NCBI GenBank assembly: GCA_964036045.1
Contig: OZ038378.1
Location: 82,894,001 to 82,958,000 of the forward strand
From: Eutreptiella sp. 'Long Island Sound 2002'
Taxonomy: Eukaryota; Protista; Euglenida
Direction: 5' to 3'
Length of the DNA stretch: 64,000 nucleotides
The translations under genes were made by a program, and so were the position numbers. The notes beneath the pieces were generated by a model that was given only the letters and a program-made list of their open reading frames with translations, was not told the origin of the DNA and ran no database searches. Positions 1 to 64,000 of this stretch are shown here, piece after piece (the stretch's first letter is position 1; each line of letters starts with the position of its first letter).

Positions 1-179
1 TAAGAATAGCCTGCTTGCCTTCTCACAAGTCTAGCCCATGCTACCCGTGGGGGTGCAGGTGCCTCTGGGGGGGGGGGGGGCAGCGCAACACAAATGCCTG
101 GCTGTACCTAAAGGTGTGAAGTGGCAGCACATGCAGCAGGACGCCAGAATTCAAATCCATGGTACAGTCAATGAGCGGT

Positions 180-470
180 GGCATGTTGCGTTTCGTAATG
201 GTTCCGGAAGCCAATCAATAGGGCCGTTGCACGCACGGGTGGTGGTGTGGTTTGGCGATCAAAATTCCCGATGATGAAGGGCCAGTGCCACTGCACGAGA
301 AGCAATCTATTACGAGGTCAGAATTGACAGCATTGGTGTTGGTGCTTGAAAAGACGAAACCACGGGTGAAGTTACACGTTGTCACTGACAATGAACTCAT
401 TTTTCCCGGCTCGAGGGGTAAGTGTGGAAAATGGATGCGCCATGGGTGCGGTCACGCGTCATGGGTCATG
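180..470 (+). pseudogene. Frameshifted RNase H1-like domain remnant
   Basis: ORF 38..274 ends FRNGSGS..VVVWFGDQNSR; ORF 252..560 gives QSITRSELTA..VVTDN..G..KW.RHG. Together these fit RNase HI motifs (DGS, GVWFG, QxxxRxEL, TD, W..GW). Confidence 0.7.
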
Positions 471-1075
471 TGTCCGCACAGGCGGGACACACCAGGGGGT
501 GCCACCGCTTGGATGCTATCCTGGTCTCTTCGCGGTGCTCATGGAATGTTAGCCCCATGACATACCTTACTGTCGCCATGCCCACCTCCGACCACCGACT
601 CGTCCTAATGACTAAAGGCCTCACCTCCACGGACTGTGAGTCCTTCATCAGAGCCACATACCCTGCAAAGAAGTGGAATGTTCGGCAAGAGCGAGCTGCG
701 GGGCAGGAGACACAACACATATTCGCCGGGCAAGACACCCAACTGAACGCAGCACAACGCGCTGATGCGGTCCCCAAGGCGGTGGCGCAGGCCGTCATTC
801 CACAGGGGAAGCGCACCAAGCGGACCCGTCTCAAAACTAACACGCAACAGTGGCACGAACACTTCCAAGTGGCCAAGAAGCGCATCACGCAGGATCTTCA
901 CGAAGTGGGCAACAAGCGCCTCTATGCCATGCGTCATGCTGCCCTCCAAAGATGTGGTGTTCTTCCGCTTGACCAAAAGCTGGACCCGCGGACCATTGAA
1001 GCCCACGCAAAAGCAACCCAGTCTTGACCTGGCGCGCGCTTTGCTGGCCAACTTCAGTGGCAACCCCCATATCAC

Positions 1076-3153
1076 ATGTCGGCCATTGAAGCACCCCTCC
1101 CACAGCTCATCCCACAAGGGCAGATGACTGATGACCCAACAAGCTTCGATGAGTGCAAAAGGGCATGTATGGGCAAGCACAAGAAAGCCGTGGGCCCTGA
1201 TGGGGTTTCGCATCGCTTGTTCAGTATGCTGCCAGACGATACGCTACACACATTGTATGAGGGGGTGTTGCAAGTATGGAGATCAGGACATGTGCCGCAG
1301 CAGTGGTTGCAGCTTGAGGTGGTGTTGATGTACAAGAAGAGGGATCCTGACTGCCCCAAGAATTATGGACCCATTGGTGTGACCAACAGTATATATCCCG
1401 TTATCAAGAAGCACTACAGACCCCGTCTGCAGCGCCTCGTGGACCGGGTTGCTAGCCTCGAGCCGTATGGGTCAAGGCCTTTGCACACCGCAAATGAGCA
1501 AGCTGCAAACGTAGTCAACTCCCTCCATGAGCACAAAATGGAGGGCCGGGAGCCCTTTGTTGTTTTGTTGGATGTTGCCAAAGCCTTCCCGTCCACAATC
1601 AATGGGGTCATTTTCTTCATCCTGAACCATGCCGGGCTCCCGCCAAACTATGTGATCGCCTTCCGCACGATCTATGCACATACTGACACGTACACGGACA
1701 TACAAGGAGAACGGATCTATTTCAAGCCCACGCGGGGCGTCAAAGAAGCATGCCCCTGCTCCCCGCTCTTGTTCGCTATTGTACATGAGTTGTTGATCAA
1801 GCGTTTGATCGCCAAGTACCCGGACACATTCGTTTATGTTCATGATATTGCCATCATTGTCAAAGATTCTTCTGAATTGGAACAACTCCTCGCCGACCTC
1901 TCCGCTTTGGGGTCCCAGCTCTAGTTGAATCGTAAGATGAAAGAAGTGTATCACTTCCACAGACCACGGCCCTCGGGCGCTACCTTAGGGGGTGCTCAGC
2001 AGGCAAAGCACATGTGGTGCAAGTATGGAGATCAGGACATATCCCGCAGCAGTGGTTGCAGCTTGAGGTGGTGTTGATGTACAAGAAGGGGGATCCTGAC
2101 TGCCCCAAGAATTATGGACCCATTGGTGTGACCAACAGTATATATCGTGTTATCAAGAAGCACTAGAGACCCCGTCTGCAGCGCCTCGTGGACCGGGTTG
2201 CTAGCCTCGAGCAGTATGGGTCAAGGCCTTTGCACACCGCAAATGAGCAAGCTGCAAACGTAGTCAACTCCCTCCATGAGCACGAAATGGAGGGCCGGGA
2301 GCCCTTTGTTGTTTTGTTGGATGTTGCCAAAGCCTTCCCGTCCACAATCAATGGGGTCATTTTCTCCATCCTGAACCATGCCGGGCTCCCGCCAAACTAT
2401 GTGATCGCCTTCCGCACGATCTATGCACATACTGACACGTACACGGACATACAAGGAGAACGGATCTATTTCAAGCCCACACGGGGCGTCAAAGAAGGAT
2501 GCCCCTGCTCCCCGCTTATGTTCGCTATTGTACATGAGTTGTTGATCAAGCGTTTGATCGCGAAGTACCCGGACACATTCGTTTATGTTCATGATATTGC
2601 CATCATTGTCAAAGATTCTTCTGAATTGGAACAACTCCTCGCCGAGCTCTCCGCTTTGGGGTCCCAGCTCTAGTTGAATCGTAAGATGAAAGAAGTGTAT
2701 CACTTCCACAGACCACGGCCCTCGGGCGCTACCTTAGGGGGTGCTCAGCAGGCAAAGCACATTTGGTGGGGATAGCATTGCCTCGACTTCAAGGACCCCA
2801 TGTTCACTTACTTGGGCCACACCATCGCTGGTGTAGGGTATAGGGGTAAGGCTAGGGATGCGCTCTTCGCCGCCCTACAAGCTCAGGTAGCCGCATACAC
2901 CATCCTCCCGTTGACAAGGTTTGAGCGGGCACAAATCGTCAATTCGGTACTCATCCCCAGGTGGGTGTATAAGAGTCTCTTTATGTGGGATGTGTGTTGG
3001 GGCAACAGCTTGGAGACCGCCTTCGAGAAGTTTGTCATGCAGGCTCCTTGCGTGGAAAAGTACCTGCAGTACCGCATCTACACGGACGTCAGGGAAGGGG
3101 TCTGGGCCTCCACATCCGATCCTGGGCCGGTTTATGCGGCCTTATCCAGCTAG
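1076..3153 (+). pseudogene. LINE A reverse transcriptase, internally duplicated and inactivated
   Basis: ORFs 1076..1924, 2188..2673 and 2800..3153; catalytic motif reads FVYVHDIA instead of xxDD; in-frame TAG after GSQL in both copies. Confidence 0.9.
1271..2768 (+). repeat. 749-bp tandem duplication inside LINE A RT (1271-2019 / 2020-2768)
   Basis: caagtatggagatcagg starts at 1271 and 2020; paired ORFs are offset by exactly 749; roughly 15-20 substitutions by eye. Confidence 0.97.
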
Positions 3154-5499
3154 TCCAACCGGCCTTGCGAGTTCCACACAGGCCTATGACGAGGCATACC
3201 AACTCAGGTCATCTCCCACACATGGTGGAGAAGTACCGTAAAATCTTGCTATCCTTTGGTATGGAAATGGGGTGCCTCCCTCGCGCCGGCCCATCGGCAG
3301 GTTGAAAGGCACCCAAACGGGCCCACGATGACCTCGAGTCACTCTTCGATGATGAGGACTCCGATGATTGCAGGTTTGAGTCGCTTGCGCCCCACCTGTA
3401 CCTCCAAACCCTGCGTCCCAAGAGCGGCACTAGTCCCGTGCAACCCAACGTTGAGCAATGGGGACGTGCCTACACCAGCAAGGGCAACCCACGGGGTCGA
3501 CGTGGTACAGTGGCGGCGGCCTGTTGGAAGGGCGCGCCGGCAGAGGGGTGGTCAACGGACCTATGCGCATCGAGGCGAGAGTACCGGGCCCGCAGACAAT
3601 TGATAGGGCTGAAATGTACGGCGTATGGATCGCGGCGTGCCTAGCCCAACAGGGGGACTCTATCGTGCTTGACAACTGGGCTGCGGCTTGATGCGTCTCC
3701 AAGCCACCGAGCCCACAATCGGCCGACTATAATTTGCACGACGCAGCGTATCAGCTTGTCTCCACCAAGGCACTCCAAGTATGTTGGGCGCGTGGGCATC
3801 ACGACCCCAAAAAGGCGCATAGGTTGCAAGAATATCAAGACAGGATTGGCAACGAATTGGCCGACCTGGCAGCCCGAGCGGGCAGTACCATGCACGCTTG
3901 CTGTGGTCTGGGCAGCACATCGCTCGCGGATATCCTCTTGAACAACCATGTAATGCCGTCCCCTGCCCGTAAGTACATCATCAAATCACGCCCCCAGAAG
4001 CTGGTACCTAAGGCGCATTGGACGTCATGGCTACCTTTGCGTGCGGTCAACCGAGATAAGTGGGGTCCATGGTTTTGGGGGACACTGCGATGGCCAGGTT
4101 TTGGGGCACCCTAGGAAATCGGGCCGCTGCTGTGCCTACGGTGCGGACTGCGCCACGGTCTCGCAGTGCACAAGCGCCTTTTGTCATGGCCCTCCGAATC
4201 CCGGTTTTGGGAGATTTGACCGACACATGGGAGACATGGAAACCGGAGGGAACCAAGTGGCGAAAAAACGGCGTCCACCGACGAACTGCGCATGTGCACC
4301 CCCTTGCAGTTCCCACACTCCCTTCAACGATCCTTCCTTCGAGGCCAGGCGCACTCGAGGTTGGTAGTTGCCACATGGCACTTCCACGTATTCCAGCGAT
4401 TGCAGGCGTGGGTCGTTGACAAGCTGCGGCACGCCCCATCTTTCGTCAGCAATAAGCGGCCACACACATCCTTTCACTTGTTGCTTGGGCCCTGCCTCAG
4501 GTAGCTAAACCTACGGCCCGCAACATTTGGAACCACGTGAGAGGTGTTCTGTCGATCCCCCCGCGATCAGAGCCACGATTCACAGATACCGCGCCCACGG
4601 TGGAGGAACTTCGGTGGCAATTGACACAAGCAATCACCACCGCTGAGCGCACATCGGTCTTAGAGGCCTGGCCCGGCACCGCCATGTAGCACCGCCGCGC
4701 AAGCGGCCCAAAGAACCGTAGCCGCCACCGGCACACACACCGGCGTCACTGCCGCGTGAGTCTCGTGAATTCCATGCCGGACCGTTCTTGGAACAGGCCA
4801 CGCGGGTCATGCTACACGCCCAAACGCAAGCCGCACGACTCTGCTTGGAGGAGGTGGCACAGCCACTCGCCTGGCAAGCCATCACTCAGAGGCCCGTCTT
4901 CTTGGCACACCACCACGAGCACTTGTGCCGGCAAGCGTATTTCCTCTACAAGGAACACACCGTCCGGTGGTACGTAGATGCGCAACAGGCGCTCTACCAT
5001 TTGTCCTCCATGACGCACTCCCGCCGACTATGCTTCCGCCAGTGGCGCACGGCTCTCCTCACCGAGGCGCGGTCCACGGTGTCGCGCAAGCTCGCCGCGG
5101 CATCCTCGGGTTGGGAGCTGGCACATGTTTCGCTGCCCACCAACATCCAAGCGGAAGAAGCATCCGAATGGCGGCATATGTCCCAAGTGCACGCAGTGAC
5201 CCTGACGGCCTTACGGCAGACGCTTGTGTCGGACCCCCGATGGGACATCCAAGGGGCCACCGCACAGCGCACGAAGCACTTGCACGACGAGAACCCACCC
5301 GAGACACACAAGAAGCGGAGGACACAGACACTGGAGGTTCCTTGTGATCTCCAGGATATGAAAATCCCGCTGGAGGACATGGACGACGTCATTGTCTCGA
5401 CTGGATTGTAGCACCCCGAGAGGTCCGGGGGGACGCGCATACCCGTGTAAACGGGGCGACAGGGGTGGGGCACGGCGCACTCGGCAAGACTCGTTCCTC

Positions 5500-5830
5500 T
5501 GGCCACCCCGCCGCAGCCGTCTTGGTGAGGGTAGGTCATACCAAACCCATACCCAAAGTTGGCCTTGTCACTGACCCATGACCCGCTATATGTACTCTAA
5601 ATGGACACTTGGTGGAACTTTGGTCACAAGTTGAAACGAAAAAGAAAGATGGCACGTGCGTCGCTATGCACGAAATTTTGGCACAAGTGGCGGCTACTTG
5701 GAGACGGTGTAACGGTGCAGTGGGTTTCCTCGCATGTCGGTGTGCAGGGAATGAATGGGCATATGCAAGGGTACGCAACGGGGGCGACACAGGCTTTTCA
5801 AGAAGTGTTACAAGACAAGGAGGTCATGGA
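5500..5830 (+). pseudogene. Second RNase H1-like remnant
   Basis: TKPIPKVGLVTD, then YVL, then VTVQWVSSHVGVQG|NEWA (frameshift), matching the WVxxHxGxxGNExAD motif; shares ttgtcactgac with the remnant at ~380. Confidence 0.7.
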
Positions 5831-6977
5831 CATCTAGGGTGACTTAGGCCTCCACGAAGCGGATGAGTATAGTGATAATATGCGGGGGGGGGGTCGCTGG
5901 AGGGGGTCCAAGTTGATACTGAATATGACAAGGAATCCATAGATGACTCTGACAGTCATTTCACAGATGACTCCAACTTCCTTTCCACAAATCACCCTGA
6001 CAACGCTCAGCTGTGTCAATGGGAGCTCACCGCTTTGCGAGGGTGGGGGATTAGCTGACCCAAACCATCATGTGAAACGTTCGATAGCCTACATGCGAAC
6101 GCAAGGCAACATTGAGTACCGGTTTCGATCCACCGCAGAAAATTCATGACCTATGACCCCTCGCCTCTAACACGGGGGCGTTAGGTACTAAAGTATCTAT
6201 TGCTTCGTGGCCTCCACTTGTGGGTAGAGTGGTGCATTTGGTGTTCGGATGGTGAGCAGTGCACAACTCGCATTTTGCAACACGACGATGAGTGGTGATC
6301 AATTTTCCGAAAGTGGGCCCGGAGTTCAAGTTGGGAAGATCTTGCATCCAACGCAATCCAATGGTGAAACCACACCCTCCTCCCCATTCGCTTAGTCCCC
6401 CACCTTGCCACACTTGGATCACAATTGCCGCCTCCTTGTGATTGTGCCCGCAAGCGCCCCTCCTGAGACCCCACTTCTAGCCGGGGAGTCTTTGGACGAC
6501 CATCCCAATGCTCCGTAGGAGGCTGTCCCCCCATGCTCTAATACCACCTAACTCTCACACCGTGGAACCGCCCATGCGACGCATGTTCGTGGCTACGGCA
6601 TCTTGGCTGCAGTGTGCCATGCCCTCATCAATGGCCAAGGCAACCCTACAGCCCAATTGCAGCAATTTGAGTTATTGCTCTATGACAACGGACACTAGTC
6701 TAACGTCGCCTCCACCACAGCAAGCAAGGACCCACACAACACCTTCCGGTGGAAGTGCGCTTCCAAACACATCACGGGCCAAAGTAGGTCGCACGCCTGG
6801 AGACTACACCTGCCCATGCAACTAATGCCCAGACTTACGCAAGCACTACAAACCATCAAACAGGAAGAGGAAAATGCCGGAAACCCCGGACCCTACTAGC
6901 TCATTGCAACTGACTACGAGAGCCTATACATCCTGGGGCAACAGTACACTGAACATAAAGAAGACAAAATCACGTCG

Positions 6978-7886
6978 GTGCAGGAAATTGTAGACGACAT
7001 AGACAGGGAGCAACTGGAGCTAGGAGGGAGCATCGCATCCTTCCTCAAAGGCTTCCGACCAGTCGACTCTTACCGTTTGCTCATACAGTTTCACCCAGAC
7101 GCAGACCGACGCTTGATTGCTCAACTACTGAAGGGCATGAAAAGCTATGAACCGGTCCACGTGATGACCAACGTCACACTAAACCGGAACAACTGGACAC
7201 GGTCAACAAGTCGCTCCAAGGACATCAAATGGCCACCCAAACGAACCAAAAGCGACGCCACGACGGTGTTCGTAGGGTGGACACAGGGCGTAGGAGACGA
7301 CACGGCAAAGGTCATAGCATCCTTTTTTGGATGTTGGAGCAGCTGGAAGCCCGAACCCAACATGTGGAGCAAGATGCCGCAGGAGACGGGCGACGACGCG
7401 GCATTCCGGAGACGCATGAAGGTAGTGAAACAGCTGGGCGCTGACATGATGACAGAACGGGTCATCAGGGAAGTCAACAACGAAAAACAGTTCCTCGCAG
7501 AGCCCATCAACGTGGCGGACGGGGACCAGGCCATCATGACCGAACTCGGCCATACTAACGATGACATGATGCCATTAGACCTCCAACCGCATCTGGCCAC
7601 AATGGATACGGATCGACCCCACGACCAACAACCCAACAACACGGGCATACCCATACCTCCACACCCACGACCGCCAAACCAATCACAGAAAACAAAAGCT
7701 CACAACAAAACACCACAAAAAAACCCTACAAAGACGACACCGCCACCCAAAAAGAAGAAGGCGACACCAACATCCCCACAACCCAACCAGCAAACAGATG
7801 GGACGGCCGCTTTCACCGCCGACACCAAATACAAAGGAAAAGTGAAGGGGCCGTCAAAAAACCCACAGAGCAAAGGAAAAAAGTGA
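6978..7886 (+). CDS. LINE B ORF1-like protein (302 aa; mixed-fold core then K/P/T-rich basic tail)
   Basis: Long open frame directly upstream of ORF2, stop overlapping the ORF2 start (aagtgaggtg); no named domain recognised. Confidence 0.6.
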   Translation: MQEIVDDIDREQLELGGSIASFLKGFRPVDSYRLLIQFHPDADRRLIAQLLKGMKSYEPVHVMTNVTLNRNNWTRSTSRSKDIKWPPKRTKSDATTVFVGWTQGVGDDTAKVIASFFGCWSSWKPEPNMWSKMPQETGDDAAFRRRMKVVKQLGADMMTERVIREVNNEKQFLAEPINVADGDQAIMTELGHTNDDMMPLDLQPHLATMDTDRPHDQQPNNTGIPIPPHPRPPNQSQKTKAHNKTPQKNPTKTTPPPKKKKATPTSPQPNQQTDGTAAFTADTKYKGKVKGPSKNPQSKGKK

Positions 7887-8233
7887 GGTGCCTTTTCCTC
7901 ATGCCCTTGATTGCCATAATGGCCCTCCACCTACTCATGGTCCCCACCATACATACAGAAGGACGAGTGCTCCTGCTCTCTATGATACGGAGAGTGCGCA
8001 GGCGATACACCTTGCCCCTTCAACAACGGCACGGCAAGAAGCAGGCCCCGACCCCTCACAACTACCGTATGTGGCGCCCCTGCTTGTTACTACTCTATAT
8101 TGCCTGCTTCTTCCACACCCCGACCGCCCCTAGCACGGGGGTACCAAGCCGCTACTACCACACACCGGTATCCATCGCTACGGTCATCAGCCCCCACAAC
8201 ACACGTTTCAACAACAACTTGGTCCTCCAATGT

Positions 8234-8260
8234 GGGGACGTACACCCCAACCCCGGACAC
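8234..8260 (+). other. 2A-like (StopGo) motif GDVHPNPGH upstream of LINE B APE
   Basis: ggg gac gta cac ccc aac ccc gga cac in the ORF 7883 frame; final Pro replaced by His (ccc>cac). Confidence 0.75.
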
Positions 8261-11200
8261 CGAAGGATATACCAGCCCGGCGTGACTGCCGCCTTGTACC
8301 GGGACCCCCCGTCTCTCTTCTCGACATAGAGGAATACGCACAGCACCTGGTGGTCAACACGAATCGACGGTACGACAGCCCAGATAACACGACCAACACA
8401 CAAGACCGAGACATGAAACTGGCCACCTGGAACATACAGGGCGCACAAGGCTCCGTTACGTTACAGCGCTGGGCCAGTGTCCTCCACATGATCAGCCAGT
8501 GTCGTCTCGACCACTGCGGCATTCAAGAATACAACCTGTGCTTCCCTAAGCCGGAGGCAGCCACAACATTACCCAACAACGACTACAAGTGCTACGCTGC
8601 ACCCGGGAACGAACCACAAGTAGCATTCATCCTCCGCAACACGGTGGTTCCCTACGTTCTCGAAACGTTGTACTCACCTAACGGATCAGCGGAGGCCATT
8701 ACGCCGCAGCTCTCCAATAGTCCCCGCCGGACCATAGCTTGCGTGTACTCCAAATTCAGCCATCGGGACCAGCAAAGAGGTTGACCTCTTTCTGCAGTCC
8801 CTCCAAGCATATGACATTATATTGGGGGAATACAATGATGACACATGGTCGTCAAACGCGACACGCCCGTGGCAACACGACCCAGCCAACAGCGTGTTCC
8901 TCAACCTGTTACACGCAAGTAGTCGGCCGCCCGACCCCCAACAATACTACACCCGCATACCAAGGCATGGACCACCACGTGGCATGGACGCCATATTGAT
9001 TAGGCAACAAATACCCAACATACCCTGGACACAATACAAATGCCCATATCGGACCAGGCGCTAGTTTTATTTGGCATCCGCTGGTGGATAAGGGCCCCCG
9101 ATCCACCCCGCAAGAAAACCATAGCCCTGGGTCTCGACGTGGTACGACGCAGGCTGCACCTACGCCTCGCTCCAGTACCAGCATGCCATGGCGGTGGTCC
9201 TCAGCGCCGGGCGATACATAGGAGTAGCACCCAGCGAATACATGCACATAACGCTAGGAGACGACAAAACGGACACATAGGTAACAGAACGCATCGACCA
9301 GATGCTCACACACTTCTAGCGCTTTACCAACTCCATATCCACCCTACCCGTGAAGGATACCGACCCACCCCTACACAGAGCACGGCGCATCCTGTCGGCT
9401 ATCGCACACGCAGCAAGACCACGACAATCCACACGCACCAAAACGCCAACCGCAGCAACCTCGTCTAAAACCTCAGATCCCACAGCACGGTTACGTGAAT
9501 ACGGGGAGGCACAAGAACACCACATACAGAAACAAATTGGCAAACTCCGCCGGGCATGCAGTGCACAGATCCGGTTACTTCTACAAAATGGTCAAGAGAT
9601 GGCTCACCGGACTCATAGCACAAGACAGGCCGTAGCCCCCAATAGGAGGAACACAACACGTTCTGAACCACTTTGCTGGCGACCCAACGTACGACACAGA
9701 CGCGTGCCAACGACTAATGCGGAAACATGTACGACATCACACATGGAACACCTCAACCCCAACATACGAGGAATACCTGAGGTGCCTGCGGGCACCAAAG
9801 AACAAATCAGCCCGACCCGATGGGGTACCACCGCACCTGCTCCGGCACCTACCTAACCACATACAGCAACAACTGTACCAGGCGATCATTGCGGTCCGGA
9901 ATGGACAAAACGTCCTAGTTGCCTGGCTGCGGTCAAGGGTAGTGCTCATATATAAAAAAAAGGCCCCGCAGGACCCACGAAACTACAGGCCGATCTAGGT
10001 ATCCACCATATATAGCATACTCACACGCCTCCTCCTGATGCGTATATCTAGAGCCATGACCCCGGGACTACTAGGCATACAACACGGCGCCATGCAGGGC
10101 GAAACACCACGACCCTAGCCACAAAACTACTCAATGACCTACACACACAAGACGGGTACGTGGCCCTCCTCGACGTAGCCGAAGCTTTCCCCTCGGTCCC
10201 TCGACCAATGCTGACCGGGATCGTCACGGAGGCAGGTGCACCAGAAAACATCATACGGATGCTGCGGGAAATTTACTAGCACACACCGGCCGTATTGTCC
10301 CTCCACGGACGGGACCTCCCCATACGTCCCACCAGGGGCCCCCTCTCCCCCATACTATTCCTCTTATACTACGACATACTACTAAGGGAAACCAAAGAGC
10401 GATGCCCGGGAGCCCACCTTTACGTGTTCGTTGATGACATCGCGGTACGCGCGCCCACGATGGAATCACTATTGCACACCCTAGACACACTCCACGAAGT
10501 GGCGTATACAATGGGGCTACGCTTCAACAAGGACAAAACCGAAGTATACCACTGCGCCAAGGACTATAACCTTGAACCTTTCACATGGTAGCACCAGCTT
10601 ATCAACGCACGGCCACCCACATTGACGTATCTGGGCTTGTACTAGCCCATCCCACACAAGAAGACACAGCGTGGGATATGGTTACCACACAGTCGTATAG
10701 GACCCTACCGCTTAACGCCTACGAAAACGTAGCCATTATAAACGCCGTCCTCATCCCTCGATGGACCTACAGGGGGCTATTTCTCGGGAACAGAGCACGG
10801 ATGGCTCTATGGGACGACATACTCCTACAGTACATAAGGAACACAACGGGAATAGACCAACAAATGAACAAACATCGACTAACAACCAACCTGAGCAACG
10901 GGGGACTAGGTCTACGTCCGTTATGGTGGTCCTACATCACCCTGTGGGTCACACTGGGGCAGCAAGAACTACAGAACAACAGCCGGCACACAACAGCTCA
11001 CCACAACCCAAAATAAATACATCGACGCTGTCCGTGCCCTAGGGGGCACGGTGGGCAAGCGGATATCCTAACGCGGGCAACACCGCCCCCTGTCGGCGGG
11101 CCTATACAACTCGGAGAGCTCGGAGGAGGACCAAGAGACACATGCGGGAAAAACGCGACCGGCCACCAACCGCTTGGAGTATGGCTGGATGAACCCGCCA

Positions 11201-13579
11201 GAGGAACCAACCCCAGAGGAAACCTTCGAGGTTTACCAGACACTACCGCACCAACAGAAGATCCACGGGATCACCATACACTACACAGGAGAACCCACCA
11301 CCACAAGGTGGTATACTGACGGGTCGAAACGACACGGAAGAGCGGGAGGGGGCATGTACAATAGAAACTACCGCTCACCTTTTCGGGTGCACGGGCCCCA
11401 GCAAGTGTATCGGGCCAAGACAATCGCCTGCGCGCCTGCATTTGAACTGGCCAGCCAAGAGGATGACATCATACTCGACAACCAAAGTGTGGTTAAAGCC
11501 ACTGCTACAAAACGTAAAGGGGTAGTCAAAGACCAAGACTACTGTGACATAGGTTACCACAACACCTCTTCCAAAAGACTTACAATACGCTGGACTCCGG
11601 GACACCGTAACCTAGAGCAAGCCACCACATATAGCGACTATCAGGACATACAGGGGAACAACCACTCCGATGTCGTTGCCAATATGGGCGACAACATGCC
11701 CATGGACTCCCAACAACCACAATCCCATGATATTGTCATCATCGGCCAAATCATGCCCACGCCAGCCAAGGCATGGATTATGCAAGTGCGTAGACAAAAG
11801 CATACACCGGAGGTACACTACCTAGCTAGCTCCCCATGAAACATTACAGACAAAATGCGTGGACCCCATCGCTGTGGGGGTAAGTAAGGTGGTGGGGAAT
11901 AGGTGCCCTATGGGAGAGGACCCCCACCCTATGGTCCAAATGTGGCGAACATCACGGAGAATCAGTGCAGTCAAGACTAGCGTACTACCCCGCCTGGGGC
12001 GAAGTCTGGGACCTGTGGCGCTGGAGTTGGACTGACTGGACCCAACTGGCCTACCAATGGCAGCAAACGGCCACCAGCCAGGAACTCTGGCTCTGTGCCA
12101 GACTGCTCATTTCACTGTCCCTCATCAACGCCATACCCACCACGGAACGACATAAACTGCGGGCAGAGGTAGGCCTTTTTCAGTTCCGCATGATTGAGGC
12201 TGTCCAAACCCTAAGGCAGAAACTGGCCGACGCTACACCCCATCAGCCGCCGTCACCCCTATGGCTGACTAAGTTTGTAGCGCATGCACTGCCCCCGCGA
12301 GAAACGGCACAAAACCTGCGCAACCACGTCGGAGCGCCCAGGCGGAGCGGCATGAAACGAAAAAGTAGGACTGAGGCCGCAACGGTGGAGCCCATGGACC
12401 CCGACCTATGGATTCGGGATGCGCAAGGTGCAAACAACGACGAGGCGGTGGCATGGCTTACAAGAATGCGAGCAACAACACAAGCCAGGACGATCAAGCC
12501 CAGAAACGCCGACGCCTCGGCGTTGACGGACAACGGTGGGAACAGTACAAAACGACCTCCGACAGGTTGGCTCAGGAGCACGCGCAGCGATCCCACGACA
12601 TATACCACAGCGCACACGCAGCAGCGGTAGCACGCTGGCACCTATGCACACTGCACACACTGTGCGCCAACACACTAACTGCCAAAGCACACTATCACAT
12701 GCTTGTGGCTAAATTGATCAAAGAGCAAATGGCAGCACAACGACTGCACTACACACATACAAACATGTGCCCGGTACGCCGACAGTGGTACGAACAAGCA
12801 AGACATGACACAATGACGTGGTACGCGGATGCGAAAACGTCACTGCTGATCTGCAAGCGATATGAGAAGATGTGCGCTGAAACCCACAAGGTGCTGGCCC
12901 ATTACCTACGGCAGGCACACTACATGTGGTGCCAACAGGAACACATTGCGAACATGCCACAGTGGTTCAATGAAGACTGCAAACGGAAAACAACACAATA
13001 CTAGACCACCACCAGACAAGCACGACAGACAATATACCTCATACGGAAACGCCCACGGGAACAATGGGACCCCACCTTGTGGGAAGTCCCAGTGCAACCC
13101 CTACCAAAACAACACAAAATGCACTGGGATCCAAACGAGTGGGAAATTCCACTGACATGACCACTAACACCTCAACGGGAAACCATGGGGGCTCAGTCGT
13201 GAGCTGCAGCCCGTATGCACACCCTCGCATAGCCGAAATCTGTACTCTGCATTGAACTTGGCCCGCAGTGGCCCATGGCACATTATGAACTGGCCTATTT
13301 GATAAAAAAAATCTAGGTCTCAACTAATAAGCTGGAGACACTTCATTTGAGAGGTGTTTACACACAATCTTACGTGGCAAGATTGCCCAAATTGGGGTGT
13401 AATACTGGTGGCCTACCCGGACGATGTTGAGTGCAAACTTCGATGTTATGGGTGTGGCGTTGGTTATGTGTGATTCTTTGCCGAATGCATCGTCTGCACA
13501 GTCGGATCGTAGGCAACTCTTGGCTGAATCATGGGTGCAGCGTAGTTGGGAGGCAGTATCCATTGATACCCTTGGTACA

Positions 13580-13655
13580 CACTAGAAGACCCAATCTTGT
13601 TCTAGCCTAGAACTTGTAGACTAGATGTTCTAGACTAGAATTGATCAATACTAGC
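13580..13655. repeat. CTAG cluster (7 copies in ~75 bp)
   Basis: cactagaag, ttctagcctaga, gactagatg, ttctagactagaa, tactagcac. Confidence 0.85.
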
Positions 13656-13732
13656 ACCATACAATGTCCACCAAGAAGTGCCATTTTCTTCATTGCTCCG
13701 CCGTGCATGCTTGCTATTGCGAATAGTGCATT

Positions 13733-15100
13733 GTGCTATGGTTCCTTCTCGCACGGTTAGATATTACACATTTCTTTGCAATGAAACGCCCGCCTTCTGG
13801 CCTCAAGGATGAGCAGGTGGGCCATTACTTGGCCACGTGGGCGCAATCACGCACCCTAGCACGGCGGCATTTCAACAACACCGTCCGATATGTGAACACC
13901 GCCACTTCTACCCAAACCACGGGTGAGGCATGCAAGGCCGCCGTTGAGGCATACACCGTCTCCCTAATCCCCCCCACGGTGATGTGTGAACTTGTGCTCG
14001 GCATGTGGGCCCCCAAGTCGTTGTGGAGGACCCTCTTAGAGCTCTACACGCTCCGTAAGTTTGAGTACCACCGCACTGTCCCCGGTGGCCCCTACTGCCA
14101 TCCTATTTGCACCGTGCGGGACTTCCAAGCCCGTTGCCACGAGTTCGTGGAATTGGATCCCCCCCTTGCCACGGTGTTGCGCAAGGCCACCGGGATCTCA
14201 TGGCCCTTCGCCTCATGGGTCAAATGCATCCTCTCCCGGCCGGGCTTGGTGCGGTCAATCAACCGCGCTTTCTCATTGACGTTCTTCGTCCGGGGGGATG
14301 CCTACCGCGTGGTCGGGGGCAATTCAAACCAACTCACCATCTCCTTGGCCAACTTCGACCGCTTGGCCCGCTCCCCCGCGGGGCGTTAGGTGTTGAGCAT
14401 GGCCACTTGCGATGATAAGGCCATGGACACCCTTGGGACGTTGTGGAAGACCAAATGGGAGGTACTCCTCTCACCTAGTGCCTTTCACTCGTTCTAGTTT
14501 TGTCCTAGTTAGCCTCGATGTTCCATGTTCAATGAGGTGATATGGAATGTCCAAAAGAAGACTTGGGAGGGTAGTGCTATCCCGCGGACAATGGAGGGTG
14601 ATAAGGCCCACTACACGGCCTTCCTCCTTCGGACACCTTCTTTCCAACCCGCTGGCTACAATACACAGCGGATTTTGCTATTGCCATGGGCGTGGGTCGT
14701 CTTGTGCATCTTGCACTTGATAATTGCCATGGGCCGCTGGTTGAGGGGAGTTTGTCGACCGGGAGGCCAGGGCGTCATCCCCTCGCTTCCTCAAGACCTG
14801 AAAGCTCTCCTATCGGAGAGGCGTGCAATTTGGATTGTTTCTGGGTCGCCTTCCCCAGACGCGGAAGAAGCGGCCAATTTTTTTTAGGTATGGCCGGATA
14901 TTTCTAGGCGCATCAGCATTGGGCCGAGCAGGACCAAGTGCAAGGCCATCGCGAAGCTGTGGGGCCTGCCGCAGGCCCTGTATTGTACATTTCAAGGCCC
15001 CTAACTCATTGAACCGTGCCTTCGTGGCAAAGGATTTCTGCCAGCAAAGTAGTCTTGGTACAACATCATGGTATCTACCGGGCCCTTGCCTTGTTGGGGA
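13733..15100 (+). pseudogene. Decayed DDE-type transposase (family T2, copy 1) with a phase-0 GT-AG intron at 14462-14512
   Basis: FFVRGDAY (D1), MEGDKAH (D2), LCILH (C/DxxH-like), SPDAEEA (candidate E); TAG at 14387 where the paralogue has Trp; homologous over ~230 aa to the minus-strand ORF at 26500-24700. Transposase identity is inferred from motif layout. Confidence 0.65.
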
Positions 15101-15119
15101 CCTAGGAGAGGACGAAATA

Positions 15120-15625
15120 GCTATGCAACCCCTATATTCTCGTAGGTCCCCAACGCCCACCGCGGAGAAAGAACCAGAAGTGGCTGCCTCACATCTTGGG
15201 GGCCCAAAGGAGGGCGGGATGGCTACGCAACCCCTGCATTCTCTAGAGTCCCCAACGCCAACCGCAGGGAGAAAATCAGAATTGGCAGCCTCTCCCCTAA
15301 TTTCTCAGGCGCCAAGAAGAGGGCGAATTGCTACGCAACCGCTGCATTACTGGCGGTCCCGAACGTCAAGCGTTGGGAGAAAATGAGACGTGGGTGCCTC
15401 GCACCGTGCCTTTTGGGGCCCCCATAAGAGGATGGAATGGGTATGTAACCCCTACATTCTCTGGGGTCCCCAACGCCAAGCGCAGGGAAAAAACAGAAAT
15501 GGTTGCCTCATCCGTGACTTCTCAGGGGTCTACAAAAGGGGGAACTGCTACGTAACCCCTACATTCTTGGGGGTCCCCAACAGCAGACACGGGGGAAAAG
15601 TTAGAAGTGGTTGCCTCCAGCCCGC
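15120..15625 (+). repeat. ~108-bp minisatellite, 5 copies
   Basis: gctaYgYaaccc starts at 15120, 15222, 15330, 15440, 15547 (periods 102-110). Confidence 0.9.
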
Positions 15626-15629
15626 GATG

Positions 15630-16740
15630 GGTTGGACCCCCCCATCCCCATGATCGCCGACGACGTCGGCGTCAAGATCCACGTCCTCCCCGCACACTCC
15701 ATCCCCCCCGTCCCACCGCCTGCCAGTAGTGAGCGACCAGCTGCCATTGGCTCGCCCCCCCCCCCTTTGTCACCTCGGGGGTGAAGACTTTGAGTTGGGC
15801 CAACTCAAACATCTTCACCCCGTTGTCCGAAGGGGGGGTCGCCTCCCCCCACTTGCGCCCGAGCAACTCCGGTTGCCACCAACACTCCCTTGGTACCCCC
15901 CTCGCCCGCAAGGCCTTGTCGCGGTGGACCCCCCCTTCCTCGTCCGCCCATACCCACCTCCCCTGCCCCAAGATTTTGTGATGCACACATTGCATCCTGA
16001 AACGGAGGGACGAAGAGGGGGTGATCGAGGTTTGGGGGTGGTGGGCCGGCCTGGTTGGCCGTGTCGCATGGCACAACCTGGATGGCGCCCGCCTCCCTCG
16101 CCCCCCAAAAAACCCTCAGCCACAGCCCTACCCCCACGACCTTCTCCTCCACCACCTTCTTTCCACCTCCTCCTTTACAGTCTCCTCCACCGTCTCCTCC
16201 ACCTCCACCTCCATCACCTCATCCTCCACCTGCTCCTTTTTTTTGCCTGCGCCTCCACGATCCCGTCCATCCGCTTGACGCTCCTCTCCAGGTGGTGGAT
16301 GTTCTCGTCCTGCTCTCACCTTCGCCCTTGTCTTCCCGAGGTTGGCGACGGCCCAACCCTCCCGCTCCACATCCCCCGTGGCGCACACCGCGTCCACATT
16401 GGCCTCCCGGGCCACCACCTTGGTCTCCGCCTGAGCCTTTGCCCCCTTCTACGCCGCCACGGAACCGGAGAGACTTTGCCGCTCCCCACACGCGACTCCA
16501 GCTCGTCCTCCTCGTCCTCCTCGACCACAGGCCTTCTCCTTGACCACTGTGGCCGATTTCTTGGCGTCCGAGGGGTCAGGGGGTGGCAACGGAGGAGGAA
16601 GGATGTTGGGCTTGTGGTTGGGGCTTGGGCTTGGGCTGGGGGTTGGCCAGGGGCGGTGCCTTGGGCTTGGCCTCCGCCTGTCGGCGCATCACCTCGGCGA
16701 GGAACTCCGCGGTTCGGCGTTGCTAAAATAAAAATCAGAG
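15630..16740. other. GC-rich, purine/pyrimidine-skewed low-complexity segment with overlapping ORFs; no assignable product
   Basis: Poly-C/G runs and tcc repeats; long ORFs on both strands. Confidence 0.5.
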
Positions 16741-16744
16741 CTGC

Positions 16745-16853
16745 TTCTAGCGACATTCTAGGCAACTTTTCTTAGCGGCGCTCTAGCGGCGTTCTAGCAA
16801 CCGATTGTGCAGCCTAGACGAACATTAGAAGGCTTCCCTAGATAATCGCTAGA
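16745..16853. repeat. CTAG cluster (7 copies in ~110 bp)
   Basis: cttctagcg, ttctaggc, ctctagcgg, ttctagcaa, gcctagacg, ccctagata, cgctagaac. Confidence 0.85.
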
Positions 16854-17079
16854 ACGCACGATAAAATACCTCTTCCAAGATCTGCTCGATCAAATCCTGC
16901 CGAGCAGACATGTTGCTAATGCTGAAGAGTGTGTTCGAGGGAAGTCTGCAAGTGGCCTTGGCCCCTGCTCACCTCCATGGCATCCCTTCCCGAGCATGGA
17001 ACTTGCGACTGGGCCCCCCCGTGCACAACCCACGACACGTTGAAGTATACAAACAGCGATGTCATGCATTTTGCTTGCA

Positions 17080-17310
17080 CACCGTGAGGCAGTTAGTTCT
17101 GATTTCCCCCCCGCGCTTGGCATTGCCCCCCCCCCCCCCCCCGAGAATACCGGGGTTGCATAGCACTGCCGACCTCTTCTGGGCCCCGGAGAAGGCACGG
17201 GTGAGGCAGCTTACAGTGCCATTTTGCCTTTATCTGGGTTCCCGAGAAGGTAGGCCAAGGCAACCACTTGTGATTTTTTCCCGTGCTTGACGCCACCTCT
17301 GATTTTTTCT
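17080..17310 (-). repeat. Inverted, diverged copies of the 108-bp minisatellite unit
   Basis: ggggttgcatagc at 17152-17164 is the reverse complement of gctatgcaacccc; ggcaaccacttgtgattttttcccgtgcttg at ~17261 matches the unit core. Confidence 0.8.
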
Positions 17311-18399
17311 CCGTGGAGCGCTCCCGCCAAGACCCCGTAGCGCCCTCGCTGGCTGGCTACTCGGCCGCACATGGGTTTCACTGGCTACTGGCACGACAGG
17401 CAGAACCGCACGGTGGGGGGGGGGGGGGCAGCCCCACCCCCAACACCCCCCCCCCACCATGCGGGCCCTCATTGACGCCCACCGACAGCTGGTCACCTTC
17501 GTGGGATACATATGGTGCCACCCACTCGGAGGCGCCTCAACATCAACGGTCGCGACACATCGACTCTTATGATGTAGGAGCGATCCCGGCACAAGGGTTT
17601 GCAGCAAAACCAGCGGAGCATCTAGGACCATGGGAATCATGCGTATGGCAAGGAAGTGGAACCTGGGCCAACTATGCGGCAGCAGCGGACACTGCCCATC
17701 GAATCCCCCCCCCACCACCCCTCCCCACGCAGAAACAAACGACGTCGCCAACGGCGTCCCCCCACAACCCCCATCCGCACACTGCCCCCGACCAGCGCCC
17801 AGCCGCAAGCCCCCCCGCAGCATTGGATGACAGGGGCCCCCCGGACGTCCTTGAGGGCAATGGGGAGGTATGCAAACCAACTAACCCATGTACTCTACCC
17901 CTTACGCGTCTCTTGCCGAACCCCTGAAAACCCCTGGACACACACTTTTGTTGCCACAGTGAACAAGCAGCTACAACCTGGCTACAACTGCTGCTACCAA
18001 TTGTGTGAGTATGCGCTTCATCCGTTTAACTGTTCGTTTTCTTATACATGGAAGTATGGCCACAGAGGCCATGACACTAATGGAAAAACTTCAACCCTGC
18101 AGGTACGGGCACTCGGTGCGACCCTCGGAACCTTGGGGAAGCCACAACGTAGCACACCATGTAACGTACCATGCAACGTACCAGAGCACCGAAACTCTAC
18201 TCACTCAGGCATGTTCACACCACACGACAGAACCCAAAACGAATACAAGGACCTACGTACATGCGCCCCCACGCCAAACCATGACACATTGGCCAGCGGT
18301 GATGATTCGTTTGGACCAAATGATGGACCGGAGCACCGGCGAAAGCCATTTCTATACACGTCGAATATATAACGCCCAAGATTCACCGGTGACAGCCCG

Positions 18400-18890
18400 G
18401 GGACCCTAAACCAAAGGACAGAGGCCGGGTGCGGTAGCGGGACTTCCTTTGTAGCGGTTGTATAGATGCTTGACATATGTATCGTCATGGTGTAGTCATA
18501 GTTCCAGCACCACATGTGATAGGCTGTGCTGCAAGGAGGCCACTGTGGCTTGTTCCGTAGGGGTGGGGCCAAGGTTGTGTTGCACATCGCCTTCCGGCGG
18601 TGTTGTCTCGTCGCCACGTCGTGTGCGTTGGTGGAAGGGGGGAGGGTTCACTTGTGCTGTCAGAACATTTGGTCTCTTAGTGTCCAAAGCCCGTAGCTGG
18701 TAAGGGGCACGGCCTTGGCGCCTTAGGGGGTGAGGGTGAAACTTTGACCTCACATCTGGTGATAAGAGCATAGAAAGTAGCCGTGTGAGTGCCTGCGCCA
18801 ACTCGTGTCCGCGGTAAAGGAGTTCGTCACCCCAGCAACCGTGTCCGTCCAAAATTGGTGCTCCTTGTGAGTACGTTCGCCGTGGGTCTT
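18400..18890 (-). pseudogene. Minus-strand ORF remnant with a degenerate 2A-like motif GDVQHNLGP (18565-18591)
   Basis: ORF 18496..18852; motif followed by TP, as after the motif at 20521. Confidence 0.55.
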
Positions 18891-19769
18891 CGTGGTGACC
18901 TACTTGTCACGCGCATGCGATAGCAGAGCCGAACCATGTCAGCAACATTGGGCCACATGTTCTCCCCAACAGCCACGTGTCCCCCGCCTCCGATCAGAGA
19001 GCCCGCAAGGAACAACAGAGGTGATGACCCCCCTTGTAGGCCCCACAACCCCGGGTAGCGCTTCAACACCACTAGCAACCCCCCCCCCCCAACCGGGAAT
19101 TCCGCCACGAAGCCACATGGCCCTCACCCCTACACCGGTACACCAAGCAACGCGTGGTAGAGACATGACCACGGCAGTGCACCTGCTATGCCCTAGGTGT
19201 AACATGGCGGACATCGCCTTTTTCCGATGTACCACATGTAGGTATTTCGCCATAAACCAACCTGAGTCACCCACACACCCAACACGCCTCTGCGAAAACA
19301 CCCACCCAGACCCCCATTTCCCTAGTGAGGGCACCCGGCAGCACAATGCCATATAATAGGGCGACGTAGACACCCCGGTCCACCAGGGGAGGAACCTCTA
19401 GCCAAACGCGCCCGCCACCAGGAAATATTACATGCAAATCACTACCCACACAATGAGGCTCCAAAGAGGGCCAGTGACGGAACCTATGAAGCAAACACAA
19501 AGCGCAAAAAGGTTGACACAACCGTGAATACAAATTCACGGAACCGACCCCCCCCCCCTGCCGAGCATGCGAAAGTGATCTCTCCAGCCCCCCCAGGAAA
19601 CAGATCCCACGTCCCTGAACGAGGCACAGGAAGCACGACGAGTGAACTAGGAGTACCAACTAGTACTAGGGATACACCACCACCCCAACGAAGTATCCGG
19701 AGAACACCGCGCGTACGCGCATGTCCGTAACCCAGACGTGCTCGATACATCCATACTCCAACCGATAAC

Positions 19770-19796
19770 GGGGACACCGAACCCAATCCCGGCCCC
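19770..19796 (+). other. 2A motif with complete DxExNPGP core (GDTEPNPGP)
   Basis: ggg gac acc gaa ccc aat ccc ggc ccc, in frame with the RING ORF 19800..20093. Confidence 0.85.
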
Positions 19797-19937
19797 CCCA
19801 TGGGCACCGATCAGAGCACCAATACACCGGAATTGGGATCACAGACTACACGGTCAGGCCCTTGGGGACGAGACGTCGGTTGCCCCTTGCAGCCCCCCTA
19901 CAAACAATCGCCCAACTTGACAGTTTGTCGAGAGGAG

Positions 19938-20051
19938 TGCCCTGTATGCACGGACGTGCCACCCATAGTGGCTCTCCCTTGCGACATGGGACATCGGTTA
20001 TGCATACGGTGCGCGGGCGACGAACGCATGACCCAGTGCCCCATATGCAGA
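19938..20051 (+). CDS. C3HC4 RING finger domain
   Basis: CPVC-x10-C-x3-H-x2-C-x2-C-x8-CPICR fits the RING-HC pattern, including the Arg after the last Cys. Confidence 0.9.
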
Positions 20052-20520
20052 TCACCCATGAATTCCCCCACACACGTGTCCAACCGGATATAGGGCAGTA
20101 CAACGAATGTGAATGATTGCATCCAATTGGATGACCGCCATCTCTACGGTTAGCGACGATACGAAGGCGCGTTTCGGCGGGATGGCGTGCACTATAACGA
20201 GTGAACCCACAGACACACCCTCCGGGAGTTGCGAGAACAAGTATGGGAAGCAAGGATACGATCCGACACATGGGGGTACCAACACGCACTGCACCAACCG
20301 AGCACCATAGTAGACACAACAAATGCCCTTCATACGGGTACCGCTCCCTTGGCTAAACACTATACCTGCATACGAGGACCGCGGCCTCGTGAGAGCTTAA
20401 GACATCGGCTAGGAGTGGGTGCCGGCACCTAGTCCACCTGCACCACGGCGAGGATCATGCGGCACGTCACGCCTCCCCTACCCACCAGCAGGTCATTGGA
20501 TACCAGACGCCACGGCGCAC

Positions 20521-20547
20521 GGAGACGTGGAACCCAACCGAGGGCCC
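20521..20547 (+). other. 2A-like motif GDVEPNRGP (one substitution from DxExNPGP)
   Basis: gga gac gtg gaa ccc aac cga ggg ccc in ORF 20419..20817. Confidence 0.8.
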
Positions 20548-22098
20548 ACCCCCGAATCAAAAGGGGGAGACGGCCTTGTGCGGATATTGACGGAAACGTT
20601 CGAAAAGCATTTCAGCCATCACCCACAACGTGCGCTCCACACCACCCCCGCAAACACGGATACACACGCAGCAACTTCGCCGGCCAAGACCAAGGAACGG
20701 AAGAGCTCCTCCAGAGCCACTCATCCCCCGAAGACCACAACCAAATGGCGCGCCGCACCGCGGGCAACTCCGAGGGAACCAGCAACCCCGAGCAACCACA
20801 GCTTAGGAGGCCCATAGGGCCCCCGATCGTTTTAGCGAAAAAAGGGTGAAAGGTTGTGTTGTGCATATGGTAAAATAGGGGTGCGAATTTGCATTTTTGC
20901 ATTAGGCTGGGTTTTGCACAGCCCAAACTAGGTGTGTAAGTCATTTTAGCCCCCAATATTACACATTTTAGATCTCTAGGCTCTGCAGAGCCCAGGCTAC
21001 AAGTTATTCCCTTTGTGCTTACCCCCCTTACAACAATTGGCTCATGTATACAGTGGTTAAGTGACCGCGCGACATGGCGCTAGGTTAAGTGGTATACTTT
21101 TCTCGACGCTCTCACATTGTCAGCCTAAACATTGTCTCCGTCTCGGTCAGCAGGAATAGGAATCAAGGATACAAAGCCTGCATACATGACCGGTTGGCTA
21201 TGATGAAAGACGCGTGCCACACCAGGCACCACATCGTCTAGACGGAAGTGCCAAAACCACACCTATATTAGGATTCTCCAACAGCCTGGGCTCTGCAGAC
21301 ACCAGCCTTCATAACCTTGGTACTGAAGGGGTGCTTATTACGGTTTCCCCGTTGGTTGGGCTTTGCAGAGCACAGGCCTACACAATCTCCCATTTTGACC
21401 CCTTTTGTGTGACATAATAGCGCTATGACACTTTGAAACTGATTCTACATATGGTCTGCTAATGTATTTTCCTCTGCCTTTCTGCTGCGTTGCTCTTGTA
21501 TTGTCTTCTACAATGGTCCTACCGTGGTATTGTGTAAGTATCACATTTAGCAGCCATTAAGGAGTACTATACAACAAGCCTTAGACTGTCTGCATGCAGG
21601 TGTAGTTGGAGCTTGGTGAAGTGATGTTTCTATAGTTGTGGTGTGTCTGATTCTATGGGAGTTTGAGGGCACATTGTTTGCAGCATACCCTAATGTATTG
21701 CAGTTGACTTTTATGCATATTCCGCAGTGCGCTTACATTTACTATCTGGTCACATGTCTCATATGTTAAGTACATATAACATGCTATCTTCTTTTTACAA
21801 TAGCCATGGCTGATTTTGCACATGCTAGACGTACGGACGTGGATGTACAGAGTGCCGGCTGGGATACCGAAGGAGATGAGGTTGTAGGACCTGTACCCTT
21901 GCCGGTCCCATCGACCGGTTTAACAGTAGCGCATGTTGCAGCTACGCTCGCCTTGCAAGAGGCGATTATGTTTACGGGGTCAGCACCCCCATCCCGCCCG
22001 CGGTCATCAAAGCCTGCTTGCAAGGACCAACCAACCCCACAAGGCCTCCCTCAATGACCCATTGACTCCAAAGACAATGGAGTTGCTGACGGACAACA

Positions 22099-22503
22099 GT
22101 GGTGGCCAGGCACGATGGTTCGTGCAATACATCTGGGGGTTGTGCACGGTCCCGTTTTCTATTGCGGAACCCAATGCGCAACCCCCTCGTCACATGGCAA
22201 GAAGGGGATCGGATATGCCCATCCCATTTTCTGTCACGCAGCGAGGAGTGGGCTGCATTGATCCTAGATACCCTTAATCTAGAATCAGGTGCCCCTATTG
22301 AGTCGTGCTCCCATCCCCGCATCCCACCTCCCCAGTCACTTCCTCCCCCGGATGCCGACCAACCCACACCTACACAGATGGATCCGCACAACTCCGATTG
22401 CCGGCACATACGGTCCCTTCGACCACTTGTGGAAGTAGACCGCACCGGTGGGAAGTCAAAATACAGCATGTTGCCACCAGTGCACAACACACATGGGAAC
22501 TAG
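22099..22503 (+). pseudogene. Possible THAP-like C2CH zinc-finger remnant
   Basis: SCNTSGGC..W.EGDRICPSHF resembles the THAP CxxHF ending; inter-Cys spacing is shorter than usual. Confidence 0.35.
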
Positions 22504-23644
22504 GCCAAACACTTAATGGATCACATAGTTTTCCGGTATTTGGCCGGTGGCATATCGCATAGTAATGACCACCGTGACCGATACTGACCATGTCTCTGTA
22601 CTGGGACACTACATGGTTGTGGAGACGCAGATGGAGCCACACCCGGAGACAATCCTACATGCACGTGTGGCAACAGTGAGTACCTTGGGGTATGTCGGTT
22701 GTCCGCAACAGCGGCCGTGGGCAACACAGAAGTGCGCTGGGGGCGGGGGTGCACGAGGGAAGTCTTTTGGGGTAGCGCATTATCTCACAAGAGCACCGGG
22801 GCCCTAACGGAATGCCTACCACTGGAGGTGATTGAAGTGCGACTAAAGGCAGGGGGGGGGTGCTTGTATGACCCGATAAATATCACTTTTTGGGACCCCG
22901 GCCTCTGCGGAGCCGAGGCAGCGCCAAATGCTACTTTTACCCCTTCTCGGTTACTTGCCCCTGGCTGGTGGCTCCCCATGTCCCCTCTGTCTATCACACG
23001 GCCCGCCATTACTAATTTCCGGATGCTGGGCTTTGCAGAGCCGAGCTTTTTTCGACAACTACATTTCATGTCTTCTGTGCATGCTACTCGCATTGCAAGC
23101 CCGTACTTCTTTCACCTCACGTCGGAATTCAGCTCCCAGTGTGCACGGTATGTGCTAGTCTACGCCTATTGCTAGTGTCCTGTTCTTGTTACCACCTTTT
23201 CCTGTTGTGCCACCCAGACTGTGTTCTCTCTACCCCTAGTGACCGAAATTAAACCCAATGTTGTTGATATTTGGCCAAAAAGTTACAAATTAATTCCAAG
23301 TTTCAATTTTTTAAAGGGGGGTTAGGGGGGTTGCCGTGAAAATTATGACCCCCATGGGTTGCCTTACGGGCTTGGGTGTCATTTTCACCCAGGGGTTGAT
23401 GGGGCGGTCCTACACATGTGGTTGTTTCAAAATGTTGAAATAGCTCTCGGCTTTAATTCTTGTTTTTAATTTTTGCTTTAAGATTTCAAAAGTTAAGAAT
23501 GAATGAATCGCCAGCATTAATATCAATCTCACAAATATTAACTCTATTCCCCAAATATTAACCCTCCTAAGAATGGCACACCACGTAATGCATCATGGGT
23601 GTGTTCACGCATTTTTTGCATGGCCATTGTGGCCCATTGGCTCC

Positions 23645-23960
23645 CTATGCGGGCCCTAACACCTCATGAGACCCCGTAATGCGGTCCCACGTCTTCGTGG
23701 GTCCGGATGGGGGATTATCGGGGTTAGTGGGCTCGGTGGTAGGGTTCCGGTTCGGGAGGTTGGTCTCTTCGTTTTCGGGGGCGGGGGGTTTGGGCTTTTT
23801 CTTGTCCATCCGGGCCACTTCCCGGTACCGCTTGGCCTCCTCGGCGGTGGGGAAGAAGAGGTGCCAAGGTACCTCGTAGAGGGTGGTGCCGCCCGGGTAT
23901 TCCACTGAAACGGCACCATACTTCCGCCCTTGGATACCACGGACGGTGCCCTTCTCTACC
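23645..23960 (-). pseudogene. Small beta-rich ORF remnant (GTVRGIQGRKYGAVSVEYPGGTTLYEVPW), possibly Tudor/SH3-like
   Basis: Alternating hydrophobic strand pattern only; no diagnostic motif. Confidence 0.3.
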
Positions 23961-24299
23961 CCGGTGGGGTAGGGGACGTGGCCGACCGTCTCGATGATCG
24001 GATCTCCGGGACGGTCGTCCTTCTTCTCGGCCGTTGCACCCTCGGGTGTGTGGGTCTTGGTCGGGGGGGGGGGGGGGTGGCGGTGTTGGGGGGGTTGGTG
24101 GGTTTGGCGGCGGCGACGGCCTTCGTAGGCCGTGCGGTGGTGGTGGGGGTGGGGTTGGGCTTTTTGCCACGGGGGGTCAGCGCGTCGTCGCTCTCCGAGC
24201 CGGACTCGCAGGCGAACCGTTCTTTCGAACTTTTTTTGAGGGGACTTGGGGAGGGGGTTGGGTTACGGCTTGGCATGGGGGGGTTTAGGCGGGGTGGTG

Positions 24300-26560
24300 G
24301 TGGACGCCCGCTCCCCCCTCCTCCTCGTCGTCGATCACCCCACCCCCTCTCTTGCTCCCCCACAACCCCAAGTCCTGCCGCCCCCGCATTCCCCACCTCT
24401 TGCATCAGAGCCCACTCGCTCGGCGAAAAGTGACGCGACGTCACCCAAACGCTGCTCACCACATGCGAGGTCTCCCAATCATGGAGGCCGCGGAAGAGAG
24501 CAGGGCACAAGGGTGGGTCTCGGGCCACGATACGGTGAGGGGACCCTAGGGGTGCTTCTTGGGATCCCTGGGCGTCTCGCCAGGCCACCCGGATGGGCAC
24601 ATCAACCACAATGTGTGGATCCCCTATGCATCCCCCATTCTCCAAGCTACAACCGGTCCCCTTGTCGCGGAGGCGGGCCGCCTCCTCACGGTCCAATGTG
24701 GGACAAGTCACGGCGTTGACCCATGCCGCCCCAACCTGGTCCCACACCCCCATGCATATTGTAAATTGAGCCCACCAAGGGCGAGGTGGACACACCGATG
24801 AGACGCCGGACGAAGGGTTGGTGTCCCCCAATGACCAACCCGCTTGGCACCCAGCGCGACACCCAGTAGAACTTCTTGCAATCTTGTATGGACTGCAATA
24901 GCAACGAAAAAGCACATGGATTGATATTTGCATTAATTTCTCCAGATTCATATCAAGTTAATTTTTCAGGGGGCGTTAATATTAACCAAAGTCTACATAT
25001 TAATCTCGAGAAATTAACGCAAAAATTGACAAACAACAAATGGGCCACAAACCTTGAAGTTGTCGGTTCATATGGTTGCTAGTGCCGCCTCGTTCCTGTC
25101 CCCGCACACGGCCATCCCTATCACCCACAAGTACGCGGGTGTGCGGCCCCGTGCGCCGCGGTTGAGGAGCCCAATGGAGAGATGGGTCCCTTGTGCCGTT
25201 CTCCGGATGTACTTTTGCCATGACACTTCCTCCGGTGGCAGCTGTTCCTCCAGCGTGCCCGCTTTCTGTTTACCCTCCACTCTAACTACCACCCCTCTTT
25301 GTAGCATACTTATCTCATCATCATTATTCGGCCTTCCCTCAAGCACTCACAACACTCCCCAAAGGGAGTCCGTCTCCCTTCCTTCCATTTCCTCCACCAC
25401 CACCATGTCCCCCGTCCGTTCTCTTGCCCCCTCCAGGATATCTTCTCCCCTCTTCCATAACCATGCCGCCCTCCGCTTTTGTTCCGCCTCATCCCCCTCC
25501 ACGCTCCCCGCACCGCACGTCGACGGTCTACTGTCATTGGAGGTCACACTTTGCTCTCTGCCTTGCCCCGCGGGGGTTGCCCGACTGGGGACCCCCCTTC
25601 CGTATTCCACCCTTTTGGTCTCTTCGCGGACTCCTCTTCCTGTCTGGCGATGTCCTTCGCCTCCCTCCTCGTCTCCCTCCCACATCACCGTGTATACCCT
25701 ATGTTTCATCCACAGTATTCCTGCCCTTCTTGGGCCTGCCCCTCCATATTCCTTAATCTTCCTGTAGCCCTCTCCATTTTATGTCTCCCCGTACACCGTC
25801 ACCATGTACCCGTCTCTCGTTGCCCATGCCTCCACTTCCGGTGGGCCTCCCATCCGCCTCCCTTACTTCATCCTCGGTACGTACCCCTGCCAACTAGTTT
25901 CCCCTGGCGGCACCGCTTGCCACCTCTCTTCCACTCTTGTGACGACTTTTTCGCGTATGTCCTTCGCCTCTTCCTCCAACTACCACCGGCGCACGGGTAC
26001 GCATCCTTGCTCACTTTGCAGCTGAGGGGCCTTGTCCAATCGATGGTGTCCATTAGCGATGGACGTGATTGGACGTACCGGGCCCATGAGGGTAGCGGCC
26101 AAGAGCGCCCACTCGCCGGGGGATCGGGGACGGACACGGGCGGCCGTAGGTCAAGGGGGGTTACGAACTCCCTCCACGCGTCCGTGCACGCATCCCGACC
26201 GGGCATGGGCTTGGGGAACGGTGGGCCCGTTGCGGCCGTGTACGCCCACCCCCCGGCGGCTTGTATACTCCATCATGTACTCGAAGCCAAGCTTGGGGAC
26301 GTTCAAGTCCATGAGGAGGCCGATGAGGTCCGGGGCCGGGAAGAGATGGGAGGCATATTGCTTCACCGCCTCCTTTTGCTTGTCGCGAATAATAGAGGGG
26401 TAGCCAGCGTCCGTGGCCTCGGACCATCGGGCCCGAGCCAAGGGAGATGAAGCCACCCACTCACCAAGGAGTGGGGAGACCAAAGGGTCCCGCAAACTCT
26501 TGGCCCCACTCAAACACACGAGCGTCATGTTAAGCACGGCAAGGGTGTCCCGAAAGAAAG
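24300..26560 (-). pseudogene. T2-family transposase copy 2, interrupted by a 788-bp insert and a 160-bp GT-AG intron (24893-25052)
   Basis: ..SRPSLMDTIDWTRPLSCKVSKDAYPCAGGSW|THLSIGLLNRGARGRTPAYLWVIGMAVCGD..ATI(W)TDNFK|SIQDC..IGG(H)QPFVRRL; aligns with 13733-14900. Confidence 0.7.
25190..25977 (-). other. 788-bp insert containing the C-terminal half of an OTU-like cysteine protease
   Basis: SWQGYVPRMK*GRRMGGPPEVEAWATRDGYMVTVY..GILWMKHRVY resembles OTU Y..m...WGG..E..A.....I.VY..HY; flanked by TCC at 25187-25189 and 25975-25977; removal restores GGSWTHL. Confidence 0.7.
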
Positions 26561-28889
26561 GCATAACAAGAGCTATACAAGGGAACATGGTGGTGTGGAG
26601 TGGGGGGGAACGCGGGCAACCGGTGGGGGGGTTGTCCAAGACACCCACCAACACAACATTGGAACATCTCTACTATACCGTTGTGTAACAATGTACCACG
26701 TAACACCCCTAATGGGTCGTCATATGTGCATGGAAAAATGAGGACCAATTACCCAATCAAAAAAATTGAGCGTTAATCTCTTAATATTTGCGGGATTAAT
26801 ATATTAACCGGTTCATGTATTAATAATTGAAATTAACCATATCGACTTTAATTTCGGCCCCTAGGGATGGCACCGGTTTCTATGGCGTTGCATGTGAGCT
26901 ACATGCGGTCTCTTTGTAAAAAAGAATGGCGCAATGGTCGCCAAATGATAATGCCGCCTGTTCTCATGGTGTGGCAGAGGAATTCATACAATTCTGTGCG
27001 GGTCTACGTGTCAGCAAGCGGTCCGGCATTACGCTTGACCGCATTCGCAAGGCGTTGGCACGAAAACAATGGCCGCGTTGGCTAACTAATTTTTCCAAGG
27101 AGACCTATAATGTATGGCTAGGTATGCGTCGAAGCGGCCGTCCCCAGTGCTGAGAGCACCGTCGCTATCAAGCGGGCACACAGGCGCAAGCTGGTGCACG
27201 CAAGTCTCACCAAGCCATGCCGGTTGTCTATTGTAGACCGGGGGGCATTGCAGTTCCGCAAACTGTGGCGTAGCATTGTTCGGCGTGATATTGTGGTGCG
27301 GGTGGACAACTGGTGGCATGCCAGTTTTTGGGCCAATCCATCGAAACCCAATGTCTGTTTAGACGTAACCGCAATAGCGGTGTTGCACACAACCCACCTT
27401 CCCCTTTTTCTTGGTCAGCCGTGTCTGCATGAACTAGTGGACCGGGTTGACGCAGTGGCCATGGCAATTGTTCAACAGCACATAGAGGTGTTTAAGGTGT
27501 GTACTGATATGTGCAATGCACCCATTTCTCGGAGAATCATCTGTGCCCCCCTCGATATTGCTCGGGAGGCTTCTAGAGAGCAACTCTTTTGGAATCCATT
27601 TGGCATATATGAGTCTCGTTCGGGTCAGAGCCAAGAGCTCTTGGATCTCCTCAATATGCTACACAGTACCCAACGGCATGGCATTGTCAGAACCCGATGG
27701 CATTGCTCGTTGATTGCAACATCCACTACCGGGTGCTCAAAATTTTTGTACTCTAGATCCCCCATTGACCGGAATTTTCCGGATTGGTTGCGAGGTATGT
27801 CATTTATTTACGGTGTGTGGCACCCCTACAAACAAGTTTGCAATATCATCTGGAGTAAATTCTTTCCTCCATTTTCGTATATCACCGCTCCCGTGTTCGG
27901 GGCCGGTGCTCGCATATATAACCGCCCCGAACTCTTTGTCATAGAGAAAACTATCGCTGCACTCCTTCTCGGAGCCCCAGACATTCGGGCACAACTTAGG
28001 CAGAAAATTACCCTGTTTGAAGGATGTGCCGACCCAGGAGCCCTAACCACACAGGATGGGTTGCGCATCCTTCGGGACCCGGAATCCCTCCTTAATTATT
28101 ACCTCCTAGCCATCTTTGGAGCGGGACACTTAGTGCGTAATTGCATTTGGGCTGGGCAAGCGGACGGGTTGGGTATAGTAGCCACGTGTGTACTTCGGCG
28201 TTGTTGACCTTGCCGGTCCAGCTGCAGCGAAAATGGACTACGTCCGCACCATATGCTGCGCACTTTTGTACAACACACAATAGCACGACGACACGTCTGG
28301 TGCCGCCCACGTGGAGGAATGTTGTGAGGCTGCTCGTAAAATTGTGGGCACGGTGCACCCCGACAAGCACACACCGGATGAGGCTGGTGACACTTTCAGC
28401 ACCATGCCCCCCTGTCAGTAGGCACGTGCAATAGTGTCTCTCTCCGAAAGTGTGTGTGTAGAGGTGCGCGATAGGGTATGGGCACTCATGCGTGGTGCAG
28501 GACGGGAGGAGCATCGAACTGTGTGATGGTGCTCGCGTCCAGTCACTGTCGTTGAAACAGAAAGAGACACAACGTACGTGTTCCCCGAAAAGGGAACCGG
28601 TGGTACGCTAACTTTTGTGTTTATGAAATATATTCTAAAGCGCTTTCTGCGCACCTTGGTAGGTGGACAAGGGCTCCGTGATGATGCCATGTATTACATA
28701 CGGCAACATATCCCACTTAGGCCACTTGTGAACCGCCGCGAGGTCCGGGCACCTCCCCCCGTGATCAATCTTAATCTATCAAGTCAAATTAACGCAACTC
28801 CTCACTGAGCACAAGAGGTACAGGGCCATCAGAGAGGGCGTCAACATCTACAACATCCCTAGCCAGGATCACAGGTACACCATCATCAG

Positions 28890-29450
28890 TGGGGGCACGC
28901 ACATGACCAATGAACATTGCATTAGCCCGTGGGGGAACAATGTGCTCCATTGCAATTAGTATGAACCCAACCATTTCTACCCCCCCCCCCCCGAGACAGC
29001 CCAATTTGATGTGTACACCCCTGTTATTGCTGTACCCAAATGTCTGGGCTCTGCAGAGCCCAGCTTTATCCGCCACTAAGTTTTCACGGTTTCTATTACC
29101 GGTTCTTGTCACTTCTGGTCCTGCAGAGCTAGCCTGTCACCACTGCCCGATATGTACCCCAATCTGGTCATTTTATGTTCCTTTCTTAGCGCTTTGACTT
29201 GATAGACGTAGACTGATCATGGGGGGGGGGGGTGGCAATGCAGACCCCCCCTCCCCTAGATAGCCAATTTGATGTATCCACTCTTGTTATTGCTGTACCC
29301 CAAACGTCTGGGCTATGCACAGCCCAGCTTTGTCCGACACTAACTTTTGAGGGGTATTACTAGTTCTTGTTAATTTGGGCCGTGCAGAGCTCAGCTCGTC
29401 ACCTCTTCTCGATATGAGCCATCATTTGGTCATTTTTTGTTCCTTTCTTA
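28890..29450 (+). repeat. ~263-bp diverged tandem duplication, each copy with a P1 pair
   Basis: ccaatttgatgt..ttattgctgtaccc..ctgggct at ~29000 and ~29265; P1 offsets 264 and 261. Confidence 0.85.
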
Positions 29451-29989
29451 GGGCTGGGCAAGTCCTGGACCATGCCATCACCGTGCTTTGATCTTTGCAC
29501 ACATTGCCATGCATTCGTATTGTAGTGTGCACCCGCTACGTAAGCCTGTGTGACCCTCGAAGACGTTTGTCTGGCACTTTTGCACTGATACACTGTTGCG
29601 ATGACTAAAGGTAAATTGCCACAAGCAGGTTTGGCTTCGGTGTTGACAGCCATTTGGACAGCCCTAATTATACGCTTGCTCTATACCTTTGTCAACGAGG
29701 GACTTTTTGGTGGGCCCGTCTGATGCTGTGACCATCAACGTGCCCTCGACATTGTATTTGAGTTGCGTCTGCAGTGATTAGCTGTTTTATAGACAATTTT
29801 GCGTATTTCAACCCCTGTGGGTGCCAATTTCAATGCTTTGATCCGACTAATTTGCTGTCCAAATCTGCCATTTGCCATCATTGATGCTTTTAACTGTGTG
29901 ATTGTTGTGCTTTTTTTACTGACCTGATTTTTCCTGTAAACCCCGTGTGTTTCTGAAACATGTGTGACATACCAAGCGACATTGCCATG

Positions 29990-31190
29990 GATGGCAACGC
30001 TGGTGAGACACCAGCGATGGACACAATGGAAGCCGAGAAAGTGGATGCACTGCAGCCAGAGCCCTCCGTAGAGGAAGCTGTACAGGGCAGCACTGTTGCT
30101 GGGGTCAGCTAGGCCAGTCAATCCCCCTCGCAAGTGGGGAACAAGGGTCGTGTCGCAAGGAAGATGGGCATCATCACGCACTCCACAAGCGTCGGGGCCA
30201 TTCAAAACTACGTGGAGGTGAGGAGAGCGAAGGTGCCCCGCAAGTAGGTGAAGATTGATAGGTGCATGGAGTATGGCAATACAGGCTCATTCATTGGGAC
30301 CACGTGGCACAGGTAAAGGAGGATCTACTGGAAAACCCCCTTGATGGCTGGTTGCAGCTTCTGGTCTGCGACGACAAAAGTATGGGAACGTCAAGACACA
30401 ATTCGATCAACGTAAGTGGCTACGTGGTCTGCCCTGTGTGATATGCCATGTTGTTGTATTTAGTGGGAGCCATGTGGGTGATCGGAGGCCAACACGGCGT
30501 TGCCGCGTGTGATGTAATTTGCCAGGATGTGACAGCAAGGACGGGTGAGGACGAGGACTGGATGACCAGCTTTTCGGTGCGCATCCTCAAGTTTGATACA
30601 TCCCTGGAGAGCTGGCTCGACAACACAATAGGGCGCAGCACAGTGGACGTGAGAGCAGTGTACCCGAACTGTTGAACAATTTCCTACAGCTAGCGGCCGA
30701 GGACACACAATGTAAGAAGACATTTGTCACCTTGATGTGTGAGGCAATCGTGGAAGTGGGGCCGACTGCGAAATCCGGTAACACGGAGACAATCCTCAAG
30801 CAAATGAGACCACCTGCCCGTATGGCCTTGACGTGTGGTACCACCTTCACGGCCGCACTCGGCAAGATGGTGGAACGCAAGCATGTGATTGCCCTTTACA
30901 CAATGCGATGCTTTGCTAGAATGCAACCCGGAAATTTGTGGCGTGTATGCAACTCCATGGCCTAGAGTACCGGTAGTACATGCCATACAGTACATGGCCC
31001 GCGGTACCGGGCTTCCAAAAGCTGGCAAAGGAGCTCCGCGCTGGGGAATTGTGGTGGTATCACTTTGGTCATCCCGACATGCCGGTTGAGCGCATCCACC
31101 CTTCACGACGTATGTTTTTGCCTTGTAAGCCCGCTGCCTTTTGTTGTGATTGCGATTCAGTGGGCCACATCGACAGGGAGCCTGGATGAA
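29990..31190 (+). pseudogene. Unassigned cargo ORF remnants
   Basis: Consecutive + ORFs 30448..30675, 30672..30965 and 30980..31189 with globular-like composition; no family recognised. Confidence 0.4.
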
Positions 31191-31199
31191 GTGTAATGA

Positions 31200-32130
31200 C
31201 CGATTTTAGTGTGACACCAAGCAGTTTGAGTCTGCTGGGCTGTGCAGAGCCCAGGGTCCCATGCGATGCAGATTGACTGGATCGAGGGAAACGCTGTGCC
31301 AGTTGCAACCTCCGCAACTTCAGTCCTGATGACTGGTGCAACCTTGCCTAATGAGGTCCAAAGAACCCCCCCAACCCACCCCAAGACACCCCAAAATTTA
31401 CCATTTTGTTCGTGCTAGCCTATGCAGAGCCGAGGTCCAGCACAATAACTAGTTTTAGCCGTCAAGTTACGAATCGGAGAGTACTGGGCTTTGCAGAGCC
31501 CATAATCCCATGCAATGCCAGTTGGCTGGATGTGCAGAGACAATGTGGCTGTTGGAACATCTGCAAGTTCACTCCTGATGACTGGTGCGACCTTGCCTGA
31601 TGATGTCCAAGGACCGCCCCCCCCCCCTCCCCCGAAAACCCCCTAATTCACCATTTTGGGCATGTTGAGCCCTGCAGAGCCCAGGTCCAGCACATTGACC
31701 CATTTCAGCCGTCAAGTCACCAATTATAGAGTACTGGGCCCTATAGAGCCCAGGATCCCATGGCATGCCAATTGACTGGATCTACAAAGATGCTGTGCCT
31801 TTTGAACTGTTGGAAGTTGCGCAAATTCACCCTTGATGATTGCTGCAACCTTTCCTGATGATTTCCAAGGACCCTTCCCCCCCCAAGGACACCCCCTAAT
31901 TCACCGTTTTGGTCATGCTGGGCTCTGCAGAGCCTAGATCCAGCACATTGACCAATTTCAGCCGTCAAGTTACCAATTGGAGAGTACTAGGCCCTGCACA
32001 GCCGAGGATCCCCTGGGATGCCCATTAATTGGATCTACCAAGAAACTGTGCCAGTTTAAGCGTCTGCGACTTCACTGATGTGGACCGGTACAACCTTGCG
32101 TGATGATGTAAGAGGACAACCCCCCCCCCC
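31200..32130 (+). repeat. ~250-bp tandem repeat (about 4 copies) built on P1 pairs; a further copy at ~43090-43330
   Basis: P1 at 31235/31484/31734/31987 and 31415/31665/31918; cattgaccaatttcagccgtca shared with ~43166. Confidence 0.9.
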
Positions 32131-35100
32131 CCCCGACACCCCCTTTACTTGGGGGTACGAACCTGACATCCTAAGGTGCCGGCTTGCCCGGGATAAGTAG
32201 TTACACTGGAGCAGAAAAATAACCACAAACCGCCAATACTTCAATAGATTTCCGAAGACAATAGTTTTTGACCACTGCCGTTTTTTGAAATCGAATTTTT
32301 AGGCCCCAACGGGCCAACGTTTCACTGTCAACAGTGAAACTCGAGGTGAAAGGCCACATTATATGACACTTTGGGCCGTACGCAACCCCTCCCACCCGTC
32401 TACAACCCCCCCCCCCCCCTTGGGTGTTGGTTTTGGTTCATTCAAGTGTGGTGGAGTATGCACGGACCCCAGTGACGTTACGAGTGCAAGGTAGTTTCAC
32501 CTTCAACAATGAAACGGCGTATCATGCAAGGTAGTTTCCCTGTCAACAGTGGATCTACTTTGCAGTGGAACAATTGTGCTGATACCTCTAGGTCCTGGTG
32601 GAGTACTTGTGTCACTACCCGGGCTAGTAGTCTGGTGTTTCACCACTTGGGCACCGATGTACGACCAAACATGTCTCAAAACTACCAGTTTGGTAGTGCT
32701 AGATTACTACCCCCTTCTCAACGGGGCACTTGCCATGCCTAGTGGGTGACGAGGTGGCGGTGCGGTATGCCACCTGGTGGCTAGGTGGGGGACGTAGCGG
32801 AATTCGAACCCAGCCCCCACTGGGACGAGACGAGGTGGTTATCTACTGGACCACATGACAGTCCGGTGATATTTCCTGTTCCTTTTTTTACAGCCCTTTT
32901 CAGAAAGTATTTCTTTTTACTCGTTTTACTTTCTTATCCATTGACAACACAGTATGGGAAACAGTTTCACTGTTAACTGTGAAACAATTGTAGGCCCCTA
33001 ACTCACTTTCTTTGTCATCTCATTCACTCATAGCACATTATGACATGTAGTTTCACCGTCAGCAGTGAAACTACTTCTGGTCATCAAGTACATATGGTAA
33101 GTTCCTGCAGCTATGTGTCCTCCGCTTCCTTGTGGTTGTGCCGTGGTGGGGGGACAGCGGGGTGCCATAGGAGGATGTTATTGCAGTTGGACCCCCCCCA
33201 TTGTGCCACCATTCCATGTGTTGTTCTCCTGCCTTTCAGGTGGTTGGCCTGCATGGCACCGAAGCACCGAGACTTTCGCTGTCAACAGTGAAACCAACTG
33301 CCACCACTCCCTGTTAGTAGCAGTTGGCATATTGCACCCTGTGCACAAGTTTTGCTATTTTGCCTGCTGACACCTGTCCACGGTTGAGCTTCAATGTCAA
33401 CAGTGAAACCACTTGCTGTCTACTTATTCTCTCTGTATGTAATCGGCCTGTACTGCCTCAGAGGGCACAATGGCTGACAACAGTGCCTCCCCATTCATCC
33501 TACGAGACATCTGCTCGGGGTTGTATGACGTCGTGGATCGCGGTGAGCTATATCAAGACGGGGAGGCAGTGGTGGAATGCGCTCTAGGAGGAGTACTAGG
33601 TTTGCCTTTTACGGAGATTGCTCTGGAGTTGCGTTTGAATCCTCGAGCAAGCCGAAGTATTGCAGATTTGAAGCAGCACTAGCCGAGTCATAGTTCCAAG
33701 CAATGGCTTCTGCGCTCTATGCCTATTGGGTTCAAGCTCTTCCGCTGCATGTTGTTACTCGCAAAGCCGATGATAGTGGCAAAAAGGTTCCCCAATGCAA
33801 GGGCTATGCCAACACTCACCAAGGAACAACGGCTTGAGTAGCGGGGAAGTGGTTTTGTACTCTTGCGGGAACCACTTTTGGTCAACCGGGTTGCCTTTGC
33901 GAAAGAGTGGATCCGCCAAGAAATGACACAAGGAATATGTGACGTGGGCAAATCAATTTTGCAAGAGCCTCCCTTTTATAGCAAGCCTGCGGGGAGCAAG
34001 GACGTGCCATAAGTTGGAGAAACGCAGCCCCAAACCGCACGAACTTGCATGTTCCAAGCACCTCTGCTAATGGGGTTTCGCTGTCAATAGTGAAAGTGTG
34101 CTGCAGGGAATTCGGTTCAAAGGACCATTTGCCTTTGGTTGTCACTGCAGCATTAGTTTTAGTGTTTCACTATGACGCAAGATACCGGGTACACGTTAAT
34201 TTGGCTGTTTTCAATTGGCTGAATATGTTGTTGAACACAAGACGCAAGGCAACTAGCAGTTCTTAAAACCAAAACTGTCCACACGGGTGCTGCAACATAA
34301 TGCTTCCTGCTCCTCATTTACTTGTAGTGATTCCTTCTGCCAAGGGACAGGGAGGTCCTTAATGGACGAGTTTTTTTTTTTGTTAAGGACAGCCCCTAGA
34401 GGCTTTTTTGCCCCGGCCCACCGGTGATGGAACATTCGGGTGGTCGAACGCTGCATCACTGGATTTGATCGAAAAAACTTTTGCTCTTGTTCATGTTAAA
34501 TTGTGCAGGGTGTGAGGCAGGGTTGTGATGCCATCATGCAACACAACTGGCGCTAGGATCGTACGGTTGTGTGCTTATACAAATTTGGGGCTAGGGACTC
34601 ATGGTTGAAGAATTGGGAACACCGGGGTGAAGACATGTACTGTCCGCGGGCTCTTTTGAAATTACCAGGTTCTGGATCAACTTTTTGTTTTCTGTTAAGG
34701 ACACCCCTGCCAAGGGATGCACAATAAAGACGGAAAGTAATTGTGCATTGCCCTTTATGGCCCAACCCTACCATGAATCATATCATGCAAGCCCCTTTGA
34801 ATGTGCGGTACATGGACGGACACACACACAACAGGCAGAAGGAATCCATGGTGTGAAGGCTGATAATGAAAACAAGCAAGGAAGCCAGCATCAGAAGCTC
34901 CTTGACACCCCCTTCCCTGGCACCAGCATTCCAAAAAACCAGACTCACCGAGGAGGCTTCACTGTTGACAGCGAAACTGTCCGCCCGGAGGCTATCTCAT
35001 CCCGTGCTGTTGATTCCGTGGTTCATGTGCCCCCAAAGTGTCCTCGAACTTGCCTTTGATGCCGTTAGGGTCGATGCAAAGCCAGCTCCCGCGAAGGCAA

Positions 35101-35929
35101 CAAGCACAAGTTGCGCATAGCAACTTTTGTTTTTTCCGGATGAGGGGGGGGGGGGGCAGAGGCAGCAATGTCAGTGACGGCTACAGTGACAGTGACACGT
35201 GCTGCCTTCTCACACCCCAGCTTCATGTATTTCTAACCCGCGTGAGCCTCATCAGAAGAAACCAGAGGAAATCATGGCTGACAAAGAGGCATTGCATCGA
35301 GGGCGCCAACACCGGCGAGTAACGCGAACGTGGGCCTTGCTGACGACGGCGGCCACGGTCATTGCCGTGTTACAGGCCGGGAGCGAGGTGGGGCGAAAAG
35401 CCGTGGACCCCACGCTGGCCCGACAACGGCCGGATACGGCTGGATACCCACGATGCTGCACCGCCTTGCAGTGCTAGACGGTGCCCACTGCAGGCATCGC
35501 AATCATGGTCGTGATCATGGCAGCCGCACGGGGCGCGCACCAGGGCGAGGAGTGCGTGGGCGCGGACCGCATCGCTGAAGTTAGCACGGACCAGGGCACC
35601 CAAGAGCCCGAGACAGCCCGGCTTAGCAGCCTTCCTATACCAAGGCACTACGTGGAGACGGATGAGGCAAGCGAGAGTACAATGCCCCACGCGGCCGTCA
35701 CGGGCACAAACAGCCTGACCACGGATGCCCCGCCCCAGCTGTTTCGGGGGATACCCAACACAGTGGCTGGTATAGCCGCGGAGCAGCGGGGCCTTTTGAC
35801 AGGTGGAGGGGGGGAGACCGGGACAATGGGTAGGCTGAGACGGAGGCGGCGGACGACGGCATCAATGAAACTACGGTACAGGGCCGAGTGGAAGCATAGG
35901 ACAGCGCACAGCTGGAGGCACAAGAGCGC

Positions 35930-36160
35930 CGCTGCATCTTCATCAACACGGGGCCAAAAATCATCGCGGTCCACCTGCAGCCGGGGCACACGCTGCTGGA
36001 CCATGTGCGGGACCAAGTAGAAGGAAGGGAGGGAATCGCCACGGAACATCAACGCTTCATGTACACGGGGAAGCAGCTGTTCAAAGGTGACCTCACCTTG
36101 GAGGACTACGGCGTGACAGAGAAGTGCACGCTGCACGTCCTGGGGCGAGTGAGGGGAGGC
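35930..36160 (+). CDS. Ubiquitin-like domain ending RVRGG, fused upstream of Gag
   Basis: VRDQVEGREGIATEHQRFMYTGKQLFKGDLTLEDYGVTEKCTLHVLGRVRGG|M aligns to ubiquitin KEGIP..QQRLIFAGKQL....TL.DY.I....TLHL..RLRGG. Confidence 0.92.
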
Positions 36161-37350
36161 ATGCCGGAATCGGCAGAGATGGCTCATCCAACAGCAAGCG
36201 GCACCGCTTGGCGTTCGAGAACCCGATGGACATTGAGGCAGCGGGCTCAACCCCCTGTACGCGCAGTGGAAGGTGTGGCTCGAGACATGCGCGCCGATCG
36301 CAACCGCCTTCCTCGCGCAGGAGGCCACGGCAGCAGAGCCGCTTGGGTATCGAGAGAGAGCATCACGCCAAGGGCTCAGCGGGAGTGCAGGAGATGGTAC
36401 ACTGGGCGCCACCAAACAAGCCGGATCACGCAGTGCTGCTGGCGTGGGCAGCGCCTATGAGAAGGCCAAGCGATACAAGGTGGACCCGCTGCAGGGGAAG
36501 TGGGTCGAGGCGCCGAAACCGCCGCAAGGGCAGCCGCAGGATCAGCCACGAAATGCGCCACAGGTGGACCCCGTACAAAAGGAAATCGTAGACGTGGAAG
36601 CCCAGCTTGCAAAGCTGACAATGCCTAAGATCCCCCTATGCTCGGAGGAGCAGGTCAAGGCCGTCAGTGACAAGGCCCTGCAGGCAGGGATGGAGACAGA
36701 TTTTGTGGCGGCACTGCAAGCATATGGGGCGACACCAATGGCAAGGCCAGAAGATGCGGCAAAGGCGGGAGAGGTACTACGCGCGGCGGTGTGGACAACC
36801 CTGTACCTGACTGTGACCACACGAGCGCCACGGCTAGCCCCGCAACCCGCGCCCATGGCACCAGTGGCAACTATGGCCCACCAGCAGGTGATCCCCGTCT
36901 TCCAGGCGGTCCCCCAGGTACCACTCCAGCAAATGGCACGCACGCACTTGCCCCACCGGGGGCGTGCTACAGGTGCGGAATGTACGGGCACTGGTCCAGA
37001 GACTGTGTGACGGCGGCCTGCATCCCACAACAGCCCACCACACAAATGCTGCAAGCACAAGCAGCGCAGTGGCCGCAGGCCACACAGGTGCCACAGGCCC
37101 ACACAGCCCAAGCTTCGGTGCCCCCCCCCCCCCGTACGGGGGAGTACACACAGGTGGGGGCTCAGACAATTTACACGGCGCAGACGATGGGGCGACAATA
37201 TGATGCGTCCGGGCCCCCGCCTTACCCCTGCAGCAGATGCCACGGCAACCACTTGAGCTGGCAGCCAGGCCCCGCACGACAGCCAGGCGTGCCACCACAA
37301 CCCCAACCCCAACCACAGCCCCAATCCCAACCCCAGCAGTGGGCTAAGCG
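36161..37350 (+). pseudogene. Gag-like ORF (frameshifted) with a CCHC zinc knuckle
   Basis: CYRCGMYGHWSRDC at 36965-37006 (CX2CX4HX4C); second partial finger CSRCHGNH; Q/P-rich. Confidence 0.85.
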
Positions 37351-37457
37351 CACCGGGAGAGCCAGGAGCCACAGGGGACGACCCTGGCGCAAACGACGGC
37401 ACAGCAATCCAGGTACGCTGTCTGCCCACCTCCCGGGACGCACTCACAGCAAGGGAC

Positions 37458-38867
37458 GTGGCGACAGAACCGGGTGCACTGGCAGTCAGAGCCTGGGCGG
37501 AGGGCACCACACGAAACTGGCGCCGCGACTTGCAACGCGTTGGCAGGACAGACACCGACCTTGACGCCCCCTCGGCACTGGCCAAGCACCTCACCATGCT
37601 GGCAGCGCAAGGACGACGGTGCGCCACGCTTAGAGGTGTTGTATCCAGCGTCCGAATTCGTGAGACCCCGGGCATCTTCGACACGTTGGTTAATCCACTC
37701 CACTGGGCCATATGCAAGGCAGCCGACCGGGCCTTCACACACCCACCACCGCGACCAATCTTGGCCAATGCGCACCCACTGCAGGTACTGGACGCACGTA
37801 CATCGGGGCTGTTTGGCACAGGAGTCGTGGTGCTGGCCTGTCTGGGGACCGCCCTGTGCTGGCGCGTCAGTGAAGTCGCTTCACAGCGGCCAACAGACCT
37901 GGCGACACCCAGGAGCGTGGCCTTCTATGACCAAAAGACCCAACGCAGGTGGATCACGGCACGGCTAAGCCACTGGAGCGAGGCGTGGAGAAAACGCCTG
38001 CACGCCATTGTTCAGCGCAGGCCGGGTTGGATCCCACTATTCGCCTCGACCGCTGAAATCCAGCACGCCCTACGAGTTCTACTCATGGGCACAATGTGGC
38101 ACTCGGTGGCCTGGCACGCCTTCCGCAGGCTAGGGGCAGCGGCACTGGTTGCCACGGGGGCAGCCATGGCAGCCACGGCCCGGTGGGGAAGGTGGAAGCC
38201 CGAACGCCAAGCGGCAGAGTACGCCACACCCCCGCTCGACTGGGAGTGGGAACTCCCTGCCCTGCTCCCCTGGCCAGCACCCGGAGGTGGAGCCACGCTG
38301 CACGCAACGTCGCAGATGGAAATCTGGCCAACGGCAGCCATGGGTGGTGAGCCCTCCGTGAGAGCGAAGGACATAGCGCCCATACCAATCGTCATATCCG
38401 ACTCCAGCGACGACACCGACGACGGGGTATTCGGACCCGCTGTACAGGCTGATGGAGTGTGCGCCACACAACGCCACTGCCAACAGCCAGGAACCAACTC
38501 GGGATCTGCCAGTGGGACGCGCCGCCCCGCAAGTGGAGCGCCGCACAGTACGCGTCTGGATGCGAACCAGGTGTGCCCTCCGCCGAAGACCACCAGCAGG
38601 CCGATGCAAGTGCCAGGGGCAGCCATCCGTCGAGGATACACCGCCCGAGATGAGCCCGCTGGGGGAGCACACAACCCGAGGCAAGTGCGGAGACGCACTG
38701 CTAGCGCACAAGCAGGCAGCAACAGTCAAACTCTCGTCGCGACTCCGAGTGCACGAGCGCAGAGTCATGGACCTGCTACGGCTCTGGGGGCACACGGCCT
38801 CACTCTGGATCTAGGACAAGCCTCTGGCGCCGGAAGTGAAGAGGGCGGACCTACAGCTGCTGCATGA
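37458..38867 (+). CDS. Tyrosine recombinase (469-aa open frame)
   Basis: WRVSEV (R), DQKT (K), WHAFRR (HxxR), GRW, AEYA (Y); helical N-terminal domain; low-complexity C-terminal tail. Confidence 0.9.
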   Translation: MATEPGALAVRAWAEGTTRNWRRDLQRVGRTDTDLDAPSALAKHLTMLAAQGRRCATLRGVVSSVRIRETPGIFDTLVNPLHWAICKAADRAFTHPPPRPILANAHPLQVLDARTSGLFGTGVVVLACLGTALCWRVSEVASQRPTDLATPRSVAFYDQKTQRRWITARLSHWSEAWRKRLHAIVQRRPGWIPLFASTAEIQHALRVLLMGTMWHSVAWHAFRRLGAAALVATGAAMAATARWGRWKPERQAAEYATPPLDWEWELPALLPWPAPGGGATLHATSQMEIWPTAAMGGEPSVRAKDIAPIPIVISDSSDDTDDGVFGPAVQADGVCATQRHCQQPGTNSGSASGTRRPASGAPHSTRLDANQVCPPPKTTSRPMQVPGAAIRRGYTARDEPAGGAHNPRQVRRRTASAQAGSNSQTLVATPSARAQSHGPATALGAHGLTLDLGQASGAGSEEGGPTAAA

Positions 38868-38869
38868 AA

Positions 38870-39930
38870 GTCTGCATGAACTGGTGGTAAGCGGGCCACC
38901 AGAGGACGCCAGTTCGCCGGTGTTGGGTGAGGGCCGCAAAGTGTCATTGCAGCTGGCAGCTAAGGGTCTGGGGAGCGCGTGATCAGTACAAGTGCCGCCA
39001 ACTCTGTGGGAGCAGTGGGGAGACCCGTGCTTCGAATGGGCTGGCCGCAACGCGCCGACCCAGCCCCACTCGCGATGCCCCAAGGCGCAGGCCCTGCTCC
39101 CCGCCCTGGAGCGCCAGGGCGCTGTCGAGGGCACATGGAAGGCACCCAATGCCTCTGTTTTTGCTAACTGGAAGAGCGAGGCTAAGGCCTCCCTCATCCT
39201 CAACATGAAAGCTTTCAACCACAAATACGCCTGCAAGGCCCGGCGCTTAAGGCTGCCCACCGTGGAGGGCCTGGCTGACCTGCTGCGTGCAGTGGGGGGG
39301 GGGGTCGGCGACAAAATTTGACCTTGCAAATGGCAACTGGTCGATCCACCCCCCCCCCCCCCCCACCTGACCAGGGCGATCAGGGTAGAAGTGGGCGAGA
39401 GGCCCTTTGCCATTGTACGTGTGCTCTTCGGTTGGCACCAGGCCCCAGGGCTGGTGCAACACCTCATCGCGACAGTGATTGCCCATGTCGACCCAGGAGG
39501 TGTCGTGGTGGTGCAGTACCTGGATGACATCCTGGTGGTTGGGAAGTAGAAGCAGGAGATCCGCAAGGTTACGCACGATGTGACAAGCGCGCTGAGTAAG
39601 GCAGCTTTCCTGACTGAGCATCCTTGCCCCTATGGCTGAAGTCACGTGGATGGGTAAGACAGTGAACGCAGAGGCAGGCAGAATCCAGCCCAGACCAGTG
39701 GCTGTGGCAGATTGCGTGACCAGGTGGATACGCTTCGCGGTGCCGCTGACGCAAGTATCCCTCAGGAGGCTCTTGGGCCGTCTGGTCCGGCTTGGACGAC
39801 CTGGCAGCACAGCGGCCGCTTTGTGGAGTGGCGCACGAGCTTGGCTGCATTTTGAGCCGCGCTGGGTGCCCAGGGCACCACCGAACCTCTTGGGGGGCAT
39901 TTCGGAGGGTTTGTGCTGCGCGCTGCGTGG
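38870..39930 (+). pseudogene. DIRS-type reverse transcriptase, disrupted
   Basis: LILNMKAFN, PFGWHQAPG, QYLDDILVVG (YLDD at 39517-39528); several stops and frameshifts, one next to a C14 run. Confidence 0.9.
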
Positions 39931-39934
39931 ATAG

Positions 39935-40330
39935 GTGCCTGCCTGCACCCAGCACACGTTCACACGCGCACCCTGCCTGTTTGTGGTTGCCGCGCAAGGC
40001 CCAGGAGGCTACTGGGTAAGCATCCTCGACCATACAGGACCATGGATCAGGCGCTGCCCACGCTGGATAACATCGCAGCAGTCAGCTGAGCTTTGGGGAG
40101 TCCTTGCAGGGTTGGAAAGGGCAAACGGGCCAACAAACCTGTTTGTGGATAACACAGGAGCATTGAGCACCGCACTCCGGGGCAGGGCTGGTATCGCACT
40201 ACCGGAGCGGCAACGCATCATGAGGTGACTAGCGCACAGGTTACGGTGGCAAGGGGGGGGCACTGCAGTTGCACTACGTACCCTCTCCACTGAACCCGGC
40301 AGACCCGGTTTCCCGCTTGTTAGGTCGACA
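39935..40330 (+). pseudogene. DIRS-type RNase H, one in-frame stop
   Basis: QQSAELWG, LFVDNTGA, HYVPSPLNPADPVSR. Confidence 0.88.
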
Positions 40331-43300
40331 GTCGGCCAAGGACATTGTCGTGCAGGCCAGGGCCAGGGAAGCAGTGTTTTTGAACTGCGCACGGACTGCA
40401 TCGTGGGGCAGCATACCTGATAGAGACATGCAGCAATCGGTTATGTGTGGCTCGTACGGATGGCAGCCCAGGCATTGGCGGCATTAATGGCGGCAATTCA
40501 GGCGCGAGGGCAGGTGGGTGTTGGGTGGTGCCTGGGCTTTCAGGGACCCGTGCATCTGTCGTAGTTCGCTACTTTGCCTGTTTTTATGACTCGTTCGCGA
40601 TCGCGAGGGCGCAAGAAGCGAGGCCGTCGCGGTGGCCGCCGACAACGCAAGTTTGTGCATGCGGCGGCGCGCTCTGGCGCTCATCCGTTCTGTGTGTGCG
40701 CATCGTGTGGAAGGCCGCGATGTGTTGCACGTTTTTCTCGGTGGAGCAGCGAGGTTGCTGTTTGCCGTGCTGTTTCCGGACCGTGAAGCGCCGGAAGTGC
40801 CGAGTGCCGCTGTGTGGGACATCGGTGACCGCTTGCGCATTGTCCCGGACCAGGGCGTTACAACCACAGGCATCAGGGATGTAAAGGGACCAGGACGACA
40901 CCATTGTAGGCACCGATGGCGCCTACTGATGGCGGAAGGGCCTGTCTGCCCGTCCCTGAGCACACAACACCGGGAAGGCGGACAGGCCCTTCCGTATTTG
41001 TGGGTGCAAGGGCGCCCTGCCCTCGTGTGGCGAGTGGCTGCCATGGTCGCACCCTGAGTTGGGCCTGGGGCCAACAGAACCACCGGTTGGGACACGGAGT
41101 GCCTGGCGCCGTGGACGTGAGCCGCATCGGCCGGGCCCACTGTCCTTACGCTTTCAGCTTGCGTGCCTCGCGTGCCTGCTACCCTCTTTCCGGTTTGGAC
41201 TGGCACGAGCCTGATTTCGCACGCTTTAATTCAGAATGCCCGGCGCCGTGGACGTGTGCTGCAGTGACCGGGCCCACTGTGTTTGCACTTTTTGTCTGCG
41301 TGCTCCGCGAGTTCGGACAAGCACGCACCTGCTGTTTGCAGGGTGCTGTGTGCTGGGTGCCAGACATGTGCCACGGCTGGGTGTATCAGGCAGGTGCCTC
41401 AGCTACCGACGGCCTCCACTCACCGGTGGCACCCACGGGCATACACATGCATACACGAGCACATATTTTCATTTCCCAGACGCAAATACCAGTTAGTGGA
41501 GTGTTGCAGTGTTGGCTTTGCATGTGTCAGTGCCAGTGTTCAGGGTAAAGGACAGGGCAGTGCAGAGCAGGGCCAGCAAAACACAAGTTGCGCATAGCAA
41601 CTTTTGTTTTGCCCGCTGAGGGGGAGGGGCAGAGGCGGCAATGTCAGTGACGGCTAAAGTGACAGTGACAGACCTCTGATGAGGCTAAGGCAGGTTAGAA
41701 ATACATCAAGCTGGGGTGTGAGCAGGCAACAGGTGGGTAGCATGTACCTCAGGCAATGACACCTCGTCTATTTCGGCGCCATGCGACAAGCGCGAGCATA
41801 TGTATGGCTCACATCATGGCCCAGACAGCCCCAGACGCAAATACCAGTCAGTGGAGTGTTGCATTGTTGGCTTTGCACGTGTCAGTGCCAGTGTTCAGGG
41901 TACAGGACACGGCAGTGCAGAGCAGGGCCAGCAAAACAACAAGAAGGGGAAGGCCAAGCCCCTTGCCAAGGCATGTGCCAAGATGCCATTTGAGCAAACC
42001 ACCCATGGACCTGGAGAATGCCGCGGATTTGGAGAGCATTGACAAGGGCCAGTAGCAAGCAATTGCAGCGCAGATTGAGGATGCGAACAACGTGGGATCT
42101 AGCGGACGAGGAGCCCCCGGGCTGAAGCGGAAACCCAAAGGCCCTGCCGTTACCATCCTTAGTGTGGCTCCGCTTGAGCAAGCTGCCCGGCGCACCCGGA
42201 GTGCAAAGCAGTAGGCTGAATGGGAGGACCTTTCAGTTGTGCTTTTTGGAGAACTGAATCTGATCGTACTGTTGCTGCCCTAACAATGTCTGCTAGTTTG
42301 CTGGGTTATCACACTCTACTTTCACTATCCACTGTGGAACAGGCTACCATAATGACACCCGTTCCCGAAATGCTCGAAACCGGTGTTAGATTTTTTCCTG
42401 TCATAGCACTGCTCTGTGATGCCCTACTGCACAATTTGGTCCTGAGTTCCACTGTGTGCTTTTGTTTTTCAACAGACAGGAACAATCATTTATAAACCAT
42501 AATCTGTACCCTTCAGCCATCTTTTTGGACTGCACGGACATATGACAATGTCCCTATCCCGTGTATTTGCACTTTAGTTCATTGCAGGAGGCACATGCTG
42601 TTTATCTTCGATGTGAGTTTCACCAACAGGGTCCTATGTCTGCTATATTGTTTCCACGTTGCACCTAGGAGTGCAAGATAACACTCTGTTTCACTGTTAA
42701 CCGTGAAACCGTCTCCCTTGCTGATGTCATTTGCTAGTTACAGTATTTTTCATGACAGATATGCAGGTGCACTGTGTGCACAAGTGCCCCACCTGTGTTT
42801 TGTGTTGCTCCTTTACATACACTCGTCTGTCACAAGAGGAACACGTTCGTGGCTGCACCTGACCCACAACCGCACATGGGATGGAATTGAGGGGGGGGTC
42901 TGGGGATGCAGTCCATCACACCTCAAGGCTTCTATGTCAATAGCGGTTTCACTGTTGACATACAAGCATTATGAAACATGGCCCCCACAATGCAGTTTTG
43001 GGGAATTGAATTTTTATGTCAGTATCACTGTTGGCCACACAAGCCAGAAATGAACCTTTTTGTCCGTTTTCGAGGTCCCCGTCGGCACGAGATGTCAAGT
43101 TCGTACCCGTAAGCTTCTTTTACTAATTCTGTCATGCAGGGCTCTGCAGAGCCCAGATGAAGTACATTGACCAATTTCAGCCGTCATATTACCAATTTGA
43201 CAGTTTTGGGCTCTGCAGAGCCCAGGATCCCACGGAATGCACATTTACGCCGTGCCAGATCGCTGTGACTTGGTGGATTGTTGAATCCTATTGCAACGTT

Positions 43301-43439
43301 CCCTCCTCTATGGCTCCTGTGCACACAGGCACTAAGACTGAAGTGGCTCGCGTCTCGAAGAAGTTTCGTCAGCTTGTGGCGAATTTTCGTGCATGACAAA
43401 GGCGGTGAGAGTACAGCGAGAGCACACCGTGGCCACCGC

Positions 43440-44580
43440 TCCAGGTGCTGTTGAAGGGATGTCTGTGGGTCAGCGATCGGGAAGATGTGGAACCACATCA
43501 CAAACTATTATGTGACTAGTCTTGAACCGGGCTGTTGAGGTGTGCGGTGGCGAGGTGGCAAAGCTCAATGTCGGCAAGAGATCAGATTCCGGAGAAATTT
43601 GTGCGTACGAGTGATCGTTGACCACAGCGACCAATGAGATCAATTTACTGAGGTACAATCTCGTCATTGTTGAAGTCCCTCGGCGAGGAGGGCGCATCCC
43701 TGGTGCGCAGATTGTGCGTGTGTTTTCTCAAGGGGTACTTGGCGACTTTCATGGGAACAATGGGGATTTGGTTGCTGTGGAACAACACTTACGCTCCCAA
43801 TTGGAAGATTTGTCCCCAACAGCTTTGCGCATGGGTGTCTACCATCTGGGATGCAGAGAAGAGCCGTATTTGTTCGAGCAGTGAACTCTATTGCTTGTGA
43901 AGACCCATGGGCTGGGCCCTGCAGTGCATTACTTCCTCACACAAAAAGTCCTTCATTGAAGGTCTGTGGGTGGGTTTGGCTTTCCTGTGGTGGTTGGTGA
44001 ATTTGCTGGAGGACCCCAATGACGACTTGGACGACACGCACATGGATGTTGATGCATCGCGCTGTTTGTGGGCACCGTACTACGGCAGCCGCCCCGACCT
44101 CATCAGTCTGGGCTGTGTTCACTTGCCTCTCCCAATGAATTGCGCATGGGGTTTATTAGGTGATGGTCGCAACAATACAGCTAATGTGGTGAATGTGCTG
44201 AAGACAAGCGTCCATAAAGGAGACATGGAGGAGGATGTTGAGTGGCGGAGTGTCATGCACTGGTCAAGCACAGGCCAGCCGCTGTTCCACCAGTTCCCTG
44301 ACCAGGCAGCTGACGCGGACACTAGTGAGTCAGAAGTTGAGGAGATGCGGGATCCAAGTTGAGGAGGTGCGGGATCCGCAAACTCCTAAACCAAAGGGTA
44401 TAACCGATAAACAACAGCAGAAGGAGCGGGAGATGGCTGAGCGCGAGTTGCGGAAGCAAGAGGAGGCACGGGGCGCCAACCTAAAAAGCAGCAGAAGGAG
44501 AAGGCGAAAAGGGCCAAAGAGGACGCACGAGCAAATCGTGACGGGAAAACAGAGGACGATAAATTGGCAAGGGTAACCGC
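43440..44580 (+). pseudogene. Unassigned cargo ORF remnants with a charged, basic C-terminus
   Basis: ORFs 43618..43884, 43907..44362 and 44235..44576; no confident family. Confidence 0.35.
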
Positions 44581-46641
44581 TGCGCCATCCCCATCGTAGA
44601 AAAAAGGGGCATTTAAGGGCTTCCAAGCTACCCTACAACGTGGTGTCCGGGTTGGCTTATCATAGAGCAACGGCAAGAGCAACGGCAAGTAACTGGAGGC
44701 CCCACATACCGTTGGATCATGACTGTCGCTGGACCATACCGGACATGCAACCACGGACACAAACTGTGTGACTGTGCTGCAGTTGTGAGCACCTGATGTG
44801 ACTTAGCCTGTCTTGTGCAGTCCCAAACAGCTGTGGGACAGTGAATGACGGGTCCTGTTTGTCTTTGTACGTGTTTGTGACTCAATTTGACTGTTTTTGA
44901 AATTTGCACTGAGCGGGGCTGTGCAGAGCCCAGCCTGCCAGATTTGCTCGGTTTTACCCCGAATATGACGAATTTCGTACAGCCGGGCTCTGCAGAGCCC
45001 AGCATGCTATTTCAAGCTAATTTGCATGACGCTTGGTTGGACACCGTGTTGCCCTCATCTCAACAGTGTAGTACTGTCCCTGTGTCCCTTTGGTTGTATC
45101 AGCACAACATTGTGCTATGGCATTTCTTTTAGTATGTTCCTCGTTGACACAGTGTATGAACTGTCGAGTTTGTTCACAATTTTGGTGCATATACGGTGCC
45201 AAGTTTGTGTCTCTGAGCCCCAGATCCTTTCTTTACTTGCTATTTATTCACCAATCCATGCGCAGCAAAGTGCAGATGCCATGTGTACCATTGATTGGGT
45301 CCTGACATCTTGGGTTACCTGTTCGTGGGCCCTACAGAGCTCAGGGGAATGTGTCCGTCGTTTTGAGTATACCAGGTATGCCCATAGTTCAATCTGCACT
45401 GTGTATTTAGGGCACATGTTTGCGTTTTTTTTTTGCTGAGCCACATTACATTTTCCGCTGTCATGTATGCCCCAATTTCATTGATATGTCTTGCCAGTGT
45501 TTTTGGATTTTCCAACGGTTGACAATGCGTATGTTGGGCAGTGCTTTGCCACTGTCCACTGTGCGATGATTCAGTTTTTGGTGCCATTTGTGACCCGTTT
45601 TCGTTGGTGTCAACCATTTATTGATTATTGCACCTTTGCTCGGGATTAAGAAAGGGGAACCCTCTTTGTGTGTCCATGTGTTAGTACGTGCTTCTGAACG
45701 ACATCTGGGGACACGTCAGTCTGTAGTCTGTACAACATCCAATTCCAGAGTTGTGACGGACCTCGTACAACTCACGTACCAATTTTTACACTTTTTGTGC
45801 TTTCCTTTGTATGTGTTTGTGCTTTATACTCGTCAACTAGTGTGTATGTAGGTTCCATGCCGTGTCTATGACTGGTGCTCTGGTGGTCTATCGCTTATGT
45901 GGGGACTTAAATTTCTGGGGGGGGGGGGCACACAGTGCGATCCTTATGGTATCCATTACCACACCGGTGGTCCGCCGTGTTTATTAATAGTGTAATTCAT
46001 GTGTGCTATTTGTTGTTTCTATCGAGCTGGGCTCTGCAGAGCCCAACCAGTAGGAATTCCCTATTTCAGGCCCTGTTACTACCTGTTTGCCTGTACATTG
46101 TTGTGTTGGTGTACAACCTTGTACTATTTCCCCTGTTTTTAGTGAAAGTCCTGTTTCTCGGCTCTGCAAAGCCCAGCCTTTGAAAAATGCTACTTTGCAC
46201 CCTCCTTTCATACATGTGCCGCTCTCGGTTGTTATAGGGTACACCTTCTTGACAGGCGGTCCATGTAAGGTCATCATTGCCGTCATAATACTACTACTAG
46301 TAAGAGAACCGCAGCACGTGCTGTTGACAAATACGTGCTCCATTTGTGATATCAGACCGTGAAACATAGTTTTATGGCGGGGCTGGTCCATTTTCCGTAT
46401 TTGAGACGTCCAAAATGGGGAAAAACAGTGGATGCGCTCGTATGCTGTGGGGGCCCAAAATGGTGCTTTTTTGCTGCGTCGCACCCCTAATTTGCGTGTC
46501 ATTGCTCCTCCCCATACACCCTGGCTGGGAACAGCCCCACCATTACGCTTGACTATGCAGCAGAGATGCTAGGCTCTATTCACGACATTTTTTTTTTTCT
46601 TCAAAAAACGATAGGGGGCACTATGTGCCTCCTAAGCACAG

Positions 46642-47816
46642 CCCCCGAACACGGCCGAACACGAACGTGGGTGTGACGTCACCACGGTCTTCGAAAACAT
46701 CACGCCGCCGCCACAAACGGGCCCCAGGGCATCCAGATGCCGAGAAACCACATACAACCCACGCCAACACATACCCACTCCTAAACTAGCGACACAGAAC
46801 AAACTAATAGAGGAACTGGTCCCACTAAACACGGCGGAAGACCAAACTAGAATAACATAGATGGAACAACAGACAATCAAAACGCCAAACGTGAAGCACA
46901 GACCCGCTTGAGTGCATACCTCGCCAACCACCAGAACCGTTTGGTAATCACAGAACACGTACGGCGACAAACACTAGACATCACATCGTGCGATAGGAAC
47001 ACATATCAGTTACCCACCTCCGCACAACACGAACTACGCAAGGTAATGACAGTCCAACATGAGGCGGACTCCGACGGGCTGCACACCGTGGAAGGAATGG
47101 GCGACGCTGCACGTTATACCGTCCACAGCGAGGCAGACCACCAGGGGCCACTTGACATCCGCAACCGCTCATACCTCCTGCGACTCTAATCAACCAGTAT
47201 GCAATGCAACCATGAGCGACGGATGCAAAGGGCGGCAATCCAAAACGAGCGGTGAAGTAGCGAGGTTGAACGGGTTGAACCAATTGTGCGGGCCCTCATA
47301 GAGCTAGGGGCACGTGAACTGATGGTGGCATACGAGGGCGACAGACAGGGCCCTGCAGCCCTCCAAGCATATGGCATGCACTGCCTCCACAGAGCATCCT
47401 TACGGAAGCTGTCGCGGTGCGTCCGAGGGGTGTACTAGTCCTACAAGTTTCCCGTCCACAAATGGTCATCCGAACACGAGAAGCTAATGAGCCACCTCCA
47501 ACCAAAACCCATAATGGCCCTCCACCTCGACAACACCATCAAGCAAGGCCACGAACCAACACACCTAGCACACGCCCTATCCAAGGGCACACCCATATAC
47601 ATCGGTCTGGACAACCAAAATGACACGCTGAAACCAGAATCCGCAAAGACTATGGAGGTGGTGGAATGTCCCTGCGAAACGCGGGTTTGCACCCGGGATG
47701 CTTTCATGAAGCGCATCAACGGACACCAGTCCGGCGCAGGATTGTGTATAGCGACCAAGTTGGCCATCAGACATTACACATTAGACTTTTATCGACCGCA
47801 ATTACACAAACCATAA
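46642..47816 (+). pseudogene. 3' continuation of the 2A polyprotein after the giant insertion
   Basis: Same A/C-rich coding-strand bias as 18.9-20.8 kb; one frame runs 46908-47816 with three internal stops; product unknown. Confidence 0.6.
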
Positions 47817-48148
47817 ACCCACCTCCCCCATCCCCCCTTGTGGTGTAGTACACCCCCCCCCCCCATGGAAGATGCCCCCCCCCTGTGGCCCTTCCCTAGT
47901 CCTTCCACCCCCCCCCCCACTCATGAGTGTTTTCTTATATCAGGAAGTATGGAAAATGATTCGGAAAATACCCCCGCTTTGTGTTGTGTGTTTGTGTGTA
48001 GGAAGCATCGAAACTGCACCCACTCACTACACTCTGCGAGGTGTAGATTTTCCGTCGGTGGCCTCAACCCTAGCGTTGTAGGGCAATCAGACACCATTGC
48101 AAAGTAAACCAACAGATTTGTTGCATTTATATGCATATGTTCTCCCAA

Positions 48149-48216
<68 letters not shown>

Positions 48217-48222
48217 GCACAC
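48149..48222 (+). repeat. (CA)n microsatellite
   Basis: Directly visible, few interruptions. Confidence 0.99.
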
Positions 48223-48528
48223 TTTGACATAGCATAGGCACTGTGGGGGTGCCCTTGCTTCAAGTCTTGGTTCGGGGGGGGGGGGGGGGCTCTCCTTTCT
48301 TTACATGATTTTCACCGGGGAGGGGGGAGACTTGAGAGAATTGCCGAGGGAGGGGTTTAGTCACGGGTGCGGGAGGGTGTTCTTTTCTTTGTCTCACAGG
48401 TGTCTCTTTTCGTGCAAAGTAATGACAAAAATGAAAATAATCATTTCACAACTTGCAGGTGTGCAATGCTATGCTGTGCAGTGTTGTGGTGTGTCTCCGT
48501 AGGTCCCCGTGGGTCAGAAGCCGGTTAG

Positions 48529-49221
48529 AAGCCCCCCCGATCAACTTCAAATCCCCCCCCCCAATCAATTTCATAGCCCCCCCCATCAATTTCATAGGAC
48601 CCCCTATCAATTTTATAGCCCCCCCCCATCCATTTCATAGCCCTCCCCATATCTATTTCATAGCCCCCCCCCAAATTAATTTCATTTCACCCCCCATCAA
48701 TTTCATAGCCCCCCCATTGATTCCATACGCCCCCCTATCAAACTCATTGCCCCCCCCCAATCGATTTCATAGCCCCCCCCATCAATTTCATAGCCCCCCC
48801 CCCATCAATTTCGGAGCCCCCCCATCAATTTCATATGTCCCCCTATCAATTTTTTGCCGCCCCCCCATCCATTTCATAGCCCCCCCCAATATCAATTTCA
48901 TGGTCCCCCCCCATCCATTTCATAGCCCCCCCCTATCAATTTCATACACCCCCCCTATCAATTTCATAGCCCCCCCCCATCCATTTCATAGCCCCGCCAC
49001 ATCCATATTATAGCCCCCCTCCCTATCAATTTCATAGCCCCCCCCATCCATTTCATAGCCCCTCCTCCATCAATTTCATAGCCCCACCCCCATTAATTTC
49101 ATAGCCCCCCATCAATTTCATATGCCCCCCTATCAATTTCATCCCCCCCCCCCATCCATTTCATAGCCCCCCCAACATCCATTTCAAAGCCTCCCTCCCC
49201 ATCAAATTCATAGGCCCCCCC
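48529..49221 (+). repeat. ~19-21-bp tandem repeat (C5-8)ATCAATTTCATAG, roughly 33 copies
   Basis: Directly visible; unit length varies through the C-run. Confidence 0.97.
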
Positions 49222-52200
49222 ACATGGGAATTGGCGCAAAAGGTCGCGTCAATTATTTTGGGGGTCTAGACCCTCCTAGGAATTGACGCATAGGGTTGCG
49301 TCAATTATTTTGGGGGTCTAGACCCCCATAGGAATTGACGCATAGGCTCACGTCAATTATTTTGGGTGTCTAGATCCCCATAGGAGTTGACGCATAGGGT
49401 TGCGTCAATTTTTTGGGGGGTCTAGACCCCCCTAGGAATTGACGTATAGGGTTGTGTCAAATATTTTCGGGGTCTAGACCCCCCTAGGAATTGACGCATA
49501 GGGTCGCGTCAATTATTTTCGGGGTCTAGACCCCCATAGGAATTGACGCATAGAGTTGCGTCAATTTTTTTGGGGGTCTAGACCCCCATGGGAATTGACA
49601 CATAGGGTTGCGTCACTCATTTTGAGGGTCTACACCCCGATAGGAATTGACGCATAGGGTCGCGTCAAATTTTTTGGGGGTCTAGACCCCCATAGGAATT
49701 CACCCGCATAGGGTTGCGTCAATTTTTTTTGGGGTCGAGACTCTCCTAGGAATTGATGCGTAGGGTCGCGTCAATTATTTTGGGGGTCTAGACCCCCATT
49801 GGAATTGAGGCATAGGGTTGCGTCAATTTTTTTTGGGGTCTAGACCCCCATAGGAATTGACGCATAGGGTTGCGTAAATTTTTTTCGGGGTCTAGAGCCC
49901 CGCAGGAATTGACGCATAGAGTTGCGTCAAATATTTTGGGATCTAGACCCCCCTAGGAATTGATGCATAGGGTTGCGTCAATTATTTTGGGGGTCTACAC
50001 TCCCCTAGGAATTGACGCATAGGGTTGCGTCAATTTTTTGGGGGGTCTAGACCCCCCTAGGAATTGACGCATAGGGTTTCGTCAATTATTTCGGGGGTCC
50101 AGACCTTCATAGGAATTGAGGCATAGGGTTGCGTCAATTATTTTGGGGTCTAGACCCCCACAGGAATTGACGCATAAGGTTGCGTCACTTATTTTGAGGG
50201 TCTGGACCCCCATAGGAATTGATGAATAGGGTTGCGTCAATTGTTTTCGGGGGCTAGACCCCCTTACGAATTGACACATAGGGTGGCGTCACTTATTTTG
50301 AGCGTCTGGACCCCAATAGGAATTGACACATAGGGTCGCGTCAATTATTTTGGAGGTCTAGACCCCCATAGGAATTGACGCATAGGGTTGCGTCAATTGT
50401 TTTCGGGTCTAGACTCCCCTAGGAATTGACGCATAGGGTTGGGTCAATTATTTTGGGGGTCTAGATCCCCATAGGAATTGACGCATAGGGTCACGTCAAT
50501 TATTTTGGGGGTCTAGACCCCCATAGAAATTGATGCATAGGGTTGCATCAATTATTTTGGGGGTCTAGACCCCCCTAGGAATTGACGCATAGGGTCGCAT
50601 CAATTAATCTGGGGGTCTAGACCCCCATAGGAATGGACGCATAGGGTCGCGTCAATTATTTTGGGGGTCCAGACCCCCCTAGGACTTGACTCATAGGGTT
50701 GCGTCAATTATTTTTGGGGTCTAGACCCGCATAGGAATTGACGCATAGGGTTGCGTCAATTTTTTTTTGGGGTGCAAACCCCCATAGGAAGTGACGCACA
50801 GGGTTGCATCAATTATTTTTGGGGTCTAGACCCGCCCAGGAATTGACGCATAGGGTTTCGTCAATTTTTTTTGGGGTCTAGACCCCCCTAGGAATTGACG
50901 CGTAGGGTCGCGTCAATTATTTTGGGGTTCTAGACCCCCATAGGAATTCACACGTAGGGTCGCGTCACTTTTTTTGGGGTTCTAGATCCCCATAGGAATT
51001 GACGCATAGGGTTGCGTAAATTATTTTTGGGGTCTAGACCCCCCTAGGAATTGACGCATAGGGTCGCGTCAATTATTTTTGCGGTCTAGACCCCCATAGT
51101 AATTTACGCATAGGGTTGCCTAAATTTTTGGGCGTCTAGACCGCCATAGGAATGGGCGCATAGGGTTGCGTCAATTATTTTCGGGGTCTAGACCCCCCTA
51201 GGAATTGACGCATAGGGTTGCGTCAATCATTCTGGGGATCTAGACCCCGATAGGAATTGACGCATAGGGTTGCGTCAATTATTTTTGGGGTCTAGACCCC
51301 CCTAGGAATTGACGCATAGGGTCGGATCAATTATTTTGGGGGTCTAGACCCCCATAGGAATTGACGCGTAGGGTCGCGTCAATTGTTTTGGTGGTACAGA
51401 CCCCCACAGGAATTGACGCATAGTGTTGCGTCATGATATTGGTGGTTTAGACTCCTCTAGGAATTGACGCATAGGGTTGCGTCATTTTTTTTGGTGGTCT
51501 AGACCCGCATAGGAATTGACACATAGGGTTGCGTCAATTATTTTCGGGTTCTAGACCCCCACAGGAATTGACGCATAGGGTTGCGTCAATTTTTCCGGGG
51601 TCTAGACCCCCATAGGAATGGACGCAAAGGGTTGCATCAATTATTTTCGAGGTCTAGAGCCCCATAGGAATTTACTCATACGGTTGCGTCAATTATTTTT
51701 GGGGTCTAGACCCCCCTAGGAATTGACGCATAGGGTTGCGTCAAATTTTTTGGTGGTCTAGACCCGCATGGGAATTGACGCATAGGGTTGCGTCAATTTT
51801 TTTTGGGGTCTAGACCCCCATAGGAATTGACACACAGGGTTGCGTCAATTTTTTTGGGGGTCTAGACCCGCATAGGAATTGACGCATAGGGTTGCGCCAA
51901 GTTTTTTTGGGGTGCAAACCCCCATAGGAAGTGACGCATAGTGTTGCGTCAGTTATTTTTGGGGTCTAGACCCCCATAGGAATGGACACATAGGGTCGCG
52001 TCAATTATTTTGGGGGTCTCGACCCGCATAGGAATTGACGCATAGGGTTGCGTCAATAATTTTCGGGGTCTAGACCCCCATAGGAACTGACACATAGGGT
52101 CGCGTCAATTTCTTTCGGGGTCTAGACCCTCCTAGGAATTGACGCATAGGGTTGCGTCAATTTTTTTGGGTGTCTAGACCCGCATAGGAATTGACGCATA

Positions 52201-55200
52201 GGGTTGCGTCAATTATTTTGGGGGTCTAGACCCCCATAGGAGTTGATGCATAGGGGTGCGTAAATTATTTTGGGGGTCTGAACTTCCCCAGGAATTGACG
52301 CATAGGGTTGCGTCAATTTTTTTCGGGGTCTAGACCCTCCTAGGAATTGACGCATAGGGTTGCGTCAAATATTTTGGCGATCTAGACCCCCATAGAAATT
52401 GACGCATAAAGTGCGTCAATTATTTTGGGGGTCTAGACCCCCATAGGAATTGATGCATAGGGTTGCGTCAATTATTTTTGCGGTCTAGACCCCCATAGGA
52501 ATTGACGCATAGGGTTGCGTCAATTATTTTGGGGGTCTAGACCCCCCTAGGAATCGATGCATAGGGTTGCGCCAATTATTTTGGGGTCTAGACCCCCATA
52601 GGAATTCACGCATAGGGTCGCGTCAATTAATTTGCGGTTCTAGACCCCCCCAGGAATTGACGCATAGGGTTGCGTCAATCATTTTGGGGATCTAGACCCC
52701 TCTACGAATTGACGCTTAGGGTTGCGTCAATTATTTTCGGGGTTTAGACCCGCCTAGGAATTGACGCATAGGGTTGCGTCAATTATTTTGGGGGTCTAGA
52801 CCCTCCTAGGAATTGAGGCATCGGGTTGCGTCAATTTTTTTTGGTGGTCTAGACCCCCATAGAAATTGACGCATAGGGTTGCGTCAATTATTTTGGGGGT
52901 CTAGACCCTCCTAGGAATTGAGGCATCGGGTTGCGTCAATTTTTTTTGGGGTCTAGACCCTGCTAGGAATTGACGCACAGGGTTGCGTCAATTTTTTTGG
53001 GGGTCTAGACCTTCATACGAATTGACGCATAGGGTCGCGTCAATTTTTTTGGAGGTCTAGACCCCCATACGAATTGACGCATAGGGTTGCGTCAATTTTT
53101 TTCGTGGTCTAGACCCTCCTAGGAATTGATGCATAGGGGTGCGTAAATTATTTTGGCGGTCTGAACCCCCCCAGGAATTGACGCATAGGGTTGCGTCAAT
53201 CGTTTTGGGGGTCTAGACCCCCCTAGGAATTGACGCATAGGGTTGCGTCAATTTTTTTGGCGATCTAGACCCCCCCAGGAATTGACGCATAGGGTTGCGT
53301 CAATTTTTTTTTGGGTCTAGACCCCAATAGGAATTGACACATAGGGCCGCGTCAATTATTCTGGGGGTCTAGACCCCCCTAGGAATTGACGCATAGGGTT
53401 GCGTCAATTATTTTGGGGATCTAGACCCCCATAGGAATTGACGCATAGGGTTGCGTCAATTTTCTTTGGGGGTCTAGACCCCCGTAGGAATTGACGCATA
53501 GGGTTGCGTCAATAATTTTTGGGGTCTAGACCCCCCTAGGAATTGACGCATAGTGTTGCGTCAATTGATTTTGGGGTTTAGACCCCCATAGGAATTGACG
53601 CATGGGGTTGCGTCAATCATTTTTGCGGTTTAGACCCCCATAGGAATTGACACATAGGGTTGCGTCAATTATTTTGGGGGTTTAGACCCCCCTAGGAATT
53701 GATGCATAGGGTTGCGTCAATAATTTTGGGGGTCTAGACCCCCATAGGAATTTACACATAGGGACGCGTCAATTAATTTGAGGTTCTAGCCCCCCCCAGG
53801 AATTAACGCATAGGGTTGCGTCAATTTTTTTGGGGGTCTAGACCCCCCTAGGAATTGACACATAGGGTTGCGTCCATTATTTTGGGGGTCTAGACACCCA
53901 TAGGAATTGATGCATAGGGTTGCCCGAATTATTTTTGGGGTCTAGACCCCCCTAGGAATTTACGCATAGGGTTGCGTCAATTATTTTGGGGGTCTAGACC
54001 CCCGTAGGAATTGACGCATAGGGTTGCGTCAATTTTTTTTGGGGTCTAGACCCCCCTAGGAATTGACGCATAGTGTTGCGTCAATTGATTTTGGGGTTTA
54101 CACCCCCATAGGAATTGACGCATAGGGTCACGTCAATTATTTTCGGGGTCTAGACCCTCCTAGGAATTGACGCATATTGTTGCGTCAATTTTTTTGGGGG
54201 TCTAGACCCCCATAGGAATGGACGCATAGGGTTGCGTCAATTATTTTGGCGATCTAGACCCCCATAGGAATTGACGCATAGGGTTGCGTCAAATTTTTTT
54301 TTTGGGTCTAGACCCCAATAGGAATTGACACATAGGGTCGCGTCAATTATTCTGGGGGTCTAGACCCCCATAGGAATTGACGCACAGGGTTGCGTCAATT
54401 GTTTTGGGGGTCTAGACCCCCCTAGGAATTGACGCATAGGGTTGCGTCAATTACTTTGGGGATCTAGACCCCCATAGGAATTGACGCATAGGGTTGCGTC
54501 AATTTTTTTGGGGGTCTAGACCCCCGTAGGAATTGACGCATAGGGTTGCCTCAATTATTTTTGGGGTCTAGACCCCCCTAGGAATTGACGCATAGTGTTG
54601 CGTCAATTGATTTTGGGGTTTAGACCCCCATAGGAATTGACGCATAGGGTTGCGTCAATAATTTTTGCGGTCTAGACCCCCATAGGAATTGACACATAGG
54701 GTTGCGTCAATTATTTTGGGGGTCTAGACCCCCCTAGGAATTGATGCATAGGGTTGCGTCAATCATTTTGGGGGTCTAGACCCCCATAGGAATTTGCACA
54801 TAGGGACGCGTCAATTAATTTGAGGTTCTAGCCCCCCCCAGGAATTAACGCATAGGGTTGCGTCAATTTTTTTGGGGGTCTAGACCCCCCTAGGAATTGA
54901 CACATAGGGTTGCGTCCATTATTTTGGGGGTCTAGACACCCATAGGGATTGATGCATAGGGTTGCCCGAATTTTTTTTGGGCTCTAGACCCCCCTAGGAA
55001 TTTACGCATAGGGTTGCGTCAATTATTTTGGGGGTCTAGGCCCCCGTAGGAATTGACGCATAGGGTTGCGTCAATTATTTTTGGGGTCTAGACCCCCCTA
55101 GGAATGGACGCATAGTGTTGCGTCAATTATTTTTGCGGTCTTGACCCCCATAGGAATTGACACATAGGGTTGCGTCAATTATTTTGGGGGTCTAGACCCC

Positions 55201-57362
55201 CCTAGGAACTGATGCATAGGGTTGCGTCAATTTTTTGGGGGTCTAGACCCCCATAGGAATTTACCCATAGGGACGCGTCAATTAATTTGCGGTTCTAGCC
55301 CCCCCCAGGAATTAACGCATAGGGTTGCGTCAATTTTTTGGGGGTCTAGACCCCCCTAGGAATTGACGCATAGGGTTGCATCAATTCTTTTTGGGATCTA
55401 GACCCCCATAGGAATTGAGGCATAGGGTTGCGTCAATTATTTTGGGGGTCTAGACCCCCGTAGGAATTGACGCATAGGGTTGCGTCAATTATTTTGGGGG
55501 TCTAGACCCCCCTAGGAATTGACGCATAGGGTTGCATCAATTATTTTGGGGGTCTAGACCCCCCTAGGAATTGATGCATAGGGTTGCGTCAATAATTTTG
55601 GCCGGCTAGACCCCCATAGGAATTTACACATAGGGACGCGTCAATTAATTTGCGGTTCTAGACCCCCCCAGGAATTGACGCATAGGGTTGCGTCAATTTT
55701 TTTGGGGGTCCAGACCCCCCTAGGAATTGACGCATAGGGTTGCGTCAATTATTTTGGGGATCTAGACCCCCATAGAAATTGACGCATAGGGTTGCGTCAA
55801 TTATTTTTGGGGTCTAGACCCCCCTAGTAATTGACGCATAGGGTTGCGTCCATTTTTTTCGGGGTCTAGACCCCAATAGGAATTGACGCGTAGGGTCGCG
55901 TCAATTGTTTTGGTGGTCTAGCCCACACAGGAATTGACGCATAGTGTTGCGTCATGATATTGGTGGTTTAGACCCCTCTAGGAATTGACGCTTAGGGTTG
56001 CGTCAATTGTTTTCGGGGTTTAGACCCCCCTAGGAATTGACGCATAGGGTTGCGTCAATTATTTTTGGGGTCTAGACCCCCATAGGAATTGACGCATAGG
56101 GTTGCATCAATTATTTTCGGGGTCTAGACCCTCCTAGGAATTGACGCAAAGGGTTGCGTCAATTTTTATGGGGGTCTAGACCCCCATAGGAATGGACGCA
56201 AAGGGTTGCGTCAATTATTTTCGGGGTCTAGACCCCCCTAGGAATTGATGCATATGGTCGCGTCAATCAATTTGCGGTTCTAGACCCCCCCAGGAATTGA
56301 CGCATAGGGTTGCGTCAATTTTTTTGGGGGTCTAGACCCCCATAGGAATTGACGCATAGGGTTGCGTCAATTATTTTGCGGGTCTAGACCCCCATAGGAA
56401 TCGACGCATAGGGACGCGTCAATTATTTTCGGGGTCTAGACCCCCATAGGAATTGACGCGTAGGGTCGCGTCAATTGTTTTTGTGGTCTAGACCCCCACA
56501 GGAATTGACGCATAGTCTTGCGTCATGATATTGGTGGTTTAGACCCCTCTAGGAATTGACGCTTAGGGTTGCGTCAATTATTTTCGGGGTTTAGACCCCC
56601 CTAGGAATTGACGCATAGGGTTGCGTCAATTTTTTTGGTTTCTAGACCCCCATAGGACTTGACGCACAGGGTTGCGTCAATTATTTTGGGGGTCTTGACC
56701 CCCATAGCCATTTACGCATAGGGTCGCGTCAATTATTTTGGGGTTCTAGACCGCCACAGGGATTGCCGCAGAGGGTTGCGGCAATTATTTTGGGGGTCTG
56801 GACCCCCCTAGGAATTGACGCATATGGTTGCGTCAACTATTTTGGGGGTCTAGACCCCCATAGGAATGGACACATATGGTTGCATCGATTATTTTGGTGG
56901 TCTAGACCCCCTAGGAATTGACGCATAGGGTTGCGTCGATTATCTTGGGGGTCTAGACCCCCCTAGGAATTGACGCATAGGGTTGCGTCAATTATTCTGG
57001 GGGTCTAGACCCCCATAGGAATTGACGCATAGGGTGGCGTCACTTATTTTGGGGGTCTCGACCCCCATAGGAATTGACGCATAGGGTTGCGTCAATTTTT
57101 TTCGGGGTCTAGACCCCCATAGGAATTGACGCATAGGGTCGCGTCAATTTTTTTCGAGGTCTACACCCCCATAGCAATTGACGCATAGGGTTTCGTCAAT
57201 TTTTTTGGTGTCCAGAGCCCCATAGGAATTGACACATGGGGTCGCGTCAATTTTGTTGGGGGTCTAGACCCCTGCAAGAATTGACACATAGGGTTGCGTC
57301 ACTTATTTTGAGCGTCTGGACCCCAATAGGAATTGACGCATAGGGTTGCGTCAATTATTTTG
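49222..57362 (+). repeat. ~52-bp satellite array 1 (about 155 copies)
   Basis: Consensus GGGGTCTAGACCCC-CATAGG-AATTGACGCA-TAGGGT-TGCGTCAATT-ATTTTG; period 52 (49261 to 49313). Confidence 0.99.
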
Positions 57363-59079
57363 TGCCCCATTGTTCACACCAAGTTTCACCAGATGTGGAT
57401 TGTGGGCTGTGGATTATCTAGCACGACACAATGCTCCGTCACACGTGGGTCAATGTGCGGAACCCTGCAGGGACCTTTTTCTTAGGACGTCCGTTGTGCG
57501 GACTGAGCTTTTGAAAACGGAAAAAACTTTGCAGCTAAGGAAAGGGACATCCCCCCATGTCCTTTGCGCTGTTGCCACCATCAGTCGATCGGTCATGGCT
57601 GACCAGATGCGCACCATGTCCTCCATGGGCCAACAACCATTTTGAAAACCCTTTTTTGTCAATGTCATGTGCAACCAACATACATCTGAGAAGGGCCTTT
57701 GTAGTTGAATTTGAATTTGATTTGCCATTGTGTGATGTTTTTTTCCTTACCCTCTTACTTACCCTTCGAGGATGATTGCAATTTGCTGCACTTTGCACCC
57801 CTCATGGTTTGTTGTTTTTTTGCAGGACATATGGAAAAGGATATGGCAAGGACCATATACAGAGAAACCACACCCCTTGTGCTATGCATGCTCTGTTTTG
57901 CTGTGTTTCCCATGTTTACATGCTTTGGTTTCCTTTGTATGGAAAATCATTCGGAAAATACCACAAAATAGGAAAAACACCCCCCTCCCCCTACCTTGTG
58001 CATGAGCGTATGGAAAAGCTTGCCCCGCCTCCTCGTATGTCATGTGTCATGTGGGCTATCATTTGTTTGATGCTCCTGTAGTTACAATGACCGTTTTTTT
58101 TGTCAATCTGAATAGAATGGATACAATTTGTGTGACTTTAGGTGACATGTAGGTGTCATGGACCCACCCTTTCCCCATTGTTGTCCTCTTTGCGACCCCT
58201 TCAGTGATGATGTAATTCAATTGCGCACCTTGTGGGGCTGCTCTGCCGATATTGGGTTTGGGCTGTGCCGCAAACCCCTGCAGGGACCTTTTTATTAGGC
58301 CCTGTTTCGCGTCGACAGAGAGGTTGAAAAAGGGTACCGTTTTGTGCACTGAGAACCGCCCCTTGCGGACTCTTGAGCACATGAATGCACCGCATAGCAG
58401 GCAGACGTACATGTATTTTGTGCGCTCAGAAGGCCCCGGCCACCGCAACAGCCCTTGTGCCATGCCATTAGCAGGGAGACAGGTTCAGTCTCCATGGCAG
58501 CCTGTCCGTCCCTTGGAGCGGCAGCCCCAAAATCCCATAGGCACCCTGAGGGGTCTACACCACTCCCCACAGGGTGTATCCGACCTTCATTTCCAAAAAC
58601 AAGACATCTTAGCAGGGGTTTAGCTATGTGTCGCATTTTCCTTGTACCTACGTCCCTTCTGCGCTTATCTCTCCTTTGCCGTGCATGTCTGTCTTCACAC
58701 AAAGGGAAACAAAATGCCCCCCCCCCCCCTGTTTGTACCTGAAGTTTGAACTTTTTGGCTATTGTTTCAATGCACAACACCCTTGAGGTGTTTAGGTTGT
58801 CTTTGGTCTAGGCCTTGGCGCCTATGACCATATGCCCCTTCAGTGATGAACACGCTGACTACAGCTGAGAAGGGGTTCTGACATGTTTGTTTTCGGAATT
58901 CAATTACAATTTGCTTGCTCCCACTTGTGTCTGTGTATTGCATAGGGGGCAAGTGTGCACAGTGCGTCTCTTACACATAGCGCACTCTGTTATTTCAAAC
59001 CTCCGACTTGAGTTGAGCAAGCGAGTCTGAGGACTAGACCGTCGCATCTCTGACCCAGATATTTGAGTTGGCCTTGCCC

Positions 59080-59425
59080 CAAGACCCACGCGTTCATCTC
59101 CCACCCATTGCGGGTCGTCAAGCCGCAGGAGTTCGCCCTCGGTCCGCGGCCACAGCGCCCCGACCAAGGTCGTTGTTCGTCTCCCAACCCACCTACTGCG
59201 GGACGCCGAGCCGCAGAAGTTGGGCCTTGGTTCCCGGCCACATCGTTCCGACCAAGGTCGCCGTTTGTCTCTCAAGCCACCTACTGCAGGGTGCCGAGCC
59301 GCAGGAGTTGGCTCTTGCTCCCCGGCCATAGCCCTCCAACCAAGGTCATCGTTCACATCCCACCCCACCCAATGCTGGCCAGCGAGCCGCACGATTTTGT
59401 CCTTGGTCCCCGGCCGCCGTTCCTC
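59080..59425 (+). repeat. 88-bp tandem repeat, about 4 copies
   Basis: agccgca at 59121, 59209, 59297, 59385. Confidence 0.92.
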
Positions 59426-59437
59426 GACCTAGACAAC

Positions 59438-59765
59438 ATGCCGAATGGCAAAGGCAAAGGCCCTTCGCAAGGCAAAGGCCAAGGCCCTCCGCAAGGCAAA
59501 GGCCAAGGCCCTCCGCAGGGCAAAGCCCAAGCACCACCGCAAGGCAAAGGTAGACGCCCTCCGCAAGGGAAAGATCAAGGCCCGCCACAAGGCAAGGGCG
59601 GAGGCCCTCCACCAGGCAAAGGTCAAGGCCCTCCATAAGGCAAAGGCGGAGACCCTCCACAAGGCAAAGGCGGAGGCCCTCCGCAAGGCAAAGGTCAAGG
59701 CCCTCCACAAGGCAAAGGCATATGCCCTCCACAAGGCAAAGGTCAAGGCTCTCCGCAAGCCAAAG
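59438..59765 (+). repeat. 24-bp coding-type repeat (~13 copies) encoding GPPQGKGQ, with one CAA>TAA stop
   Basis: ORF 59063..59638 and its in-frame continuation; CCG/CCA and GGC/GGT variation is synonymous in this frame. Confidence 0.85.
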
Positions 59766-60442
59766 ACAAGGCCCGGACCTTTGGTGAAACACTCGCCCAC
59801 GTGGACTATGACATCGACACGAACCCAACAGAGGGATTCACCAACTGTTGCGCCAATCGCGACGCGTATGTCCAGAAGGCGTCCCTTGTGCACCCCTGTA
59901 CGCAGCATTGAAGTTCTGGTGGAGGATGTCGGTAGCAGGGACTGCAGCAGTCACAGCCATAGCTGTAGTCTGGACTGCAAGTTGCTTCCTTTTCCTTATG
60001 CAGTCTATTTTTCATTTTTACATGAGCAGACACGCCTAGTCGGAGGCACCCCGCGACTACGGGTGCCTTTCTCATGCCGTGGGAGCGTCGACAGCTCGCC
60101 AACGTGGAGAAGTGGTCAGGGACGACGATGACCAGACCGGCCGACTGGGATATGAGGACGCGGGAGAAGCCGGGCCGCGCCGCGGTGGGCCTCGTGACGA
60201 CGACGGTGGAGTGATCGTGGGTGACATCGATGGCAACAAGCCTCAAGCCCAGCCCGGTGGGGGCAATTGGGGGCGCGAGCGGGGATGCGAAGGCGGAAAG
60301 AACCAGGGGGAGCAGGGTGCAGATGTGCCCTGTAACCCCCCCCGCAACGACAGAAGACGATGATGGCCGCGAAGCAGGCCGGCCTGGAGATGGACCCTGC
60401 TGTGATGCCGGTGAGGGACTCGCTGGATCAGACGACAGCCCC

Positions 60443-61462
60443 GGGTCTAGACCCCCATAGGAATTGACGCATAGGGTTGCGTCAATTATATTGTGGGCCT
60501 AGACCCCCTTCGAATTGACGCATAGGATTGCGTCAATTTTTTTGTGGGTCTAGACCCCCATAGGACTTGACGCACAGGGTTGCGTCAATTTTTTTGGGGG
60601 TCTAGACCCCCATAGGAATTGATACATAGGGTTGCGTCAATTTTTTGGGGGTCTAGACCACTCTAGGAATTGACACATAGGCTGGCGTCAATTATTTTTG
60701 GGGTCTAGACCCCCTAGGAATTGACGCATAGGGTTGCGTCAATTATATTGGGGGTCTAGACCCCCTATGAATTGACGCATAGGGTTGTGTCATTATATTA
60801 ATGCTCTAGACCACCCTAGGAATTGTCGCATAGGGTTGCGTTAATTCTAATGGGGGTCTAGCCCCCTTAGGAATTGACGCCCGGGGGTGCGTCAATTTTT
60901 TTGGGCTCTAGACCCCCCTAGGAATTGACGCATAGGGTTTTGTCTTTATCTTGGTGGTCTAAACCCCCATAAGAATTGACGCATAGGGTTGCGTCAATTA
61001 TTTTGGGGGTCTAGACCCCGATACGAATTGACGCCACACGTTTCGTCAATTATTTTGGGGGTCTAGACCCCCCTAGGAATTGACGCATAGGGTCGCGTCA
61101 ATTATTTTGGGGGTCTAGACCTCCCTAGGAATTGACGCATAGGGTTGCGTCAATGCTTTTGGGATTGTAGACCACCCTAGGAATTGTCGCATAGGGCCGC
61201 GTTCATTATTTTGGGGGTCTAGACCCCCATAGGAATTGACGCATAGGGTTGCGTCAATGATTTTGGGCGTCTAGACCCCCATAGGAATTGACGCATGGGG
61301 TCGCGTCTATTTTTGAGGGGGTCTAGACCCCCATAGGAATTGACGCATAGGGTTGCGTCAATTATTTTGGGTGTCTAGACCCCCATAGGAATTGACGCAT
61401 AGGGTTGCGTAAATTCTTTTGGGGGTTTAGACCCCCTAGGAATTGACGCATAGGCTCGCGTC
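60443..61462 (+). repeat. ~52-bp satellite array 2 (about 20 copies)
   Basis: Same consensus and orientation as array 1. Confidence 0.99.
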
Positions 61463-64000
61463 GCACCGAGCTCCCGTGCCTGAGGCCGCAGCAACCACAA
61501 GGGTGGGGATGCGCACCCAAGGTGCTCCCTGTCCCCACTAGTGGACCTGACCCAACAGCCAAGGGAGCCATGTGGACCGCCAGTAACGGGATGCAACTGA
61601 TCCAGTGTACTTCTGTTGTTTGTTTTTGGCGCCGTAATTGCATAATCCATAACTTGGCCGAAGTCGGCATAATGTGTCCTTGGAGTACTATGCTGTGGGG
61701 TCGGGGTTGTAGTGTGTCCATGGGTAGATTGTTGCCCATGTTTGCCAGGGTATCCGATTCATTGTTACCTTGTATGTCCGTGTAGTCCTCGTATCTGGCT
61801 GCGGTGTGCAGGTCGAGGTGCCCAGGTATCCATCGTACCGTCAAGTTTTTTGTGGTTACGTTGCGGCAGCCCGAGTCGCGGTAGTCTTGGTCCGTTACTA
61901 CGGGCCTGCGGGGGACCGGGTGGCCTTCACCACCCCCGTAGTTGTCGAGCATGATCTCGTCCCTTGGCTGTGCTACGACGGAGGCCACGGCGCACGCCAT
62001 GGTTTCTGGCCTGTACACCTGCTGGGGGCCCTGCACGCGGAAGGCGGCACGAAAGTCTGCGTTGCCGATACCTCCCCCTGCTCTACCGTGCTATTTTGAG
62101 CTGTCGGTGTACCACCGGCGTGTCGTGGGTTGCCCTGATTAGTATATTGTTACCCCTAGTACATTCCGCGTGTCCGAGATGGTCTGCGTGACCTCTCTTG
62201 TTTCCTCGGGTGTTGGTTCGTCTGGTTGAGTCAAACTGTAGTAGAACAGACGATAGTTTGCGACCTGTAGTCTACCGGCCTACAGCTCGGGGTCCTCCAC
62301 CGAGCTCTGGGAGTCAAATAGACCATCCGCTAGTGGACGGTGCCTCCTGGGGCGCCACATGCGCTGTCCTGCTGTACCTCCTAATGCACGCACGGCGTCC
62401 AAATACCTATACTGGGAGGTGGACAGTTGTCGGTCAGTTGATTCTGTTTGTCGGACTTCGTTTTGGCCAAGTGTTACCCATCGCGTTATAAAGGTCCACC
62501 ATGCTTGGCGGAGGCCCATTCCAACGTCCCTTCGGTCGGTAGTTATACGGTGTCGGTTCATTTGCGGTTCTACTCCCGGGGTCTCCCGGAGGAACTGTAG
62601 TAGTATGTCGTCCCACGGCGCCATTTGTTGTTTGTTGCCGAGGAACAGGCCGCCGTACGTCCAGCGGGGTATGAGGACGCATGTTATAATGGCAACTTTC
62701 TCGAAGCCATTTAGAGGTAGGGTTTTATAGGCGGCCTCGTTGTGCCTCAGCTGGTTGGTTACCATGTCCCACGCTTGATCATTGTGTGACGGGTGGGCCT
62801 GAATATGACCCAAGTAGGTTACTATGGGTGGTTGTATCGTCAACTATTGTCCTTGCCACATTAAAGTTCCAGAGTTGTCGCTATGCGCCCAGTGGTAGGT
62901 TTAGGTTTTGTCCGCGTTGAAGCGGAGGCCCATGCGGTAGGCCACATGGTGCAGATGATTGAGCGTATCGAGGAACGCCGCCAGGCTAGTAGCGCGCACG
63001 GTAATGTCATCAAAGAACACGTACATTTGTGTGTCTGTTTGTCAGGACATAGTTTCCCACAGCAACACATCGTAATACAGGAGGAATAGACGGCGAGAGG
63101 GGGCACCTCTCTTTCATGCCTCGCTTGGGGTGTATGGGTACGTCTCGGCCGCGTGAATGCAGCACCGCAGGGGTGTGGCTGTATATTTCCGTTAGTAACC
63201 GGGTTATTGGCTCTAGCGCCCGGCCTCTTGAATGATATCAATAATCCTCATTCGGGGGACCAAGGGGAACGCTTAGGCCACGCCGAAGAGGGCAAGATAG
63301 CCGTCAGTTTTCGTGTAGGTCGTTCATTAATTTTGTGGTCAGGTTCGTTGTACTTCTTCCGCTCAGGGCGCCATGCTGTATAGTGAGCAAGCCCGGAGTC
63401 ATGGCCCTCGTTATGCGTTTCACCAGTAGTCGGGTGAGGATGCCGTATATGGCCGTTGAGACGTAAATTAGACGGTAGCCTTTGGGGGTGGGGGTCCTTT
63501 TTTTTGTAGCTAAGGACCACTGTGGAAGCCAACCAGGTATGTCGTATTTTGCTTCCCGTCCATATGTCCAATAAAGCCTTGTACACTTGTCGTTCTATGT
63601 GGTTGGGTAAGTGGCGCAGCAGATGTGGGGGGGACACTGTCAGGTCCAGCGGACTTGTTTTTGGGTGCGCGGAGGCACCCCCAGACCTCATCCCATGTTA
63701 GTTCCCTATTGTCCCATATTCGCTTTCAGACGTGTTTCTTTATGAGCTCCTTGCAGTAAGCGGGGTCCTAGTTAGGGTCCCCGGCGAAATGGTTGAGCAC
63801 CCGTTGTGTGCCACCTATGGGTGGTTGTGGTGCATCCTAGGAGATCAATCCGTTACAGCACCGCTTGACAGTCTTATAAAAATACCACGACCGGTGTACT
63901 GCTGCACGACGCAGCTTCCCGGTCTGCCTGCGGATGTGTTGTTCCTGGGCGGCGCCGAGGTCCCATAATTTCTCGTCGGGTGAGGAGATTTCGGCCCATG
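61463..64000 (-). mobile_element. Decayed LINE C (same family as LINE B), 3'-truncated at the satellite, running off the window at its 5' side
   Basis: PPHLLRHLPNHI (63248..63691), MYVFFDDI (~63003-63026), LPLNGFEKVAII..LIPRW (62280..62843), GPQQVYR..MLDN..WIPGH..GNNESD (61362..62036), CGCCGLRHG at the junction. Confidence 0.9.

Follow-up and report, generated by a model that had tools for sequence, protein, structure and literature searches.

Eukaryotic cut-and-paste transposons are classified into about two dozen superfamilies. New superfamilies are rare, and each one adds a transposase chemistry or a mode of DNA recognition to those already described. The group formed by hAT, P, Transib and RAG also gave rise to V(D)J recombination, and members of the P superfamily make an 8-bp target duplication and encode a transposase with a THAP zinc finger at its N-terminus and an insertion domain that binds GTP.

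The other relevant superfamilies are likewise defined by their ends, their target duplications and short protein motifs. Transib elements generate a 5-bp target duplication and possess termini with an invariant CAC, within a heptamer of the form CACAATG/CACAGTG (PMC1131882). Termini of the CMCT clade read CA..TG, and the clade's protein signature consists of CxxC and HxxxH (PMC12730594). Canonical hAT elements produce 8-bp duplications and the hAT5 subgroup 5-bp duplications (PMC12730594), while the third base of a hAT terminus is always G (PMC1131882, Figure S7 legend). In CACTA elements the ends read CAC...GTG and the duplication is 3 bp long (PMC12730594). Finally, hAT, P, Kolobok, MuDR and Dada have in common a C/DxxH motif located after the second aspartate and before the glutamate (PMC10045372).

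The locus described here lies in a 64,000-nucleotide stretch of the euglenid Eutreptiella sp. 'Long Island Sound 2002' (GCA_964036045.1, contig OZ038378.1, positions 82,894,001 to 82,958,000 of the forward strand), hereafter called the window, and all coordinates refer to it. We conclude, with a probability of about 0.85, that positions 20802-46636 represent an old, inactive copy of an autonomous terminal inverted repeat (TIR) transposon of approximately 11.2 kb, with a transposase and a second gene, ORF2. Observed directly for this reading are the boundaries and duplications, the occurrence of the element as a repeated family, its nested inserts, and the fact that both genes are conserved.

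Element ends and target-site duplications

The limits of the element are exactly 20802 and 46636, where an earlier note on this DNA had placed them. Its inverted termini are 32 nt long, start with CTTAGG and agree at 29 of 32 positions, with the left arm at 20802-20833 (plus strand) and the right arm, ending in CCTAAG, at 46605-46636 (minus strand). Identical CACAG target-site duplications flank the two ends at 20797-20801 and 46637-46641. The left terminus of this family, designated family A, was found again at four other loci (L001, L002, L005 and L006).

Six complete copies were available in all, namely the window copy and five more from the same assembly, and they fall into two families, A and B, whose transposases are 35% identical. 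Each of the six starts with CTTAG, ends with CTAAG and is bounded by its own, differing duplication (ATGTA for L002, AAAAT for L006, ATATT for L007, ATTCA for L008 and ATTGG for L014), the full terminus being CTTAGG in family A and CTTAGA in family B. A tabulation of duplication lengths, which the earlier note had proposed as a check, thus returned 5 bp in six of six complete copies. The same note had offered an alternative reading, with GCTTAGG ends and a 3-bp ACA duplication; this was refuted because the base preceding CTTAG differs between copies (G, A, T, T, A and G across the six). Restoration of the flanking reading frame, which had also been put forward, turned out to be weak evidence for the insertion, because the rejoined flank is of low complexity with few stop codons, and two of its three plus-strand frames are open across the junction (178 and 195 codons).

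It is scarcely credible that the termini and CACAG are coincidental, or that they mark the edge of a segmental duplication rather than a mobile element. Although an empty allele of the window insertion was not recovered, a 28-nt terminus pattern that is expected 0.00 times by chance (shuffled sequences) occurs in the window at just these two sites. Furthermore, the same 11 kb with the same ends is present elsewhere in unrelated flanks, each time with its own 5-bp duplication, and a second family follows the same grammar. A paralogue of the insertion flank was not present among the retrieved loci. Positions 20802-46636 are a real copy of a TIR DNA transposon that terminates in CTTAG(G) and duplicates 5 bp of its target.

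Nested insertions and canonical length

Two nested inserts had been suspected within the element, one of 3.6 kb and one of 6.8 kb. The first is real and occupies 23233-26866 (3,634 bp), just upstream of the transposase start codon, at a site where L002, L005 and L006 are uninterrupted. It is an unrelated element with inverted ends CCCTAG.G.CCGAAATTAAA, and no Pfam domain was found in its reading frames. The second is considerably larger than proposed, spanning 10,969 bp (32145-43113). In blastn alignments, all sister copies join window position 23232 to 26867 and position 32144 to 43114 (the latter, for example, in L002, L004 and L006), and the nested inserts are therefore 3.6 and 11.0 kb in length. 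Because the second insert spans 10,969 bp, the element's own DNA comes to 11,232 bp and not the 15.4 kb estimated previously; sister copies measure 11,234 and 10,667 bp.

The second insert is compound in structure. Its inverted ends match imperfectly (core GGGTACGAAC.TGACATC), and CTT is probably duplicated at its flanks. Its CTTAC-like ends raised the possibility of a distant relationship to the superfamily of the host element, and this was rejected, as its flanks fit a duplication of 3 bp and not 5. Its GC-rich inner block, with approximate limits of 35102-41943, is delineated by composition (about 63% GC) and boundary repeats. Two reading frames with recognizable domains lie inside this block, one ubiquitin-like (35900-36457; Pfam ubiquitin, E 9.4e-13) and the other with a CCHC zinc knuckle (36671-37561; Pfam zf-CCHC, E 2.5e-4).

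The earlier description of the element as cargo-carrying does not survive these results, as the excess length consists of nested mobile elements and the remaining 11.2 kb of two genes plus repeats, the two genes being common to all three families examined (A, B and C). A giant cargo transposon, with about 15 kb of its own sequence and passenger genes beside the transposase, would accommodate the 25.8-kb length and the many reading frames, but it is very improbable given that sister copies of 10.7-11.2 kb entirely lack 23233-26866 and 32145-43113, and that both extra blocks bear inverted ends of their own. The ubiquitin-like and CCHC frames, which might pass for cargo, sit in the second insert and hence outside the element's own DNA, where the only conserved coding regions remaining are the transposase and ORF2. 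Instead, an 11.2-kb element swelled to 25.8 kb through the insertion of a 3.6-kb element and an 11.0-kb compound element. A giant element of the Polinton/Maverick or Starship type was also considered and rejected, since the canonical size is 11 kb and no polymerase, integrase or tyrosine recombinase was found.

Gene content, decay and selection

The transposase of the window copy is a pseudogene at 26867-28802 (plus strand; tblastn with the sister proteins P0004 and P0010), with at least two frameshifts near its 5' end and a longest open stretch of 361 codons at 27122-28204. Approximately the last 75 transposase codons are found on the opposite strand, in an inverted segment at 28752-28992 (minus strand; blastn) that matches L006 12110-11880 and other copies in reverse. 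In tblastn, residues 548-622 of P0004 correspond to minus-strand positions 28992-28768. The window orientation of this segment is the derived one, because the reading frame of L001 runs straight through. A further internal segment of about 383 bp (22484-22866) is reversed relative to all five sister copies in blastn alignments. Specifically, window 22480-22869 aligns in reverse to L006 9630-9243 with both neighbouring blocks forward, and the same inversion is seen against L001, L002, L004 and L005.

Families A, B and C all possess a conserved ORF2, which follows the transposase in the same orientation and encodes a protein with a lysine/glutamate-rich tail. In the window its decayed 5' part (30448-31154, plus strand; tblastn with L002 13553-14254) is homologous to ORF2 of families B and C, and its frameshifted 3' part, which includes the tail (43390-44689, plus strand; tblastn with L002 15487-16773), is homologous to family B ORF2. 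The gene is split in family A by a tandem array of approximately 250-bp units, identified by a repeat search and present in L001, L002, L004 and L006 as well. The left part of the array occupies 31126-32144 and the remainder lies to the right of the second nested insert (43114-43248), the two being continuous in sister copies. When ORF2 was used as a database query, its own cluster was the sole result.

Broken as its genes are by frameshifts, two small inversions and nested insertions, the window copy appears to be old and inactive. In family B, dN/dS ranged from 0.22 to 0.31 in eight of nine pairwise comparisons of the transposase and ORF2, the exception being the transposase pair L007-L015 (0.71), and these substitution ratios indicate that both genes are under purifying selection in that family.

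The transposase family and its predicted fold

As the earlier note proposed, the element encodes what is predicted to be a DDE-type transposase, roughly 690 aa long. Contigs of megabase scale in the same assembly hold 66 close relatives, and a profile search recovered a wider family of 939 cluster representatives at E <=0.001 (clusters at 50% identity), 174 of them at <=1e-30. This family is widespread in environmental eukaryote sequence, and its representatives are unnamed and not covered by Pfam. Across 40 diverse members there was no match to a Pfam transposase model at E <=1, NCBIfam contained no match to the transposase, and phmmer and profile searches of PDB sequences returned nothing relevant; these three resources therefore gave no sequence-level link to a characterised transposase. 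The BFVD viral fold library returned only noise, and Rfam had nothing in the window. About 50 frames, taken from the element as well as from the two inserts nested in it, were searched against Pfam; within the element's own DNA, domains of the transposase, THAP, reverse-transcriptase and integrase kinds were all absent. A THAP-like finger suggested earlier was not borne out, as there was no C2CH pattern in six frames of the own DNA and no Pfam THAP match.

Motif-seeded scans, which can recover a sequence only if the seed motifs are retained in it, identified no relative in 185,579 GTDB species genomes and none in IMG/VR, and a scan of JGI metagenomes yielded just two short loci without element ends. 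With neither an NCBIfam match nor prokaryote relatives in these searches, the element does not appear to belong to a prokaryotic insertion-sequence family.

AlphaFold2 models attained a pLDDT of 86.7 over the full length and 93.1 in the core, and they point to a DDE enzyme that is built on an RNase-H fold and carries an insertion domain made up entirely of helices. The N-terminal 120 residues are also modelled as helices. The top 18 Foldseek matches in the PDB were all to P-element transposase, Hermes, HzTransib or RAG1. On an absolute scale these are weak similarities (best E about 3e-3, TM 0.26-0.42); the P-element transposase was matched with a probability of 1.00 and a TM of about 0.41, and the lowest E-value belonged to HzTransib. 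In an alignment of 42 sequences, the acidic columns D150, D235, D285 and E362 (P0067 numbering) are invariant, and E490, E491 and E494 are nearly so. In the model, strand beta-1 carries D150, and D285 comes directly behind beta-4; these two are probably the first catalytic residues, with E362 or one of E490, E491 and E494 as candidates for the third. The only columns of this alignment with C or H at >=50% are H275, H289, H321, C428 and H480.

Comparison with named superfamilies

The earlier note could name no superfamily that fitted, and this judgement stands, as each of hAT, Transib, P and CACTA has defining features that the element proved to lack when tested. P-element/THAP9 (PDB 6p5a, 6pe2) is the best structural neighbour of the modelled catalytic core, and both seem to combine an RNase-H fold with a helical domain inserted into it. 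Unlike in the P superfamily, however, the duplication is 5 bp rather than 8 bp, a THAP finger was not found, the modelled N-terminus consists of helices throughout, and sequence identity is a mere 8-9% with no Pfam match.

Transib and the CMCT clade share the 5-bp duplication, HzTransib and RAG1 are among the structural matches of the model, and the presence of two genes resembles ProtoRAG, a resemblance only. In contrast to Transib, the element starts with CTTAG and not CAC, and elements of its kind are 8-11 kb rather than a few kb in length. The C/H columns conserved among the 42 sequences form no CxxC/HxxxH pairs, and no sequence similarity to RAG1 models was detected. Hermes was a consistent structural match as well, and the short inverted ends and repeated subterminal motifs are reminiscent of hAT, whose hAT5 subgroup would be compatible with a 5-bp duplication, although the canonical 8 bp would not. 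The third base of the terminus, however, is T in families A and B, and none of the 40 members contained a hAT dimerisation, BED or DUF659 domain (Pfam E <=1). Finally, CACTA/EnSpm elements are comparable in their 8-11 kb size, two genes and short subterminal repeated motifs, but their CAC...GTG ends and 3-bp duplication are absent here, and neither the CxxC/HxxxH motifs nor the Pfam model of their transposase was seen.

Literature on 5-bp-duplication superfamilies, CTTAG termini and the newly named lineages Lanisha, ESTA and KDZ provided no fitting description. Judged by Pfam, NCBIfam and PDB together with published features, the chances are about even that the element represents a lineage of eukaryotic DDE transposons that has the rank of a superfamily and is as yet undescribed, marked by its CTTAG ends, a duplication of 5 bp, a pair of genes and family-specific palindromes scattered along its length. 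Its transposase, on the strength of the models, would belong to the hAT/P/Transib/RAG1 structural class without the sequence signatures of that class.

It is also possible, if more doubtful, that the element is a divergent member of a named superfamily that Pfam does not model, for instance a hAT5-like hAT, a Transib/CMCT outlier, a P/Kolobok relative or a further Repbase superfamily, in which case the gap in classification would be a database gap only. The structural neighbours are solely P-element, Hermes, Transib and RAG1, yet at the sequence level 0 of 40 diverse members match a Pfam transposase model, and THAP and BED fingers were not found. The 5-bp duplication is that of Transib/RAG and hAT5 (PMC1131882; PMC12730594), whereas the CTT termini have neither the CAC of Transib nor the xxG of hAT (PMC1131882), and CxxC/HxxxH columns are not conserved (PMC12730594). 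Similarly, the invariant H321, 36 residues past D285, recalls the C/DxxH motif by its position (PMC10045372), but the residue three before it, where C or D would be expected, is glycine in 95% of sequences (GxWH). The comparison as a whole covers Pfam, NCBIfam, PDB and the literature, which leaves room for such a member.

The window itself gives the more modest result of a dead, nested copy without cargo. Beyond it, a large unnamed protein family is now tied to a mobile element with known ends, duplication and gene content. Annotation of the transposase family has thereby become possible, the intact sister family B, whose genes are intact in L007 and L014, is available for activity testing, and the transposase structure can be compared with those of hAT, P, Transib and RAG. 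If the lineage is indeed new, it would constitute a second two-gene, 5-bp-duplication lineage beside Transib/ProtoRAG, and it would bear on the origin of RAG-like recombinases and their partner proteins.

Proposed transposition and dispersed palindromes

Family A and its sister family B share a common design, with CTTAG...CTAAG ends, a 5-bp duplication without fixed sequence, two same-strand genes, and a family-specific palindrome at fixed subterminal and intergenic positions. Transposition would presumably begin with binding of the inverted ends by the transposase, followed by excision through cut-and-paste rather than copying, and integration at a target cut with a 5-bp stagger. A hairpin intermediate may be involved, as the analogy to hAT, Transib and RAG would suggest. 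The palindromes are putative sites for a dimeric protein, which could be either the transposase, through its helical N-terminal domain, or the ORF2 product. The inner motif of the terminal repeat was considered as an internal repeated binding site and rejected, as it is not repeated inside the element.

Two palindrome families had been reported for the element, and only one of them lies within its own DNA. This 16-bp palindrome, GGGCTCTGCAGAGCCC, is present in 16 copies (<=2 mismatches) between 20978 and 46174, all of them in the element's own DNA and none in the flanks or nested inserts. The copies start at 20978, 21288, 21358, 23028, 29046, 29310, 31237, 31486, 31667, 31920, 43139, 43208, 44916, 44985, 46029 and 46159. 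Sister copies of family A possess 22 palindromes each, often paired 69-70 bp apart, and these are found at conserved distances of 109, 488 and 558 bp from the left end and approximately 470 and 600 bp from the right. Distinct palindromes occupy the equivalent positions in families B and C.

Boundaries and target-site duplication

The element at 20802-46636 is read here, with a probability of roughly 0.85, as a DNA transposon with two genes and 11 kb of its own sequence that has CTTAG ends and makes 5-bp target duplications; this copy is decayed and has other inserts nested in it. Its left end reads cacag followed by CTTAGGAGGCCCATAGGGCCCCC and its right end CACTATGTGCCTCCTAAG followed by cacag; the 32-nt arms of its terminal inverted repeats match at 29 positions, and a 28-nt terminus consensus occurs across the 64-kb window only at 20802 and 46636 (0.00 expected from shuffles). 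Since the arms match and the consensus is unique to these two sites, the boundaries, and the CACAG duplication directly outside both ends, stand as the earlier note described them. CTTAG/CTAAG ends with their own 5-bp duplication are found in 6/6 complete insertions, in two families. The alternative offered there, GCTTAGG ends with a 3-bp duplication, is excluded because the base outside CTTAG differs among these six insertions.

Sister copies and related families

The window element belongs to a mobile family with repeated copies, referred to here as family A. The sole convincing reading frame in its own DNA (27122-28204; 361 codons) gives a product with 66 close relatives at 52-87% identity, all listed from ENA on long contigs except P0001, the window's own product, and P0031, which lies on one short Logan contig. 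The contigs bearing ENA-listed relatives range from 84 kb to 7.8 Mb, and each one fetched belongs to assembly ERZ25074135. For family A, DNA was fetched around five relatives: L002 (7483-18716; 11,234 bp; flanks ATGTA) and L006 (7438-18104; 10,667 bp; flanks AAAAT) are complete copies, and L001 and L005 share their left end. Identity of the window copy to L002 and L006 is 84-86%, against about 90% between those two.

Family B, from the same assembly ERZ25074135, encodes an intact 687-697-aa transposase that shares 35% identity with the family A enzyme, in a 7.8-kb element ending in CTTAGACTGCTGAGA...TCTCAGCAGTCTAAG. Copies were delimited at L007 (9100-16917; flanks ATATT), L008 (9103-16911; ATTCA) and L014 (9102-16950; ATTGG), with a further one, L015, beginning at 9099; those compared are 91-96% identical, and the protein clusters of the family comprise 23 and 29 sequences that are nearly identical. 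This intact sister in the same genome looks recently active and is probably still so. The L014 copy adjoins an intron-bearing DEAD-box helicase gene. Family C comes from other samples than families A and B and is represented by the 12.3-kb contig L009 (1-12337 of an ENA ERZ23486340 scaffold), with a 706-aa transposase. This protein, P0257, is found in identical form on ten contigs, L009-L013 among the loci, which come from no fewer than five separate assemblies or metagenomes.

Anatomy of the window copy

In all sister copies, window position 23232 is joined to 26867 and 32144 to 43114, which delimits two nested inserts. The first (23233-26866; 3,634 bp) lies directly 5' of the transposase ATG and has its own inverted ends of about 20 nt, CCCTAG.G.CCGAAATTAAA; its reading frames are proline-rich and of low complexity, with no domain matches, and it has no relative among the other fetched loci. 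The second (32145-43113; 10,969 bp) is bounded by inverted ends that match imperfectly, probably with a CTT duplication, and it landed in an array of 250-bp tandem units that splits ORF2, the second conserved gene. Inserts of 3.6 and 6.8 kb had been proposed; the first size holds, and the second is superseded by the sister joins. With both removed, 11,232 bp are left, as in the sister copies, so that neither the suggested 15.4-kb core nor the idea of cargo survives: the element is no cargo carrier.

Two segments, at about 22484-22866 and about 28752-28992, are inverted in the window copy alone, as judged against all five sister copies; no flanking inverted repeats able to explain them were identified. 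The inversion at 28752-28992 places the last 75 transposase codons on the opposite strand; this and the frameshifts close to the 5' end jointly make the window transposase a pseudogene.

Two conserved genes and dispersed palindromes

The element has two conserved genes on the same strand, the transposase (about 690 aa when intact) and, downstream, ORF2. In family A, ORF2 is interrupted by the tandem array (L002 13553-14254 and 15487-16773); in family B it is intact in L007, L008 and L014, with a 416-codon open part kept in the 29 near-identical cluster members; and in L009 a homologue follows the transposase. In family B, eight of nine pairwise comparisons between copies, covering both genes, gave dN/dS of 0.22-0.31 (the exception, L007-L015, being 0.71), and these low values indicate that both are under selection. 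ORF2 had no match in Pfam or the PDB, and no distant match in a database search.

The window contains 16 copies of the palindrome GGGCTCTGCAGAGCCC, always within the element's own DNA; L002 and L006 have 22 each, often in pairs 69-70 bp apart; its positions lie at conserved distances from both ends and also between the genes. Family B has another palindrome (core TCAGCGCAAATGCGCTGA) at matching positions, and that of family C, TTTAGGGGCGATCGCCCCTAAA, is distinct again. Being dispersed in all families yet family-specific, the palindromes are part of a shared architecture, and we infer that they are putative protein-binding sites. The element's own DNA yielded only this one palindrome family, where two had been reported, and no pattern resembling the THAP-like finger once thought possible.

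Contig L009 is full of palindromes built around GCGATCGC, an octamer best known as a highly iterated cyanobacterial palindrome. Its coding density, however, is low, and prokaryotic genomes yielded no relative.

Transposase fold and superfamily

No Pfam model matches the transposase or any of 40 diverse relatives, and neither NCBIfam models nor PDB sequences match it. When 1.84 billion cluster representatives were searched with a profile, 939 proved related at E up to 0.001, many of them 700-840 aa long and none named beyond "hypothetical protein"; in the clusters looked up, the contigs bearing them are short and stem from ENA assemblies, JGI metagenomes or Logan run assemblies. Motif-seeded scans of 185,579 prokaryotic species genomes and IMG/VR found no relatives.

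AlphaFold2 models of the relative P0067, built from alignments of 40-42 sequences, are confident: the full 701-aa protein reached pLDDT 86.7 and its core (residues 120-525) pLDDT 93.1 with pTM 0.92. The core is predicted to have the strand order of RNase-H. On this model strand beta-1 bears D150, which is nearly invariant (41/42 sequences); the invariant D285 comes just past beta-4, and the invariant W320-H321 opens the helix that succeeds beta-5. From there an all-helical region extends up to the nearly invariant E490, E491 and E494, and E362 is invariant too. The top 18 Foldseek matches in the PDB comprise only P-element transposase (probability 1.00, TM about 0.41), Hermes, HzTransib and RAG1, at E-values of only about 3e-3 and 8-12% sequence identity. 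The predicted fold and these neighbours, all DDE transposases or RAG1, bear out the proposed DDE-like transposase; they support fold class and function, not membership in the P-element, Hermes, Transib or RAG1 families.

Transib, in 2005 called the sole superfamily with a 5-bp duplication (PMC1131882), shares that length with the CTTAG element; however, Transib requires CAC termini (PMC1131882), and the wider CMCT clade has common CxxC/HxxxH motifs (PMC12730594), both absent here. Unlike hAT, in which the third terminal position is always G (PMC1131882, Figure S7 legend), the element lacks that base and Pfam-detectable hAT domains. The C/DxxH motif common to hAT, P, Kolobok, MuDR and Dada (PMC10045372) is only half matched, as GxWH. 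The THAP fingers of the P superfamily are absent. CACTA has a similar architecture but differs in ends, duplication length and motifs. The element thus fails tests on features that define hAT, Transib, P and CACTA, in line with the earlier view that no nameable superfamily fits, and literature searches found no description matching a CTTAG-ended element with 5-bp duplications. An earlier description may exist in Repbase or Dfam, and the chances are about even that no superfamily-level description of the lineage has been made. The chief interest lies less in the window copy than in its family, a large unnamed group of DDE transposases.

Nested insert 2 and the surrounding sequence

Nested insert 2 contains a GC-rich block (about 6.5 kb, 63% GC) with a ubiquitin-like frame ending ...RGG (35900-36457; Pfam ubiquitin, E 9.4e-13) upstream of a CCHC zinc-knuckle frame (36671-37561). 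No reverse transcriptase or integrase was found near them, and the two frames may represent either a host gene that was captured or retroposed, or an element of an unfamiliar kind. Around the block are a 96-nt direct repeat (35102-35197 and 41579-41670), directly followed by a 61-nt segment inverted between the sites (35196-35256 versus 41675-41735), and a 113-nt direct repeat (41475-41587 and 41830-41943), an unusual arrangement that was assigned to no recognised type of element.

The element's surroundings are repeat-rich. Its flanks are decayed retroelements (1028-1921 and 11072-11836) in which a reverse-transcriptase domain (E 4.6e-10) and, weakly, RNase H were matched, and a 273-nt inverted repeat joins both sides of the window (10696-10968 versus 62457-62729). 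A large satellite array at 49100-57500 comprises about 160 units with a period of 51-54 bp, mostly 52 bp, and contains internal inverted blocks, e.g., 54340-54794 versus 55383-55837.

What the first reader, a model, noticed from the sequence alone, without database searches (positions are those of the whole stretch)
35930..37350. Ubiquitin-like domain fused N-terminally to Gag, ending RGG|M
The Ubl ends in RVRGG directly followed by Met, the layout of ubiquitin fusion precursors that host deubiquitinases cleave after GG. YR retrotransposons lack their own protease, so this could borrow host processing to release Gag, as ubiquitin insertions do in cytopathic pestivirus polyproteins (analogy), and would also yield a free, potentially conjugatable Ubl.
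Basis: partly seen in the sequence, partly recalled or inferred. Interest (0 to 1): 0.8.

Follow-up and report, generated by a model that had tools for sequence, protein, structure and literature searches.

The report
Ubiquitin-like domain placed before retrotransposon Gag
A family of jumping genes in a euglenid alga has picked up a ubiquitin-like domain and placed it flush against the original first amino acid of its Gag protein, so the cell's own ubiquitin-cutting enzymes could release Gag, a trick known from some cattle viruses but apparently not from retrotransposons.

Summary
Window 35933-36160 (+) encodes a 76-residue ubiquitin-family domain (Pfam PF00240, E 9e-13; ubiquitin itself in PDB, E 6e-11) that ends RVRGG and is followed at once by ATG.

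The window copy is a decayed retrotransposon (35102-41938). It has two frame slips just after GG-Met-Pro-Glu. Related copies carry N-extension, Ubl, GG|Met and CCHC Gag in one ORF (L004: 570 aa).

Across 19 distinct copies, 16 keep GG and 15 keep GG|Met. The Ubl is under purifying selection (median dN/dS 0.35; Gag 0.12-0.17).

Two corrections:
- The Ubl is internal. A fast-evolving 215-320-aa extension with two hydrophobic stretches precedes it.
- Three 5'-complete sister elements in the same genome have the same Gag-recombinase-RT layout and no Ubl. They start Gag at about the post-GG Met, right after the terminal repeat.

So the Ubl block was added flush against Gag's ancestral start. Gag never needed releasing from Pol, which sits in a +1 overlapping ORF.

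Best reading (about 0.55, cleavage not shown): host deubiquitinases cut after GG and yield native Gag plus an extension-Ubl protein.

The host is a euglenid (Eutreptiella), not human. I found no literature precedent.

The parts
35102..35256 (+). Left terminal repeat A1 of a split-direct-repeat element
   Evidence: 35102-35197 repeats directly at 41579-41670 (88.5%). The same A block flanks ORF1 in L002 and L004-L009.
35274..35932 (+). N-terminal extension of ORF1 (decayed here). It starts at ATG 35274, has an in-frame stop at 35475-35477, changes frame before the Ubl and has a TAG at 35897-35899.
   Evidence: tblastn to the L004 ORF1 and coordinates. The frame is open from the same ATG into the Ubl in P0016, P0017, P0019, P0022 and L005. 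Other frames carry 4-12 stops. dN/dS is about 0.8. There are two hydrophobic peaks (KD 1.5-1.9). No Pfam family matches.
35933..36160 (+). Ubiquitin-like domain, 76 residues, tail G-R-V-R-G-G
   Evidence: PF00240 at E 9.4e-13; ubiquitin in the PDB at E 6e-11; median dN/dS 0.35 across copies; a family HMM finds it in every 5'-complete family copy.
36155..36163 (+). GG|Met junction (GGA GGC ATG), the proposed deubiquitinase cleavage site and ancestral Gag start
   Evidence: GG|M in 15 of 19 distinct copies. Sister families L010, L011 and L014 start Gag at a Met in the same short tail before the K-R-x-R-L-A-F motif.
36161..37564 (+). Gag-like part of ORF1. It is broken here by frame slips at 36170-36192, 36217-36248 and about 36950. 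CCHC knuckle at 36965-37006, second Cys/His motif at 37223-37267, ORF1 stop at 37562-37564.
   Evidence: dN/dS 0.12-0.17. The AF2 model core has pLDDT 86-94 but no PDB fold match.
37200..38867 (+). Start of ORF2, the tyrosine-recombinase-like part (open ORF 37458-38867). Motifs: C-W-R-V-S-E at 37857, W-H-A-F-R-R at 38112, G-R-W...Y at 38187-38222.
   Evidence: The HxxR-22-W-8-Y spacing is identical to Cre. No significant Pfam or PDB profile hit. ORF2 lies +1 to ORF1 in 7 of 9 copies.
38704..40304 (+). Reverse transcriptase (Y-L-D-D at 39517) and RNase H-like motifs (40142, 40272). Decayed, with stops at 39319-39321, 39547-39549 and 39637-39639 and two frame changes.
   Evidence: The L006 homologue is one 635-aa ORF that runs from the recombinase C-terminus through RT, with RVT_1 at E 9.6e-14.
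41475..41938 (+). Right end: B1 41475-41583, A2 41579-41829, B2 41830-41938
   Evidence: B1/B2 are 95% identical. The same B-A-B order occurs in L005-L008. About 90 bp inside A2 is inverted in this copy only.

Best explanation
The window holds an old, broken copy of a retrotransposon from a euglenid alga. Its layout is terminal repeat A1, then ORF1, then ORF2 (tyrosine-recombinase-like, reverse transcriptase, RNase H), then repeats B1-A2-B2.

In this family ORF1 has three parts:
- a poorly conserved 215-320-residue N-terminal extension with two hydrophobic stretches;
- a 76-residue ubiquitin-like domain with a conserved G-R-V-x-G-G tail;
- directly after GG, the Met-Pro-Glu start of a CCHC Gag-like protein.

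Sister families in the same genome begin Gag at that Met. The family therefore acquired about 0.9 kb of coding sequence whose 3' end is a ubiquitin unit set flush against Gag's original start codon.

Proposed mechanism: ribosomes start at the upstream ATG. Host deubiquitinases, which cut ubiquitin-X fusions after GG, then split the product. This gives Gag with its ancestral N-terminus and an extension-Ubl protein that ends in GG. Ubiquitin would act as a host-operated cleavage module that lets the element carry an extra protein in front of Gag on one mRNA.

Shown: architecture, conservation, selection, and distribution among families. Inferred: translation from the upstream ATG, the cleavage, and any role of the extension.
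For: - Ubiquitin-family identity: PF00240, E 9.4e-13; ubiquitin, E 6e-11, alignment through G-G-M.
- One ORF across extension, Ubl and Gag in L004, L006, L007 and L009.
- GG in 16 of 19 and GG|M in 15 of 19 distinct copies. G71, R72, G75, G76, M and P are invariant in the 9-row junction alignment, while the residue at position 74 varies (R, Q, K, T, W).
- Median dN/dS: Ubl 0.35, first 109 Gag codons 0.17, rest of Gag 0.12, extension 0.79. Synonymous distances between copies reach above 1.
- The extension's frame is stop-free in three diverged copies (p-distance 0.13-0.33) while the other five frames carry 1-12 stops. The chance of staying open under neutral drift is 0.7-14%.
- L010, L011 and L014 have the same Gag-recombinase-RT order (Gag 31-36%, recombinase 28-38% identity; RT 47-57% in L010 and L011) and no Ubl in any frame.
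- Their Gag ATG lies 5 nt (L010) or 42 nt (L011) after repeat A1, with stops shortly upstream.
- The Ubl-bearing Gags form one branch with 100/100 support.
[quoted passage not shown] The diverged Ubl FUBI is cut from eS30 by USP36 (PMC8354635, PMC10611586).
Against: - No cleavage, protein or transcript evidence. All family hits come from one ENA assembly and none from the euglenid transcriptome sets the collection also holds.
- The Ubl is only about 38% identical to ubiquitin. Its beta1-beta2 loop is one residue shorter around Leu8 and it has Met at the Ile44 position, so recognition by general deubiquitinases is not assured (and the sequence itself).
- Three of 19 copies lack GG (P0023, P0017, P0029). 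One of these, P0029, carries a more divergent Ubl.
- The extension is nearly unconstrained (dN/dS about 0.8), so the extra protein may have little function.
- Every sampled copy is broken somewhere and A1/A2 identity within copies is 88-97%. The family may be extinct.
- The full-length AF2 model was uninformative (pLDDT 29).
Confidence: 0.55

Rival explanations
1. The Ubl is a permanent, uncleaved domain of a longer Gag precursor. It would serve as a docking surface for ubiquitin receptors, proteasome shuttles or trafficking factors, as in Ubl-domain proteins.
For: The Ubl is internal to the ORF, as in many Ubl-domain proteins. It has drifted far from ubiquitin at the Leu8 loop and Ile44 position, which could weaken deubiquitinase recognition.
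Against: Integral Ubl domains generally lack the GG end (established knowledge). Here G75-G76 and R72 are kept while neighbouring position 74 varies freely. The flush junction with the ancestral Gag Met would be a coincidence.
Confidence: 0.2
2. Gag is still made mainly from its own ATG (36161 in the window), as in the sister families, from a shorter or trans-spliced mRNA or by leaky scanning. The extension-Ubl would be an upstream add-on whose in-frame continuity with Gag is incidental or regulatory.
For: The post-GG Met matches the start used by Ubl-less relatives and is kept in 16 of 19 copies. Euglenozoa trans-splice their mRNAs (established knowledge). The extension is weakly constrained.
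Against: No copy with an intact junction has a stop between GG and ATG. A separate upstream ORF would not need the Ubl tail, yet the tail is conserved and the Ubl is under selection. No transcript data exist either way.
Confidence: 0.15
3. The Ubl is a functionless passenger: a host ubiquitin fragment captured once and carried along by copying.
For: All sampled copies are decayed and come from one genome. No relatives turned up in JGI metagenome or IMG/VR contigs.
Against: Ubl dN/dS is 0.13-0.35 in divergent pairs with dS up to above 1, with a third-position excess of changes (626/503/813). The neighbouring extension shows 0.79 and an even spread. The domain persisted through diversification into sub-lineages (L001/P0041/P0044; L007/L008; L004/L005).
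Confidence: 0.05

Closest known systems
Ubiquitin insertions in cytopathogenic pestivirus (BVDV) polyproteins
   Same: A complete host-type ubiquitin unit sits directly upstream of the protein to be released. The junction is GG followed by the first residue of that protein. Processing is attributed to cellular ubiquitin C-terminal hydrolases (PMC5381556). A capture origin from host ubiquitin RNA is plausible here too, because the alignment runs through G-G-M as at a polyubiquitin junction.
   Different: Here the carrier is a genomic retrotransposon of a protist, not an RNA virus. The insertion is an old, selected family trait (dS up to above 1) rather than a recent recombinant. The Ubl has diverged to about 38% identity. 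It brought or gained a long N-terminal extension. Cleavage is untested.
Cellular ubiquitin and Ubl fusion genes (polyubiquitin, Ub-ribosomal protein fusions, FUBI-eS30)
   Same: An Ubl ending in GG is fused in frame to an unrelated protein and removed by deubiquitinases. FUBI shows that a strongly diverged Ubl is still cut, by USP36 and USP16 (PMC8354635, PMC10611586).
   Different: In those genes the Ubl is the N-terminus of the precursor. Here it is internal, behind a 215-320-aa extension, and the partner is a retroelement Gag.
2A-like 'ribosome skipping' peptides in non-LTR retrotransposons of trypanosomes (L1Tc, Ingi)
   Same: These are protease-less retroelements of Euglenozoa that split their translation product with a borrowed device rather than their own protease (PMC3708506).
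   Different: 2A works inside the ribosome and needs no host enzyme. The device here would be a folded 76-residue domain cut by host enzymes. No 2A motif is involved.
VIPER / Ngaro-type tyrosine-recombinase retrotransposons
   Same: The ORF order is gag-like, recombinase, RT/RNase H. Split direct repeats follow the A1...B1-A2-B2 pattern. Gag has a CCHC box. No protease or integrase is present (PMC6681497).
   Different: The host is a euglenid, whereas VIPER is described as kinetoplastid-only (PMC3783388). The recombinase has no significant profile match. No described member has a ubiquitin domain in ORF1 ('ubiquitin' occurs 0 times in PMC6681497).

Membership tests
Ubiquitin family, processable (type-1) Ubl | Sequence match to the ubiquitin beta-grasp family | tested here: met
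   PF00240 at E 9.4e-13, above the gathering score. Ubiquitin chains in the PDB at E 6e-11.
Ubiquitin family, processable (type-1) Ubl | C-terminal Gly-Gly, exposed by cleavage of a precursor | tested here: met
   GG is present in the window (36155-36160) and in 16 of 19 copies. That it becomes exposed by cleavage is not shown.
Ubiquitin family, processable (type-1) Ubl | Cleavage after GG by a deubiquitinase or Ubl protease | not testable with these tools
   Needs expression with a GG-to-AA control.
Ubiquitin family, processable (type-1) Ubl | Ubiquitin recognition surface (Leu8, Ile44, His68, Val70; Arg72, Leu73) | tested here: inconclusive
   From the alignment and the copies: R72, a hydrophobic residue at 73 and H68 are kept, position 44 is Met, and the Leu8 loop is one residue shorter.
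Ubiquitin family, processable (type-1) Ubl | Activation by E1 and conjugation to targets | not testable with these tools
   Only the GG end and R72 are seen.
Tyrosine-recombinase retrotransposons (order DIRS in the wide sense) | Reverse transcriptase | tested here: met
   RVT_1 at E 9.6e-14 in the L006 homologue. Y-L-D-D at window 39517.
Tyrosine-recombinase retrotransposons (order DIRS in the wide sense) | Tyrosine recombinase with the R...HxxR...Y catalytic residues | tested here: inconclusive
   Conserved C-W-R-V-S-E, W-H-A-F-R-R and G-R-W...Y motifs, with HxxR-22-W-8-Y spacing equal to Cre. No Pfam hit at E up to 10 and no PDB profile hit. hhalign against Cre and lambda Int is not significant.
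Tyrosine-recombinase retrotransposons (order DIRS in the wide sense) | RNase H after RT | tested here: inconclusive
   Only motifs are seen (F-V-D-N-T-G at 40142; H-Y-V-P-S-x-x-N-x-A-D at 40272). No Pfam hit on the pieces.
Tyrosine-recombinase retrotransposons (order DIRS in the wide sense) | No aspartic protease and no DDE integrase | tested here: met
   No such Pfam domain in any ORF scanned, nor in the precomputed domains of the called genes of 10 loci.
VIPER / Ngaro-type (split direct repeats) | A1...B1-A2-B2 terminal repeats | tested here: met
   Window A1 35102-35256, B1 41475-41583, A2 41579-41829, B2 41830-41938. The same pattern occurs in L005-L008 and L010.
VIPER / Ngaro-type (split direct repeats) | VIPER-type ORF order: gag-like, recombinase, RT/RNase H | tested here: met
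VIPER / Ngaro-type (split direct repeats) | RT or recombinase groups with VIPER/TATE in a phylogeny | not tested
DIRS1-like in the strict sense | Inverted terminal repeats with an internal complementary region, and a methyltransferase domain | tested here: not met
   The repeats are direct and split. The one inverted piece is a copy-specific inversion. No methyltransferase domain was found in the family elements' ORFs (their rows).
Retroviral-type Gag | CCHC zinc knuckle and position as first ORF | tested here: met
   PF00098 at E 6e-5 (window) and 3.5e-5 (P0018). First ORF after A1.
Retroviral-type Gag | Capsid-like fold | tested here: inconclusive
   The AF2 model from 26 sequences has mean pLDDT 68.8 and a helical core at 86-94. 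Foldseek against the PDB gives no match with E below 1.

The most novel reading that the evidence does not exclude
The retrotransposon has turned ubiquitin into more than a cleavage site. After the cut, the extension-Ubl protein, which keeps R72 and a free GG, would be activated by the host E1 and conjugated to targets such as Gag particles, chromatin or membranes (through its two hydrophobic stretches). That would make it a transposon-encoded, conjugatable ubiquitin-like modifier that carries its own cargo.
Probability: 0.1. Interest if true: 0.85.

Novelty: new variant of a known kind. Interest (0 to 1): 0.62.

Why it matters
Retroelements without a protease are thought to get by with separate ORFs or, in trypanosome LINEs, with 2A peptides. 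A ubiquitin unit set flush against Gag's start would be a third solution, in which the host's deubiquitinases do the processing.

It would be a stable, selected, genomic counterpart of the ubiquitin insertions seen in cytopathogenic pestiviruses. It is also directly testable with one expression construct and a GG-to-AA control.

The case shows how a retroelement can add a new protein in front of Gag without disturbing Gag's N-terminus.

Separately, it places VIPER-like (gag, recombinase, RT/RNase H, split-repeat) elements in euglenids. Several families there, with and without the Ubl, form a natural comparison set.

Tried and rejected
- AF2 on the full-length ORF1 (10-sequence alignment) gave pLDDT 28.8 and was unusable.
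- The Gag model from 26 sequences was decent, but Foldseek against the PDB gave nothing below E=1. 'Gag' therefore rests on position and the CCHC knuckle.
- For the recombinase, Pfam on 7 members at E up to 10 gave no hit and a PDB profile search gave only noise. hhalign against P1 Cre and lambda Int was not significant. Only the motif spacing is informative.
I left them out rather than forcing them.
- L003 (39% recombinase relative) is 5'-truncated next to a microsatellite and says nothing about Ubl presence.
- Host clues from Rfam on the window and 11 loci, tRNA scan and the dinoflagellate spliced leader were all negative. The host came instead from an exact protein match.
- Scans with the Ubl-Gag junction profile found nothing in JGI metagenome contigs or IMG/VR.
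- Literature searches for a ubiquitin domain in YR-retrotransposon or retrotransposon ORF1/gag found nothing relevant.
- One paper search failed on a term that was too short.
- I considered and rejected a Gag-recombinase polyprotein. It occurs only in L001 through an indel, while 7 of 9 copies have ORF2 in the +1 frame.
- I considered and rejected DIRS1-type inverted repeats. The inverted 61-90 bp in the window's A2 is specific to this copy.
Full report
**1. What is in the window**

On the + strand, frame 2, codons 35933-36160 read a 76-residue domain that starts C-I-F-I-N-T and ends G-R-V-R-G-G. The GG codons are 36155-36160 and an ATG follows at 36161-36163.

- The domain matches Pfam ubiquitin PF00240 at E 9.4e-13, 48 bits against a cut-off of 25.
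- In the PDB its best partners are ubiquitin itself, at E 6e-11 for a single unit. There are 27 identities in 71 columns, and the alignment runs through G-G-M as at a polyubiquitin junction.
- Downstream lie a CCHC knuckle (36965-37006; PF00098, E 6e-5) and a second Cys/His motif (37223-37267).

**2. State of this copy**

The element spans 35102-41938.
- Left repeat A1 is 35102-35256.
- At the right end, B1 is 41475-41583, A2 is 41579-41829 and B2 is 41830-41938.

This copy is old, with A1/A2 identity of 88.5%, and it is broken in several places.
- The upstream part of ORF1 has a stop at 35475-35477 and a TAG at 35897-35899.
- The reading slips twice just after GG-M-P-E (between 36170-36192 and 36217-36248) and again before the knuckle.
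- The RT has three stops and two frame changes.

In the window itself, Ubl and Gag are not one ORF.

**3. The family**

Searching with the intact 469-aa recombinase-like ORF (37458-38864) found relatives at 72-81% identity, all on Mb-scale contigs of one ENA assembly, ERZ25074135. I fetched nine related loci.

- Every locus that keeps the 5' part (L001, L002, L004-L009) has the Ubl in the same place.
- In L004 a single 570-aa ORF runs from an ATG just after A1 through a 215-aa extension, the Ubl, GG|Met and the Gag-like body to the knuckle.
- L006, L007 and L009 give the same picture.
- Adding protein fragments gives 19 distinct copies. Fifteen read GG|Met, one has GG then a frameshift, one has K-R-V for x-G-G, and two have deletions that remove the tail.
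- In a 9-row alignment of the junction, L69, G71, R72, G75, G76, M and P are invariant. Position 74 varies (R, Q, K, T, W).

The alignment tool prints a majority line on its own, which I did not use.

**4. Selection**

Pairwise Nei-Gojobori estimates on codon alignments of the open ORFs:

| Region | Median dN/dS | Changes at codon positions 1/2/3 |
|---|---|---|
| Extension | 0.79 | 586/628/676 |
| Ubl | 0.35 (0.13-0.30 in the most divergent pairs, dS up to above 1) | 626/503/813 |
| First 109 Gag codons | 0.17 | not recorded here |
| Rest of Gag | 0.12 | not recorded here |

All copies have also decayed neutrally since insertion, so these values overestimate dN/dS in the active lineages. The Ubl is a selected part of the element. 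It is less constrained than Gag and far more than the extension.

The extension nevertheless looks translated.
- Its frame is stop-free from the same ATG in five copies (P0016, P0017, P0019, P0022, L005), while other frames carry 4-12 stops.
- Most indels are multiples of three.
- A neutral simulation keeps such an ORF open in only 0.7-14% of trials.
- It has two hydrophobic peaks (Kyte-Doolittle 1.5-1.9 over 19 residues) kept in three diverged copies, and no Pfam match.

**5. Sister families lack the Ubl**

A profile of the post-GG Gag, searched against 1.84 billion representatives, found 69 proteins. I used this search because the novelty claim rests on absence of relatives. Beyond the family fragments, there are distant Gag relatives (about 21-40% identity) whose predicted proteins begin within a few residues of the conserved K-R-x-R-L-A-F motif.

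I fetched three of them. All lie in the same assembly.

| Locus | Protein | Gag start and context |
|---|---|---|
| L010 | P0043 | Young and complete: A1 8855-8996, A2 15028-15167 (about 97% overall), B1/B2 identical. Gag ATG at 9001, 5 nt after A1, stop 10 codons upstream. |
| L011 | P0046 | A1 8809-8959, ATG at 9001. |
| L014 | P0053 | Nearest Ubl-less Gag in the tree. Stop 4 codons before its ATG. |

- All three have Gag followed by the recombinase-like ORF, and L010 and L011 also show RT. Identities to the window family are 31-36% (Gag), 28-38% (recombinase) and 47-57% (RT, in L010 and L011).
- A family Ubl HMM run with all filters off finds no credible Ubl in any of their six frames; the best is one 24-residue, 13.7-bit match on the opposite strand of L014.
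- L010's Gag starts M-P-G-G and the family's post-GG sequence starts M-P-E-A-G-G.
- In a Gag tree the Ubl-bearing sequences form one branch with 100/100 support.

The simplest history is a single gain of the extension-Ubl block between A1 and the ancestral Gag start codon.

**6.

The cleavable-fusion layout is strengthened, because a module meant to be cut off cleanly would sit exactly at Gag's native first residue. The motive offered, that protease-less elements need help to free Gag, is not supported.
- ORF2 lies in the +1 frame relative to ORF1 in 7 of 9 copies, with a fixed 181 nt between the PQ repeat and the recombinase motif. It may have its own ATG (M-R-P-G-P, window 37203).
- Only L001 fuses ORF1 and ORF2, through an indel.
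- In L006 the recombinase C-terminus, RT and the start of RNase H are one 635-aa ORF.

Gag therefore needs freeing only from the block that brought the Ubl. The released Ubl would not be free: it would carry the 215-320-aa extension.

**7. Mechanism**

My best reading is translation from the upstream ATG, followed by host deubiquitinase cleavage after GG. This gives native Gag plus extension-Ubl-GG.
- The chemistry has precedents. [quoted passage not shown]
- The diverged Ubl FUBI is cut from eS30 by USP36 and USP16 (PMC8354635, PMC10611586).
- Trypanosome LINEs use 2A peptides for a similar purpose (PMC3708506).

I put this at about 0.55. Nothing shows cleavage. The Ubl is only about 38% identical to ubiquitin, with changes at the Leu8 loop and the Ile44 position. 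All sampled copies are defective.

The rivals are an uncleaved docking domain (0.2), Gag made from its own ATG on a shorter mRNA (0.15) and a functionless passenger (0.05, contradicted).

**8. Classification**

- RT is solid (RVT_1 at E 9.6e-14).
- The split repeats A1...B1-A2-B2 and the gag, recombinase, RT/RNase H order match VIPER/Ngaro-type elements as described in PMC6681497.
There are no Pfam or PDB profile hits and hhalign against Cre is not significant.
- However, the best hhalign alignment is the catalytic segment, and the HxxR-22-W-8-Y spacing equals Cre's H289, R292, W315 and Y324.
- DIRS1-type inverted repeats and a methyltransferase are absent.
- The Gag fold has no PDB match.

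**9. Host**

A V-ATPase proteolipid gene on L008 (same assembly) is 100% identical to UniRef100_A0A7S4GHG9 of Eutreptiella gymnastica. Its 90% cluster holds Euglena sequences. The genome is therefore that of a euglenid alga or a very close relative. It is not human, and not an animal or a crop.

The family's proteins appear only under the ENA source, not in the MMETSP or EukProt transcriptome sets that the same collection holds for euglenids. There is thus no sign of expression.

**10. Novelty and limits**

Full-text searches found no report of a ubiquitin domain in a YR-retrotransposon or retrotransposon ORF1/gag. That library is incomplete, and Repbase reports are not covered. Scans of JGI metagenome contigs and IMG/VR found no further Ubl-Gag junctions.

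Everything rests on one genome and on sequence inference. I rate it a new variant of known kinds: a YR-type retrotransposon combined with ubiquitin-fusion processing. Interest is 0.62.

Noticed in passing
window 49219-57362 and 60443-61462: An 8.1-kb array of a 52-bp unit (about 157 copies, 85% match), with the same unit again 3 kb further on. The unit contains an internal palindrome, so each repeat could form a hairpin.
   Followed up: no
window about 41673-41762 (inside repeat A2): A roughly 61-90-bp piece of the right-hand A repeat is inverted relative to A1 of this copy and relative to both A repeats of L005-L008. This is a copy-specific inversion inside the terminal repeat, of unknown cause.
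   Followed up: partly
window 37200-37564; L001:10193-10718; L002, L004-L006, L008, L009: ORF2 (recombinase-RT-RNase H) overlaps the end of ORF1 in the +1 frame in 7 of 9 copies, at a fixed 181 nt from the PQ repeat. L001 has the two fused by an indel. Whether ORF2 is reached by frameshifting or from its own ATG (M-R-P-G-P) is open.
   Followed up: partly
window and loci L001-L011, L014: The gag, recombinase, RT/RNase H order with A1...B1-A2-B2 repeats is the VIPER layout, described as kinetoplastid-only (PMC3783388 abstract). It occurs here in several families of a euglenid genome. No phylogeny was done.
   Followed up: partly
L010:8855-15349: A Ubl-less sister element that looks young (terminal repeats about 97% identical overall, near-identical in the ungapped blocks). 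It carries an internal block of 170-bp tandem repeats and duplicated segments (11735-12958).
   Followed up: no
window 37223-37267 and the same place in P0043, P0045, P0020: A second conserved Cys/His motif (Y-D-A-S-G-P-P-P-Y-P-C-S-R-C-x-x-x-H-x-S-W-Q) lies about 70 residues after the CCHC knuckle. It is shared by Ubl-bearing and Ubl-less Gag families.
   Followed up: no
window 1076-1921 (+), 11174-11836 (+); L003:1-4326: Other retroelement remnants are present: an RVT_1 ORF and an RNase H-like ORF in the window, and a LINE-like ORF of more than 1750 aa with an Exo_endo_phos domain in L003. The region is transposon-rich.
   Followed up: no
P0029 (contig not fetched): One divergent copy has a clearly different Ubl sequence and lacks the ten residues R-V-R-G-G-M-P-E-A-G, so the Ubl joins the Gag tail directly. 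It could be a decayed copy or a sub-lineage with an uncleavable Ubl.
   Followed up: no
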